DNA from: Piromyces finnis finn
Taxonomy: Eukaryota > Fungi > Neocallimastigomycota
Assembly: GCA_002104945.1 (NCBI GenBank)
Contig: MCFH01000046.1
Span: 124,001-188,000, forward strand
DNA length: 64,000 nucleotides
Direction of reading: 5' to 3'
The translations under genes and the position numbers were made by a program. Under the pieces are notes generated by a model. The model saw only the letters and a program-made list of their open reading frames with translations, ran no database searches and had not been told where the DNA came from. Of the stretch, positions 1-64,000 are shown piece by piece (within the stretch, counting starts at the first letter, position 1; every line of letters begins with the position of its first letter).

Positions 1-3000
1 TTTCAGTTTCTTCATCATCATCATCTTTTTCTTTTTCTTCTTCATCTTTATTTATATCTAACATTTCTTTTATAGAACCAGACTTATTTAAATTACTTTT
101 ATTGCTAATGTTCATAATACTTACTATTTCTTCATCACTTTCAAAACCCTGTAAAACTCTATTTTCTAATTCTTTAATATGATCTTCTCCATCTTGAGCT
201 AACATTTTATACTGTACTTCATATGTATCATTATTTGCATTATCAATTTTGGCATCATCAACTTTCATACTATTTTGATTTAAATCAATCTCAAGTTCAG
301 TTGAATCAATATCTAGTGTACTAATCGATATTGATTTTCCAATTTCTTCATTTTGCTTTGAATGAATAGATATATTATCAACCTTAATCTCATTATTATC
401 AATATAATTCATATTGTTTTTTATCTTTAAATTATTATTATTTTGTATTGATTGTGATTGTGTAATAGTATTATTAATATTATCAGTTTTATTCTTACTA
501 GAATAAATAGAATTATTCATAAGTTTATTTTTTATTGATAAATCATTTCCTGTATTAAATGAATTTGATAAAATATCATAATTTTCTAAATTATTTTTAC
601 TATTATTTTTCGATATACTGTTTATATTTTCACTATTAGATAAGATATTATAATCATCTACTGAAGTGCTATTTAACATTTGTTTAGTTGGTTCTATTTT
701 TTCTGGATTTTGGTTTTGTGAACAGGATAATTTATTAAAATTATTAAAGCTATGTTCTATTTCTGATGTTGATGGATTATTTATATTCTCAAATTTATTA
801 TTTTCTTTTTTTTCTTGATTTTTTATCGATTGACTATAATTTGGTTGTTGTTTATTATTTGGCTTCATTGAATTCAATGTTTCTAGATCATACATGTGAT
901 TATTTATATCTTCATTTGTTTCACCATTTCCATTATTATATAGATTTAAATCTAGATTATTCATTAATTTATCATTGTCTATATTATTAGTATAGTTATT
1001 TACATCTGCTTCTATATTATTATAATTTAATGAATTGTTTATTTTATTGATGTTTCCAATTTTTGCTTTTTGTTCTTCTTTTTCCTGAACTTGTCTCATT
1101 ATTATTTCTCTTTTTAAATTTTTATCAATATCAATATAAGAGAATGGTGGTGGTAGAACAGAAGAATTTAATAATACATTATTATTATTTGTAGGTGTTA
1201 GATTCATCCATGGGTCTGGTAATTTATTAATTGAAGTCAAGAAATTACTATATGATCCATTTTGATTTGATTTTAAGTTATTTAGTGAATCATTATATAT
1301 CACCCTGTTTAATTTTTTTAAAAATAATACTTAAGATTAAATTTTATTCATATAATAAATGAAATTACTATATTTAAAATTATACACCAAATATTAATTC
1401 ACATACTTTTGATCATTTATTTCATTTTCATATAATGAATATTTATTTGTGTTTGAAAATTGTAATGCTATTAAATATATTTTTATTGTTGCAAAAATAT
1501 TAATATTAATGTTAATATTAGGAATGATAAATAAATATTATAATTACATAATAAGTATTACCTGATTGTGTTTGATGAAGAAGTAAAGATAAATCTGCAT
1601 TTTCTCTTTCAAGCTCTTTTATTTTTAATGTTTTTTCATCACAGATTTTTTTCAATTCTTCAGAATGAGTAATCTTAATAATTATATTTTAGTTATAATG
1701 AATAAATTTACTATATTAAAATTATAAATGGTATATTAATTATTAGAGGATTTTTTATATTCATACTTCATTATTTAGTTTCTGAATTAATTCTTCACAC
1801 TCTTGCTTCCACTGTATTTGCTTTTTATTTTTATTAATATCTTTTTGGGACTGACTTATCATTGTTTTTATTATTTCTTGGTATTCTTAAATATTATTAA
1901 TTTTATTTTTATTATTTTTATTATTATTATTATTATTATTATTAACTATGTTGGAAATATTTTTATATAATTATTGACACTTACCTAGTTGACGTTTTTC
2001 ATTTTGATTTTGTGATTCAATTAATTTACTTTATAAATATATTAAAAAAAATGTATTTAATAAAAATAATATATTATAATTATAATAGATATATTAAATA
2101 ATCATACTTCTTCAAACTTTTAATTTCATCTTCAAAGGATTTTGTATTATTATTAGACTGTAACTTTTGATATAAATTATTAAAATATTTTAAAAGCTAG
2201 ATAAAAATTAATTAATTTCCTTTTTAGATAAATATTTACCTGTATTTGAAGATTTCTATTTTCAATAGCCATTTTATTTGATGTATTTTTTATGTAATTA
2301 CATTCTATCATAAGATTCTGATATTTATTTTTCAATTTATCGTATTCATTTTTAATTTCTTTGTTCTTACTTTCTATTAAAGAAATCTTTTTTAACTTGC
2401 AATTAAGTTCTTGTTGATTGTCTTGAAAATAATATATTATAATATTGTTATAATTATTTTCATTTAATAAAAATAAATATATTATTTATTAAACTTTAAA
2501 TATTTTACATAATAATTGCTTTTTTTCCATATCTATTTCTTTAATTTTATTATTAAACTTTTGTTCATACTCTTGTTTATATCTATTATAATTAAAATCA
2601 TTAATTATGCAATAAGAATTTATTTTAATAAAAATAATATAAAATATATACCTCGATTTTGCTTCATTTATAATTTTATTACTATCAATATCTTGTGCTT
2701 TTAGTCTTTCAATTTCTTTTAGAGCATCATTTAATCTTTTCTGAATTAATTCTTCTTGCAATTTTTGTGATTTTCTATTCATCTCTATTTCTCTTTTAAG
2801 AGTATCTTCTTTTGATAAAAACCTTTCAATTTCGTCGTTAAATTTCTGTTGTTGTTTTGTTAATTTCTGTTTGAACTCCTAATATCCATATATTATTTTT
2901 GTAAATATTAATATTAATTTAACATTGAAGAAACGAAAAAAATACTATTCACTAATAATATATATATAGTTACTTGTTCTTTTAGTAAAAATGTTTTTTT

Positions 3001-4319
3001 TTCTTCAATTTCTTTTTCTCTTAATTTCTGTGTATATTCATATTCCAAATCAGAAATTCTTTTTTTATTTTCAGATATTAATAAATCTTGTTTTCTTTTT
3101 TCTTCAAGTTTTAATTTTCCTAATTCAATATCTTTATATCTCTCAAACTTTTAAATTGTAAATACTTAATATAATGTGATTTTTAATTGAATTAAATTTT
3201 TAAATATATAAAATATAATTTTACTTCATCTTCTATTTCTTTTCTTATTCTTTTTTCACATTCTTTTTGATATTGAATAATACGATCTTCAAATTTTAAA
3301 TTATTAATTTCCTGTTGACGCTTCATTGCAATATCATATTCCATATTTATTTTTCCAATATTTTGATCTTTATTTCATTATATATAAATATATATTTACT
3401 ATTTTTCTTTAATATATATTTCTATATATATATATTTAAATTAATATCATACCTAATTGTTCTAATGGTGATAATTCCGTTTGAATCTCACGTTCAACGT
3501 ATGTTACTTCATACATTTTTGATAAATTATTTAAAACTTTAACTAATAACGGGTTTTCGTCTTCATTAATATTGAAATTATATATATAAGTAAATTATAA
3601 TTAATATATAATAATATTCTTATTGTAAATATTATTATAATAATACCTTTTTTATTATTATTTTCTTCATTTTCTTTTTTATTCTACTTTAATTAATATG
3701 ATATTATATACATATATATATATAAATATTTATCAGCTGACTTATTTAAATCAGATATTCTTATTCTTATTATTATATATAATTACAATATCATTAAATC
3801 TAATGTTATTTTTATTTATATTTAAAACCTTCTTAATATCATCTTCATTATAAATCTAAAAAAATACATTTTGGTTATTACAGATTAATCATTATATATT
3901 TATTTTGTTGAAAATTTAAACATATATATTTACTTCATCATTTTTACTCATTCCACATTCAGGTAAAAATACAGATAAAGTAAACTCATAGCTACTTGCT
4001 TTCAAATAGTCAATAATCATACTATTAATTGTTTTTATTAATACTTTTGAAGTCATAAAGTTTTTTTGAGATGTATCATTTTCAAAAATATTAGCATATC
4101 CATTTGTTCCTCCATTTGATAATTTAGTGTTCTTTAGTAACTCTTGCACAATGCATGACCGAAGTTGTGACTTAACAAATATTATTTAAAAAAATTGTTA
4201 GAAATTATGTTTAACAACACTTGTTAGCTTATTCATACAACTCTTACCTTCATTTTATCTGTAATACCACTTCTTTTAAGATTTTCATAAAGTTGAACTC
4301 TCATATCCGCTGAATTCAT
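1..4319 (-). CDS. OFD1: OFD1-like centriolar/basal-body protein (N-terminal LisH, long coiled coil, Asn-rich region); multi-exon, 3' end runs off the window
   Basis: Exon 1 at 4319-4248 (MNSADMRVQLYENLKRSGITDKMK), GT-AG intron 4247-4171, then SQLRSCIVQELL...INSMIIDYLKASSYEFTLSVFLPECGM. This matches the OFD1/FOP-type LisH N-terminus. Downstream exons are K/E/Q coiled coil. Internal exon boundaries were not all resolved. Confidence 0.75.
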
Positions 4320-4993
4320 TTTTAAGCAAAGTATATATATTAACTACTTTATATATTTGTACCTCAAGAATTATTCTATATAATACTGTTTGGTATTTTC
4401 TATTTTATTTCATTTAGTTTATTAGAATTTTAAAAATTACTAACAAAAAATTAAATATAGATATTTTAATATTAATTAAAAAGTTTATCATTTTATATTT
4501 CTTAATTCTACATATTATTGTAATGATTTAAATATTTAAAATACCATAAATAGCCTTTTTTTTAAAAAAAAATTAATTAATAAACTTTATTTATTATGCG
4601 CAGCATTTTAAAATAAAATAAATATTGACTCCGACGAATATGTATCATTTTAAATAAGTGTAACATATTCATAATTTCATATTTTAGTATTTTAGTTTTT
4701 TAATCTTAAATTATAATTTTAATAATTAAAACTAAAAATATTAGTATTTAAACTTTTTATTAAAAAACAAAAAGTATTACTTAAATTTTTTATGTTATTT
4801 GTTTATTATTAATAAAATTAATTAATTATTCGTTTAATTTATATAAGTTTTCTATATTTAAACTGCTATTACATATAAATAGTACCTTAATATTTAATAT
4901 TTAAATATAATATATTTATAATAATGACAATTCTGGATATTAAATAATTAAAAGTAAAATAATAAATCTATTATATAATAAAAATATTAAAAA

Positions 4994-6196
4994 ATGTTAA
5001 GTAGTAATAGTTTAAATTCGAATAATGAATCATATAGTTCAAGTATTAAGTCTAGTTCAAAACAATTGAATGAAAATAATGAAGAATTAGAATATGTAAA
5101 AGATAGTTTCATTAAATCTTCATCAACTATTAATGAAAGTGTTATTGATGATAATATTATTAATTATGAAATTCAAAATTCAACTCGAAATATAAAATCT
5201 TATTCTTCAAAACCAAGTTATACTTATAGCTACAGTAATGAAAGAAGTAATAGCGAAGTTTCAAAACCACATATTTCCAATAAAAATAGTTATATTTATG
5301 ATAATGAAATTGTTAAAATAGTAAATGACCAGATTAGAACCTCAATAGATCATCATCCAGATTTTCTATCAAATTATTTATTTACCAATAAGAGTATTAT
5401 TGGTAAGTTTGAATAATGTAATAACAATAATATTTAAAAATTATATATAAGCTTACATTTTCAATAATATACTTAATATAATATTTTAAGGTACAAATCC
5501 ATATGATGCTGTTAATGAGCCTAGATTTCCCAAAGACGAAGATATACCAGTATGGAAAATTAATAAACAATTAAATGAAAAAACAAAAATATTTTTGGAA
5601 GCATTGGGTTAATATAAATAATTATAATTAAGATCTTTTTTAAAATATTCTCTATATTAAATATTTCATTAATAAATATTAGAATGCTATGAACCTCTAT
5701 CAAGTATATTTACATCTGAAAAATTAGAATTAAATGAAAAAGATAGCTATGGATATTATTCAATCTTCATTCGTGAAGTTATATACCAAAATGAGCCGTG
5801 CTATTATATTTGTGTTGATATAAAAATTTATGATAGAATAACATCAAATGTTTTATTAGATAAAGCTTCGATTGCATATGTTACAACTACATTACATACA
5901 TTAAATCAAACAACTAGAGAATATATAGGAAAATGTGAAGATCAAAATAATATGGATCATTATATATTAACAAAATTTAGAATTTTAAATTATAAAACAA
6001 AAGAACAAAAAATTATATATTCGATATATGATGAAAATTATTATAAAGAAAATACTAAAACAATTTTAGCACCACATATATTGACAGAAAGTAATAATTA
6101 TTATAAATAATAATAATAATATTATTATATATATATTATATATATATACTTTTACATTATAGATTTTTTAAATCTTCATAATTTCAAATATAATAT

Positions 6197-6272
<76 letters not shown>

Positions 6273-8760
6273 TTATATATATATAATTTTAAAAGGTGGT
6301 GAAGAAATAGTATGTAGAATATTAGGATTAATTTTAGATGAAAATATAAAAAATTCAATTTTAAATGACACAGAATTTATTTCATTTGTTAATGAAGAAT
6401 TGAGAATTACTAAATTTACATTATCTTTAGAAAATAAAACATTTCTAAATGGGCTTGAAATACAAAAAGTAAAAGAAATAGGTGAAGAAATAAAATTTAA
6501 TAAATATCTTAATAAGGTTAATAAACTTCATGAAATTGAAAAATTGAAAAATGAATTAGAAGAAATAAAACTAGAAAATTCATTGAATATGTCAAAAAGT
6601 TATGATTATTTAGATTTCCCGAAAAAAATTAATGATCTAGAAATTCAGATTAAAGAGAAACAAGAGCAATTCGATAAAGAAGAATTACAATTTGATGATG
6701 AAGAAAATTATTTAAATGAATTTGAACATGATAATAAGAACTTAATAACCATTAATAATGTTGGCACTATTAAAAAAACATATATACCTATTAATAAGAA
6801 TAAATTTTTCATTAATATTACAGAAGAAGGTATTAATGATCAAAAAGAAAATGATGTATTAAAACAAAGCGAAAGTAGTATCTTTTCTAACAGTAATTCA
6901 GAATCATATAGTAGTAATTCAAATAGTATAAACTGTGAAATCCCTGAAAGAACTCAAAGCGATTTTAACACTTACAATGAAAAACAATATTCAAAAATCA
7001 GTGACAAAGATAATAATATTAATGATTCTAATATATATATTGATAATGACAAATTAGATAAAGAATCATTAAGTAGTTTCGAAATTTCAGATGAAAATCA
7101 AATAAAGGAAGAAGAAAGAATTGAAAAAAGTTTAAGCAATATTACTGAGCTATCAAAAAAAAATAGTACAGAAAAAATAAAATATTCTTTGATAAATATG
7201 AATACCAATAGTAGGGATTCAATAGAATCTATTAAAGAGATAAATAATGATATCATTAAAAATCAAAATATCGATATTTTAGATATAACGCAACATAGTA
7301 CAGATTTACTAGAATCAGTTCCATCAAAAATTGAATCTATTGAAAACACTGTAACTCAATTTGATGATGTTGAATTTAATAATAATATTTCTGAGAAATC
7401 AAATAATTCAATAAATCATGAAAAAATAGAAAATAATGATAATAGTGAAAGATTGAAAAGTAAATATAATAGTATTAATAATGAAAATAATAGTTCTGAT
7501 AATATTAAGATATTTAAAACTATTAAAACGACTGAAACTTCAGCAACTGTGGAAATAACATCAAATATTGAATCTACTGAAACTCATACTATTACAAAAA
7601 GCGAAAACATGAAAACAATTACAGAAACTACTGAGAAAACTAGTGCATATAATATAAGTAGCATAATGAAAATGGAGACAACCACAACCATTGAAACAAG
7701 TGAAATATATAATAACAACAATATAAATAGTAGGAACAACTCAAGTTTAGAAATAATAAATAATAAAAGTAATAATAATTCCTTAAAATCATTAAAGGAG
7801 AACATTAATATGGTACATACAATAAATTCAAAGATAAGCACTGAAGATATAAATGATAATGACAAAATAAAATCAATTAATATAGAAAATATTACTGATG
7901 AAGATATTGAAAAAGAAATAATGAAAATGGAAAATGATTCCTCTATATTATTATCAACATCAACATATAATGATATTTCAAAAGAATTAAGTAGTATGAA
8001 TGAAACAATGTATAATATCCCTGTTAGTTCTATTAATAATGTTTCAAATAGTGTTTCAAATAGCGTTACTAATAGTGTTACTAATAGTGTATCAAGTTTG
8101 ACCAGCTCTAGAACAAATAGTATAACTTCTATTACTACTAGTAGCGAAAAAGTAGATGATAATGATGATAATGATGAATTGATTATTAACCCATATATAG
8201 AGGAAGTTAAAACATTGTATGGTTTAGAAATACCAAAAAGCATTATGAAACCTTATGTTGAATATAATTATATTCATCAAAAAGGATACTTACAAATATA
8301 CTGTTCAAAAATGCAAGTTGCTTTCAATAATGATACTTTAAATTCAAAGAGTAATTATGATAAAAAAATTTTTTTATATTCTATATTTAATAATAATAGT
8401 TTTAAAATAAAGATATAATTATTTCATATTAACTAAATATTTTCTAAAATCAATTAAATTAGAAAACAAAGAAATAAAAGTCGAAGACTCAGATTTATTA
8501 AATAACCCTGATGTTAAATCAGAATATCTAACAGTCAAAGTATATATTATATAAAATCCAGTTTTTATTTTATACAGATAATAATAATAATTATTATTTT
8601 TTTTTTTTAGGACAAAACCAAATTTCAATATACCAGATATTTAAGTAACAATCCAAAATTAAAGAAAATTATATCAGATTATCTTCAATTAATATTATCA
8701 AGAAAACCAAATAATATATATGAATTTACTAATGATTATTTTAATAGTACTACTGATTAA
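4994..8760 (+). CDS. CATIP: CATIP-like (ciliogenesis-associated TTC17-interacting protein) with a C-terminal RIIa/DD-like motif and a very large low-complexity insertion
   Basis: In-frame introns were verified at 6091-6295, 8351-8462 and 8540-8610. The C-terminus EDSDLLNNPDVKSEYLTVKDKTKFQYTRYLSNNPKLKKIISDYLQLILSRKPNNIYEFTNDYF resembles the CATIP C-terminus (YLRQHPE...[25 protein letters not shown]). LTESGEEIVCRIL resembles CATIP ISEAANLVLLRVM. Confidence 0.65.
6199..6270. repeat. (TAA)24 microsatellite inside a CATIP-like intron
   Basis: Read directly from the sequence; lies within intron 6091-6295. Confidence 0.9.
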
Positions 8761-8867
8761 TTTTTTTATTTAAAAGTGTTAAAATATCTTTATAATAATT
8801 TCGAGGTTTTTTTTTTTAAAAATTAATAATCATTTTTAATTAAAATAAGTAATTCATTATTAAAAAG

Positions 8868-8950
8868 AATAAAATATTATTTGGAGCTAACTCTGATCGA
8901 TGGGAGAAATGCACTCGGAAGTTAAAAAAAAAAAAAAAATAAAATATTAT
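8868..8950 (+). mobile_element. Very short retroposed insertion: 43-bp GC-richer body plus a 16-A run, flanked by a 13-bp direct repeat (AATAAAATATTAT)
   Basis: Structure is AATAAAATATTAT (8868-8880), then TTGGAGCTAACTCTGATCGATGGGAGAAATGCACTCGGAAGTT (8881-8923), an A-run (8924-8939), and AATAAAATATTAT again (8938-8950). This is the TSD/poly(A) signature of target-primed retrotransposition. The source element is unknown. Confidence 0.6.
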
Positions 8951-9046
8951 ATTAAAAATTTTAATCTTAATAAAAATTTAATTTATTATATAAAATGAGT
9001 ATTATTTTATGGTAAAAATTGTAATGATAAAATAAATATTTATAAA

Positions 9047-9945
9047 ATGAGTATTTTAAATAATCTCTTACATATAATAAATCATGAAAACAATAAGGAA
9101 ATTGATAATGCAATTAATCAATTTTCAATAAAAACAAATATAAAAACAGGTTAATAATATAAAATTTAAGATGATAAAGAGTTTAGTATAAGTATTAATT
9201 ATATTAAATAATTTAGATAAAGAAATTATTTTTGGTAATGAGGAATATTTAATATCAAAAACAGGAATTAATAAAAAAGTAATAAATTTCTTTTATATAA
9301 TTTATTATTAGTTGTATTTATTACATCATTCATTAACAGTTAAATTATATTATAAAGACTTTTGATATAATAAAAAAAAAATTAATAAATCATTACTCAA
9401 ATGAAATTATAAATGGTGAAGATTTATATAATGAATTTTTAAAAGAAAAAAAAAAATCAAAGGATTATTGTTATTCATTTGGAAATAAAAAGTATATAAT
9501 CTAATAATAAAGAATAATATCAAAAAATAAAATTATTAAATTCAACTTTAGTAACTTGTAAAAATTAATAAAAAGTATTGACAAACTTATAAATGGAGGC
9601 GTTCAACCTGGTGATATTATTGAATTAGTAGGCTCACCTTCAACAGGAAAAACACAAGTAGATAATTTTCTTCTTCTTTTAGTAAATGAGTAACATGTAT
9701 TATAATGGAGTTATTAATGAAAATGATTTTATTTAAAATTTAGCTTAGTCTTTTACTTTTGTTAAATGTTCTAGTGTCTGATTCTAATAATACTGCATTA
9801 TATCTTGATACCAGAGGTTCATTCTCTATTAAAAGATTAATTAATTTCTATTATTCTGGAAAAAATTCGAATATTGAAAATAATGAAGTAATTTTATTTC
9901 ATTTTTATTTGATATATATAATATTATATAATATATTAATTTTCG

Positions 9946-9976
<31 letters not shown>

Positions 9977-11209
9977 TTGATATAGGATATAAAAAATTTT
10001 TTATTGCGAATCCAACATCAAAGTGTATATAATTATTTTGAATTATTTAGTATTCTAGAAAAAGTAATTGAGAATATAAAAAATTCAGTAAGTTAGCATT
10101 CTAAAAACTTTTCTCTAAACAAATAGTAACATTAATGAAACTAAATCATCTATTTTCATTTTCATTTTTTATACTTTTATAATTCTAATACATAATGATA
10201 ATAAATTTCAGTTTAATAGAAATTTAAAACTTATAATTATAAATTCAATTTCATCGCTTATTTTTCCAATTACACAAGATAATTATACAAGTAAGTATTA
10301 ATCATTAATCAGATATGATATATGATATATGTGTAATATAATTAATATATTTATATAATATATTATATACAAAGGAAATTCAATAATGAGTTCTATTAAT
10401 TTATACATTAATATTTTGGCAAAAAGATATAATATATCAATATTAGTAAGTTTTTTAGTTTTTTTAAATTTTGCTAATATTTAATTATTTGATTATTAAT
10501 GTATTTGTTTATGTAATTGTAGATAACGAATTTTACAGTTGGTGCAAATAATAATAATCTATCAATAATACCCACAAACAGTCTAGAATATTATAATAAA
10601 AAATTAGAATTTTATAAACGCCAGCAAACTTTTAATCTAAAAATAAAAAAAATATGTGAAGAGAAAAGAAAAAGAGATCAAGAGCAATATATACAAAATC
10701 AATCTTCATATAAATTAATAGAAAATCAAGAGGATATGATAAAATTATTAAATAATTTTAATGATGATTTTCCAATGTGTGTAGAAATTAATAAAACCTT
10801 TTCCAATACAGTAATTAGAGAAAATAAAAAACCTTCTTTAGGTAATATATGGACATATACTCCAGATATTCAATTATTCTTAACTAGTCTACCATCTCTA
10901 AGAGAAAGTGGACTTAATAATACCATTTTTAATAATAATAATTATAATAATCGCGATAATAATAATATTGATGAAATCATCCAAAGTAAAAAGAAACAAA
11001 AATTAAATAAGTATAAAAATATTGAAATCAATGAAGTTTTCAAAAAAATTGAAGTGATATTATCACATAAAACGGTAAAAATTGTATTTATAAGTATAAT
11101 TATAAATTATTATCCATTATTAATCAATAACTTAAATTTAATTTTTATTAATTATTAGTCTACAGGTCAAAATTGTATTTTTACTTTAAATGAAAAAGGA
11201 ATTTTTTAA
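9047..11209 (+). CDS. RAD51D: RAD51 paralog, RAD51D-like; multi-exon
   Basis: Motifs include INGEDLYNE, Walker A GGVQPGDIIELVGSPSTGKTQ, ALYLDTRGSFSIKRL, LIIINSISSLI and KPSLGNIWTYTPDIQLFL (RAD51D has KPALGRSWSFVPSTRILL). The last exon STGQNCIFTLNEKGIF* ends at 11209. Confidence 0.8.
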
Positions 11210-11696
11210 AAGATACAATTCTTAGTCTATATATTCTAACTTTTAAATTATTTACAATATATTTATGTTTATAATTTAATTTTATCAATGAATTTAAAGA
11301 TGATGAAATAATAATAAATCAAATCATAATATATAATAGAATTATATTGTATTTTTTTTTTATTTATTTATATTTTTTTTTAAATTAAGTATCATAAAAA
11401 AAAAATATCTAAATAATTTTATTTATATTATATTCTAATGAAAAAAACGTTTTATTCATTTCTTTTCAAATATTTATTTTAATTCACTTATTTGACAATT
11501 TTTCATAAGATCTATGAATTTTCGAAATTACGGATTAATCCATTTAATATTTTAAGTGATTGCTTATTTTTGATTTATTTTTATAAGGTGTTTATAATTA
11601 TTTATTTTCATTTATACTTTGCTTTTATTTTTTGATTTTAATTTTGTTTTTAATTTTTTATCATTGGTAACCAAATAGTAATTTATTATATTAAGT

Positions 11697-14600
11697 TTAA
11701 ACATAATCAATATTTAAAGATTCCTTGTATTGCTTAACAATACCTTCGTTAGAATTTTCATTACCAGTAAATCTAGTAAGTTTTTTATCAGCACAAATCC
11801 AAACTTCATTACAAACAGCATCCAAGAATTTTTCGTCGTGAGATACTACTAAAACACCACCCTTGAAATCCTTAAGTGATAGTGTTAAAGCATCAATAGT
11901 ATCCATATCAAGATGACTTTGTTATAAAATATAATATTAATAATTAATAAATAAAAATTTTATTTATATATACTATATACTTACTTTGCTATTGGATATA
12001 TAATTATTTATGAATTTTATTATGAAAAAAAAAAGTTATATATTAATTTATAATATTTAAAAAAAATATATATATATATTCTAAAAACTTACTAGGCTAA
12101 TATATTTATAATTGAATAAACAATGATAGTTTATAGTTTTAAAAAATAAATTAAAAAATACATTAATATACTATTATTTCATCATTTTTGTTTTTGTAAT
12201 TATGATAATTATAGAAAAATAAAAAAAGAAAAAAAAAGAAATTACTTCATCAAGAACTAAAACATGAGGATGTGACATAGCAATCATAGTAAATACGACA
12301 CGAGATTTTTGACCTCCGGAAAGTGTACCAATAACTTGAAGACCAGTTTGACCAGTGATACCGAATCTACCTAGTTGTCTTCTATATTCTTCTTCAGTTT
12401 GTCCTGGGAACTTAGAAGCCAAAAGTTGAACACAAGTCATATTTAAATCTAATTGATCAACATGGAATTGATTGAAGTGACCAATCTTTAATCTATTTTT
12501 AAATATAATGTTAATTTTTATAATTAATTAATTTATGCATAATTGATATTGCTATTATTAAAATTTTTTCATTAAATAACTATTTCTATAATAAATTAAA
12601 AATATATCTTTTTTATACCTTCCGTTACTTCTAACAATACCAGAGTTTGGTTGATTGTAACCAAGCAAAAGATTAATTAAAGTTGTTTTACCAGCACCAT
12701 TTGGACCAACAACAGCAATCTTTGAATCCATTTGAAGATCAAAACCAACATTTTCTAAAATAATTTTTTCAGGAACATAACCTTATTGTTTTTAATTAAA
12801 AAAAAAAAACATATATAATTTAGAACTTGTAAATACATTGGTAAAATTATTTATTTTTTACTGTATTATACCAAATGATACGTCTTCCATTTGCATAATT
12901 GGTGGAGTTACACGTTCTGGTTCACCAAATTTGAAGTAAACCATTCTTTCATTTTCACCAAGACCTTCCATTTCGTCTTTTGGTGGTGCTAATTCATTTT
13001 AAAATAACAATATTTTATTAATATAATTAATATAATATATTTAATTATTATGTATAATTACGTTCAAGTGGTGGTAACTTTTCTAAAATTTTTAATTTAG
13101 ATTGTGCTTGAGGAGCACGCTTAGCATTATATCTCCAACGATCAATGAAGGCTTGTAAATGTTGACGGTATTGTAACTATATTAAGTAATATAGATTAAC
13201 GTAAAATAATTATGAATTAATTATCATTAAAATAAGATATTTGTAAATTCATTAATAAATTAATATATTATTTTTATTAATTTACTTGAGCTTCATATTC
13301 TCTAATTTGGTTTCTTCTACGTTCATTCTTGGTAGCTGAGAAAGTAGAGAAATTACCACGATAAGATTCTAAAGAATAATTATGTAAGTGAATAATATCT
13401 GTAGTAACATTATCGAGGAAAGCGCGATCGTGGGAAACAACACATAATGTGGATCTTAAATCATTTTTAATATAATTTTCTAACCAAACAACTGCAGGGA
13501 AATCTAACTATTTATATTTTTAAACCAACATAAATAATTGAAATAAAAATATATTATATATTAATTGAAATAATATTAATCATCATAATTAAACATAAAA
13601 CAATTACCATATTAGTAGGTTCATCAAGTAATAAAATATCTGGTCTTGAAAATAATGCTTGTGCTAATGATAATCTCATTCTCCAACCACCAGAAAATGA
13701 CTTGGTTGGTAATTTTTGTGAATCTTGTGAGAAACCTAAACCAGAAAGAATAGTAGAAGCACTAAGATAATATTAAATATATTATTTAAAAAAGAAGAGT
13801 TAATAAAAATTGATAATATTATACTCATTTCGTATGCTTATTTATTAAAGAATTAAAAAAATATTCTAATAATACCGAGTTTCGGCAGTGTCAGCTTCTA
13901 TTTCTTCTAATTTTTGATAAATATTCTTTAATCTTACTGTTAATTTTGATTCATCTTCATTATTCTTTGCTTCTAATTTTTGAAGAATTTCCTTTTCTTC
14001 CTTGATTAATTCTGTTCTAACCTTATCACATTCCAATACAGATTGAAGAGCTGGAGTATCATCACCTTGAATCTTTTAGAATTAGCATTATTTTTGAATT
14101 TATTATTTTTTTTACATTTTTTTTAAAAAATTATATTATGGAAAAATAATTATAAAATATTAATTTGTTAGATGTTAAAAACTCATTAGATTATTAAATG
14201 TACATTTTTATATAAAATAATAAAATAATAATAGTTTACTTCTTGTTCAACATTGAAAATAGTTAAGTGTTCTGGGTATTTTAATTCTCTCCAAGCAATA
14301 GCTCTTAATAAGGTTGACTTACCGACACCTTTTTATTAAATACATTTTTTATAAAAATTTAATAACATTTTACAAAATAGAATAGAAATTGAAATTAATA
14401 ATATTTCTAAATTTACCATTCTTTCCAACTAAACCATATCTACGACCAGAAGAAAGGGTTAAATCGGCATTCATTAAAATACATTTACTACCATAGTGAA
14501 TATCAAAGTTTTCAATAATAAGATCTTTAGTTTTTTGATCTGCTGTATTAACTGGCATTTGATTAACAATGATTTCTGGTGGTTTAGATGGATCATATAC

Positions 14601-15624
14601 AGGTAAATCTTTTTCTAATAAACGTTGTTCTCTCTTTGCTAATTTCTTCTTTAATTGTTTTTCTTGTTCCTTTAATTTCTTTTCATCAATAGCATTTGGA
14701 CCACGGTTTGAATTCAACCAACGAATATCACTAACTTTAGTACTGAATATATCATTTGAATTAATAGTATTAGCATTCATTTGAACTGGTGCATTAAGAA
14801 TCTTTAAATCTGTGTTCTTCTTTTTTTTATCAAATACTAAATCTGATAAATTTTTACAAATATCATCAACTTCATCCTCTTCGATATAATCTAATAAAAG
14901 TGGGCCAGCAAAGTCTTTTAAAGCTTCTTCTGTTTGTTCATCAGCAGAAGGATTTTCAAAGTAACTATTATTAAATATTATAATATTTTTAATAATGTAA
15001 AAATATTTATTATATTTTATTAATATTTATTTTCATAAAAATTACAGTAATGATAATTACAATAAAATAGTTTCATCATTAAAAAATCATATTATTTACA
15101 AATATTTTTAAAAATTATTTTTATAAAATATTTGACTTTATATTCATATTTTATTTATTATTATAATCATAAAGCATTATTGATTTCATTAAATTATTTT
15201 GTTGCTCTAAATTATTTCTTGCTTTATTAAATAAAAAATACAATAATAAAATAATAATAAATTGTTATTACTATATTACAGAATGAAACTATAAATCTCT
15301 ACTAAGTGTCCATATTTAAAAATGTTTAATGTTTTACTTTCTACATATCCAATTTTTATTACTGAAAAAAATAAATGTAATATATATTAAATATGTATTC
15401 TGAATTGTATTTTATCCCATTTAAAATTTTGTATTATTATATTGATTTAATTATTTTTATCAAACATTTTAATTAATTTAAAAGAATTAATTTCACTACA
15501 CAATTATTTATAAAAAAAAAAAAAAAATCTAATACCTAAGGATGTATTCGTAAGTAGTTTCATCGACACCCTTGTCCTTTAATTTTTCACTTAAATATTC
15601 TGTAACTTTTTCTAACTTGGACAT
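11697..15624 (-). CDS. GCN20: ABCF-family translation factor GCN20/ABCF3 (two soluble ABC domains); multi-exon
   Basis: N-terminus is [32 protein letters not shown]1 has RRYGLVGKN|GVGKSTLL and [19 protein letters not shown]2 has [23 protein letters not shown] and VLVVSHD. No transmembrane domains. Confidence 0.92.
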
Positions 15625-16670
15625 TTTCCCTTTATTTCCAATAATATTTATATTTATTATATATTTTTCGTATTAATTGCTCTATTCAAAAACAATCTTT
15701 TCAATAAATCAATCAATAGAAAAATAATAATGTATGGATTGTAAAATAAAAAATATTTTTTTTTAAATTGTTTTTAATTTTAATAAACTATATTTCATAA
15801 CAAATAAAATTAATTTGATTTTGAAAAATTAACCAATATTATTGATTTTATATTTTTTTTTATAAACATCTCTAATAATTAAAAGTAATAAATATCACTA
15901 AAAATAAATGAATGAATAATATAAAAATAAATAAATTATTAAAATACCATTCTTTAACATATTATTGTATAAATAAATGAATAAATAATATACTTTTAAA
16001 TAAATAACTAGGACTCTGAAAGTATGATATATATATTATTATATAATAGTACTATTTCAAATAAAACCATTTGTAATGTAACCATTTATATTATTTTTTA
16101 ACATAATTATAAAAACATAATATTTAAATTAACATTATTCAAATCTTGATATGTTATATAAATTTATTAATACTACTGTAATAATATATGTGTTACAAAT
16201 CACCAGTTATTATTTAAACTTTTTTTATATAAATATAATAATTTTTTTTAGCTAAATAAAATATATGAAATTATGAAATATCACATATATTAGGTTTAAG
16301 TACATCATATAGCATGTGTAAGAAATTCTTAAAGCTATAAGTATTTACTAATTATGAAACTTATTCTTAATGATTTACTCTTTTTTTTAAAAAAATTTTT
16401 TGTGGCAATTTAAAGTTAATCAATATTTCGGCATTGATTTATTTCAAAATATTATTTTATAATAAAAAAAAAAAACATATATATGAATAAAAAGTTTATT
16501 TAATAGTAATTTGATTTAAATTTTGATATCTTTATTAAAAGCTGTATATTGTAATGTATTAAACTATCCACTAAAAAGCAAATAAATAATTCATTTATTT
16601 ATTATAAAAAATTTATATATTTTTTTTATAATATTTCTTACTTTTTAAAATAAATAATAAATTATAAGAA

Positions 16671-17474
16671 ATGTCTTTTTTACAAAATTTAAAAAACAAG
16701 ATAAATAAATACGTTCCAGAAAAGGAAAGAAAGGCTTATCCAAATCTTCTTTATATTTCTGCCCTTGGTGTTACTGTAAATTCAATTATTAAAATCTTTA
16801 TTTTCTTTTTTCTTTTTTTTTTTTTTAAAAAATTTTAATAAAATATTTGTTGTAATTCATTTACATTTTTTATACCATAATAAAAAATTAATTTTAATTT
16901 TTAATTATAAATAAATATTAAAATAATATAAAAAATAATTGGTTTAATTCCTTTGAAATGTTAATAATAAAATATATAATTGTATTGTAAATAGGGTTCA
17001 ATAATTTCCAGAAAAAGCAATGCTTTTGTCAGAACTGTAACTCCAATTAGTTTAATGCTTGCAGGTACTTATGTCTGGTATCCACAAACTTCTAAGAATG
17101 TATATTTATCAATTAATAACAGAATGAAAACCATGATTCAAAATGATAAATTAAAAAATACTCTTAGTCAATCAAAGAACCTTGTTGAAGGTAAAATTGA
17201 TACTGCAGCTAAAACTTTCAAGGCTACAGCCAATGAAGTTAAAGGAAGAGTTAATAAGGTTCAAAAGGAAGCTAAGAAGGAATTAAAAAAGGTTCAAAAT
17301 GGTGTTGAAAAGATTCAAAAAGATGCCGAAAAAGTTCAAAAGAGTATTAAAGACAAGGTTGAAGAAACCTCAAAACAAATAAAGGAAGTTAAAGAAACTT
17401 CTAAGCAAGTTAAGAATGAAATCGAAAAGACTCAAAAAGATCTTAATGAAAAAATTGAAAAGGCAAAAAACTAA
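16671..17474 (+). CDS. MICOS subunit Mic26/Mic27 (apolipoprotein O family)-like protein; two exons (16671-16775, 16995-17474)
   Basis: The phase-0 GT-AG intron gives VPEKERKAYPNLLYISALGVT-GSIISRKSNAFVRTVTPISLMLAGTYVWYPQTSKNV. This matches the two-TM core of fungal Mic26/27 (LPGAIYVLVAAMAGSIVSRNRNILLRATTPLALG...LPVTMRN). A K/E amphipathic coiled tail follows. Confidence 0.65.
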
Positions 17475-17891
17475 ATAATTATATTTTAAAAGATATAACA
17501 CAATTAAATATTATTAAGTATAAAAATTAATTTTCACATAAATTTGTCGCTAAGTGTAAATAAATTTTAAATGATAAAAAAAAACTAATTTAACTAAGAA
17601 GAATAAATAATAATTCTTATATAATATTATGAGATAGATTCCTTATATTTCATAGTTAATGAATATTATATGAATAAGACTGTTTTTCATTTGTAACATA
17701 CTTAATAGAAAATATATAATAAATGAATAAATATAATAGTTATAACAATAAAAATAAGCTAATAACAAAATAAGAAACTAAATTTTTATCAAAGAAATAA
17801 ATTTAAGACGAAAATAATATTTCAATAATATCTCTATTTTTAGATTATTTAATATTAATATTTATGTCAAAAAAAATTAAAATATTACAAT

Positions 17892-17923
<32 letters not shown>

Positions 17924-18435
17924 AATTAAAAAATAATTAAAAAGTATTTTTTTTATTTTTATAATTTCTTTAATTTTTTATTTTTTTATTTTTATTTTAT
18001 GATATTGAATATAATTTTCAATACAATTAAAAAATATAGAAAATATTTTTATGATTAGAATTTATCAAGAGACAAAATTATAAGCGCATTTACTTATTAT
18101 TTTTCTATTATTAAATCAATAACATAAAATAAGAATATTTCGAAAAAACTTCGACACTTAAAAAGTTTTTTCCAATTAAAAAGATTAATTATAGTAAAAA
18201 TAATTTTTTAAAACTTTTTATATTCTTTTCTAAAAAATATATATACTTCAATTTTTTTGAATTATTTTTAATAATTTATTAATTTCTATTGTGAATAATT
18301 TTCTATTTGTTTTTATTATATATTATATAAAAGATTTTCACCCATTTTCTTTATTTCTAAGTATTTTATCCCCGATATATGAAACAACATCTTGTGATTA
18401 AATAATAAATATTAATATATTATCTAAGCATATTT

Positions 18436-21225
18436 TTATAGATTGGTATCTGAAAAATTAGAACTAAGAGATGTAGTTATATTATCACTTGATAAAATAA
18501 TATCATTTGAAGGAACTTGATTATATATTAGATTATTATTATCAGAGGAATAATCAATGTTAACTATACAACCTGGATAAAGTTTTCCTTTAATCTTTAA
18601 ATAACTAAGACGAGTAACAATATGCTTTTCTAAGTATCTTCTTATTGGTCTAGCACCATACGCTGGATCATAGGCTTCACTTAATATAAAGTCTTGTGCT
18701 CCTTCAGTAATATTGATTGTCATTTTTAGTAATCCTTGATTAGCAATACGCTTTTCAATATTCTTTATTTGATTGGTAATGATTGTTCTTAATTCCTTTT
18801 TGGAGAGTGGATGGAATAGAATAATATCATCTAAACGGTTAATAAGTTCTGGTTTTAAAGTTTGACGAACTTCTTCCATAACAAGATCTCTGGTATTCTT
18901 ATCAATATCAGTTCTATTATTAATAGCAAGTGTTTGTAATGGACGGTAGCCAAGATTACTTGTCATGATAATAACAGTGTTTGAGAAATCAACAGTTCTT
19001 CCCTTTCCGTCAGTTAAGACTCCGTCGTCTAAAACTTGTAATAGAATGTTGATGACTTCTGGATGTGCCTTTTCAACTTCATCAAAAAGAACAATGGAGT
19101 ATGGTCTTCTTCTGACTGCTTCGGTAAGTTGGCCACTCTCTTCATAGCCAACATAACCTGGTGGTGCACCAATTAATCTAGAGACACTGTGCTTTTCCAT
19201 GTATTCAGTCATATCAATACGAACAATATACTTTTCATCATCAAACAATTCACAAGCTAAAGCCTTGGCTAGTTCTGTCTTACCAACACCTGTTGGACCT
19301 AAGAATAGGAAGGAACCAGCAGGTGCCTTTTCGCGAGCTAATCCAGCTCTGCTTCTTAAAATAGCTTCTGCCACTAATTCAACGGCTTCATCCTGACCAA
19401 TGATTCTGTTGTGGAGATGTTCTGCTAAGTTTAAGAAACGCTCAGCTTCACCTTGAGATAAACGTTGGACCGGAATACCTGTCCACTTGGAAACAATATC
19501 CGCTATTTCGTTTGCTCCAATGATTTCTTTTAATAATCTTTCGTTTTGTTCCTTTGGTACCTTTGGCTTTTCTCCACTTTGATTGTTATCGAAAAATTCA
19601 TTATTATTACCTATCATCTTGCCATTATTAAAATTATCATCTTCTTCTTCAATCATCTCATCAAGTTCCTTTTCTCTCTTTGCTTCTAATTCCTTCAACC
19701 GATTTTCAACTTCTGGTAAGGCATAGTACTTCAAATCAGCTGCTAAAGCTAAATCGTGTTTACGCTCTGCATCTGCAATCTTATTACGAATTTCATCAAG
19801 TTTCTTGTTCATGGTACCAATTTCATCGATACGTTTCTTTTCATTTTTGTATTGCTCCATTAAAGGTTTAAGTTTTTCATTTAATTGGCAAATTTCTTCT
19901 TCAACCTTTTGTAATCTATCTTTTGCAATCTGACTTTTCTCTCCAGATAATGCTGTTTTTTCAATTTCAAGCTGTAGTTTTTTTCTTTCTAAAATATCAA
20001 TTTGTTCTGGTTGTGATTCTAATTGAACCTTTGCGTAAGCACAGGCTTCATCAATCAAATCAATAGCTTTATCTGGTAAGAAACGATTAGTAATATAACG
20101 ATTAGAAAGATAGGCTGCTTGAACTAAGGCACTATCTAAAATTTTAACACCCGCATATGCTTCGAATTTTTCTTTTAAACCTCTTAAGATAGTAATGGTA
20201 TCTTGGACACTTGGCTCACCGACATAAACTTGTTGGAAACGACGTTCAAAAGCTGCGTCCTTTTCAACATATTCACGATATTCTGCAAGAGTAGTAGCAC
20301 CAATGCATCTAAGCTCTCCTCTAGCTAACATTGGCTTTAATAAATTTGCAGCATCCATTGATCCACTGGTTTTTCCAGCTCCGAGAACTAAATGAATTTC
20401 ATCAATAAATAAAACAATAGGTTCTTCGGAAGTAGTGACTTCATTAAGAACTGCCTTTAATCTTTTCTCAAAGTCACCACGATAGGCACTACCGGCAACC
20501 AAAGCACCCATATCCAAAGAATATAATCTACACTTCAGATTTGCTGGAATATCGTTTGCAACAATTCTTTGTGCTAATCCTTCAATAATAGCTGTTTTAC
20601 CAACACCCGGTTCACCAATTAAGCAGGGGTTGTTCTTCTTTCTACATGTTAATACACGAATAACTCTTCTGATTTCATCATCACGGCCAATAACTGGATC
20701 AAATTTACCTTGTTCTGCTAAAGCAGTCATATCAATAGCATATTTATTCAAAGCATCAAAAGTGTCTTCAGCGTTTTTACTATCAGCGGTGCTATTTCCT
20801 CTAATTTTCTTAATTTGCTCTTTAACATTATTAACGTCAATACCAGAACTTTTGAGAATAGAAGAAATTTCTGTAGATTCAATTAAAGCAATAATAAGTG
20901 AATACACAGTACAGAATTTATCTTTATTTTTGGAACTGATTTTTTGGGCATTTTGAATGATTGTGTAGGTTGCCTTACTAAAGTTGACTTCTATTGGTGG
21001 TGGATTTTGGACTGGAAGTTGAACAATTTTTCTTTTGATAGCACATTCAACTGTTAAAGAATCGCCACCGCTTTTAGTAATTGCTTTCTTTAACATACTA
21101 TCTTCATCATCTATAAGAGCTATAAACATATGCCATGGTTGAATTTCTATATGGCTATTTTCTTGAGCTAATTCTTTTGATTTTAAAATAATGTTTTCTG
21201 CCATATTAGAATACCTTGAGCTCAT
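18436..21225 (-). CDS. HSP104: Hsp104/Hsp101 (ClpB-type) AAA+ disaggregase, copy A; intronless, 929 aa
   Basis: Clp N-domain, Walker A GEPGVGKT and GPTGVGKT, Walker B LFIDEIH and LFDEVEK, pore loops AYRG and GYVG, M-domain [10 protein letters not shown], and YGARPIRR. No organellar presequence. Confidence 0.95.
18548..21199 (-). repeat. Left arm of a 2652-bp inverted repeat (partner at 48051-50702)
   Basis: The reverse complement matches 48051-50702 from AGAAAACATT to GATTATTC, and both arms are 2652 bp. I found four substitutions by eye; a full alignment is needed for the exact count. Confidence 0.92.
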
Positions 21226-22933
21226 TTAATATGTTTTATTATTTTTACTGATTATTTATTTTATAATAAATTAATGTTTTATTAATTTTATATAATAAAA
21301 AGAAGAGTTCTTTTACTTTAGTCCACATTTTAAACTAAAAAATGTTATAAAAATTAATCATTTTAAAACTAATTTTTTGGAAAATTATTTAATTATTATA
21401 ATATATTAAATAAATATATTATTAATATATTTATTTATATTAAAATTAATTTAAATTAATAAAAACTTTAGAAATATATTAAGTAAAATAATTGATTGAC
21501 TACTTTTTATATAAATACTTTATTACCACATTAATTTATAAATAAAAAATGGACTTTACATGACTAAAAATATTTATATCAAAAGTTAAAAAAATGAAAA
21601 AAGAAACATCCTTATTTTTATAATATGAACAATAATAATAATAATAGTAGTAGTAGTGGTAGTAGCAGTTGTTGTTGTTATTGTAAAAATAGTAAAAGTT
21701 GTAAAAATAATAGTAAAAATAATAAAATTTAACAAGAATTGATATACTTTGTGGAAAAAGTTATTTATATTATATATTGTTTATTACATATGAAAAATAT
21801 ATATGTATATTTTTTGGACTATTCTCTAAAATGTAAATGATATTATAAAATTTTTTCAAATGAAAAAAAAATAATAATAATAATAAACAACTAATAGTAT
21901 TAAATAAAAATCAATATCAAGTTTATAATTCTTATACAATTTATTAAATAGTATATTATAATATTTACATTTAACTAGTAAAAAATTCAATACATAAAAA
22001 GAAATAATAACAAATATTTAATAGTTTTTATTTTTTATTTTTATCATTTAAAGTGAATTCTAATAAGTTGATCGAAGTATTAATAAATTAATAAATTATA
22101 AAAGATTTATAAGATTAAAATATATTATTAAAATTAACATTAAAATAAATATAATTAGTAATGAATATAATGAAAAAGTGTATTTATAATAAATTATATG
22201 ATTAAAAAAAAAAAAAAAAAAAAAAAAGCAATTATAATAATCCAAGGTGCTTTTTTATTATTAAATTGCTGCTTTCAATAATAATTTTAATAGTTTTTAT
22301 AATTAAATTTGTTTTACGTGTTTAATAGAATTCAAATATGTAATTATTATATATGATAATAAAAGTTTTATATAGTGTGAAGGGTAGATATTTAAAATAT
22401 TAATATCATTCCATTTATATAAAATTTATATAAAAGAAAATAATGTGGAGAAAAATCATCATATTTATTGACATATAAGACAAAACAGTAATTATTATAA
22501 TTATAAAAAAGTTAATTCATAGAACTTTAATAATTATAAATTGGAAAAGTTAATTAAAAATAATTCAATTTGTTTTTATTAATTTAAAGTTCAGAAAAAA
22601 GAAATAATATGAAAAATTAAAAAAAAAAAAAAAAAAAGTAATATTAATTAATTACAATAAATTTTATTTTTTTCATATTAAAACTATTTTTGGTGAATAG
22701 TATTATTAAACTTTTCTTATTTCAATTAAAAAAATGAATTTATTTTAAAATATTATTTTTTTTTGTTTAGTCTCGTCTCATATTTGTAATAAATAAAAAA
22801 CTCAAGAATAATATATTATATATATATTTATTAACTAAGTTTACAAAATTAGAAATTACTTATTAGTATAATTACATTATTAAAACAAAATTATTTTTAT
22901 TCAGTAAAAATAATTTTTTTTTTAAAATAGAAA

Positions 22934-25900
22934 ATGAAAGTAAAAAATATAATAGCATTAGCAATCACATTAGCTTCAACAATATCAGGAGCTGTTATTA
23001 CACCATCTGGTTTAGAGATTCCAGAATCACTTATGGTATATCTAAGATGTCCAATTGGTGATAGTAAATGTAAAAATGGAAAAAGTAGTGCATGCGTTGC
23101 CCATTCTAACATTTGTCGTTATGATAATCCAAGTTCATTAGACAAATCACTTCGTAATGCTGGTTATGATATTGGAACATTAACAGCTGAAGAATATTGT
23201 AAAATCCACATTGAAGTATGTGATATGATTTATAAATATGATCCACCAGTTACTGACGATGACATATACAATTATGAAAAATATTTTACTTGTGATGAAG
23301 ATGATTATTTATGTAAATATAATCAAAATTCTAGCTGTCAAACTGTACTTAAGAAATGTCTTGAATCTTATCCAGAAGATGCCTGTCAAAAACTATCAAT
23401 AGTATGTGATAATATTGATAATGGTGTTATACCAATTTTTGATGATGAACCAGTTGTAGATGAACCAGTTGTTGATGAACCAGTTGTTGATGAACCAGTT
23501 GTAGATGAACCAGTTGTAGATGAACCAGTTGTTGATGAACCAGTTGTTGATGAACCAGTTGTAGATGAACCAGTTGTAGATGAACCAGTTGTAGATGAAC
23601 CAGTTGTAGATGAACCTGTTGTTGATGAACCTGTTGTTGATGAACCTGTTGTTGATGAACCTGTTGTTGATGAACCTGTTGTTGATGAACCTGTTGTTGA
23701 TGAACCTGTTGTTGATGAACCTGTTGTTGATGAACCAGTTGTTGATGAACCAGTTGTTGATGAACCAGTTGTTGATGAACCAGTTGTTGATGAACCTGTT
23801 GTTGATGAACCAGTTGTTGATGAACCAGTTGTAGATGAACCAGTTGTAGATGAACCAGTTGTAGATGAACCAGTTGTAGATGAACCAGTTGTTGATGAAC
23901 CAGTTGTAGATGAATCCGTTAATAATAATATTGAAATACCAAATACATCTATAAATAGTAATAACAACAAAGGGAAAATATATACCCCATCTGGTTTAGA
24001 AATACCAGATTCATTATTAGTATACTTAAATTGTCCAATTGGTGATAGTAAATGTAAAAATGGAAAAAGTAGTGCATGTATTACACATTCTAACATTTGT
24101 CGCTATGATAATCCAAGTTCATTAGACAAATCACTTCGTAATGCTGGTTATGATATTGGAACATTAACAGCTGAAGAATATTGTAAAATCCACATTGAAG
24201 TATGTGATATGATTTATAAATATGATCCACCAGTTACTGACGATGACATATACAATTATGAAAAATATTTTACTTGTGATGAAGATGATTATTTATGTAA
24301 ATATAATCAAAATTCTAGCTGTCAAACTGTACTTAAGAAATGTCTTGAATCTTATCCAGAAGATGCCTGTCAAAAACTATCAATAGTATGTGATAATATT
24401 GATAATGGTGTTATACCAATTTTTGATGATGAACCAGTTGTAGATGAACCAGTTGTTGATGAACCAGTTGTAGATGAACCTGTTGTTGATGAACCAGTTG
24501 TTGATGAACCAGTTGTTGATGAACCAGTTGTTGATGAACCAGTTGTTGATGAACCTGTTGTTGATGAACCAGTTGTAGATGAACCAGTTGTAGATGAACC
24601 AGTTGTAGATGAACCAGTTGTAGATGAACCAGTTGTAGATGAACCAGTTGTAGATGAACCAGTTGTAGATGAACCAGTTGTAGATGAACCAGTTGTTGAT
24701 GAACCAGTTGTTGATGAACCAGTTGTTGATGAACCAGTTGTTGATGAACCAGTTGTTGATGAACCTGTTGTTGATGAACCTGTTGTTGATGAACCTGTTG
24801 TTGATGAACCTGTTGTTGATGAACCTGTTGTTGATGAACCAGTTGTTGATGAACCAGTTGTTGATGAACCTGTTGTTGATGAACCTGTTGTTGATGAACC
24901 TGTTGTTGATGAACCTGTTGTTGATGAACCAGTTGTTGATGAACCTGTTGTTGATGAACCTGTTGTTGATGAACCAGTTGTTGATGAACCAGTTGTTGAT
25001 GAACCAGTTGTTGATGAACCAGTTGTAGATGAACCAGTTGTAGATGAACCAGTTGTTGATGAACCAGTTGTAGATGAATCCGTTAATAATAATATTGAAA
25101 TACCAAATACATCTATAAATAGTAATAACAACAAAGGGAAAATATATACCCCATCTGGTTTAGAAATACCAGATTCATTATTAGTATACTTAAATTGTCC
25201 AATTGGTGATAGTAAATGTAAAAATGGAAAAAGTAGTGCATGTATTACACATTCTAACATTTGTCGCTATGATAATCCAAGTTCATTAGACAAATCACTT
25301 CGTAATGCTGGTTATGATATTGGAACATTAACAGCTGAAGAATATTGTAAAATCCACATTGAAGTATGTGATATGATTTATAAATATGATCCACCAGTTA
25401 CTGACGATGACATATACAATTATGAAAAATATTTTACTTGTGATGAAGATGACTACATGTGTAAATTTAATCAAAACTCTAGTTGCCAAATAGTTCTTAA
25501 AAATTGTTGGAGTTCTTATTCTGATGATGATTGTAAAAAATTATCTACTGTGTGTGACAGCATTGATTCTGGTATAATTCCAAATTTTAAAGATATCGAA
25601 GTTAATGTTTCCAATGTTTCACAAGAAGTTACTTCAGAAGATACCAACAATGAAGAAACTGTAGAAAGTATTAAAACAGAAGATGGTTATGTTATTCCAG
25701 ATTCTCTTTTAACCTATTTAAACTGTCCAATTGGTAATAGCATTTGTAAGAACAGTAAAGGCAGTGCATGTACAAGTAGCTACAGTATTTGTGGTAGTAA
25801 CCCAGAAACTTTATCTCAAACATTTGAAAGTTTCAGAATTGAAACTGGAAATTTAACACCAGAGGAATACTGTAAAATTCACTATAGTGTCTGTAATATG

Positions 25901-26182
25901 ATTATTGATTATAATCCACCATTAACTGATGATTATATATATGATCTTGATAGATATTTAACATGTAATGATGGTGATTCTCTTTGTCAATTTGGCCAAG
26001 AATCTAGTTGTAATACAGTTCTTAGCTTATGTTGGGGTAATTATTCAGATAGTGATTGTAATAAATTAGCAAGTACTTGTGAAAAGATTTATTCAAAGAA
26101 AACTACTACAAAAATTAATGCATCAACAAAGAACAATAAAGTTCATACCATAAAAAAAACAATTGTTAAAAGAAGAAGTTAA
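22934..26182 (+). CDS. Secreted cysteine-rich protein CRP1 (1082 aa): signal peptide, four 12-Cys domains, two (DEPVV)n linkers, basic Thr/Lys tail; family not recognised
   Basis: Intronless ORF with signal peptide [20 protein letters not shown]. The domain TPSG..IP.SL..YL.CPIGD..C...SC..VL..C...C.KL...C occurs four times. The tail is [28 protein letters not shown]. Confidence 0.9.
23444..23908 (+). repeat. Coding minisatellite, 31 x 15 bp (GATGAACCWGTTGTW), encoding (DEPVV)31
   Basis: 465 bp divided by 15; the only variation is synonymous (CCA/CCT, GTA/GTT). Confidence 0.93.
24428..25072 (+). repeat. Coding minisatellite, 43 x 15 bp, encoding (DEPVV)43
   Basis: 645 bp divided by 15; same three synonymous unit variants as the first array. 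Confidence 0.93.
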
Positions 26183-27250
26183 AATAACTATATAAAAAAA
26201 ATTAATAATACCTATATTTTCTAAATTCTAATAAAACTTGATTTTAATTATTAAATATTAATATAAATGTTAAATCATATACAAAGTATAATAGAATAAT
26301 AAAAAATAAACATATATTTATTTTATTATGGGACCTATATCATTGTATAATTCATATATAAAGAATTATAAATATTCCAAAAAATATAGAAAAAAAATTG
26401 AAATTATAAATATAAATGTATTAAAGTTTTAATATATTTATTTTCAATCTTTTTATTATTATTAAGCTCTTGTCTCCATTAATTTTTAAGATTTTAATAA
26501 TTAATAAAATTTTGATATTGGTATTATTATCTAAAGATAATAAATTAAATACACCGTTTTAATATATAATAACAAATCAAAAAAAATATTTTTTTTTAAA
26601 AAAAATGAAAAGAAAAAGAAATTTTAATTACTAATCTTTTAAGAATTAAATAAAAGAAGCAAACCAATAAAGTAATGAATATGAATAAATATTGGTTTTC
26701 TAATTTAAAATTTTATGCTAAATTTCTTAAAATGAAAATTTTTCAATCCAATAAATTTTATTTTTATATATTAAAATAATATAGATTAAATATATTTACA
26801 ATAATATATTCAGATATTTAATATAATAAAGATAACAATATATTAAACAAAAACAAATAATAATTTTGTTTTTCAATTTACTATAAAACAACATAAATAT
26901 TATTGTAAGAAATTATTAATAAATAAGATTATTAAACCATAATAATAACAAATTTTAATTATACAAATAATAAATAATAATTGAAAAAAGTATTAATAAT
27001 TTTACTTACTATTACACCTAAAGAAAACTTTTGAATATAAAAAGGATAAAATGTATTCCTTTTTTTTTTTTAATTTTTAATAAAAAAAATATAAAAAAAA
27101 AAATAAAATTAAAAAAGTATTAAATAATAATTAATAATGTAAGTTACTGTTCCTGTTGATTTATTATTAAATTATACAAAATAAAAATATTAATAATCAA
27201 ATAAATTACTAAACAAGTATATAAATAACTATTATTATAGTGTTATAAAA

Positions 27251-27766
27251 ATGTTATCAAATTTAGTTTCTCTTGCTATTTCCTTTGCTTCTGTAGTTTC
27301 TGCAACTGTTTTAACAAGTAATGGTAATAAAATACCAAATTCATTGGTATCATATCTTGATTGTCCTATTGGAGATACACTTTGTAAGAATAATATGAAA
27401 AGTAAATGTCTTACTTCAGAAACATATAATATTTGTAAAAATGGTAATCCACTTATTTTGGATGAATTACTTGCTCAAAATAATGTTGACATTGAAAATT
27501 ATTCTCCTGTTGAGTTTTGTAAGATTCAAACACAAGTTTGTAATATGATTGAAGATTATAATCCTCCATTAACTAGAGATTATATTTTCGATGTTGAAAA
27601 TTATTTAACATGTGATGACGATGACGAAATGTGTAAATACAGTAAAAATTCCACTTGCAGACTAGTAGTAAAAATGTGTTGGGGTAATTATCCAAAAACA
27701 GCTTGTAAAAAGTTATCAAAAACTTGCGATGAAATTGGCTACGAAGAACCAAACGAAACAAATTAA
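27251..27766 (+). CDS. Secreted cysteine-rich protein CRP2 (171 aa), single 12-Cys domain
   Basis: Signal peptide MLSNLVSLAISFASVVSA. Domain reads IPNSLVSYLDCPIGDTLC...YNPPLT...YLTCDDDDEMC...CWGNYP..ACKKL..TC with 12 Cys. Confidence 0.88.
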   Translation: MLSNLVSLAISFASVVSATVLTSNGNKIPNSLVSYLDCPIGDTLCKNNMKSKCLTSETYNICKNGNPLILDELLAQNNVDIENYSPVEFCKIQTQVCNMIEDYNPPLTRDYIFDVENYLTCDDDDEMCKYSKNSTCRLVVKMCWGNYPKTACKKLSKTCDEIGYEEPNETN

Positions 27767-28481
27767 TATAAACATTTAGTTTTAATAGTAATTTAAAAAT
27801 TAAATTCTTTATATATATTATCATTATAAAAATTGTAAAAAAAAAAAAAAAAAAAGAAAGTTTAAAATTAAGCTTAATACCAATACCAATATTTTTTTTA
27901 ATTTTTTTTAAGAACTTGTATGAAGTATATATATTAGATAATTTCTATTAGTAAAATATTTAAAGTTTGTTAGAATAAATTTATAGTAGAAATTTATATT
28001 TTGTTTAAAATATTATTACCAAAGGAAAGTTATAAATATATATATATATAAATGTAATATAAGTAAAAAAAAATATAAAATGAGATATAAATAAAAAAGT
28101 ATTTTACTTTTAAAGTAAAAAAAATCATTTAATAAAGTTTATTAATAACTTATTAAGGAATAAAAAATGGGAATAAAAGTATTAAACAAATTTTAATATT
28201 AAAAAAATAAAGATATAAAAATACACTAAAGAAAACATTATAATTACGAATATATATAATTTCTGACTTTAAATGTTAAGAGATTACAATAATAATTAGC
28301 GAAAACATAACTAAAATTCAATAAATGCATGCAGGCATATATATTTTATATTAATATCTTTAATTCTATCTAAAAGAATTATAGATTAGTTTTTATATAA
28401 TTAATATTCTTTCGAAATTATTTTAATATTTTTAAATGTATTACAACATAAATATTTTATCAATATCTATAAAATATATAA

Positions 28482-29939
28482 CTAATAGTAATTGGGACGC
28501 TTTTTTAAATAAGTAGATGATTGTGTAAATGATATTTTGGATGAAGATGTTGTTTTTGATGAAAATAATTTAGAATAATATTTATTGGCTGTGAATGATC
28601 TTCTAGTTGTCGTTAATTTTTTAGTTATTGCTTGCCATCTAGTTATTGTTGGTTTTTTAGTTATTGTTTGTAATTTAGTTGTTAACTTTTTAGTTTTTAT
28701 TTGCCATTTAGATGTATTTAATGTTGTTTTTTTCGTAAAAGTATTAATTGATTCTTTTTCTGAAGTACTATTAAGCATACCACAAAATTCCTTAATAACA
28801 AAACAAAATTCAAGATAATTTAAATCTCCAATATCATAGTTAGATAGTAAATTAATATATTTAGTTTGATCTCGATTTTCACAATATAGAGAATATTCTT
28901 GAAGGCAACTTTTTGCTGCGGTTTCACCATTTTCTATATCAAAGTATTTTAAAAGAGGTTGTGGGACTTCAGCCCCTGATGGTGTATATAATAAATTATA
29001 TGATTGATATAACTGATCAATTTCATTACATTTTGATAATAACTTGTTACATGCATCATTTGGATATTTACTTTCACACATACTATAAGCCATTCTACAA
29101 CTAGAGCGCTTACCATAATAACAAGATTGAGTATTTATTTCACATTCATAAATTTCTAAATCATATATATATCTACTATTAAATGAGTTATTATATTCCA
29201 TTATATATTCACACGCTTTTTTATGTTTATCACAATAATCATTAGGTTCTAAATAATCAATTTCATCATTGTTATTTATATATTCTATTAATTCACTTTG
29301 TCTTTCTGGATTACAAATAGTATAATGATCGAGGCATTTTTTTGTTTCTTCCCTTTTACAAGATATGTCTCCAAGTAAACATCCAAAATATTGCGTAAGT
29401 GGTTTTGGCAATCTAGTATTGTCAGGTGTAAATATTGCTACCTCATCATTATATTGTTTATATATATTATCACATGTTTCTGATAAATTTCTACAATCTT
29501 TTACCGGATATTTACCCCAGCATTTATCAAGTACTTTCTTACATCCATTATAATTACCGTATTGACATATCGAATCATTATATCCACAACTTAAATATTG
29601 ATCCAAATCATAAACATCATTATCACTTATTTCTGGAACATAAATATTAATATATTGACATGATTCATTGATCAATTTACAGAAATCAGATGGAGGAAAA
29701 TTACCTATATCAAAATCCTTAGATATTTTTTCAATCTGAATATCTGGGCTTTCACAATAGCTAATATATTCATAGTGACAAGAACGCCCGTTTCCATTAA
29801 TACATACAGTATTACCGGTTTGGCATGAAAAATAATGCAAAAGAGATTTTGGAACCTCTTTCCCCGATGGTAATATGATATTTGCTAATGAAGTCCTATT
29901 AAGCAAAATCACATATGGAATTATATTTTTTATCTTCAT
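28482..29939 (-). CDS. Secreted cysteine-rich protein CRP3 (485 aa): two full domains, a degenerate half-domain, and a basic Thr/Lys/Ser-rich tail
   Basis: Signal-like N-terminus MKIKNIIPYVILLNRTSLA. Domains start LPSGKEVPKSLL, TPDNTRLPKPL and TPSGAEVPQPLL. The tail reads KKTTLNTSKWQIKTKKLTTKLQTITKKPTITRWQAITKK. Confidence 0.85.
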   Translation of the reverse strand: MKIKNIIPYVILLNRTSLANIILPSGKEVPKSLLHYFSCQTGNTVCINGNGRSCHYEYISYCESPDIQIEKISKDFDIGNFPPSDFCKLINESCQYINIYVPEISDNDVYDLDQYLSCGYNDSICQYGNYNGCKKVLDKCWGKYPVKDCRNLSETCDNIYKQYNDEVAIFTPDNTRLPKPLTQYFGCLLGDISCKREETKKCLDHYTICNPERQSELIEYINNNDEIDYLEPNDYCDKHKKACEYIMEYNNSFNSRYIYDLEIYECEINTQSCYYGKRSSCRMAYSMCESKYPNDACNKLLSKCNEIDQLYQSYNLLYTPSGAEVPQPLLKYFDIENGETAAKSCLQEYSLYCENRDQTKYINLLSNYDIGDLNYLEFCFVIKEFCGMLNSTSEKESINTFTKKTTLNTSKWQIKTKKLTTKLQTITKKPTITRWQAITKKLTTTRRSFTANKYYSKLFSSKTTSSSKISFTQSSTYLKKRPNYY

Positions 29940-30100
29940 TTTTTCTACTAATATATCACTAAAGAAATAGAAAAAAAAAATATAAAATATATATATTATT
30001 TTTTATTTAATGTAGTATAAATTTATTAATTATTGGCATTTATAAACTTAATTTATTATATATATTTTTTTTTTAAATGAGCGAAAATTAAATTTAAATT

Positions 30101-30164
30101 TAAATTATTATCTTTATAATTATAATTTTAAATAAATTATTATCTTTATAATTATAATTTTAAA
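30101..30164. repeat. Perfect 32-bp tandem duplication upstream of CRP3
   Basis: TAAATTATTATCTTTATAATTATAATTTTAAA at 30101-30132 and again at 30133-30164. Confidence 0.8.
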
Positions 30165-30600
30165 ATTTAACATTAAAATGTCTCAATAACCCTATCATTC
30201 TATTCAAATTAAACTTTTATTTTTTTTTTATATATTTTTTTGTTATAATTAAATACTTGAATAATTAATTATTTTTTTTTTATTTTTATTTTACTTTATT
30301 TTTTTTTTGTTTTATACACCTAAATAATTATGTGTACAATTATAATTTAAATAATATTATATTATTCAATCATTATTAATTAAAAATAAATATATGTATA
30401 TATTTTTTAATAGTAGTATTATTTTTATTAAATATTATTAATAATTATATATATATAATTACATTGCGATGGTATTTTTTAAATAATTTTTATAAAATAT
30501 ATTTATATATAAATATACAAACAAGATTTTATTTTATTATATTATTATTATTATCTTCTTGACGAGATAATATTATACTTTTTTTTTTTTGTTATACGAA

Positions 30601-31140
30601 TTAGAGAATTTCTTTGACAGCTTCCTTAATAACATCTATTTCAGCAAGTTTATTGCATACATTTCCTAATTTTTGACAAGCTTTATTTGGATAATTTCCC
30701 CAACATCTTTTAAGTACAGATCCACAACTAACATTCTTACCATGGATACACATAGTATCAGAATCATCACAATCTAAGTATTTCTCGATATTATAAATAT
30801 ATTCGATTGTTAAATGAGGATCATAATTTTCGATCATTCCACAAACTTCTGTATGTATTTTACAAAATTTTGTTGGAGTTAAATCACCAATGTCGATATC
30901 TTTATCATAAAAAATATCATATAGTGAATCTGGGTCATTAGAGTTACAAATTTTAATAATATCAGATTCATTACATGATTCGACTTTTTCTTTTTTACAA
31001 ACAATATCACCAATTTGACAATCTAAATAAGTTAACAGTGAAGAAGGAATAATAATACCAGATGGTGTTTTGACTGTTAATAAAGCTGAAACAGCAGTGG
31101 CACAGCTAATAGCAATAGTAGCTAAATTTAAAACTCTCAT
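30601..31140 (-). CDS. Secreted cysteine-rich protein CRP4 (179 aa), single 12-Cys domain
   Basis: Signal peptide MRVLNLATIAISCATAVSA. Domain reads TPSGIIIPSSLLTYLDCQIGDIVC...CWGNYPNKACQKLGNVC. It shares the CX8C spacing at C3-C4 with CRP2. Confidence 0.88.
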   Translation of the reverse strand: MRVLNLATIAISCATAVSALLTVKTPSGIIIPSSLLTYLDCQIGDIVCKKEKVESCNESDIIKICNSNDPDSLYDIFYDKDIDIGDLTPTKFCKIHTEVCGMIENYDPHLTIEYIYNIEKYLDCDDSDTMCIHGKNVSCGSVLKRCWGNYPNKACQKLGNVCNKLAEIDVIKEAVKEIL

Positions 31141-32733
31141 TTTTTCTGAAAAAAAAAAAAAAAAGTAAAAAAAAGGGTTTAATTATTATAATTTTGAATA
31201 TATATTAATTTTTTTAAATATATTTACATTGAATTTCTTTTTCTCTTTTTAGGTTTTATTACAATGCAATGTATATTTTTTAATTACAAAAATAATTAAA
31301 AAAGTGAATGAAAAAAATAAGAAAAAAAAAGAAAAAATTTCTCGTTTTATATAAACATAATTTAAATAAAGAGTAAACAATAATTATATTTAAAAATATA
31401 TTTTGTTGAAAAAGAATTAGGGTGTTACAAAATTACAAAAAAAAAATATTTAATGAATTATAAACAAATTATAGATGAATTGTTGTATGCTTATAATATT
31501 ATTTAATTTAATTTTTTGAAAATTAAATTAAATATTTTGTGTAATCTATTTTCATTTTAACTAGATATTACTTAAATTTATTTTTTTTTAATATTCATTT
31601 TCTATATATATTAAAATTTAATATATTTACATTCATAATTTAGTTATAAATATTTTGAAAACAATTATATTTATAATATAATTATTGATAACTCATTCTA
31701 ATATCAATAATCAATAATATTAAGTTTTTTTAATGATATTTGGGTTAAAATAGATTCATATTTATAATTTTCATTTTTGTTGAATATAAACAGTTACAAA
31801 TAAAATAATAAGATAAAAAAAAAATTTAAATAATTTTTAAATAATCATTTATATACCTTTTTTATTAAAAAAAAATAAATAATAATTAAATTAATAAATT
31901 GTTAAGCTTAAACATACATAAATAAAGCTATAATTCTTACACATAATTAAATTATTTTTACTTTTATTTTTAAATTAACTTTTATTTTTCACTTTATTAA
32001 AATATTGATGATTTATATTAGTGATCACAAAATTAGAATGTTAAAAAAAAGAAAATTTTTTTAATGTTTTGCAACCGTGGAGAACCATCATTTTATTTTT
32101 CTAGTTTAATTCTATTTGCTACATATAAGAATAAAAAAACCTCTAATTTCCACCCAAAGGTTCCAATCAGAGACTCCTATACATATAATTATAATTAAAC
32201 TAGTTCGATTCTAAATTTACTAATATTTGATCTTCATAATAATATTTAATAAATTTTAGAATTATATTTATTATTAAATTTTGATGAATTAAAATTTCTT
32301 TATTTTGATTGGTCAAAATGAAATATTCAAAATTATAAAATTTTGTATATTTACCATATATAAAATAAAAATAAAATTTCATATTGATATAGGTAAATAA
32401 TGGTTATTAATTTAAAAGGATATTTTATAAAGAAAAAAATAAAATGTTTATATGTTTTAAATGATATGTGTATTAGTAATGTGAAAACTATATTTTTATT
32501 GATATATATAAATGAATCAATCACTTCATATTTTCAACTTTTTTTCTATTATAATTCAAAATAAATAAATTTAGCCTTAATTTTTCTTTTTTTTATTTTA
32601 ATCTTAAATAATATACAAAATTATTGAATATGAAATTAAAATAATTAAGACATAGAATGTCATTTTTTTTCTTTAAAAAGAGTATAAATACGTTAAAATA
32701 TACTAATTGAAATACTTAATATATACACATCAA

Positions 32734-35700
32734 TTATATATTATTTATAGCACCAAGTGAATATAAAAGATTTCTTCTTGAAAAATGAACTGTATATATT
32801 GGTGTTTTTTTAGTAGGATAGGTTCCTAGTAAATCATTTTTACTATTATCACAAGAAAATACATAGATTATTATTAATAATTTAAATATATAAAAAAATT
32901 CTATGTAATCAATTAAACAATTTTAATTTTACAATTTTTTTAATATTAATACTTACAGATTATTTTTAAGTTTTTCTTTGCTTGTTAAAATTGATTTATG
33001 GATAGTATTATTCAATTGAGTAGGAGAAGGATTATCAATATCCATGGCATTTGGATCATTATTTGATATTAAATTAGACGATTCCTGTTCTATTATATCT
33101 AATGCATTAATGTCATCCTTTTTAACATCCCAAATTCTTACAGTATTATCAGAAGAACCAGATGCAAGAATATTACCTTCTTGACTGAATGATAATGAAT
33201 TTACAGTATTTTCATGACCATTTAAACTCTTTATTTTTCTTCCTGAACCTATATCCCATATATTAATGATTTTATCTTCACCTATAATAGTTAATGAATT
33301 AATATTATTTGTTGTACATTTTTTTATTAATAGTATTTATATTTTGATTAATATTTAAATAGTTTATTTATTTATTTATATTTAAATATAATTATATCAA
33401 ATTTTATAAAACAAATTTTTAATTACCACTAGTTGCTAAAGTTTTCCCATCTGGTGTAATTGCTAATGCATAAATAGGTCCAAGATGTCCTTTAAATATT
33501 CTAATACAAGTACCTTTTTGAACATCCCATAGTCTTGCTGTACAATCACTACCACCAGTAACAATATAATTTGAATTTGGATGAAATTTTACTGACTATT
33601 TATTAATAGATGTATAAATATAAATGTATTGAGATTTATTTTAATTTTTATTTCTTTTTAGAAAATTAGGTGAATTAAATCACTTACATCAACATCCGAA
33701 AAATGTCCAACAAAAATTCTTAAAGGATATATATGATCACAGCTCCATAATCTTGCAGTTCTATCATGAGATGCGGTTGCAAAATAAAACCCTTCCGGTG
33801 AAAAGTCAACGTCCCATACTGGATAATTATGTCCTTTATAGCAAACAACATTTGAAAATGTATCCAAACTCCATAGACGTGCTATTTTATAATTATTATA
33901 ATTAAATATTAAATAAAATAAAAAATAACTTTAAATATTAATCTATTTACTTGTTTTATCTTCAGAAACAGAAACCAAGTATTTGTTATCTGGACTAAAC
34001 GAAGTACTATAAATTGGACCTGAATGTGCAATTAGTTTTTTACATTGTGAACCTACTGGTTCTCTAAAGCGATCTAAATCTAAATAATATATAATAATTT
34101 TAATAATTTTTTAATTAAAACTGAATATTTATATTGAATATTTAAAGGTATATATGGTATATATATATTATAAATTTTACTAGGAATATATACTATCAAC
34201 ATTTCCATTAATATTTCTTGGCTTTGTTATCCCTCTTAAATTCTTTCCAGTAATAGACCATATACGAATAAAGGAATCAGAAAAACCTCCGCATATCATA
34301 GTTTCATCATTATTAATACTAAGACAATTTAAACTATGATTTAATTTGATTATATAATATTTAATATATTCATTGTAATTAAAATTAGAATATTTAATAT
34401 TAATATGAATTAGAAATATTTAAAATAAATATTTTAATTACCCATGATGTGTATTATGAAAAGTATAGCAACAAATTGATGGAAGCTTATCATTATCTAG
34501 TTTTGCTCTTTTACTTATATCCTTTAAATTTTTAATATCTGTAGAAATATCGATTAATTTTCTATTTATAATTAAAAAATAAAATAAAATAAAAAAAATG
34601 AAAAATTAATAATTATATATATTTATCACAATTATTTATACTATTATTTTTCTTCATTTATTTATTTACACCATTTTATTTTTTATACCTTACTGGAAGT
34701 GGTACTTGTTCTTTTGGTAAAGGATCTTCATTTAATTTTTCTTGCATTCCTTTAAATATTTCTAGTAACTGTTCATTATTTTCATTTTTCTATTAATTAT
34801 ATTAATTATTTTAATATACAATTAAATAAAATTATTAAATTTATACATTAATACAGTTATATATAAATGACCGTTATATAAATTGATTAATATAAATGTT
34901 GTTAAATACAAAATTAATTTAAATCATTGATTTAAATTTATTATTTATTAAAATATCTAATTTCATCTGTTAATATTTATTTCGATCAATATATAAACAA
35001 TAATTATATAATTCATACTTCATCTTTAATCCTTCGTTCAATTTCTTCAATTTCAAATAAATCATATGGTCTTTTTCCCAAATGAATTTCTTGTTTATTA
35101 AAAGCCTCAATTTGTGAATCCTGATGTCCAATTATACCAACACCACCATCTATATCTGATTGTTGTAATGCCTTTGGTGATACTAGAATACTTAGATACT
35201 GATTTGTAATTTGTAATAAGATAGCATATGAACTATTTTGTAAATATGCTAAAAATAAAGAATATGAAGCTGAACTTAACTTTACTAAATATTTATTTCT
35301 TAAGAATGTTTGTGCTAGAATATTTTCTTTTACATGCATTGGATCTGATAGACTTGATAAACGTTGTATATCTTGAATATGTTGTTCTCTATGGTCAATA
35401 GAATACTTTTCCATAAATTGTTTTGCTTTAATTATAGATTTAATGTGGAATAAATATTGAATGGTTATTGAATTATTATGATTTTAAATTTTAGATATTG
35501 AAAAAATAAAATAAGTTAATTTTATTAATATTTAAATATTTAATTTTATATTAAAAATTGAAAAAAAAAAAAAAAAGAATTAATTGGTAAATGCCTAATG
35601 GATATTAAAAAAAAATTTCTAAATTAGAATACCTCTTTGAGTTTTTCCTGAAGATACTAGATTTAAATATGAATATATAAATATTGGATATAATAAAGAA

Positions 35701-36765
35701 CGAAGTTCAAACTATATAGTAAAAATAATAATTAAGATATTAAATATATGTCATCAAAATAAAAATATTTTTTTCTAAAAATCTTTTCATAATGTACTGT
35801 ACTTTTAATAATTCAAAAAAATATTTTTATTGAAATTCAATAAAATATAATTAAGTTCTTCATAATAGGAAAATTATTATTAAGCACAATTTACAATATC
35901 TTTATTTGATTATTTATACGATATTTACTCTATACATATCAATAGAACCTTCAATCCATGATCTTAATTTGGAATACCCTTCCTCATATAAATTATCATC
36001 TTTTTCAGTACTTGATGTATTTGCAATTATATAATTATTTGGATTATCAGTTGTTTCTTTTGGTGGTTCATGATTTATTGAAGGAGTTGATTCATTGCTT
36101 TTTAAATCTTCCATGAATGCTTGCTCTGCATTTTTGTAACCTTTTTTCCTTAAGTATTTTAATATAGTTTGTTCAACATCCTCACTTTCTGAACCACTAT
36201 CTGAATTAACTGTAGAATCAACTTGAACTGAATCTGTTGTTTGAATTGTAGATTGTTGAAGAATTTGATTTTCTCCATTAATTTGATTTTTATCTTTGTT
36301 TTGATCCTGTTTTTGTATTTGATTTAAATCATTCTTATTCTGATTTTGTGTTTGATTTGAATTTTGTGTTTGATCCTGATTTTGATTCAAATTTTGATTT
36401 TTGATTTGAGTTTGAGGTTGATTTTGGGTTTGAGTTTGAGCTTGAATTGAATTTTGGGTTTGAATTTGGGTTTGAGTTTGAATTTGAGCTTCAGTTTGAG
36501 CTTGAATTGAATTTTGGGTTTGAGTTTGAGTTTGGGTTTGAGTTTGAGTTTCACTTTGAGTTTGGGTTTGGGTTTGGGTTTGAGTTTGAGTTTGGATTTG
36601 AGTTTGAATTTGAATTTGAGTTTGAGTTTCACTTTGAGTTTGATTTAGATTGTCATTTGGAATATCAGATGTTTTTTGCGGTGAAATTGATTGAGGTTGT
36701 GAACTTGATGTTGATGATGATATTGGTGAAGTTATTTGTGAAATTTGAGATTTGTTATCCGACAT
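32734..36765 (-). CDS. TAF5: TFIID/SAGA subunit TAF5 (Q/T-rich N-terminus, LisH, NTD2, WD40 repeats); multi-exon
   Basis: Motifs include [72 protein letters not shown] and GHFSDVD. The C-terminus [29 protein letters not shown] ends at 32734. Confidence 0.92.
36420..36640 (-). repeat. Coding hexamer-based repeat, (QT)n/QIQT, in the TAF5 N-terminal extension
   Basis: ACTCAA/ACCCAA units in the first exon; boundaries are approximate. Confidence 0.75.
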
Positions 36766-39700
36766 TTTTAAATTGTTAAAAATATATAATTATTAAAGTA
36801 TTAAAATTGAAAATTAAATATTATAAAATATTGAAATTATATATAAATAATCATTTAATAGATCTTGGTATATATTTATATATGTTTATTTATTATTTTT
36901 TTTTAGTTGTAAAAAATAAAATTTATAATGTAATTTAAAAAAAGTAAAGTATTTGCAGTATATTTAAAATTATTAAATTATAAATTATGATTAAATAATT
37001 ATAATTTAATTGGGAAAGGTGGATTACAATATATAATTAATGATTTATAATTTAATAATATTTGCCACATTATTAGAATTTTTAAACAAACTATGTAATT
37101 TATGATATATGATATTATTTCAATTATTGTAATGAATTTGAATGAATTATCATAATCAATTACAGTTTTTTTTATTAAAAAATATAAAATTTTCTTTTAG
37201 ATTTTGAATTTTTGAGGCTGTAGCATATTAATGTTACAATAATTTATTTATATTTATATTTTTAGTTAATTATCTATAAACATATTTATTTGTATTTAAA
37301 TTATATGTTTTTATTATTTATATTTCCTTTAATTAAACACATATTTATTCAAAAAATTTTTAATATTACCTATATAATTATTTTATTATATTTTTACTTG
37401 TATGCAAAAAAAAATATTTTGTTAATAATATAGTAATATCTTTTATTATAAAATTCATAAATTTATTTGAATAGAAAGTGTATTATTATATTTATTATAT
37501 TTTATAATTAATAATTCCTTTATACCAAGAAATCAATTATTTTCTTGAAACTAAAAAATGTTGACAATACATTATAATTATTACAATCTTTTATTTTATA
37601 TTTTATTTTATTTTATTTTATTTTTTTTTTTTTGAAAATTTCGATATATAATATATAAAGATTCTATATTCAGTTTTTTATATAAGTATTTTATTTTTCT
37701 ACATTAATATTATATGCTTTCAATATATTCACATTTTTATATAAGGAAAATGTGGGTGATACAAGAGTTTATTATAAAAACTTGGTAAATAACTTTTTTA
37801 ATTTTTTTTGAATTAAAAAAATTTATTTTAATATATCAACTTTTCCTTAATATATTAAATTCTTGCTATTTATAAATTTTTGATAAAATTCTTTCTTCTA
37901 AAACGTTTTATAATCTAATATATAAATGATACCAGTTTACAAAATTTATATAAATATAATGTATAATATATATTGGGAACATTTTAATAGTATAATGTAG
38001 TATATGCATTTTTAATACCAATTCTTAATAAAATTATAAAAACCTTTTCATTTTTTGTTTATTTTAATACATAAAATTCTATAATATTATAATTGGAAAT
38101 ATAATTTATTTTTATTAATACATATATAAACAATATTTAACTTTTTTATAATTTTTTATCATTTATTATTTTATACTTTTTAATTTCTTGTGACGATTTA
38201 TATATATTTTATATATATAATTTTAATCTAATTATAAGATTATTAGTTGTCTTTGCTTTAATAGTAATTTAAGGTTTAATTAACATCACCTATTTATTCA
38301 AGCATTGTCTTTTAACATATTTTTTTATATACTTTAATTATTAATGAATTAATAATTAAAATATTTATAATAATTGCTTTTTTTTTTATTTATAAGATAT
38401 AATTATTAGTTATATATAGTACTCATATGAGTTAACATAATTTATTGTAACAATATAAGCAATAAAGAAATAATGTTTATAATAGCATTATTCAAAATAT
38501 AGTAAAAAAAAACTTTTCTTAATCATATATTGTCTTTTTTTACAATCTTACAAAAAATATTGGTAATGTATTACATTGTATACATTTTCATAATTTTTAG
38601 AATTTCTGTATTAAATGATATTTCGATTTTATATATTTTTTGACCTTTTTATATTCATTTTTTACATATATTATTAAATTTTCAAGTAATGAAAAAAGTT
38701 TAAAATAGAAAAAGAATGTGATAATTAAAAATTATTATATTCCGTTTTTTTTATGAAAAAATATAATTTGAATATAAATATAAATGATTTTTCCATAAAA
38801 ATTTTTTATATGATAAAAAATATTTTAAAGTTAGTTATATAAAACTTAATATTATAACCAAGAAAAAAAAAAGAATTATAAATATAAATTTTACTAGTCT
38901 CTTAATAATAATTGTTTAATAGTATATAAAAATTTAAAGATAATTTTTTTACTATTATATTTATTTTTCCAAGAAAGAAAAAAGTAAGTATTTCTTATTT
39001 TCATTTAATAATCTATAAAATTTTTGATATTATACACAAATTTTTGATATAAATAACAATAATAATTATTTAAAATAAAATGTTATAAAGTACATTACAT
39101 TTTTTTTTTTTTTATAAAAGGCAACATTAACATTCAAAAAAATTATATAACTATTAGTATTAATATTATAAATCATGAATATAATAAATATAAATATAAG
39201 AAAGTAAATCAATTATTAAAATATTCTAATTAAAAGTTATATATTTAATATAAAATCCTTCTATAATAAAGAATTAATAACAATATTTAAAAGAAAAGGC
39301 AACATTAACAAATAGAAATAATTTGCAAATAAAAATATTATATAATCAATATATTTATAAAATACAAGAAATTATAAGAATAAAATTAATTAAAAAAAGG
39401 AAAATCATAACAAATCCTCACATTTTTTAACAATAAAGCAGTCAATAATATAAAATTAAAAACTGCATAAAAATATAAACACTAATTATAAAAAATTTTT
39501 TACTTTATAAAATTAATAATAATAGTATTATTATTTTTAAATATTTAAAATTGTGAATAATAATTTATATTCAATATATACTTTAATATATTCATAATTT
39601 ATATTATTTTAACATATAGATATAAAATAATATATAATAATAAAATATTAAATAAATAAAAAAAAATTTGAAAAGTATTATTAAAAAAATCAAATTAAAA

Positions 39701-40307
39701 AAATTTATTATAGTTTTAATTTTGAATTTTAAAACTATTATTTTTTAACTTTTCATTTATAAAAAAAAATTATATAGTATCTTCTTTTCTATTGCTTTTT
39801 ATTTCTTTATTTCCCTGTTTTAAATCTCATTAAAACAGAAGTTTTTTTTTATTGATCCATTTAATAGCCAATTTATTGTCTTTTTTTTCCAAATTTATTA
39901 CTTTTTTATTTATTTTTTTTAAAAAAAAGAAAAAAATAGATTTTATTAAAACTTTAAAAAAAACTTGTAAAGGAAATAGTAAATGTATTGTATTGTATAT
40001 TATATATTTATAAAGTAACTAATTTTTACTTCTTCTCATTTTCTATATATTTCTTCCTCATTTTTATTCTTATTTATTTTGTTAAAAAGAAAAATTTTTT
40101 TTTTCTTTTTAATTATAATTTTCTTTATTTCTTTAAAAAGAATATAGAATGAAAAAATAATTCACTATCTTACATATATGATCTATTTTTACTTCCATAT
40201 TATTATAATATTTTAAATAAGTACTAAAATTATTAGTTCAAATAAAGCCTCATAAAAACTTCATTCATTCATTCATTATATTCTCAATTAACCTAATTTA
40301 TCTAAAG

Positions 40308-40940
40308 ATGGAATCAAATATTTCAAAATTTCCATCAAATTATAATCAAATATTATTTGAAACAATTAATTTATGTGGGAATGAAGAAGAAAATGAATTT
40401 AGAAGGATAAACTTTATTAGCCATTACAATAAATTAAAATCAAATCAAAACAATACGAATTCAAAATTATTAAAAAAGTCATATACAATTAAAAAAGCTC
40501 AAAGTAAAAACAGTAAAGATATTGTTTCCATAAACACAGTTGTAGATATGTTAAATAGTAGTATTTGTAAAGCTAATAAAGAAAAAAATAATATACCACT
40601 TAATATACCTCCAAAAACAAAATTTGATATAAATAATAATGATAAATGCATTAATTTTGATTTTATAGATAAAATACAGGAATATAAAAACGAAACAAAG
40701 GACATTAATAAATCTATAACTAAATTTTCAAAAATTGATAATGAAGATTTAAATGATGATATTCAAGATGATATTAGACAGTATTTAAATGGCAACAATA
40801 ATAAAATAAATGAAAAAGATACAGGTATAAAAAATAAAAAAAATATTAAGAAAAAGAAAAAGAAAATGATTAAAATGGAGCTTCCAACTAATGGCTTCGA
40901 TATTGAATTTCCAATTATTAGAAATCCAAATTCTTTTGTA

Positions 40941-40999
<59 letters not shown>

Positions 41000-41126
41000 A
41001 AGTTATACCATATTAACTAAAAGAAAGCAAAAGCAAAAACTCATTGAAAATGTTGAATTGTTCAATAAAAATTTAATGAATGATAATGATACAAATAATT
41101 TTTTAAATATCTTAGAAATACCAAAA

Positions 41127-41157
<31 letters not shown>

Positions 41158-42724
41158 ATAATAATAAAAATGAATTGCCCATTATTAGTAAAGTTATTCT
41201 TAAAGAAGCTAAAAAAATAATTAATAATGATAATAATATCGATATAACTAATGATAATGAATTGACAGATGCAAATGGTACATCAAATCCTTCTAATTCT
41301 AATAATAGGATTTTACGTAGTCAGTCAAATTCTAATAACAATAATATAAGTTTTAATCAATTCAACAAGAATATAGACAAAAATAGAAATAATAATTTCA
41401 GTAATGATAATGAAAATAATAGACGTGATAGAGGTAATATTAATGATAATAATGAAAATAATAATGCTCCAAAACTAAAAGTAACAAATAAAGAAATAAG
41501 AAAAATACGTCGTGCTTTACGTAGAGCTACTGTAGATTGTTCAGAACGTGGTTTATTTCAAGCTTCTAAATGGTAAATATTTGGAAAATTTAGATTAATT
41601 AATTTCGAATGATTAAAAAATTATAGAATATAATTCATTATTAAACTTTTTAAAAGAAAAAAGATGTTAACAATAAATAATAATATAATTTAAATTTGTA
41701 CAGGGCATCAGAACAATTAAATAGTATAACAAAAGCATCCGAAAGTCTAAATCAATATAGAGTATATAAAAGTCAAAAGAAAAGAAAAAGAAATAAAAAT
41801 AAGGGCCAATCAATGGATGAAAATAAAATTGGTATCGATATAATGGATGAGGATGAGTCTAGTAGTGATGATGAATGCGATATTTATTATTATTCAGATA
41901 GTGATAATGAAGATCAAATTATAAGCAATGACATTAATATGAATTCTATATTTAATAGTACCCCATATAATAAAGTCTTAAACTCTTCATCAACAACAAT
42001 GAAAAATGATGTTAAGTCAAAAAAATCAAGTAAACAAAAATATCCACATAATCCAAAGATGACTTATAAAGAGTATGATAAATTTTTGTTTGCAAGAACT
42101 TTATTTGATATTCGCGAATTTGATCGTGCATCATATACTTTAAATTCATTAACGCATCCGAAATGTATATTTTTAAGACTATATTCAAAATTTATGGTAA
42201 TATCTAAAGAAAAATATTTTTAACCAAACAATATTATAAAATGAAATTATATATATTCAGATATATTTATATAACTAAATATTAATAAAAATGTATAACA
42301 TAAATAATAATTGTTTTAAAAAAAAACTATATTAAAGGCTGGTGAAAAAAGAAAAGATGAAGAAATTGTCGATATTGTTGGATTAAATGAGAATACTTAT
42401 TATATGAATAAGGATATAGTTGAAATAGAAACAGATTTAATAGAGGGCATAAAAAATAACCCAGATGATGGCTTTTTATTTTATTTGTAAGCTATAAAGT
42501 TTATAAATAAACATGATAAATGAAATTTAAACATTTATTACACATCTTAAATTCGTTTTAATTAATTTAATAAAAATATCATTTAGGTATGGAGTAATAT
42601 GTGTTAAAAAGAATCAAAAGAAAAAGGCAATACAACTTTTAACAAGATCGGTAAAATTATACCCATATAACTGGAGTGCATGGCTAGAATTAGCATCTTG
42701 TTTAATCACTCAAGAATTAGTAAT

Positions 42725-42823
<99 letters not shown>

Positions 42824-44365
42824 CATCATCATAATTATTCAATACAAAAGTATTTTTTAATAAATTATTAAAATCATATAATTAATTTTTGTAATTAGAT
42901 TACCAGTGTATTACCAGAAATCGAAGATAATTTAATGTCTAGATTCTTTATGACTCATTTAGCATTGGAGTATCAAAACAATAATGAAAACTTCGAAAAT
43001 TATATTAAACCTTGTATAGAAATATTTGATGATAGTAATTATATTCGTTCTCAACTGGCATTATCAAATTATCACACCAGAGGTTAATAAAATTTTAAAT
43101 AAATATATTTTTTAAATATTCATTTTAATTTAATATATTTATAAAAAAGCATTGCCATTATATTATATTATTATATTATAACACATTATATTATATGAAT
43201 AATGACAAATTAATATGAATAATAAAATATTTTTTATTTTTAATAATAATAGATTTTGAAGAATCTGAACAATATTTTGATAAGATTATCAAAAAGGATC
43301 CATATACCCTAGAAAACATGGATATTTTCTCACATGTGTTATATGTAACAGAAAAAGCAACCAAATTAAGTTATTTAGCTCATAATTGTTGTATGATTGA
43401 TAAATATCGTCAAGAAACGTGTTGTATTATTGGTAATTATTATTCTTTACGTGGTGAACATGAAAAAGCAGTATTGTATTTCCAACGAGCATTAAAACTT
43501 AATAAAAATTATCTTTCAGCATGGACATTAATGGGTCATGAATATATTGAACTAAAAAATACTCAGGCAGCAATAGAGGCTTATCGAAAAGCCATTGGTA
43601 TGTATCTATAGTTTTTTAAAATAAATATGTTATTTTTTCCATCGCTATTATATTATAAAGAAAGTATATTCATTAATAATTATAAATATTTTTTAACCTT
43701 TTTATTTAAAGATTTAAGTCAAAGAGATTATAGAGCATGGTATGGTTTAGGTCAAATTTATGAAGTATTAAGAATGCCTTATTATTCACTTTATTATTAT
43801 CAACAAGCGGCATCATTGAGGTAAATACAATATCAATAATAACTTGAAGGAATTAATATTTATATATACAATTAATTATTATATATATAATAGGCCATAC
43901 GATTCTAGAATGTGGGTTGCATTAGCCCAATGCTATGACTATATGGATCATAAAATAGAAGCAGTTAAATGCTATAAGCGTGCTTTAATAGGAGGTGACT
44001 CAGGACCAATTGTTCTTATTAAATTAGCCAATCTTTATGCAAAACTTGGAAATAACGATACAGCAGCATATTATTATCGCTTTAGTTTGTTGGAATATAA
44101 AAAATTAAATAACGTAAGTTTTCCTAGCATTTTTTAAATTTATTGAAAAGTATTTTTAATCATAAGTTAATAATATATAATATTTATTAAATAAAATTGA
44201 AAAAAAAAAAAAATAGATTGAAGATCCAAATTATCAAGAAGGATGTATATTTATGGCGAACTATTATAAACGTAAAAAGAATTATCAAAATGCAGAAAAA
44301 TATTTACAAGATGTAAGAACCAAAAATAATTTGCATTTTTATTACATTATAATACAACAATCTAC

Positions 44366-44399
<34 letters not shown>

Positions 44400-44502
44400 A
44401 ACAATATTATTAATTGTTTTAAATATTTTATAGGTATTACATACGGAAGAAGGGAAAAGTTTAGTGAAAGAATTAAAAAGTCTACAAATGGCAGAAGCTT
44501 AA
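40308..44502 (+). CDS. CDC23: Anaphase-promoting complex subunit CDC23/APC8 (TPR protein) with a long Asn/Lys-rich N-terminal extension; multi-exon
   Basis: Motifs include [19 protein letters not shown]|[66 protein letters not shown] and [14 protein letters not shown]. The last exon ends ...KSLQMAEA* at 44502. The start codon is uncertain. Confidence 0.92.
42728..42823. repeat. (AAT)32 microsatellite followed by (CAT)3 inside a CDC23 intron
   Basis: Read directly; it follows the donor after ...ITQEL and precedes the ITSVLPE exon. Confidence 0.88.
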
Positions 44503-45043
44503 TAATCTTTTTGATTTTTTTTTTAAATGTATATTATAAATTAAACTATCACCCTTTTTATTTTATTTTTAATTTTATTATTATTTTTTATTTATTTTCT
44601 ATTTGTATCAAATTCATTTTCAGGCACTATTAATAACATGATATAATATATATATATATATATTAATATTTAACATTTCTATTATTTAAATATAATATAT
44701 AACAGTTTTCCCCTAAAATATATAAATATTTATTTTACTATTTATTTATTATCTTCATTTCTCATTATTTTCGTTTCTTCATATATCATTAACATACATA
44801 ACTCAATAAGCATATATAATGTAATAAATATTTATATTATACAATGACAAATAATACAATAATTACAACAAAAAAATAAAAAATAAAAATTCAATATAAA
44901 TAATCAAATACTTATATATATATTAAAAATATTTATATGATGAATGTTAAAATATATGTTTCTTTTATTTTTTTTTTTCTGCTGCAATTATAGAATAACC
45001 AGAGATATGGTTTAGTATTATAAAAATAAATATTTTTATTTAT

Positions 45044-46364
45044 TTAAAATATTTTTCGTAATATTCTTCTGTAAAGACGAATATTTCTAATAGTAGATCT
45101 TTTTACAGGAAATTTCTTTGGTAAAATGTGTCTTATTCTTTTTGGTATATGATCTAGTATAAACTTTTCTAATATACTACCAATAGGAAAGGTATTTTTT
45201 TTTATATATTTTTTGTATTCATTATTAGAACGTTGTTGAATTTTCCTTAATACATGACTTCTTTTACGTTGTTTTTTATATATCAATTGATCAATTGATA
45301 ATTTTTTTTGCTTTCTTCTTTTTCTTGATGATAATTGTTGTTTTTCTTCTGCCTGTTTTAGATTATATTTTTTTTCGTTTTTTGATTCCGACAGTTGTGA
45401 TTTTTTAGTTTGTAACTGTTTTTTAATTTCTGTAAAAAAGTTAAGCATAGTAAACTTATTAAATTTAGTATTTGGAATATGAAAAATCCCTTTAAAATAT
45501 TTCAATGTTTTTGAAATAAATCCTATCTTATCTTTTGTAATATATGGTATCATTAGTACTACTATGAAATTTATTGTTAATATTAGTTTAATTATTAATA
45601 TAATTTTATAATAAATCATTTTTTTTTTATAAATTACCTTGTTTATTTTTTTTAATAGCATAATCGCCAATAACAGTATCTTTAGTAGCTATATATTCTA
45701 GATGACTTTTTGGACAAATATTTAGATCAGTCTTATATTCTTTATTTTTTTTATTAATTATACTACCAATAGGTATATATAAATATGATATTGGAAAAGA
45801 TTCACTGATACTATTTTCAATCTTTGAACAAATATCCATCAACTTTTGGCAATCATTTATTGATTGAAAACTCCAACACTTATTAAGAACATAATGACAA
45901 CTTGACACTTGACTAGAAATACACATAGTATCACCAAACTCACATTTAAAATATCTGTCGTAGTCATAAATGTAATCATCAGTTAACGGTGGATCATAAT
46001 TCATAATCATATCACATATTTCAATAATTAATTGACAATAGTTTTCTAATGACAAATTATCAATATATTTTACTTCTTTATTATCACTATATTGGCAAAC
46101 CTCTGAATTTTTTATACATAACTTTATATTTTCATTTTTACAATTTATATTTCCAATTGGGCAAGACAAATATTTTAATAGTGAATCTGGGATAACTTTT
46201 CCAGACTTTGTTTTTATTTTTAATAAATTATATAATGGTCTTATACTACTCTCATCTCTATCAACCGAGTCTAAAATTTTACCATCACTTGACACTTGAT
46301 AAGCTCTTGATACTTCAAAAGCTAAATTAACTATAAATAGAATTACTATATAATACATATTCAT
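45044..46364 (-). CDS. Secreted cysteine-rich protein CRP5: one 12-Cys domain plus a probable second exon encoding a highly basic tail (predicted 414 aa)
   Basis: Signal peptide MNMYYIVILFIVNLAFEVSRA and domain IKTKSGKVIPDSLLKYLSCPIGNINC...CQKLMDIC. A donor AAG|GTAATT at 45637 and acceptor CATAG at 45562 define a 76-nt phase-1 intron that joins the ORF in frame to 45044-45561. The unspliced alternative is a 245-aa protein ending at 45627. Confidence 0.75.
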
Positions 46365-46864
46365 TATTAACTTTTTTTATTCTTTACATAGATATACTTA
46401 TTAATAGATTATTATAAAATTTTATTTATTTTTTTTTTTTGTTTTGTTTTATTAAATGATTATAATATTTATTGTGTTGTATTCTTATGTTTTGAAAAAT
46501 TTCGCGTTCATAATATAATAGTGGTGTTAAATAATGTATTATACATATTTATAAAAAGATTTTTTTTATTATTATGTATGTAATAATTAAAACCAATATT
46601 TAAATTGTTTTTGTAGTATCATTTTAATATTACTCAAGAACATATTAATAATCCAGAAATTAGTACCAAACTTTAATTTTAAATTACCAAATAAGTTTGC
46701 TAATTTTTAACAATTAAAAAATGAATCTTATTGGATAAAATTTTTTAATTTACATTTTATTTTTTCACTTAATTAAAATATAACTTAAATAGAATTAAGT
46801 TTTAATTACAAAACAAAATAATTTTTATTAGTAATAATTTATTTTCAGTCCTTTCTCCAAGAGA

Positions 46865-46985
<121 letters not shown>

Positions 46986-47295
46986 ATATTAAAACACTAT
47001 AATATAAATTAATAAAAAAATTATTTTATTAATTGGGAATATTCAAAATTTCTTATAATATAATAAAATTCTTATTTATAATTTTGCTTTTGAAATGAAA
47101 TGCTATTATTTTCCTAAAATTATTTTTATTATAAGTAATTTCATTGCTACCTTTATTTCATTCTAGAAAATCTAATATTAATTATTTTTTTTTCTCTAAT
47201 TTAGTTTTTATATTCTATTTATTATATTAATAATGTATAAAAGTTCTGTATACCTAAATAAAATAAATGTATTATGGAAATAAGTATATTATATT

Positions 47296-47308
47296 TTCTC
47301 GAACTTTT
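47296..47308. promoter_or_regulatory. Possible imperfect heat-shock element TTCtcGAActTTT upstream of Hsp104 copy B
   Basis: Alternating nGAAn/nTTCn units about 720 bp upstream of the ATG, with a second partial TTCtaGAA at 47161. Chance occurrence is plausible in DNA this AT-rich. Confidence 0.25.
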
Positions 47309-48024
47309 TTAAAAAATAAAAGAATTTTTTAAAGATAAAAATAAAATGTAATTTAATTTTATATTATTAATCTCCTGCTATTATATTTTAAATAAAAAAA
47401 TCCAAAAAGAAAAAAGAGAAATTGTAAGAAATACTAGAATATTTTAAAATTTTTATTTATTTCAAAAAAAAAGATTTATTAGTAATTATTATTGATATAC
47501 ATTTTACATTAAACTACATTAAATTTTGTAGTACTATTCTTTTATCAATATAATTATTCTACTAAATTCTATATTATTCTATATAATTCTACTACATTAA
47601 TTTTAGTAAATTTCAGTAGTTATAAACTTTATTAATTAATATTTCTAATTAATAATATAGAATAAATTAATTTCCATCAAATGGAAAAAAAGAATATAAT
47701 TTGGAGATTTGACATTTAAAAAAAAAAGTATAAATATAGCAAAAAAATATTCAAAAATTTTTTTACTTTATCGAATATTAAATATAATATTAAAATATAA
47801 TATTAATTATACCATAATAAAAACTATTAATATTTTAGCATTATAAAAAATAATAAAATTATTTTATAAATTATATATTATATATATAAAAAATCAAAAA
47901 ATCAAAATAAATTAAAGAACATTCATTAATATAAATTATAAATTAAATAAAAAAATAATTATTAATATCTATTTATCAAAAAAATTTTACATTTATTATA
48001 TTAAGTATTTTTATAACTTTTAAA

Positions 48025-50880
48025 ATGAGCGAAAATTTTACAGAAAAGGTAGAAAACATTATTTTAAAATCAAAAGAATTAGCTCAAGAAAATAGCCATA
48101 TAGAAATTCAACCATGGCATATGTTTATAGCTCTTATAGATGATGAAGATAGTATGTTAAAGAAAGCAATTACTAAAAGCGGTGGCGATTCTTTAACAGT
48201 TGAACGTGCTATCAAAAGAAAAATTGTTCAACTTCCAGTCCAAAATCCACCACCAACAGAAGTCAACTTTAGTAAGGCAACCTACACAATCATTCAAAAT
48301 GCCCAAAAAATCAGTTCCAAAAATAAAGATAAATTCTGTACTGTGTATTCACTTATTATTGCTTTAATTGAATCTACAGAAATTTCTTCTATTCTCAAAA
48401 GTTCTGGTATTGACGTTAATAATGTTAAAGAGCAAATTAAGAAAATTAGAGGAAATAGCACCGCTGATAGTAAAAACGCTGAAGACACTTTTGATGCTTT
48501 GAATAAATATGCTATTGATATGACTGCTTTAGCAGAACAAGGTAAATTTGATCCAGTTATTGGCCGTGATGATGAAATCAGAAGAGTTATTCGTGTATTA
48601 ACATGTAGAAAGAAGAACAACCCCTGCTTAATTGGTGAACCGGGTGTTGGTAAAACAGCTATTATTGAAGGATTAGCACAAAGAATTGTTGCAAACGATA
48701 TTCCAGCAAATCTGAAGTGTAGATTATATTCTTTGGATATGGGTGCTTTGGTTGCCGGTAGTGCCTATCGTGGTGACTTTGAGAAAAGATTAAAGGCAGT
48801 TCTTAATGAAGTCACTACTTCCGAAGAACCTATTGTTTTATTTATTGATGAAATTCATTTAGTTCTCGGAGCTGGAAAAACCAGTGGATCAATGGATGCT
48901 GCAAATTTATTAAAGCCAATGTTAGCTAGAGGAGAGCTTAGATGCATTGGTGCTACTACTCTTGCAGAATATCGTGAATATGTTGAAAAGGACGCAGCTT
49001 TTGAACGTCGTTTCCAACAAGTTTATGTCGGTGAGCCAAGTGTCCAAGATACCATTACTATCTTAAGAGGTTTAAAAGAAAAATTCGAAGCATATGCGGG
49101 TGTTAAAATTTTAGATAGTGCCTTAGTTCAAGCAGCCTATCTTTCTAATCGTTATATTACTAATCGTTTCTTACCAGATAAAGCTATTGATTTGATTGAT
49201 GAAGCCTGTGCTTACGCAAAGGTTCAATTAGAATCACAACCAGAACAAATTGATATTTTAGAAAGAAAAAAACTACAGCTTGAAATTGAAAAAACAGCAT
49301 TATCTGGAGAGAAAAGTCAGATTGCAAAAGATAGATTACAAAAGGTTGAAGAAGAAATTTGCCAATTAAATGAAAAACTTAAACCTTTAATGGAGCAATA
49401 CAAAAATGAAAAGAAACGTATCGATGAAATTGGTACCATGAACAAGAAACTTGATGAAATTCGTAATAAGATTGCAGATGCAGAGCGTAAACACGATTTA
49501 GCTTTAGCAGCTGATTTGAAGTACTATGCCTTACCAGAAGTTGAAAATCGGTTGAAGGAATTAGAAGCAAAGAGAGAAAAGGAACTTGATGAGATGATTG
49601 AAGAAGAAGATGATAATTTTAATAATGGCAAGATGATAGGTAATAATAATGAATTTTTCGATAACAATCAAAGTGGAGAAAAGCCAAAGGTACCAAAGGA
49701 ACAAAACGAAAGATTATTAAAAGAAATCATTGGAGCAAACGAAATAGCGGATATTGTTTCCAAGTGGACAGGTATTCCGGTCCAACGTTTATCTCAAGGT
49801 GAAGCTGAGCGTTTCTTAAACTTAGCAGAACATCTCCACAACAGAATCATTGGTCAGGATGAAGCCGTTGAATTAGTGGCAGAAGCTATTTTAAGAAGCA
49901 GAGCTGGATTAGCTCGCGAAAAGGCACCTGCTGGTTCCTTCCTATTCTTAGGTCCAACAGGTGTTGGTAAGACAGAACTAGCCAAGGCTTTAGCTTGTGA
50001 ATTGTTTGATGATGAAAAGTATATTGTTCGTATTGATATGACTGAATACATGGAAAAGCACAGTGTCTCTAGATTAATTGGTGCACCACCAGGTTATGTT
50101 GGCTATGAAGAAAGTGGCCAACTTACCGAAGCAGTCAGAAGAAGACCATACTCCATTGTTCTTTTTGATGAAGTTGAAAAGGCACATCCAGAAGTCATCA
50201 ACATTCTATTACAAGTTTTAGACGACGGAGTCTTAACTGACGGAAAGGGAAGAACTGTTGATTTCTCAAACACTGTTATTATCATGACAAGTAATCTTGG
50301 CTACCGTCCATTACAAACACTTGCTATTAATAATAGAACTGATATTGATAAGAATACCAGAGATCTTGTTATGGAAGAAGTTCGTCAAACTTTAAAACCA
50401 GAACTTATTAACCGTTTAGATGATATTATTCTATTCCATCCACTCTCCAAAAAGGAATTAAGAACAATCATTACCAATCAAATAAAGAATATTGAAAAGC
50501 GTATTGCTAATCAAGGATTACTAAAAATGACAATCAACATTACTGAAGGAGCACAAGACTTTATATTAAGTGAAGCCTATGATCCAGCGTATGGTGCTAG
50601 ACCAATAAGAAGATACTTAGAAAAGCATATTGTTACTCGTCTTAGTTATTTAAAGATTAAAGGAAAACTTTATCCAGGTTGTATAGTTAACATTGATTAT
50701 TCTCAAGAAAAATTAAAGCCAATTAATGATCAAATATTATTAAATAGTTCTTCGTCACCAATTTCTTCTCCTTCTCTTAGTGGTTCATACAATCCAAGAA
50801 AAAGATATTTTGAAGATGATTCATTAATATTTACAGTTCAACCACCAGAGATTGATAATGATGACAAGATGGAATTATAA
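48025..50880 (+). CDS. HSP104: Hsp104/Hsp101 AAA+ disaggregase, copy B; intronless, 951 aa, with an acidic C-terminal tail
   Basis: Same motifs as copy A. It has a canonical-looking N-terminus ([13 protein letters not shown]) and the tail ...[29 protein letters not shown]. Confidence 0.95.
48051..50702 (+). repeat. Right arm of the 2652-bp inverted repeat (partner at 18548-21199)
   Basis: Differences seen versus the left arm are at 48205 (R/C), 48257 (T/I), 50112 (synonymous) and 50538 (synonymous). Confidence 0.92.
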
Positions 50881-51645
50881 ATTTCATCTAAAAATTTATT
50901 TAATATACCAAATTAACAATTCAATTAACAAACCCTAACAATGTATAAAGTAATTTAAATTAAAATTAAAAAAAGAAAATAAAATAAAAAGCTAATATTT
51001 TTTATAAATATCTATAATAATTAAAATCAATTGTATAATAATAAATAAATAAATAAAATAAAATAAAAATAAAATAAAAAATAATATAATAAAAAAGAAA
51101 TACAAGGATTAATTATTTTGTGTATTTAACCTTTTATTAATTATTTTATTATATTAATACAAATAAAAATAATGACAATGACAGAACAAGAAAATTGAAA
51201 TAGCAATAATAGTGTTAAACTAAAACTAATAATGTTTCATTAATTATATTCTCGTTAATGAATTAAAAATAATAAAAGTTCAAAAAATAGCCGTTGAAAA
51301 TAAAAAATACAATTATTAATAAATATTTTTTATATTAATATTATTTTTTGGAGTTTAAAACTAAATAATTAAAAATAATATATTGAATTTTTCATTCTAA
51401 TCCAATAAGATTTAATTGATGTGAATACTATTAATTAAAATAAGCAATTAAAAATATATAAAAAAAACAATTGCATTTAAAATTCTCATAAAACCATTAA
51501 TAAAGTTATCAATTCTTTATGGAATTAAAGTAATTAGTAAAATATTTACATAATAATGAATAAATATATTATTTAAAAGAAAAAATTAACAATTTAAAGA
51601 TAAATGAAATATTATATTGTAATAAAATAAAAATACATCAATAAT

Positions 51646-53473
51646 ATGGATATAAAGTTACTTTTGAATGTACTAATATTTCTAATTATTGGTATATATA
51701 TCCAAAAAATTCAATGTATAAATTTTAATAATTTAAAAGAAGCTGATTTAATCGAAGTAGATAATTTATTTAATAATTGGAATGATTATATAGATACTAA
51801 GCAAAGAATTATAATTGGTTGCTTTGATAGCGATAATGGAATTGAGTATGATAATTTCATAAAAGCAATCAATTCAATTGAAAGCTTAGAAACAAAGAAA
51901 GGTTTAATTTCTTCAAAAAAGTATTCAACAATTTTTAATTCAAATATTTTAAATTCATATTTAGGAAAAAAAGGTATTAATGATATTTATGTTGAAGCAC
52001 CAGAAATACTTGTTTTTAAAAAGGATGCAACAAATCATATATTAAAATATTATTATTCGGCAGATAATAATTTTAGAGAAGATTCAATAAGTAAATTTAT
52101 AGTAGAAAGTGCTTCAGAACCTATGACTAAATTAGAAGATATTCAATTAATAGATAATTATTATTATTACATTGATAGTGATAATAACCATGCCTCATTG
52201 TATTCAATGGAAAAGCCATTTATATATCTTAATTTAAAAAATTTAAATAATAAATACATTAGTGATGTTTTTAATGTATTGAGACAATTTAAAAATCAAT
52301 TTAATGTTGTATATACTGATGAGAATAATTTTATACGTCCTCCTTTTGAAAATTTAAAGTTTTCACCTCTTTCTATTATCAAAAATGTAAAGAAAAGAGG
52401 ATTGGAAGAGGCTTTTGATAGTAGTCAATTTTCAGATTCTTACGTTACTACAATCTATCACTATACAGAAAATATGTCTGAAAATGTATATCATCAAGAT
52501 TTAAGTTATGATTTTCTTATTGATTTTGTAAATAAATACAATAATAATACTTTAATTCCACAAAAGCCTAAAAAGCATTTTGAAAATCAACTGAATAATA
52601 AAGTTATTGAATTTAAATATAATGATTATGTATTAGAACTAAATAATCATAATTTTATTGATGTTACTGGAGATGTTTTTAAAGATGTATATGTATTAGT
52701 GTATTATCCATGGAATGAAGAATATGAAATGGTAATATTTTATATTAATATCAAATTTGTTAATATATAATATTAGAATTCTAAAAACATTTTTAATATT
52801 AACTGTAATAAAAACATAATAAGATAAAATCAATTTGGAATGAATTAGCAAAAAATTTGTATTATGAAAGAAATAATATTATTTTGGCTTCTTATAATGT
52901 TTTGGAAAATGAAGTCCTTAACACAGAATTTAAAAGCAGAAATGGTATTAATTTGCAAAATATAATATATATTAATAAAAAAACTTCTAAATATAACTAA
53001 AATATTATCATTATTAAATTAATACTCAAATTTGCAATTTGTATTAAATTAATTAGATTATCCTGAAATTATATTATACAGATCCCAAATAGATGATATT
53101 GAAAATAACAAAAAAAAAATAATAATGTATAGAAGAGAAGCTGGTGTAAGTTATGAAACCTTAGCCTCTTGGATTACATATACTTCAAAGTAAATAATTT
53201 AAATTGACTTTTTTTTTTTTCTTAAAAAATTAAAAGTTTATGAATTGCTAATAAATTTCGATATACTTGATTATATATTATAGATTTAATATTCTTGTAC
53301 CATTTAATATAAATCATTTAAAATTAAGAATAGAAAATCAAGGATATATAGGGAATAATGCAGAAGAATTATTTAATAGAGATAAATATTATAATTACAT
53401 AAATAATGAACATCCAGCTCCAAAATTAAATTATGAAGATATACAAGAAATTATAATCAGTAATTACTCATAG

Positions 53474-53504
<31 letters not shown>

Positions 53505-54278
53505 TTACTATTAAAAAGCAAAATTATTAATTATAAAATCTTTTATAACTTGTTAAATGCAGCTTCAACTTATTATTCTTATCAATCAAAAACTGTAGAA
53601 ATTCATTCTCAACCAACATATACAACATTTATAGAACCACCACCAATTCCAGACCCAATTCCAAAAGCTCCAGAAAATTTATTTTCCAAAACTCTTATTT
53701 TTGATGATGAAGCAGTATTAAGTATAGGAATAAAAATTCCATATGCAGAATATCCACCCAAATATATTGGTGCTAAAGAAATTAAAGAAAGAATTATTCG
53801 TGATGAGATCGAATCAGAAAAAAAAAAATCCAAAAAAGTAGTAAAAGAATCATTTATAAATAGTAAGGCAACAGTTTTAAATAATCATAGTAGTATGAAA
53901 AATCTTAAAATAGCTGCTTTAGATAGTACTAATAATAATATCAAAACTAAAAAAAATGCTAAAGCCCTTGTATATGAACAAATGTTAGATACAATGAATC
54001 TAAATTCAGAGCAAAAAAATAAGTTAATGGAAAGTAATACCAAAAATGTGAAATTAAATGAAGCATTAAATAATTCACAATCTAAAGGAGGCAAACTAAA
54101 AAAAGTATTAGATTATACAGGGACAAAGGGAACTATATTAAAGGAATATACAGGAAACGTAACAGTTAAAACAGCTAGATTAAAAGAAGTATTGGGCAAA
54201 TCTGGTTCTAAATTAATTGAAACATCAGGAAACACTGATACTAAAAGAGTTAAATTAAAAGAAATATTGGAAAATTAG
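51646..54278 (+). CDS. Secretory-pathway PDI-like thioredoxin-fold protein lacking CXXC, with a Pro- then Lys-rich C-terminal extension; five exons, predicted 743 aa
   Basis: Exons 51646-52731, 52824-52944, 53057-53189, 53284-53459 and 53563-54278 join with consistent phases (2232 nt). It has a signal peptide, a b-like domain (RIIIGCFDSDNGIEYDNFIKA), and an a'-like domain KDVYVLVYYPWNEEYEMIKSIWNELAK...DYPEIILY in place of YAPWCGHC. Confidence 0.65.
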
Positions 54279-54287
54279 TAAAAAAAA

Positions 54288-54337
<50 letters not shown>

Positions 54338-54631
54338 AAAATACAATATAAAACAAAAAAATTGTAAACTCAAAATAATTAAAATAAAATTAAAGAAAAA
54401 AAAAATTAAAAAATAAATAATATTAAAATTATCTTTAAAATATATATCTTTAGAAGTTAATGTTAATATATTATATAGTAAAATAATAATAAAATTAAAA
54501 TAACTATATTAAAAACTTTATAAATCATTCATATTTTATTTATTTTCTTTTTTCTAATTTTTAGTTTTTAATCAGCTAGACGATAGAATAAATATAAAGA
54601 TGAAAATATAATATAAAAAAATATATATTAT

Positions 54632-56275
54632 CTAGGACTTTTTGTCCTTATATAATAGTAAATTTTTTCCTTCGAAAGGTAAAAAGGTTTTTTGAATGTC
54701 CTTATCTTTTTCACATAAATATTCAACAAATTGTTCATAAGATGAAACTAGAATTTCTTCATAATCATTTCCATTTTCAGCATTTTCTGATCTCTTTCTT
54801 TTTAATTTACGATGAGGGAAATCATTTGCAAATACACAACATGGAATAATAGCAAATGGTTTTTTAAGTTTTAATGCTAAATCTACGATAATTTCTGTTG
54901 CTTGATCAGGGTGAAGACCAATGAGAATTGAACTATTATTAAACAGATGCTTTTGATGATTTGGTGTATCATGATTAACCATACATTGAATTTGTGAAAA
55001 CGGAATATCAATTTTTACATTTTTCTTTAATTTAAATCTTTTTGGTTTTGAATTGTCATCACTGTTATTTTTATCACAATCATTTATTTCATTGGATGAA
55101 TATTTATTTACTTCTTTATTCTGATTCTGAGCTAATTCTTTATTTAAAAACACATTCTCTATTTCGTTGTTACTATTTTTATTTTCTTGTATTTCTTTTT
55201 TTTTCAAATCATATAACAAACGCATTTGTTTTTTATCTAATTTTGCTGGTCTTGGTTCAAGAAGGGTTGAATGAACTTTATGTTTAATAGTTAGTTCAAA
55301 TGAAGTTGCACCCCTTCCCCCAGCAATATCTAATACACCACTTCCTGAATTTAAATAATCTTTGCCAAAGTGTTCCACCAACCAATTAGCAAAAACACAT
55401 GCACGTTTGCTATGACCCACCTTATCATGTGGATCAATGAAATCATCTTTATTATTGTAATTAAATTTTCTTTTATTAAGACGCTAGTATTATTTTTAAT
55501 ATAAAGATAAAATATTAAACATCGATTTTTTTTCAATAAAAATTAGAATACAAAAAAGGTTTTATTATTAATAAATAATTACAATAGAAAAAAATAATTA
55601 TAAAATATGTATTACCTTGTCAATCCATTGTTTTTTCATTTCTTCATTAGTAATATGGAGGAAAGGACAATCACTACCACGTAAACAATTTTTACCATTT
55701 AACCAAAATTTACATATTCCCTTTTTTTCTTCTTCTGGAATAATATCTTTAGTTTCAACTGCTTTTAAATTTTCTTTGTTTTCCTCGTTCTCTATATTAG
55801 TTTTTTTGTTAATTTTATTCCTTTTTTCAATTATTGGTAACTCAGGAACAAATGCAATTTTATTATCGTATTTCTTTACAAGTTCTATTTCTTTAATATG
55901 AAACAATATATTGTTTTCAATTGTATTACTTTTATCATTTAACTCTGTTTCATTATATTTAGTCATGTTTTCTACCCAACATACTATATTAAATTTATCA
56001 CCTAATTTTATATTTTTTTGAATATTGTGAATATTTTCTATATCTAATTCAGGAAATTTTAAAATGAAAGAAACTTTTTTACATGTTTCGCATATTTCAT
56101 TTGTACTCTCGCAAAAACGAGCATCAAAAAAATAGAGTCTTTTACTTACTCGACGTTTATGAACAATTTGAACATCTTTAATGCAATACAAATTTTCAGG
56201 ATTATTTTCAAAAAAGATAGTATGAAATTTAGTATGAATTATTTCTTGAGTTAATTGATAAAATTCTTCTATCAT
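54632..56275 (-). CDS. OB-fold-like + CCCH zinc finger + SAM-dependent methyltransferase protein; two exons
   Basis: CCCH motif CKFWLNGKNCLRGSDCPFLH. A phase-0 intron joins KKQWIDK to RLNKRKF. The methyltransferase has VLDIAGGRGATSFEL, LIGLHPDQATE and PFAIIPCCVF. The OB-fold call for the N-terminus is tentative. Confidence 0.75.
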
Positions 56276-56800
56276 TTTATATTAAAATATTTAAACAATA
56301 TAAGTAAATAAAAATGAAAAAAAAAGAAAAAAAAAAAAAAAAAAAAAAATAAAAAAAATAAAATAAAATAAAAAACTAAAAAATTATTTATATATTATAA
56401 ACTTAACCAATAAAATATTTTATTCAAGTTCAATATATTTTAATTCATAAATATTAATTTAATAAAATAAAAGCAAAGATAAAGAATATAGAATAAAAAA
56501 AAAATATAAATTATATTTTTTTATTAATTATTATTTTTATTTAGTTATATAATTTTTATATTGTATATATTAATTTAATGTTTATGTTTATTAAATGTTA
56601 ATTATGGAACTCAATATTTATTTATTCTTAATAAAAAAAAATTGTTAATTTTACTCTAGATTTAACTATATATATTTTTTATTTAAAATATTTAACTGTA
56701 TATCTGCATATTATACTAAATTTTTCTATTTCCCTTTATTTTTTTTTCTTCTTTTTAGTTTTTATTTTATATTTATATATTAAAATATAACAAATATAAA

Positions 56801-58323
56801 TTAATGCTCTACAGGGGATTGAGCAACTAATGGTTCATGTTCACTTTCACTTGATGAATCCTTTTGATTTTTTCTCATTATTAAATTGTAAATTGTAAAC
56901 AAGATTCTATAAATATTACCAAAAGAGACATATATACCTATAATAAATAATAATAATAATAATGTGATAATTTTAATAAGTTAATATAATAAAAACTAAA
57001 TATATGAATGCTACTTTACCTCCAACAATACCACATAAACGTACTAAAAAGTGGAAAAATGATTTTTTAATCTGTACAATTCTAATAATTTTTGAATATA
57101 TAATATATTTATTAATAATTATATTTTTATTATAAGTTATTTTAATTTTTATTTATAAATAAATATAACTTACTTGACTAAAAGTGGTTCAAAATCAAAT
57201 TTAATGAATATGCCAGGTAAATCATGTGATTTTGAAACATCAGCACTCATATCAGTAACAGAATACTGATTAGTGTAAAGAATACGGCCTGATGATTCCT
57301 GTTTGTAAATAGTTGGTACCTAATATATATATACAATAGTTGGTATTTTTTTTAAATAAAATTAATTAAATTATAATTGATAACTTTTAAATAGCAGTTA
57401 ATATTTTAAAATGCATTGAAATTTAACTTACAATTGATAAGAAGTACTGATAGTATGAGAAATCTTTATGATATAAAGAAATAAATAAATTGATATTAGA
57501 AATTATTATATTACTTAAAAATAGTTTGTATATAATTTTATTAATTCTCAATACTTACGTTTTTCAGTAATTTCAACACTGTCATCTAATGGATTTATAA
57601 GACCTGGGTAATAATCACCAAATGAAAATGTATAGAACCTATGAGTGAAGTTTAATTCTATATTTAAAATATATATATACATTAATAGTCATTAGTTATT
57701 TCTTTACTTTCCATATTCACTTCAATTCGTTTTTATTTTTATTGATATTTACGATTATGTTCAGTATGTTTTCCACCATAACCATGACCTAAAGCAGTAA
57801 TGTGGAAATTTCCAGCTAATTTATGAACATCAATTTGACCAGTAATACGACAACTACTTTTTTCATCTTCATAACTTGACCAACTATCATCCTCTTTTTC
57901 AGCATTATCCATAAGGTCGTCCATATCAAAATTCTCACCTTCAATTTCAGCTTTTCCATTATTATTAAAATTAACAGCATTTCTAACTGAAAAGTGTGTT
58001 GGTGTAAATGACAAAGCTGCTTTAGCATATGTTGTTGTTCCAGTTGAATCATACATATCAGCTCTAAGATTATCACATTCCATTGCAACAGTTAAGTCGA
58101 TGTTCATATAAACATTATTGTTTTTAGTATAGTCAATAACAACGGAATAATCATATTGTGCATTTAAATATTCTAATACTTCAGAGAATATTAAAAATGA
58201 TAAAATGAAAGTAACAATCATTGTAACAAAACCACCACCAGCACTTTGGTCTACATAATCTCTTTCGATTTTTGGAAATACATCCAATTGAGTTATTCTC
58301 TTTCTCAATTTTGATTCACTCAT
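56801..58323 (-). CDS. ERV41: ER-Golgi cycling membrane protein Erv41/ERGIC2; multi-exon
   Basis: Motifs include QLDVFPKI, GGFVT plus TM1, NIDLTVAMEC, CRITGQIDVHKLAGNFHIT, NFTHRFYTFSFG, YQYF, VPTIY, TNQYSVT, LPGIFIKFDFEPL and FLVRLCGIVGG. It lacks the Erv46 Cys-rich insert. Stop at 56801. Confidence 0.85.
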
Positions 58324-59442
58324 TTTTTGATTTTAATTTATATTACAATATTTAGGTGCTAAAAAATAAACTATATATATGAGTTTCTTGTTTATTTATT
58401 TATTGAATTTATTAGATTTGAATAAAAATTTAATTTAATAAAAATATTTAATGATAAAAATCCAGTTTTTTTTTGTTTTTTTTTTTTTTTTAATATAATA
58501 AACAGAATTGTGATGTTTTCGTTTTTTTATATTAAATATTTTTGTGGAGTTTATTCATTCATTATATAATATGATATTTTATATTTTAGTAAATTAATAT
58601 ATAAAATATTTAAAATTTATTTTTAATTTAATAAATATCAAAAATTTAATGAATATATTAATATATATTTATTTTTTACTATTAATATTTAAAAAAAGAA
58701 AGAAAGAAAGAAACTGAGAGAAAATGAAACAACGATAATAATATATAGAACTATATAGGTTACTCTCTTTATTAATTATTAAATTTTACTTACAAAAATT
58801 TAAATATTTTGCTTTGTTTTTTTTATAAATTTTATTGATTTTTCCTTTTTTTTTTTGGTATTTTTATTTTATTTTATTTTATTTTAATGGAATATCAGTA
58901 TATGTTTATAATCTTTAAATTTAATTTAAAAATTATATCTGCATAAAAATGACAGTATAAAGGATGATATAAAATAATAATTTTTATATATATATATTCA
59001 TTCTATAAAATATAATACAATAAAATTTTTATAAAAAAAAAAAAAAGAAAAATTTTATTTTAAAAATAAATTTTAATTTTAAACAAATAAAATATTGATA
59101 TATGGAATATTTAATAACATATAAATTTTTATAAACTTAATATTATATGGTATTAAATTTAATTCTTAATATTTAATTCAATAGCGGTTACTCTTAATAC
59201 ATTAATAAATTAATTCCAATGTAATTGTATTATATATTTATTATATGAATTAATATATTTAATAAGTTTACATTTATGAAAAAAATATCTTTTGGCTATT
59301 AATTATTGATTAGTTTTTAATATATTAAAAATTAAAAAATATTATCGAGTATATATTTATATATGAATGATACATTAATTTAGATTTTTATTAAAATAAA
59401 TAAAAATTAAATCTTTTAATACAAAACAATATCATTCATAAT

Positions 59443-62400
59443 CTAAACTATATGAATAGTTTCTTCAAATTTTCTCTTAGTTCTAATTGTTCCAGGTTTT
59501 GTTTGAGCAGCCTACATTTTATAAAATTCATGATATTTATGTTATAATTATGTTTATAATTTTTTATATATAATTTATAAATATACCTCATGGTTAGCAA
59601 GTTCTGGTGGTAATCTTGAAATTGATGACTTCATAATCATTTGTTTTAAATCATATAATACATCCGTATCATAATTAGACAAGAATGTGATTGCAGTACC
59701 ATTTTTACCAGCACGACCTGTTCTACCAATACGATGTGTATAATCTAATAAAAATAATAAAATAAATTACAATATAATTAATATTCATATTATAAATAAA
59801 TATTATAAATGCAACCATTTACCTTCAATATTTTTAGCCATATCATAATTAACTACAAGAGATACGTCTTTAACATCAATACCACGACCAGCAACATCAG
59901 TAGCAATAAGAATATCCTTAACTCTATTCTTAAGTTGAAGTAAAGCATATTCACGTTGTTCTTGACTTTTACCACCATGTAATGTTGTAACACGGAACTA
60001 ATAATATAAAAATAATTCATATAATTTAAGATATATACTTTAAATAAATATATATTAATAATTATATATATTATTTCTTACTCCTAATTTATCTAAAGCC
60101 TTATATAAAACATCGCAACTTTTCTTTTGATTAACAAATACCATGATTGGTGGTTGATAGTCTTCATTAATAATTTCAATTAATCTTTGTCTATATTATA
60201 TTATTATTTAAATGATTAATGATAATAATAATTAAATTCAATTTTAATATAAAAATTTAAAAATATAAATGTTACTTATTTCTTTAATAATTATTTTCAA
60301 TATTTTACCTCTTTCTATTATCATCATTAATAAATTCAACGATTTGTTCGACTGTATCTACAGCTTGACCTACATTACCAATATTTACAATAGCTGGTCT
60401 TCTCAAATATCTAGTTTAAAATATATTTGATTTTTTTTACATATTATTATTAAAAATATTATAATACCAAATATAATTACACAATATTATAGTAGAAATA
60501 ATTACTTTTTCGCTAGTCTTTCAACTGCTGGAGGCATAGTAGCTGAAAACATAACTGTTTGTCTATATAATGTTTTATTGATACGATTTGTTAAAGTATT
60601 TTCAGATTCATCTGTATCTGGTTTAATATTTGAAACGGGCAATTGATCAAGAATAAAATTAACGTCTGCTTCAAAACCCATATCTATCATACGATCTGCT
60701 TCATCCATAACAACATAAGTACATTGACTCAATACTAATATACGATTGTCTAAGCAATCCTTTAAACGACCAGGAGTAGCCATAACAATTTCAGCACCGT
60801 TTCTTAAATTAAAGGCTTGACCTTCAACTGCATGACCACCAACAAGGGATACACAATTATAACCGAGTGGTTTGGCAAATTTAACAGCCTCTTCTTCAAT
60901 TTGTTGTACCAATTCACGAGTTGGTGCTAAAATTAAAGCATATGGGCCATCGGCCATATTATCTTCAGTAATAGGTGGTAATTGTGATATATATACAAGC
61001 ATTGGAATAATAAATGATGCTGTTTTACCACTACCAGTTTCTGCAACACCAATAATATCACGATTTTCAAGTTCAATTGGGATAGCTTGCTTTTGAATTG
61101 GTGTTGGTTCATCATATCCAATTTCTTTAATAACAGATAAAATATTTTTCGGTAAATTAGATTCTTTCCATGAACGGATTGGATTTGGAATATTACCTCC
61201 TTTAGTTGTAATATTGAAATCTTCTTTAAAGATTCTCCAATCTCTTTCTCTCATTTCACTTAATAATTTTTCTGACCAATGTCTATCGTCCCATGCAGCC
61301 TTTCTTTCTTTTTTCCTTTGCTTTTCCAGTAATTGGCTATATTTAATTCAAACAAAATATTAAAATAAAAAATAAGTAACAATAAATATGTATTTTTTAT
61401 TATAGTATTTTTAAAATACCAACCCGGCTCTGTCCTTTTCTTCAATATTTCTTCTTCTTTCCAATAAATCATCATAAAATTTAGAACGTTGACGTTTTTG
61501 CTCTTTAACATCAATACCAGCAATCATACCTCTACCAAACAATAAGGCATCATGCTTATGAGAATAAAGTGGATTGATATCATGTGAGGTATCCTCTGAC
61601 GCATCCCATTCAAATACAAATTTTTTTTCATTCATTCTTCTTATTCTTCTCTTCTTTCGTTCACCGCCCATAAACCTTTCCTTTATATATTATACACATA
61701 AATATATAGATAGATAAATAGATAGATAGATAAGCAAAGTATTCTTAAGTTTTTATTTAAACATTATATTTATATTATATTTATAATACTTTACTCTAAT
61801 TGCTTGAATTTCTTTTGATGTTAAATGAAATTCAGAATTATCACTCATTTGGGATTCATCCTTTCTTTCTCTACTTCTACTTCTGTTTCTACTTCTGCTT
61901 CTGCTTCTACTTCTATCTCTATCTCTATATCTTCCTCTTTCTCTACTTCTGCTTCTGCTTCTACTTCTGCTTCTACTTCTCCTTCTTACATTATCTATAT
62001 TGCAAATTCATTTAAATCATATTGTTAATATAAAAAGATTTTCAATATTAATTACTACTTAATTAAAAACCTACCCTGTGCTACTTTAAAAAATTCCTCT
62101 CTTTCTTTTCTCTCTTCTTCTTGTCTTTTTCTTATGCCTTCTACTTCTTTTCTTCTTTTTTCAAGTGCAATTTTTGCACGTTCTTCTTTTGTTAAGAATT
62201 TTGGCTTTATATTTTAAATCCAAAAATTTACATTTTTTTAATTTGAAATTTTAAATTATTAAAAAAGGGAATGAATATAATTTAATTTATCTCCATTAAA
62301 TTTATTATTTATATATTGTTTTCTAAGTAATTATTTGAAAAAATACCTTTTCAAATGAAATGTTTTCTTGTTTTTTATTTAATAAATCTTCAATTGAAAT

Positions 62401-62916
62401 TGGAACTTTTTTTGTTGATGTAATCACATCCTGATCGTTTTCTATTGAATCACTTATTATATTTTCGCCTTTCTTTTCTTTTTCTTTATACTTATTTTTT
62501 AAATTATCTCTATCTCTGTCTCTGTCTCTATCTCTGTCTCTATCTCTGTTTCTATCTCTATCTCTATCTCTGTCTCTACCTCTTTCTCTATCTCTTCTAT
62601 CTCTGTCTCTATCTCTTCTATCTCTATCTCTGTCTCTGTCTCTATCTCTGTCTCTATCTCTGTCTCTGTCTCTGTCTCTATCTCTTTCTCTATCTCTGTC
62701 TCTATCTCTGTCTCTATCTCTGTCTCTGTCTCTGTCTCTGTCTCTATCTCTGTCTCTGTCTCTGTCTCTGTCTCTATCTCTATCCCTGTCTCTATCTCTT
62801 CTATCTCTTTCTCTGTCTTTTTCTCTTCTTTCTTTGTTTTTATCTCTTACATCATCTTTAGAATTATTTAATTCTTGTTGTATATCATTATCGATTTCCA
62901 TGCTCGAGCTATTCAT
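59443..62916 (-). CDS. PRP28: U5 snRNP DEAD-box helicase Prp28/DDX23; multi-exon
   Basis: RD-rich N-terminus, [35 protein letters not shown], Walker [16 protein letters not shown], and [12 protein letters not shown]. Stop at 59443. Confidence 0.95.
62510..62800 (-). repeat. Coding (AGAGAY)n repeat encoding an Arg-Asp dipeptide tract in Prp28
   Basis: RDRDRD tract in ORF 62323-62916; boundaries are approximate. Confidence 0.85.
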
Positions 62917-63473
62917 ATATTATTATTATAAAATATAATTACATATATATATTTATTAGCAAATTTATTATTTATTAAATTAAAACTAAAGTAACACTAT
63001 AAAATTATATTATTGTTATTTTTAATTATCTCTTTATATAATTCAAATAATTAATTAAATAAAAATCAAAATTTCATTTTATTCTTTTTTTCCTTAAAAA
63101 ATAAATAAATATATCTATAATATTAAAACTTATTACTTATTATACCTTTGCTCTTCTTTATTATTTGACATTTTATGTAATTCTAACTTTAAATTATCAA
63201 TTTATATTTAATAATTTTTATTAATCAAATACATTATACTTTCTAAATATCAGTTTTTTTTTCTATTATTATTAATAAAATAAAATATTATAAATTATGA
63301 TATATTTTAATTAACAAATATAGTCACGTGATTTATTATATTTTATAAGATTTTTTCAATTTATTTTATTTTTTAGACATTTTTAAAATATTTATTTTAA
63401 TTTAATTGGCATATAATTATTATATGCTATAATTATAAATAAATTATTAAAACAATAAAGTACAATATTAAAT

Positions 63474-64000
63474 TTAAAAGTTAATTTCTTCCAATTCGAC
63501 TTTTAGTTTTTCTATTTCTAATGTAATATCTTGTATGGATTCTTCTAAAATTTTAGCATTATCAAATTTTCTATTAAATAAAGCATCTTGATAATATCCT
63601 TGTAGCATAGAATATTGATCATTTAAAGCTTCCATTGCTACATTTATTTCTTTTATTCTTTTGGTTTTTTCTATATCCTCATTTATAACATTAATCTCAT
63701 CCTTTTCAGGTAACATTTTTAATGTTATCATATTATTTTGTAAAAATATTATACTACCTTTTGCTATATTAGTCTGTAAAGTTCTATGATATTTTGAATT
63801 TGCTGGTAATTTTAAAATTCTTTTACTGGAAATTATATAATTTATAATATTTATGTTAATTAAATAAAATATATATAATAATAATAGCAATAATAGCAAC
63901 AATAAATATTGCTATTACTATTAACAATTAATTAATAATTAATTACCTTAATAAATCTATTTGGTGAAAATTCTTAATAAGTTTTTCACGATATAACGCT
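63474..64000 (-). CDS. PEP7: 3' end of a Pep7/Vac1 (rabenosyn-5-like) gene; the 5' part lies outside the window
   Basis: An exon reading RYREKLIKNFHQIDLL splices to SKRILKLP...LQTNIAKGSIIFLQNNMITLKMLP. The C-terminal Rab-binding-like hairpin reads LNDQYSMLQGYYQDALFNRKFDNAKILEESIQDITLEIEKL. The FYVE domain is not visible in this window. Confidence 0.65.

What the first reader, a model, noticed from the sequence alone, without database searches (positions are those of the whole stretch)
18436..50880. Mirror-image module: each inverted Hsp104 copy is head-to-head with a cysteine-rich gene at nearly the same distance
On the left, Hsp104A (-, ATG 21225) and CRP1 (+, ATG 22934) are 1708 bp apart. 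On the right, CRP5 (-, ATG 46364) and Hsp104B (+, ATG 48025) are 1660 bp apart. The CRP5 domain most resembles CRP1 domain 4 (IKTKSGKVIPDSLLKYLSCPIGN versus [23 protein letters not shown]; [14 protein letters not shown] versus [14 protein letters not shown]), and both proteins end in basic tails. This suggests an old inverted duplication of a two-gene [Hsp104 / CRP] unit sharing a divergent promoter. It may couple a protein disaggregase to a secreted disulfide-rich protein under stress. The coupling is hypothesis only.
Basis: partly seen in the sequence, partly recalled or inferred. Interest (0 to 1): 0.75.

Follow-up and report, generated by a model that had tools for sequence, protein, structure and literature searches.

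The report
Inverted Hsp104 pair bracketing secreted-protein genes
In the gut fungus Piromyces finnis two mirror-image Hsp104 chaperone genes, kept alike by gene conversion, bracket a small fungus-specific family of secreted cysteine-rich genes. The "mirror module" with a cysteine-rich neighbour on each side is real as a layout, but nothing shows it is a duplicated or co-regulated two-gene unit.

Summary
The layout is as described. Hsp104A (-) and CRP1 (+) are head-to-head 1708 bp apart. CRP5 (-) and Hsp104B (+) are head-to-head 1660 bp apart.

The only duplicated DNA is a 2652-nt core inside the Hsp104 coding sequence, with 4 mismatches and sharp ends. The two spacers share no similarity.

Comparative data:
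- Anaeromyces robustus has the same inverted Hsp104 pair with the same outer flanks.
- There Hsp104A'-CRP1'-CRP2' is conserved with a 2511-bp spacer.
- It has no CRP between ANAPC8 and Hsp104B'.
- The CRP5-Hsp104B pair recurs only in Piromyces-like fungi, with a 1334-bp spacer in one metagenomic species.

Spacer lengths are therefore not conserved. Domain trees do not place CRP5 with CRP1-D4; AU tests give p = 0.002 to 0.06 against it when orthologues are included.

A 13-mer core-promoter element lies upstream of every other Hsp104 locus fetched. It is missing from P. finnis Hsp104A, which also has odd termini.

The CRP domain is a Pfam-less, 12-cysteine, all-helical module. Relatives fuse it to CBM1, CBM18 or dockerin, which points to an extracellular role, in a different compartment from cytosolic Hsp104.

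Best reading: an old inverted Hsp104 duplication under concerted evolution flanks a locally expanding CRP cluster. The equal spacing is coincidence. The scan noted the Hsp104 gene-conversion signature separately (s1-171822).

The parts
18436..21225 (-). Hsp104A, a ClpB/Hsp104-type disaggregase of 929 aa. Its first ~9 codons and last ~36 codons are aberrant. It lacks the family-wide C-terminal tail.
   Evidence: ORF and translation. Pfam Clp_N, AAA, AAA_lid_9, AAA_2, ClpB_D2-small. Termini compared with 11 relatives.
18548..21199 (-). Gene-conversion tract, arm A: 2652 nt with 4 mismatches to arm B and sharp ends inside the CDS.
   Evidence: Flanks outside the tract are 39-45% identical, which is random.
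21226..22933 (.). Left spacer, 1708 bp, 12.5% GC. It has no similarity to the right spacer. It has no Hsp104 core-promoter 13-mer and no HSE-like site.
22934..26182 (+). CRP1: signal-peptide-like N-terminus, four 12-Cys CRP domains, two DEPVV arrays and a short T/K-rich basic tail.
   Evidence: Orthologues in A. robustus (P0126) and Piromyces sp. E2.
27251..27766 (+). CRP2, single-domain.
   Evidence: Orthologues in A. robustus and E2.
28482..29939 (-). CRP3: two full domains, a half domain and a basic T/K-rich tail.
   Evidence: Orthologues in E2 and a metagenomic species.
30601..31140 (-). CRP4, single-domain.
   Evidence: Orthologues P0002 and P0003.
35013..36765 (-). N-terminal exons of TAF5 (LisH, TFIID_NTD2). 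The gene continues towards lower coordinates.
   Evidence: Pfam. Synteny TAF5-CRP4-CRP3 in relatives.
40308..44135 (+). Unnamed ORF (40308-41576) followed by ANAPC8/Cdc23 exons (41696 to about 44135).
   Evidence: Pfam ANAPC8. tblastx to the A. robustus ANAPC8 gene ends near 44135.
45044..45562 (-). CRP5 exon 2: a K/R-rich tail of 172 aa found only in the CRP5 subfamily.
   Evidence: Matches the last 172 aa of P0124. The tail is shared with P0134, P0149 and P0139.
45639..46364 (-). CRP5 exon 1: signal-peptide-like start, one CRP domain and a degenerate second-domain remnant.
46365..48024 (.). Right spacer, 1660 bp. Its Hsp104B-proximal ~450 bp is conserved in orthologous B promoters.
47728..47736 (+). 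TATA-like element GTATAAATA, 297 nt upstream of the Hsp104B ATG. It is identical in the metagenomic B promoter; A. robustus B' has a GTATAAATA at -335 that the four-way alignment does not place in register, and the E2 copy has only a one-base variant.
47801..47813 (+). 13-mer TATTAATTATACC. It is present once, on the sense strand, 178-290 nt upstream of every other Hsp104 locus fetched. It is absent upstream of Hsp104A.
47912..47929 (+). Two overlapping HSE-like trimers, one mismatch each.
   Evidence: 3 sites in this spacer against 0.28 expected. None in the left spacer.
48025..50880 (+). Hsp104B, 951 aa, with the canonical N-terminus and C-terminal tail of anaerobic-fungal Hsp104.
48051..50702 (+). 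Gene-conversion tract, arm B.

Best explanation
The genome is Piromyces finnis. An ancient inverted, heads-in duplication of the cytosolic disaggregase gene Hsp104 brackets 26.8 kb. The duplication predates the Piromyces/Anaeromyces split. The two coding cores are kept nearly identical by inter-paralogue gene conversion. Everything outside the 2652-nt tract has diverged beyond recognition.

The bracketed segment holds TAF5, ANAPC8 and all full-length members of a Neocallimastigomycota-specific family of secreted 12-cysteine all-helical proteins (CRP1-5). That family has grown and shrunk by local duplication and loss. CRP1 and CRP5 happen to be the outermost genes, so each faces an Hsp104 copy.

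The pairs are not copies of one two-gene unit that can be demonstrated. They do not share a promoter. The similar spacer lengths are coincidental.

Shown:
- the layout;
- the conversion tract;
- the age of the Hsp104 pair;
- the absence of CRP5 in A. robustus;
- the lack of spacer homology;
- the loss of the conserved Hsp104 promoter element from P. finnis Hsp104A.

Inferred:
- gene conversion as the mechanism;
- an extracellular role for the CRPs;
- no functional link to Hsp104.
For: Species. One search names the CRP5 gene model BCR36DRAFT_415090 of Piromyces finnis.

Conversion tract. The tract is 2652 nt with 4 mismatches, and its flanks are random.

Age of the pair. On one A. robustus contig, Hsp104A' (-) and Hsp104B' (+) lie 31.6 kb apart with the same outer neighbours. 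They are 95.6% identical to each other in protein, against 87-90% to the P. finnis copies. This is concerted evolution.

Left and right pairs in A. robustus.
- The left pair is conserved there with a 2511-bp spacer.
- ANAPC8 is followed directly by Hsp104B', with no CRP. tblastn finds nothing at 1e-3 and a six-frame profile search gives only E > 1.

Right pair elsewhere. It is conserved in a metagenomic Piromyces-like species at 1334 bp. A CRP5 orthologue lies after ANAPC8 in Piromyces sp. E2.

Spacers. Left against right scores z = -0.5. Orthologous B promoters are easily detected: z = 15, and E = 6e-29 and 2e-11.

Promoter element. The 13-mer is upstream of all other Hsp104 loci fetched but not upstream of Hsp104A.

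Family size and location. All 10 strong CRP-domain hits in the 56-Mb genome lie in this window. Only 33 representatives were found among 1.84 billion proteins.

Extracellular role. Relatives are fused to CBM1, Chitin_bind_1 and CBM10.

Context. Gene conversion between paralogues is common elsewhere in this genome according to earlier scan notes.
Against: - The CRP5 lineage looks old. Nesting it inside the Piromyces CRP1 domains is disfavoured or rejected (p-AU 0.002-0.06). Its absence from A. robustus may therefore be a loss, which leaves an ancestral mirror possible.
- Both pairings are conserved in at least one other species.
- All CRPs left of the locus centre are on the + strand and all those right of it are on the - strand. 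This is what a decayed palindrome would give.
- No expression data were available to exclude co-regulation.
- The Piromyces sp. E2 scaffold has a gap exactly where Hsp104B' should be, so that species is uninformative.
Confidence: 0.6

Rival explanations
1. Decayed ancient palindrome. The original inverted duplication covered a multi-gene segment: Hsp104 plus a CRP1-like gene, and perhaps on to a CRP2-like gene and HSP70. Redundant housekeeping copies were lost from one arm. A. robustus lost its right-arm CRPs. Only the Hsp104 (and HSP70) coding sequences stayed similar, through gene conversion.
For: - Gene orientations are mirror-symmetric. The left arm is Hsp104(-) CRP(+) CRP(+) [HSP70(-) in A. 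robustus]. The right arm is [HSP70(+)] CRP(-) CRP(-) ... CRP(-) Hsp104(+).
- A. robustus carries a nested head-to-head HSP70 pair, 100% identical over 1944 nt, inside the Hsp104 pair.
- The CRP5 lineage appears older than the genus split.
- Every Hsp104 locus fetched except P. finnis Hsp104A keeps the same core-promoter element, so the duplicated unit reached at least about 300 bp upstream.
Against: - No residual similarity exists outside the Hsp104 CDS.
- The domain tree is a polytomy. It pairs neither CRP5 with CRP1 nor CRP2 with CRP3 or CRP4.
- A. robustus would need at least two independent CRP losses.
- TAF5, the unnamed ORF and ANAPC8 break the symmetry.
- The right arm has three CRPs and the left arm has two.
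Confidence: 0.25
2. Functional stress module. Each Hsp104 shares regulatory DNA with its CRP neighbour, so secreted CRPs are co-induced with the disaggregase under heat or other stress.
For: - Head-to-head orientation of both pairs.
- Each pairing is conserved in at least one other species.
- The locus also carries HSP70 genes in relatives.
- At least three Hsp104-annotated genes of A. robustus are strongly heat-induced, with log2FC of about 3-6 (PMC10512342 supplement).
Against: - The spacers are 1.3-2.5 kb, longer than classical bidirectional promoters.
- The conserved Hsp104 promoter block and the HSE-like sites lie within about 550 nt of the Hsp104B ATG, more than 1.1 kb from CRP5.
- The left spacer lacks both features.
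- A. robustus Hsp104B' has no CRP partner.
- Two further Hsp104 loci in Piromyces-like fungi have no CRP neighbour.
- Hsp104 is cytosolic and the CRPs look secreted and disulfide-bonded.
- Gene ids next to the induced Hsp104 genes were not found in the heat-shock lists. The ids could not be mapped to genes, so this is weak evidence.
Confidence: 0.1
3. Assembly artefact. The second Hsp104 copy or its orientation is a mis-assembly.
For: Near-identical 2.65-kb repeats are hard to assemble. The Piromyces sp. E2 assembly breaks at these genes.
Against: - The two copies have different unique termini and flanks.
- The same inverted pair, with syntenic flanks, exists in an independent A. robustus assembly and partly in metagenome contigs.
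Confidence: 0.02

Closest known systems
Inverted hsp70 gene pairs of Diptera (Drosophila hsp70Aa/Ab type) evolving in concert by gene conversion. The Drosophila case is recalled from my own knowledge. The topic appears by title in PMC3071340 and PMC3924832; I did not open either paper.
   Same: Two heat-shock genes in inverted orientation. Their coding regions are homogenised within a species while the flanks diverge. The pair is conserved across related taxa.
   Different: Here the gene is Hsp104. The arms are about 27-32 kb apart rather than a few kb. The arms enclose unrelated genes, including a whole secreted-protein family. One copy (P. finnis A) has lost the ancestral promoter element and tail.
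Yeast Hsp104 / bacterial ClpB disaggregases
   Same: Clp_N, two AAA+ modules, a lid and a D2-small domain. Identity to other fungal Hsp104 proteins is 54-58%.
   Different: Anaerobic fungi carry 2-3 cytosolic paralogues. Their tail ends in ...DKMEL rather than the yeast acidic DDLD end; the yeast end is recalled from memory.
Bidirectional (divergent) promoter gene pairs
   Same: Head-to-head orientation.
   Different: The spacers are 1.3-2.5 kb and of variable length. There is no shared sequence between the two pairs. The partner is missing in A. robustus. Co-expression is untested.
Frizzled-type cysteine-rich domain. UniRef names the CRP5 model an 'FZ domain-containing protein'.
   Same: A cysteine-rich, mostly helical extracellular module of similar size.
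   Different: The CRP domain has 12 invariant cysteines. It gives no Pfam Fz hit. No Frizzled structure appears among the fold-search matches.

Membership tests
Hsp104/ClpB class-1 AAA+ disaggregase | Clp_N domain, two AAA+ nucleotide-binding domains with Walker A motifs, AAA lid, ClpB D2-small domain | tested here: met
   Pfam hits for both copies: AAA_2 at 6e-69, AAA_lid_9 at 3e-31, AAA at 1e-26, ClpB_D2-small at 5e-19, Clp_N at 2e-12. GEPGVGKT and GPTGVGKT are visible in the translations.
Hsp104/ClpB class-1 AAA+ disaggregase | Conserved C-terminal tail of the anaerobic-fungal cytosolic Hsp104 clade (...[12 protein letters not shown]...DKMEL) | tested here: not met
   Hsp104B and all 9 other Neocallimastigomycota copies aligned have it. 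Hsp104A does not. This applies to copy A only.
Inverted duplicates under gene conversion (concerted evolution) | Near-identity confined to a tract with sharp boundaries, with old divergence outside it | tested here: met
   2652 nt with 4 mismatches. Flanks are 39-45% identical.
Inverted duplicates under gene conversion (concerted evolution) | Positional orthologues of both copies in another species, with paralogues more alike within a species than orthologues between species | tested here: met
   A. robustus A'/B' have syntenic flanks. Identity is 95.6% within the species against 87-90% between species.
Duplicated two-gene [Hsp104/CRP] unit | Homology of the spacer and of the CRP partners at a depth matching the Hsp104 duplication | tested here: not met
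   The spacers are unrelated. CRP5 is not sister to CRP1-D4 or to CRP1 D1-3.
Duplicated two-gene [Hsp104/CRP] unit | Both pairs present wherever the inverted Hsp104 pair is present | tested here: not met
   A. robustus has the pair but no CRP or CRP remnant beside Hsp104B'.
Bidirectional promoter pair | Head-to-head genes separated by a short shared promoter, classically under 1 kb | tested here: not met
   The spacers are 1708, 1660, 2511 and 1334 bp.
Bidirectional promoter pair | Correlated expression of the two genes | not testable with these tools
   Heat-shock tables exist for A. robustus and N. californiae (PMC10512342). Their gene ids could not be mapped to the CRP genes.
Frizzled cysteine-rich domain | Match to the Fz profile or fold | tested here: not met
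   No Pfam hit at E <= 0.1. The best Foldseek PDB match has E = 0.42 and the listed matches include no Frizzled entry. The best VIA-align Z is 7.9, on a generic helical hairpin.

The most novel reading that the evidence does not exclude
The locus is the worn-down remnant of a large palindrome that forms a heat-shock island in anaerobic gut fungi. It would have nested inverted chaperone pairs, Hsp104 outside and Hsp70 inside. The secreted CRP genes in mirrored orientation would be original cargo and possibly stress-regulated.
Probability: 0.15. Interest if true: 0.55.

Novelty: new member of a known kind. Interest (0 to 1): 0.3.

Why it matters
As a mechanism this is ordinary: inverted heat-shock gene duplicates homogenised by gene conversion.

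It is useful in three ways:
- It warns annotators that P. finnis Hsp104A is a mosaic. Its core is repeatedly overwritten from copy B, while its promoter and termini have drifted.
- It defines a compact locus conserved between Piromyces and Anaeromyces, and partly recovered in two further Piromyces-like fungi, that holds Hsp104 and, in some species, Hsp70 pairs.
- It delimits an undescribed extracellular 12-cysteine helical domain family. The family is restricted to anaerobic gut fungi and is sometimes fused to cellulose-binding, chitin-binding or dockerin modules. It may matter for their cell-wall or cellulosome biology.

Tried and rejected
- Spacers. Local alignment and blastn of the two spacers gave nothing above shuffles or above other intergenic DNA.
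- Heat-shock elements. Neither spacer has a perfect canonical HSE trimer.
- Pfam. No hit explains the CRP domain. The Extensin_1 and ASFV_J13L hits on CRP1 are to the DEPVV arrays.
- ESM Atlas. No usable lead.
- Fold search. The AF2 model (pLDDT 87) gave only generic helical matches.
- The search for related loci. The 6-row alignment returned only contigs under 2 kb, with no context.
- HSP70 cluster look-up, meant to reach the A. robustus interior: single-member cluster. The region was partly reached through CRP2' instead. Record positions 274,465-279,278 were not seen.
- Ancestral Hsp104 tail. No remnant was found downstream of Hsp104A.
- Heat-shock supplement of PMC10512342. Gene ids numerically next to the induced Hsp104 genes were absent. 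The ids could not be tied to genes, so this is inconclusive.
- Literature. No paper was found on Hsp104 organisation or on this cysteine-rich family in anaerobic fungi.
- Spliced CRP5 model. It was checked exon by exon against P0124.

Full report
**What the window is**

The window has about 20% GC. It encodes proteins whose public identical copies are named Piromyces finnis; CRP5 is BCR36DRAFT_415090. The window is contig C174:124001-188000 of a 56.46-Mb assembly in 232 contigs.

**The observation**

| Gene | Coordinates | Strand | Length |
|---|---|---|---|
| Hsp104A | 18436-21225 | - | 929 aa |
| Hsp104B | 48025-50880 | + | 951 aa |
| CRP1 | 22934-26182 | + | 1082 aa |
| CRP5 | starts at 46364 | - | 414 aa (spliced model) |

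- Both Hsp104 genes have the full ClpB/Hsp104 domain set.
- The head-to-head spacers are 1708 and 1660 bp, as reported.
- The public CRP5 model of 414 aa matches exon 1 (45639-46364, 242 aa) and exon 2 (45044-45562, 172 aa) separately. A 76-nt GT..AG intron lies between them.

**What is actually duplicated**

- The inverted repeat found by the repeat tool is a 2652-nt tract. It runs 18548-21199 on arm A and 48051-50702 on arm B, with only 4 mismatches.
- It begins 26 nt after the ATG and ends about 110 nt (A) or 180 nt (B) before the stop.
- Outside it, ungapped identity is 39-45%, which is random for this composition.
- The two spacers, oriented as mirror images, score 98. Shuffles score 104-107, and comparisons with other intergenic DNA score 60-111.
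- As a positive control, orthologous Hsp104B promoters are readily detected:

| Comparison | Result |
|---|---|
| P. finnis B vs a metagenomic Piromyces-like species | z = 15; 442 nt at 67%; E = 6e-29 |
| P. finnis B vs A. robustus B' | E = 2e-11, collinear |

**The CRP family**

- The domain is about 145 aa with 12 invariant cysteines.
- It has no Pfam match.
- An AlphaFold model has pLDDT 87 and is all-helical. It has no convincing match in the PDB.
- In P. finnis all 10 strong domain matches lie in this window. They form five genes, all between the two Hsp104 copies. Nine weak matches to the last third of the domain lie elsewhere.
- A profile search of 1.84 billion representative proteins found only 33 proteins. 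The named ones are from Piromyces sp. E2 and Pecoramyces, and P0126 coincides with the 588-aa CRP1' gene on the A. robustus contig. One is an unrelated short-repeat hit in a wasp.
- Some relatives end in CBM1, Chitin_bind_1 or CBM10 dockerin modules.
- With the hydrophobic N-termini, this points to secreted, wall- or cellulosome-associated proteins. That step is an inference.

**Comparative layout**

| Species | Order of genes |
|---|---|
| P. finnis | Hsp104A(-) CRP1(+) CRP2(+) CRP3(-) CRP4(-) TAF5(-) ORF(+) ANAPC8(+) CRP5(-) Hsp104B(+) |
| Anaeromyces robustus, contig MCFG01000013 | Hsp104A'(-) CRP1'(+) CRP2'(+) HSP70(-) HSP70(+) TAF5(-) ... ANAPC8(+) Hsp104B'(+) |
| Piromyces sp. E2, scaffold KZ150919 | Hsp104 fragment(-) at the scaffold start, an unrelated 248-aa secreted-protein gene, an extra CRP (P0128), CRP1', CRP2', adh_short, CRP3', CRP4', TAF5, ANAPC8, then the CRP5 orthologue P0134 |
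| Metagenomic Piromyces-like fungus | ANAPC8, CRP5 orthologue P0149, then a full Hsp104 head-to-head |

Details for A. robustus:
- The two Hsp104 copies are 31.6 kb apart, with the same genes outside the pair as in P. finnis.
- The left spacer is 2511 bp.
- Between ANAPC8 and Hsp104B' there are 1903 bp with no CRP. tblastn finds nothing at 1e-3, and a six-frame profile search gives only E > 1, as in control DNA.

Details for the other species:
- P0134 (E2) has the same unique basic tail as CRP5. A scaffold gap lies where Hsp104B' would be.
- In the metagenomic fungus the CRP5-Hsp104 spacer is 1334 bp.
- Two further Hsp104 loci of Piromyces-like fungi, next to a 7tm_3 receptor gene and next to an ankyrin gene, have no CRP within 7-8 kb.

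**Concerted evolution**

- P. finnis A and B are 99.8% identical in the protein core.
- A. robustus A' and B' are 95.6% identical in protein and 94.8% in DNA.
- Orthologues between the two species are 87-90% identical.
- Positional orthology of both copies, together with this within-species similarity, is the signature of gene conversion between old paralogues.
- Earlier scan notes report the same process elsewhere in this genome. I did not test those notes.

**Promoters**

- A 13-mer, TATTAATTATACC, occurs exactly once on the sense strand, 178-290 nt upstream of the ATG of every Hsp104 locus fetched.
  - These loci are P. finnis B, A. robustus A' and B', three E2 loci and three metagenomic loci.
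  - Upstream of P. finnis Hsp104A it is absent, even allowing two mismatches.
- A TATA-like element precedes it in the B promoters.
- HSE-like trimers with one mismatch occur in the B spacers of both species, 3 each against 0.28 expected. None occurs in the A spacers.
- P. finnis Hsp104A also has a unique N-terminus and lacks the tail shared by all other anaerobic-fungal copies.
- The left spacer of P. finnis is therefore not a homologue of an Hsp104 promoter at all.

**Domain phylogeny**

- CRP5 is 44, 46, 49 and 47% identical to CRP1 domains 1-4.
- In trees of 43 and 31 domains the orthologue groups are well supported. The deep nodes form a polytomy, and CRP5-type domains sit on long branches.
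- AU tests:

| Grouping tested | p-AU |
|---|---|
| CRP5 + CRP1-D4, P. finnis only | 0.37 |
| CRP5 + Piromyces D4 orthologues | 0.057 |
| The same plus A. robustus D3 | 0.064 |
| CRP5 and its E2 orthologue + Piromyces D4 | 0.002 |
| CRP5 inside Piromyces CRP1 D1-3 | 0.020 |

- So the D4 affinity is not supported, and a recent origin of CRP5 from CRP1 is disfavoured.
- The CRP5 lineage also evolves fast: about 44% identity between the P. finnis and E2 orthologues, against 67-82% for CRP1 and CRP2.

**Interpretation**

The most economical account is an old inverted Hsp104 duplication whose coding cores are homogenised. It flanks a segment in which a lineage-specific secreted family has expanded and contracted.

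- With 5 CRPs among 8 bracketed genes, both ends being outward-pointing CRPs has roughly a 9% chance.
- The spacer lengths differ between species.
- A decayed larger palindrome remains possible. Gene orientations are mirror-symmetric, and A. robustus holds a nested, 100%-identical head-to-head HSP70 pair. No sequence or tree evidence supports it.
- Functional coupling is untested. At least three Hsp104-annotated genes of A. robustus are heat-induced (PMC10512342 supplement). I could not map the CRP genes in that table.
- The compartment mismatch, cytosolic disaggregase against secreted disulfide proteins, argues against a direct chaperone-client link. That follows from established knowledge of Hsp104/ClpB.

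Noticed in passing
L043:12297-17650 (Anaeromyces robustus MCFG01000013, between CRP2' and TAF5): Two HSP70 genes lie head-to-head and are 100% identical over the whole 1944-nt CDS. Their proximal promoters are also identical. The pair is nested inside the Hsp104 pair. P. finnis has no HSP70 on this contig; its closest copies are on C173, C211 and C178.
   Followed up: partly
window 47801-47813 and the upstream regions of all Hsp104 loci in L021-L024, L029-L037, L039-L042: An exact 13-mer, TATTAATTATACC, lies 178-290 nt upstream of all ten Hsp104 genes examined. P. finnis Hsp104A is the one exception. It is a candidate core-promoter or 5'-UTR element of anaerobic-fungal Hsp104 genes.
   Followed up: partly
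window 18436-18547 and 21200-21225: P. finnis Hsp104A has a unique N-terminus and a short tail that lacks the clade-wide ...DKMEL end. It may be a decaying or re-purposed copy whose core is repeatedly overwritten from copy B.
   Followed up: partly
P0142, P0143, P0153, P0150 (relatives from metagenomes and Piromyces sp. E2): CRP-domain proteins are fused to CBM1, chitin-binding type 1 (CBM18) or CBM10 dockerin modules.
   Followed up: yes
window 22994-25585; L037:14045-16299; P0126 residues 20-359: CRP1 domains 1-3 group by species rather than by position. This indicates intragenic homogenisation or independent domain duplication in each species.
   Followed up: partly
G000 contigs C152, C101, C171, C172, C178, C151: Nine weak matches (E from 5e-7 to 4e-3) to the last third of the CRP domain lie elsewhere in the genome, some with in-frame stops. 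They are possibly a distant half-domain family.
   Followed up: no
L037:4053-4799 (Piromyces sp. E2): An unrelated 248-aa secreted-looking protein gene, with a hydrophobic C-terminus, lies between the Hsp104 fragment and the CRP genes. It has no counterpart in the P. finnis window.
   Followed up: partly
PMC10512342 supplement, N. californiae table: Two Hsp104-annotated genes have ids five apart (660540, 660545) and almost identical heat-shock fold changes. This hints at a similar near-identical Hsp104 pair in Neocallimastix.
   Followed up: no
P0124 (public record of CRP5): UniRef names it 'FZ domain-containing protein'. Neither the Pfam Fz profile nor the fold search supports a Frizzled-type domain.
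   Followed up: yes

Follow-up and report, generated by a model that had tools for sequence, protein, structure and literature searches.

Several described protein families share features with the cysteine-rich family that we report here. CFEM domains (PF05730), known from the Candida hemophores Csa2 and Rbt5, are fungal, extracellular, helical and disulfide-rich. A protein may carry one or more of them, frequently on a Ser/Thr-rich stalk, and both soluble and wall-anchored forms exist. A CFEM domain contains 8 Cys in ~66 residues, adopts a helical-basket fold and binds haem via a conserved Asp. The Frizzled cysteine-rich domain (CRD, PF01392; ~120 aa, 10 Cys) is also extracellular and mainly helical. 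Twin CXnC hairpins, such as the alpha-hairpinins (CX3C) and CHCH proteins (CX9C), are helix-loop-helix units held by two disulfide rungs that join Cys pairs lying on one face of the helices. Bacterial scaffoldins, which combine cohesin repeats with CBM3, SLH or dockerin modules, offer an analogy only: they too join a repeated module to a dockerin or to an anchor for cellulose or the cell wall. Their cohesins form beta-sandwiches that have no disulfides. The ScaA scaffoldin of anaerobic fungi (Haitjema et al. 2017, as described in PMC8262932) has repeated modules that contain Cys, are non-catalytic and specific to the lineage, and occur in secreted proteins.

We analyzed a window of 64,000 nucleotides from the anaerobic fungus Piromyces finnis (contig MCFH01000046.1) in which five genes share a domain of ~145 aa with 12 Cys. 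In our sequence and structure searches, this domain matched no described family or fold. In contrast to the CFEM consensus, its cysteines are organized as two 6-Cys modules, here called A and B, with different spacing. It differs from the Frizzled CRD in Cys count and spacing, in its internal duplication and in the lack of an HMM match. The likeness to twin CXnC hairpins, whose two disulfide rungs have inferred counterparts here (C3-C6 and C4-C5), is a resemblance in design and not membership. There is no sequence relation, and the family domain has a CX6-8C...CX6C pattern, an extra N-terminal C1-X6-C2 ring and two packed modules in secreted fungal proteins. Cohesins lack disulfides and are built from beta-strands, whereas the family domain is helical and disulfide-rich. 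ScaA was rejected as an identity for the domain: the fragment published from P. finnis is made up of short GYY...C...C repeats that are unlike it.

Five genes and their products

The five open reading frames named in the original prediction are all present (starts at 22934+, 27251+, 29939-, 31140- and 46364-). Scanning a six-frame translation of the entire window with a domain HMM recovered these five genes and no further members. The features are as follows, in window positions; the signal peptides are predicted.

22934-26182, + strand: g1, an ORF of 1082 aa by translation, with an N-terminal signal peptide and four A+B domains
22997-23431, 23981-24415, 25145-25579 and 25673-26104, + strand: the A+B domains of g1, located by HMM (iE 1e-61 to 1e-64)
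23444-23908, + strand: g1 spacer (DEPVV)31, after domain 1
24428-25072, + strand: g1 spacer (DEPVV)43, after domain 2
27251-27766, + strand: g2, 171 aa, with a signal peptide and a single A+B domain at 27311-27751
28482-29939, - strand: g3, 485 aa, with a signal peptide, two A+B domains, an A-only module and a tail
29448-29876 and 29004-29432, - strand: the A+B domains of g3, by HMM and Cys spacing
28740-28988, - strand: third module of g3, A-only and lacking C1 and C2, by HMM and Cys spacing
30601-31140, - strand: g4, 179 aa, with a signal peptide and a single A+B domain at 30631-31071
31146-31227, - strand: GT..AG intron in the 5'-UTR of g4, from RNA contigs of runs X1, X2 and X3, with splice sites read from the sequence
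45627-46364, - strand: g5, 245 aa, with a signal peptide, a 27-residue spacer and one A+B domain at 45804-46214

Domain copies number 4, 1, 2.5, 1 and 1 in g1 to g5, which reproduces the predicted total of 9.5. The C-terminus of g1 is a Lys/Thr-rich tail, and the tail of g3 is basic and rich in Ser, Thr and Lys. The A loop of g5 is shortened (19 residues versus 27). The 3' end of g5 is uncertain; in a gene model from a database (P0018, 414 aa), it is spliced onward into the ORF at 45044-45670, an extension with no Pfam match.

We examined secretion and anchoring with a hydrophobicity heuristic. All five proteins begin with a signal-peptide-like segment that has a hydrophobic core (Kyte-Doolittle 1.6-3.1 over 10 residues), in line with the signal peptides predicted earlier. 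Beyond it, every 19-residue stretch stays at or below 1.05 and the C-termini are not hydrophobic, so the window's five proteins show no sign of a transmembrane or GPI anchor. The predicted absence of an anchor thus holds for these five genes by this heuristic, but it is not true family-wide. The family looks secreted and non-catalytic, as had been proposed.

RNA contigs from four runs in three studies cover g2, g3 and g4, providing the evidence of expression that the original prediction had called for. At g2, contigs of runs X1 and X3 extend over 27241-27815/27824, and those of X2 and X4 cover part of the gene. A single contig covers 28495-29948 at g3, and g4 is represented by contigs from four runs. 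RNA depth is 0 across the intergenic stretch 30234-30527. The g4 transcript is spliced in its 5'-UTR: exon 1 covers at least 31228-31283, and contigs from X1, X2 and X3 join 31228 to an exon beginning 5 nt upstream of the ATG. Three proteins, none of them the window's own, were not among the entries covered from one proteomics supplement.

A tandem of two homologous modules

The predicted 12-Cys spacing holds in every full copy: 6,7,6(-8),19-27,6,23,6,7,6,8,6, typically 6-7-6-~27-6-23-6-7-6-8-6. Copies from different genes are 29-51% identical and retain all cysteines, and copies 1-3 of g1 share 86-96% identity. Profile-profile alignment of half 1 with half 2 (hhalign) gave a probability of 96.6% and an E of 4.9e-10, with all six cysteines aligned and a 19-residue insertion in half 1. 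Modules A and B are homologous, span ~50-85 residues each and lie in tandem within the domain. The original description of a ~140-aa domain made of two related halves was therefore correct about the homology of the halves, but the domain is not indivisible: A-only and B-only proteins exist among its relatives.

Patterns of cysteine loss bear on the disulfide pairing. Both C1 and C2 are missing from 21 distinct domain instances, and C4 and C5 are both missing from one, the third domain of P0016. These paired losses argue for disulfides 1-2, 3-6 and 4-5 within each half. An AlphaFold2 model of the g4 domain is all-helical, with nine helices (pLDDT 91.5, pTM 0.77). Together, the losses and the model suggest that two inter-helix disulfides (C3-C6 and C4-C5) lock each module into a helical hairpin, with a small ring closed by C1-C2 in front of it. 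The most highly conserved residues other than cysteine are mostly hydrophobic or aromatic, and their role may be structural only.

We searched for known relatives by sequence and by fold. None of 32 domain copies matched any Pfam family consistently at E<=10, including CFEM (PF05730) and Frizzled (PF01392), and the domain had no Pfam match in the five full proteins. CBM1, CBM10, CBM18, CFEM, hydrophobin and LysM were all absent from the window proteins, as the original reading of the cysteine pattern had held. We rejected the fungal dockerin (CBM10, PF02013) as the identity of the domain, having found no CBM_10 match in the window proteins or in the domain copies. CBM1 and CBM18 were rejected as well; neither matches the domain, and in P0021, P0023 and P0032 they are separate additions. 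PDB sequences gave no match. The proposed structural comparison likewise yielded no fold match, either with Foldseek against the PDB (best E 0.76, TM<=0.25) or with VIA-align, two tools that can miss helical folds. No match to the domain was obtained among Swiss-Prot models or in the ESM Atlas. In the AlphaFold DB, whole-domain matches were limited to five proteins, all uncharacterised save one with the automatic name 'FZ domain-containing', a Piromyces sp. E2 paralog. One of the five is g3 itself, and the length and matched residues of another agree with P0012 of Piromyces sp. E2. Nothing outside anaerobic fungi matched in the AlphaFold DB or the ESM Atlas.

Relatives and fused modules

A profile search of 1.84 billion representatives returned 33 clusters. 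The named ones are all from Anaeromyces or Piromyces, save two weak partial matches to wasp and nematode proteins. The wasp protein (P0026) is the only profile match longer than 754 aa and is spurious. The metagenome contigs that we fetched are AT-rich (15-31% GC). As far as can be seen, the family is confined to anaerobic fungi, which bears out its predicted lineage-specificity. Synteny of the locus extends to Anaeromyces robustus and Piromyces sp. E2, and so across genera. The syntenic ortholog of g1 in A. robustus has three domains and adjoins Hsp104, the 2.5-domain layout of g3 recurs in an unannotated Piromyces sp. E2 ORF (L001 12184-13668), and orthologs of g4 share 65% and 58% identity with it.

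Some relatives carry the domain fused to other modules, which is a new observation. P0021 combines it with three CBM1s (CBM_1), P0023 and P0032 with CBM18 (Chitin_bind_1), and P0028 and P0034 with two dockerins (CBM_10) that form a separate C-terminal pair. We saw the CBM1 fusion on 23 contigs; two contigs, each from a different sample, carry the dockerin fusion. A single-chain model of the P0028 dockerin fusion had a pLDDT of 43.

Possible roles of the domain

We give about an even chance to the reading that these are secreted, non-catalytic proteins that bind or bridge partners or ligands through an all-helical domain, specific to the lineage and present in one to four copies. In relatives, the domain is joined to modules that would target cellulose (three CBM1s), chitin (CBM18) and the cellulosome (two dockerins), so it is probably a new, putative binding part of the plant-degrading surface machinery. 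Because the relatives carry it beside targeting modules, the domain would be the payload and not the anchor, possibly a rigid module that binds a partner or ligand. In the window proteins, the domains are spaced like beads along extended linkers that are either acidic, (DEPVV)n, or basic, Thr/Lys. Such proteins may be multivalent bridging or adhesive parts of a matrix that joins the fungal wall, the cellulosome and plant fibre. The fusions strengthen the 'binding, adhesion or coat module' of the original prediction, short of proof. An all-helical fold is unusual among carbohydrate-binding modules, which counts against this reading. Since the window's five proteins lack an anchor, they could also act as free soluble factors instead of bridges.

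A somewhat unlikely alternative is that the domain encloses a small hydrophobic ligand (a lipid, sterol-like compound, phenolic or haem) in the manner of nsLTPs, elicitins, saposins, insect OBPs, CFEM hemophores or Frizzled/NPC1-type domains. The soluble single-domain proteins g2 and g4 and the anchored, CBM18-fused forms would then hand the ligand on, as in the Candida CFEM relay. A secreted-looking, all-alpha, disulfide-rich domain of ~145 aa fits the typical profile of extracellular lipid and haem carriers, and the family includes both free and wall-anchored members. Two automatic names also point this way: UniRef labels the A. robustus ortholog P0004 as CFEM-containing, and the AlphaFold DB gives the FZ name noted above. 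However, the two names conflict, neither is reproduced by Pfam in the 32 copies, the carrier families show no sequence or structure match, and CBM1 and dockerin fusions are unexpected in a nutrient relay. The same names could mean that the domain is a divergent CFEM or Frizzled CRD overlooked by sequence and fold searches, which we regard as very improbable. The known tendency of VIA-align and Foldseek to miss helical folds favors this view, and it also limits the finding that no CFEM structure and no Frizzled, NPC1 or folate-receptor chain was among the matches they listed. Against it stand the Pfam result, the number and spacing of the cysteines, and an A/B duplication that has no counterpart in either family.

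The proteins may instead be structural, with inert disulfide-stabilised blocks of the fungal wall or zoospore-cyst coat and repeats that serve as spacers, as in Dictyostelium spore-coat proteins. The extensin-like (DEPVV)n arrays, the Thr/Lys-rich tails, the chitin-anchored relatives and the acidity of the domains (pI 4.4-4.9) would suit such a coat. We nevertheless consider it unlikely: relatives that bind cellulose or carry dockerins suggest a destination other than the fungus's own wall, the single-domain members (171-179 aa) have no wall-linking feature, and full domains always have an even Cys count, leaving none free for cross-linking. A protective or inhibitory factor that blocks gut-community proteases, chitinases, lysozymes or plant defence compounds is quite unlikely. 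The three kinds of fusion fit its delivery to wall, cellulosome and substrate, the Piromyces cellulosome contains a dockerin-bearing serpin, and the alpha-hairpinin trypsin inhibitors of plants are helical hairpins stapled by two disulfides. The idea is wholly inferential, though; the domain resembles no inhibitor family, and we identified no reactive-loop-like feature. To a similar degree we doubt that the domain is a cohesin-like receptor for fungal dockerins, which, by the logic of bacterial scaffoldins, would be repeated and would occur alongside CBM1 as an anchor to cellulose, CBM18 as an anchor to the cell wall, or a dockerin in an adaptor. Anaerobic-fungal genomes are each reported to encode hundreds of dockerin proteins, compared with 33 clusters in this small family. 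The published dockerin partner, moreover, is ScaA, whose GYY...C...C repeat is unrelated to the family domain. In favor of a receptor, the architectures resemble those of primary, anchoring and adaptor scaffoldins in bacteria, with one to four copies on long linkers. In addition, a conserved fungal cohesin domain 'remains elusive', and an anti-ScaA antibody did not label native cellulosomes (PMC8262932). If the A+B domain were of the cohesin type, it would supply this elusive fungal 'cohesin', and the family would amount to a second scaffoldin system, with forms anchored to cellulose (CBM1) or to the wall (CBM18), adaptors (dockerin) and free proteins.

Five genes sharing a 12-cysteine domain

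We analyzed five window genes (g1-g5) that code for secreted-looking proteins with a 12-cysteine domain. GC content in the window is ~20%. The open reading frames, and two spacers in g1, are as follows.

22934-26182, + strand: g1, ORF of 1082 aa with 4 domain copies
23444-23908: (DEPVV)31 array, a perfect spacer after the first domain of g1
24428-25072: (DEPVV)43 array, a perfect spacer after the second domain of g1
27251-27766, + strand: g2, ORF of 171 aa with 1 domain copy
28482-29939, - strand: g3, ORF of 485 aa with 2.5 domain copies
30601-31140, - strand: g4, ORF of 179 aa with 1 domain copy
45627-46364, - strand: g5, ORF of 245 aa with 1 domain copy

The ORF positions, cysteine spacing, and an HMM scan of the 64 kb confirm the original prediction of five real genes with 4, 1, 2.5, 1, and 1 copies. 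Searching a six-frame translation of all 64 kb with the domain HMM identified no genes beyond g1-g5. Each full copy contains 12 cysteines with the spacing 6-7-6(8)-19..27-6-23-6-7-6-8-6, and the half copy in g3 consists of C3-C6 of the first half alone. Between genes, copies show 29-51% identity and retain all cysteines. In a heuristic hydrophobicity check, all five proteins begin with a hydrophobic signal-peptide-like segment, and none has a TM-grade or C-terminal hydrophobic stretch downstream of it, in agreement with the predicted signal peptides and lack of a TM/GPI anchor.

The domains are carried on long linkers, either acidic (DEPVV)31/43 or basic and Thr/Lys-rich. Within g1, copies 1-3 share 86-96% identity. 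In a mostly unresolved domain tree, these copies represent a recent in-gene expansion, and copy 4 has a weak affinity (81/89) for domain 3 of the Anaeromyces robustus ortholog (P0004). Successive domain-array-spacer units of g1 are near-identical, which indicates that the expansion is recent or has been homogenised. Pfam matches to Extensin_1 and ASFV_J13L among the five proteins are caused solely by the g1 (DEPVV)n arrays. The database gene model of g5 (P0018, 414 aa) continues through a short intron into an ORF at 45044-45670 (-) that is very Lys/Arg-rich and has no Pfam match; this model may be an over-extended prediction.

The domain was originally described as ~140 aa built from two related halves. 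Profile-profile alignment of the first half against the second supports this relationship (probability 96.6%, E 4.9e-10, 51 columns), with all six cysteines in register and a 19-residue insertion in the first half. The halves are more independent than that description implied. Among the related proteins, P0029-P0033, P0015, and P0016 have tandem repeats of module A by itself (profile positions ~2-88), and P0028, P0034, and P0036 start with a solitary module B (positions ~82-143). Conserved positions other than cysteine include the N-terminal TPSG..IP.SLL.YL string, the A-B junction [12 protein letters not shown], and a CPIGD ring. The domains are acidic (pI 4.4-4.9).

Cysteines are lost in pairs. 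C1 and C2 are jointly replaced, with C3-C6 kept, in 21 distinct domain instances, and C4 and C5 are jointly replaced in the third domain of P0016. This pattern of covariation suggests that the disulfides in each module are probably 1-2, 3-6, and 4-5. We modeled the g4 domain with AlphaFold2 using a 10-sequence alignment (mean pLDDT 91.5, pTM 0.77, no residues below 70). The model contains nine helices and places the CX6C pairs on long helices, consistent with predicted modules in which two disulfide rungs staple a helical hairpin.

Relatives, distribution, and expression

We searched for known relatives by sequence and by fold. Pfam did not match the domain itself in the g1-g5 proteins. Among 32 diverse copies searched at E<=10, no Pfam family appeared in more than three, and CFEM, Fz, CBM_1, CBM_10, and Chitin_bind_1 appeared in none. 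A profile search of PDB sequences returned nothing below E 0.2. The top Foldseek match in PDB had an E of 0.76; TM scores were <=0.25, and the matches were for the most part globins. Neither a fold search of Swiss-Prot models nor searches of the ESM Atlas by features and by shape gave a match. The HMM/Pfam and structure/Foldseek checks thus yielded no significant match to a characterised family, and the original claim of an unrecognised family stands. Nor did Pfam or the literature searched contain an earlier account of the domain.

The AlphaFold DB clusters contained five real whole-domain matches. One is g3 itself, and another agrees in length and matched residues with P0012, a Piromyces sp. 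E2 protein. All are uncharacterised save one auto-named 'FZ domain-containing', and in UniRef the A. robustus ortholog carries the automatic name 'CFEM domain-containing'. These labels contradict each other and Pfam reproduces neither, so we treated them as cysteine-driven profile noise. A relation to the ScaA scaffoldin repeats was also considered and rejected, since the P. finnis ScaA fragment published in Table S1 of PMC8262932 consists of short GYY...C...C repeats that, over that fragment, are unlike the 12-cysteine domain and unrelated to it. Separately, module B by itself (model residues 95-142) resembles the last ~50 residues of five uncharacterised AlphaFold DB proteins of 220-701 aa (A0A1Y1V965, A0A1Y2BHT7, A0A1Y3NUS5, A0A1Y1VEY4, and A0A1Y2EP58; Foldseek probability 0.92-1.00, rmsd 1.5-3.1, identity 21-31%). 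These model comparisons raise the possibility that other proteins, enzymes perhaps among them, are capped by a B-like module.

When 1.84 billion representative proteins were searched with the domain profile, just 33 clusters passed E<=0.001. Apart from two weak animal matches, the named clusters are proteins of A. robustus and Piromyces sp. E2. The remainder come from metagenome or transcriptome assemblies, with a GC content of 15-31% in the contigs we fetched. Both animal matches were taken as spurious: the wasp protein P0026 (21 weak stretches) carries a different repeat that has only an IP.S..L.C.G..C-like string in common with the domain, and the match to the Anisakis protein P0035 is partial and weak, covering 28 columns. 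This distribution supports the proposal that the family is lineage-specific.

Lack of expression of every member would have counted against the original prediction. Assembled contigs over g2, g3, and g4 are present in four runs labelled RNA (X1-X4; three studies, same organism). These contigs cover 27241-27815 (g2), 28495-29948 in a single piece (g3), and 30596-31137 (g4). Depth across the intergenic interval 30234-30527 is zero in all four runs, which makes DNA carry-over less likely. The g4 contig of three runs extends from just 5' of the ATG to 31228-31283 and skips one feature:

31146-31227, - strand: 82-nt GT..AG intron in the g4 5' UTR

At least three members are therefore transcribed, with splicing seen in g4. 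Run X3 has T for the window C at 27507, 27759, and 29294 (g2 and g3), where the other three runs match the window; these are probably strain differences. RNA contigs that reach a word depth of ~2,860 overlap the window by only 21-25 nt, at 28065-28085 and 31311-31339, producing a false joint (28085>31319) that probably reflects a short AT-rich string common to an abundant unrelated transcript. When the supplements of a rumen metaproteome paper were searched for the IDs and accessions of P0004, P0012, and P0023 and the P0003 locus-tag number, the only match among the listed entries was an unrelated bacterial ID.

Fusions and possible roles of the domain

Few organisms degrade plant fibre as well as anaerobic gut fungi do. 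Proteins without known domains make up a large share of their extracellular machinery, and the assembly and attachment of their cellulosome are still unsettled. The domain described here is a secreted-looking, expressed, non-catalytic, lineage-specific module of two homologous units, probably stapled by disulfides. Its proteins were already public as hypothetical proteins, and they belong to a familiar class, the non-catalytic cysteine-rich extracellular modules of modular fungal proteins. The domain family is new and apparently has a new fold.

Pfam identified known targeting modules fused to the domain in several relatives. P0021 combines it with three CBM1 cellulose-binding modules, P0028 and P0034 join it to two CBM10 fungal dockerins, and P0023 and the A-only P0032 have a Thr/Lys stalk followed by a CBM18 chitin-binding module. 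The CBM1 fusion recurs letter-for-letter on 23 contigs from several samples, and the dockerin fusion on two contigs from two samples. We dismissed assembly chimeras as the source of either fusion. The chitin targeted by CBM18 is taken to be that of the fungus's own wall. This arrangement is the strongest functional clue, with the known modules as the address (cellulose, chitin, or cellulosome) and the domain as the payload.

The fusions lend weight to the originally inferred role as a binding, adhesion, or coat module. We favor a rigid binding module which, carried in 1-4 copies on its linkers, would let these proteins act as multivalent bridges or adhesives where fungus, cellulosome, and fibre meet; we regard this reading as about evenly balanced between right and wrong. 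Secreted helical domains rich in disulfides typically carry a small hydrophobic or haem ligand, and we consider that role unlikely here. An inert building block of the wall or cyst coat is decidedly unlikely, and if the domain were inert or merely structural, this would be one more lineage-specific cysteine-rich family. Less probable again, and equally so, are a protective inhibitor and a cohesin-like dockerin receptor. The receptor reading would matter most if true, as the family would then mirror the logic of bacterial scaffoldins. Membership in CFEM or Frizzled, as the automatic names propose, is very improbable, given that Pfam found neither in 32 copies and neither appeared among the listed matches of the fold searches.

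A rigid binding module remains our preferred reading. The family is defined, expressed, and conserved, with a confident structural model and no relatives found outside it. The fungi themselves link it to the degradation machinery by pairing it with cellulose-, chitin-, and cellulosome-targeting modules, and its CBM and dockerin fusions raise it above the average target. The small single-domain proteins of g2 and g4 are tractable objects in which to look for a new binding specificity, with polysaccharide, dockerin, small ligand, and hostile enzyme as candidates. The compact disulfide-stapled scaffold may also be of use in protein engineering.

Flanking genes and synteny

The following genes flank or interrupt the family.

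18436-21225, - strand: Hsp104/ClpB paralog, left flank, adjoining g1 (+)
48025-50880, + strand: Hsp104/ClpB paralog, right flank, adjoining g5 (-)
35013-35414, - strand: TFIID/TAF5 NTD2 fragment
41696-42223, + strand: APC8/Cdc23 fragment
60502-61254, - strand: DEAD-box helicase fragment

The Hsp104 paralogs bracket the family in mirror image: the left-hand pair reads Hsp104(-)-g1(+) and the right-hand pair g5(-)-Hsp104(+). This arrangement suggests an ancient inverted duplication of an Hsp104 and 12-cysteine gene pair. The two Hsp104-adjacent intergenic regions contain no canonical heat-shock element triplet and resemble each other only in low-complexity sequence. The TAF5, APC8/Cdc23, and DEAD-box fragments are exons of intron-containing housekeeping genes.

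The A. robustus locus has an Hsp104/ClpB gene, then, in divergent orientation, the three-domain gene (P0004) and next a 220-aa single-domain gene, an order that corresponds to Hsp104-g1-g2. Two HSP70 genes lie just beyond. In Piromyces sp. E2, a TAF5-like gene near the g4 ortholog precedes an unannotated ORF that has 2.5 domains arranged as in g3. The synteny of the locus across genera indicates that the cluster is older than the Anaeromyces/Piromyces split, and the recurrence of the 2.5-domain layout indicates that the g3 half copy has been conserved and does not represent decay.

TAF5 is thus a neighbor common to the window and the E2 locus (KZ150919.1), more than half of which consists of N. 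At 9983-10587 two reading frames each hold part of the g4 ortholog, owing either to a frameshift or to an assembly error, which explains why the annotated protein (P0003) lacks C1-C2. The g3-like ORF spans 495 codons at 12184-13668, where the annotation has only an 87-aa gene.
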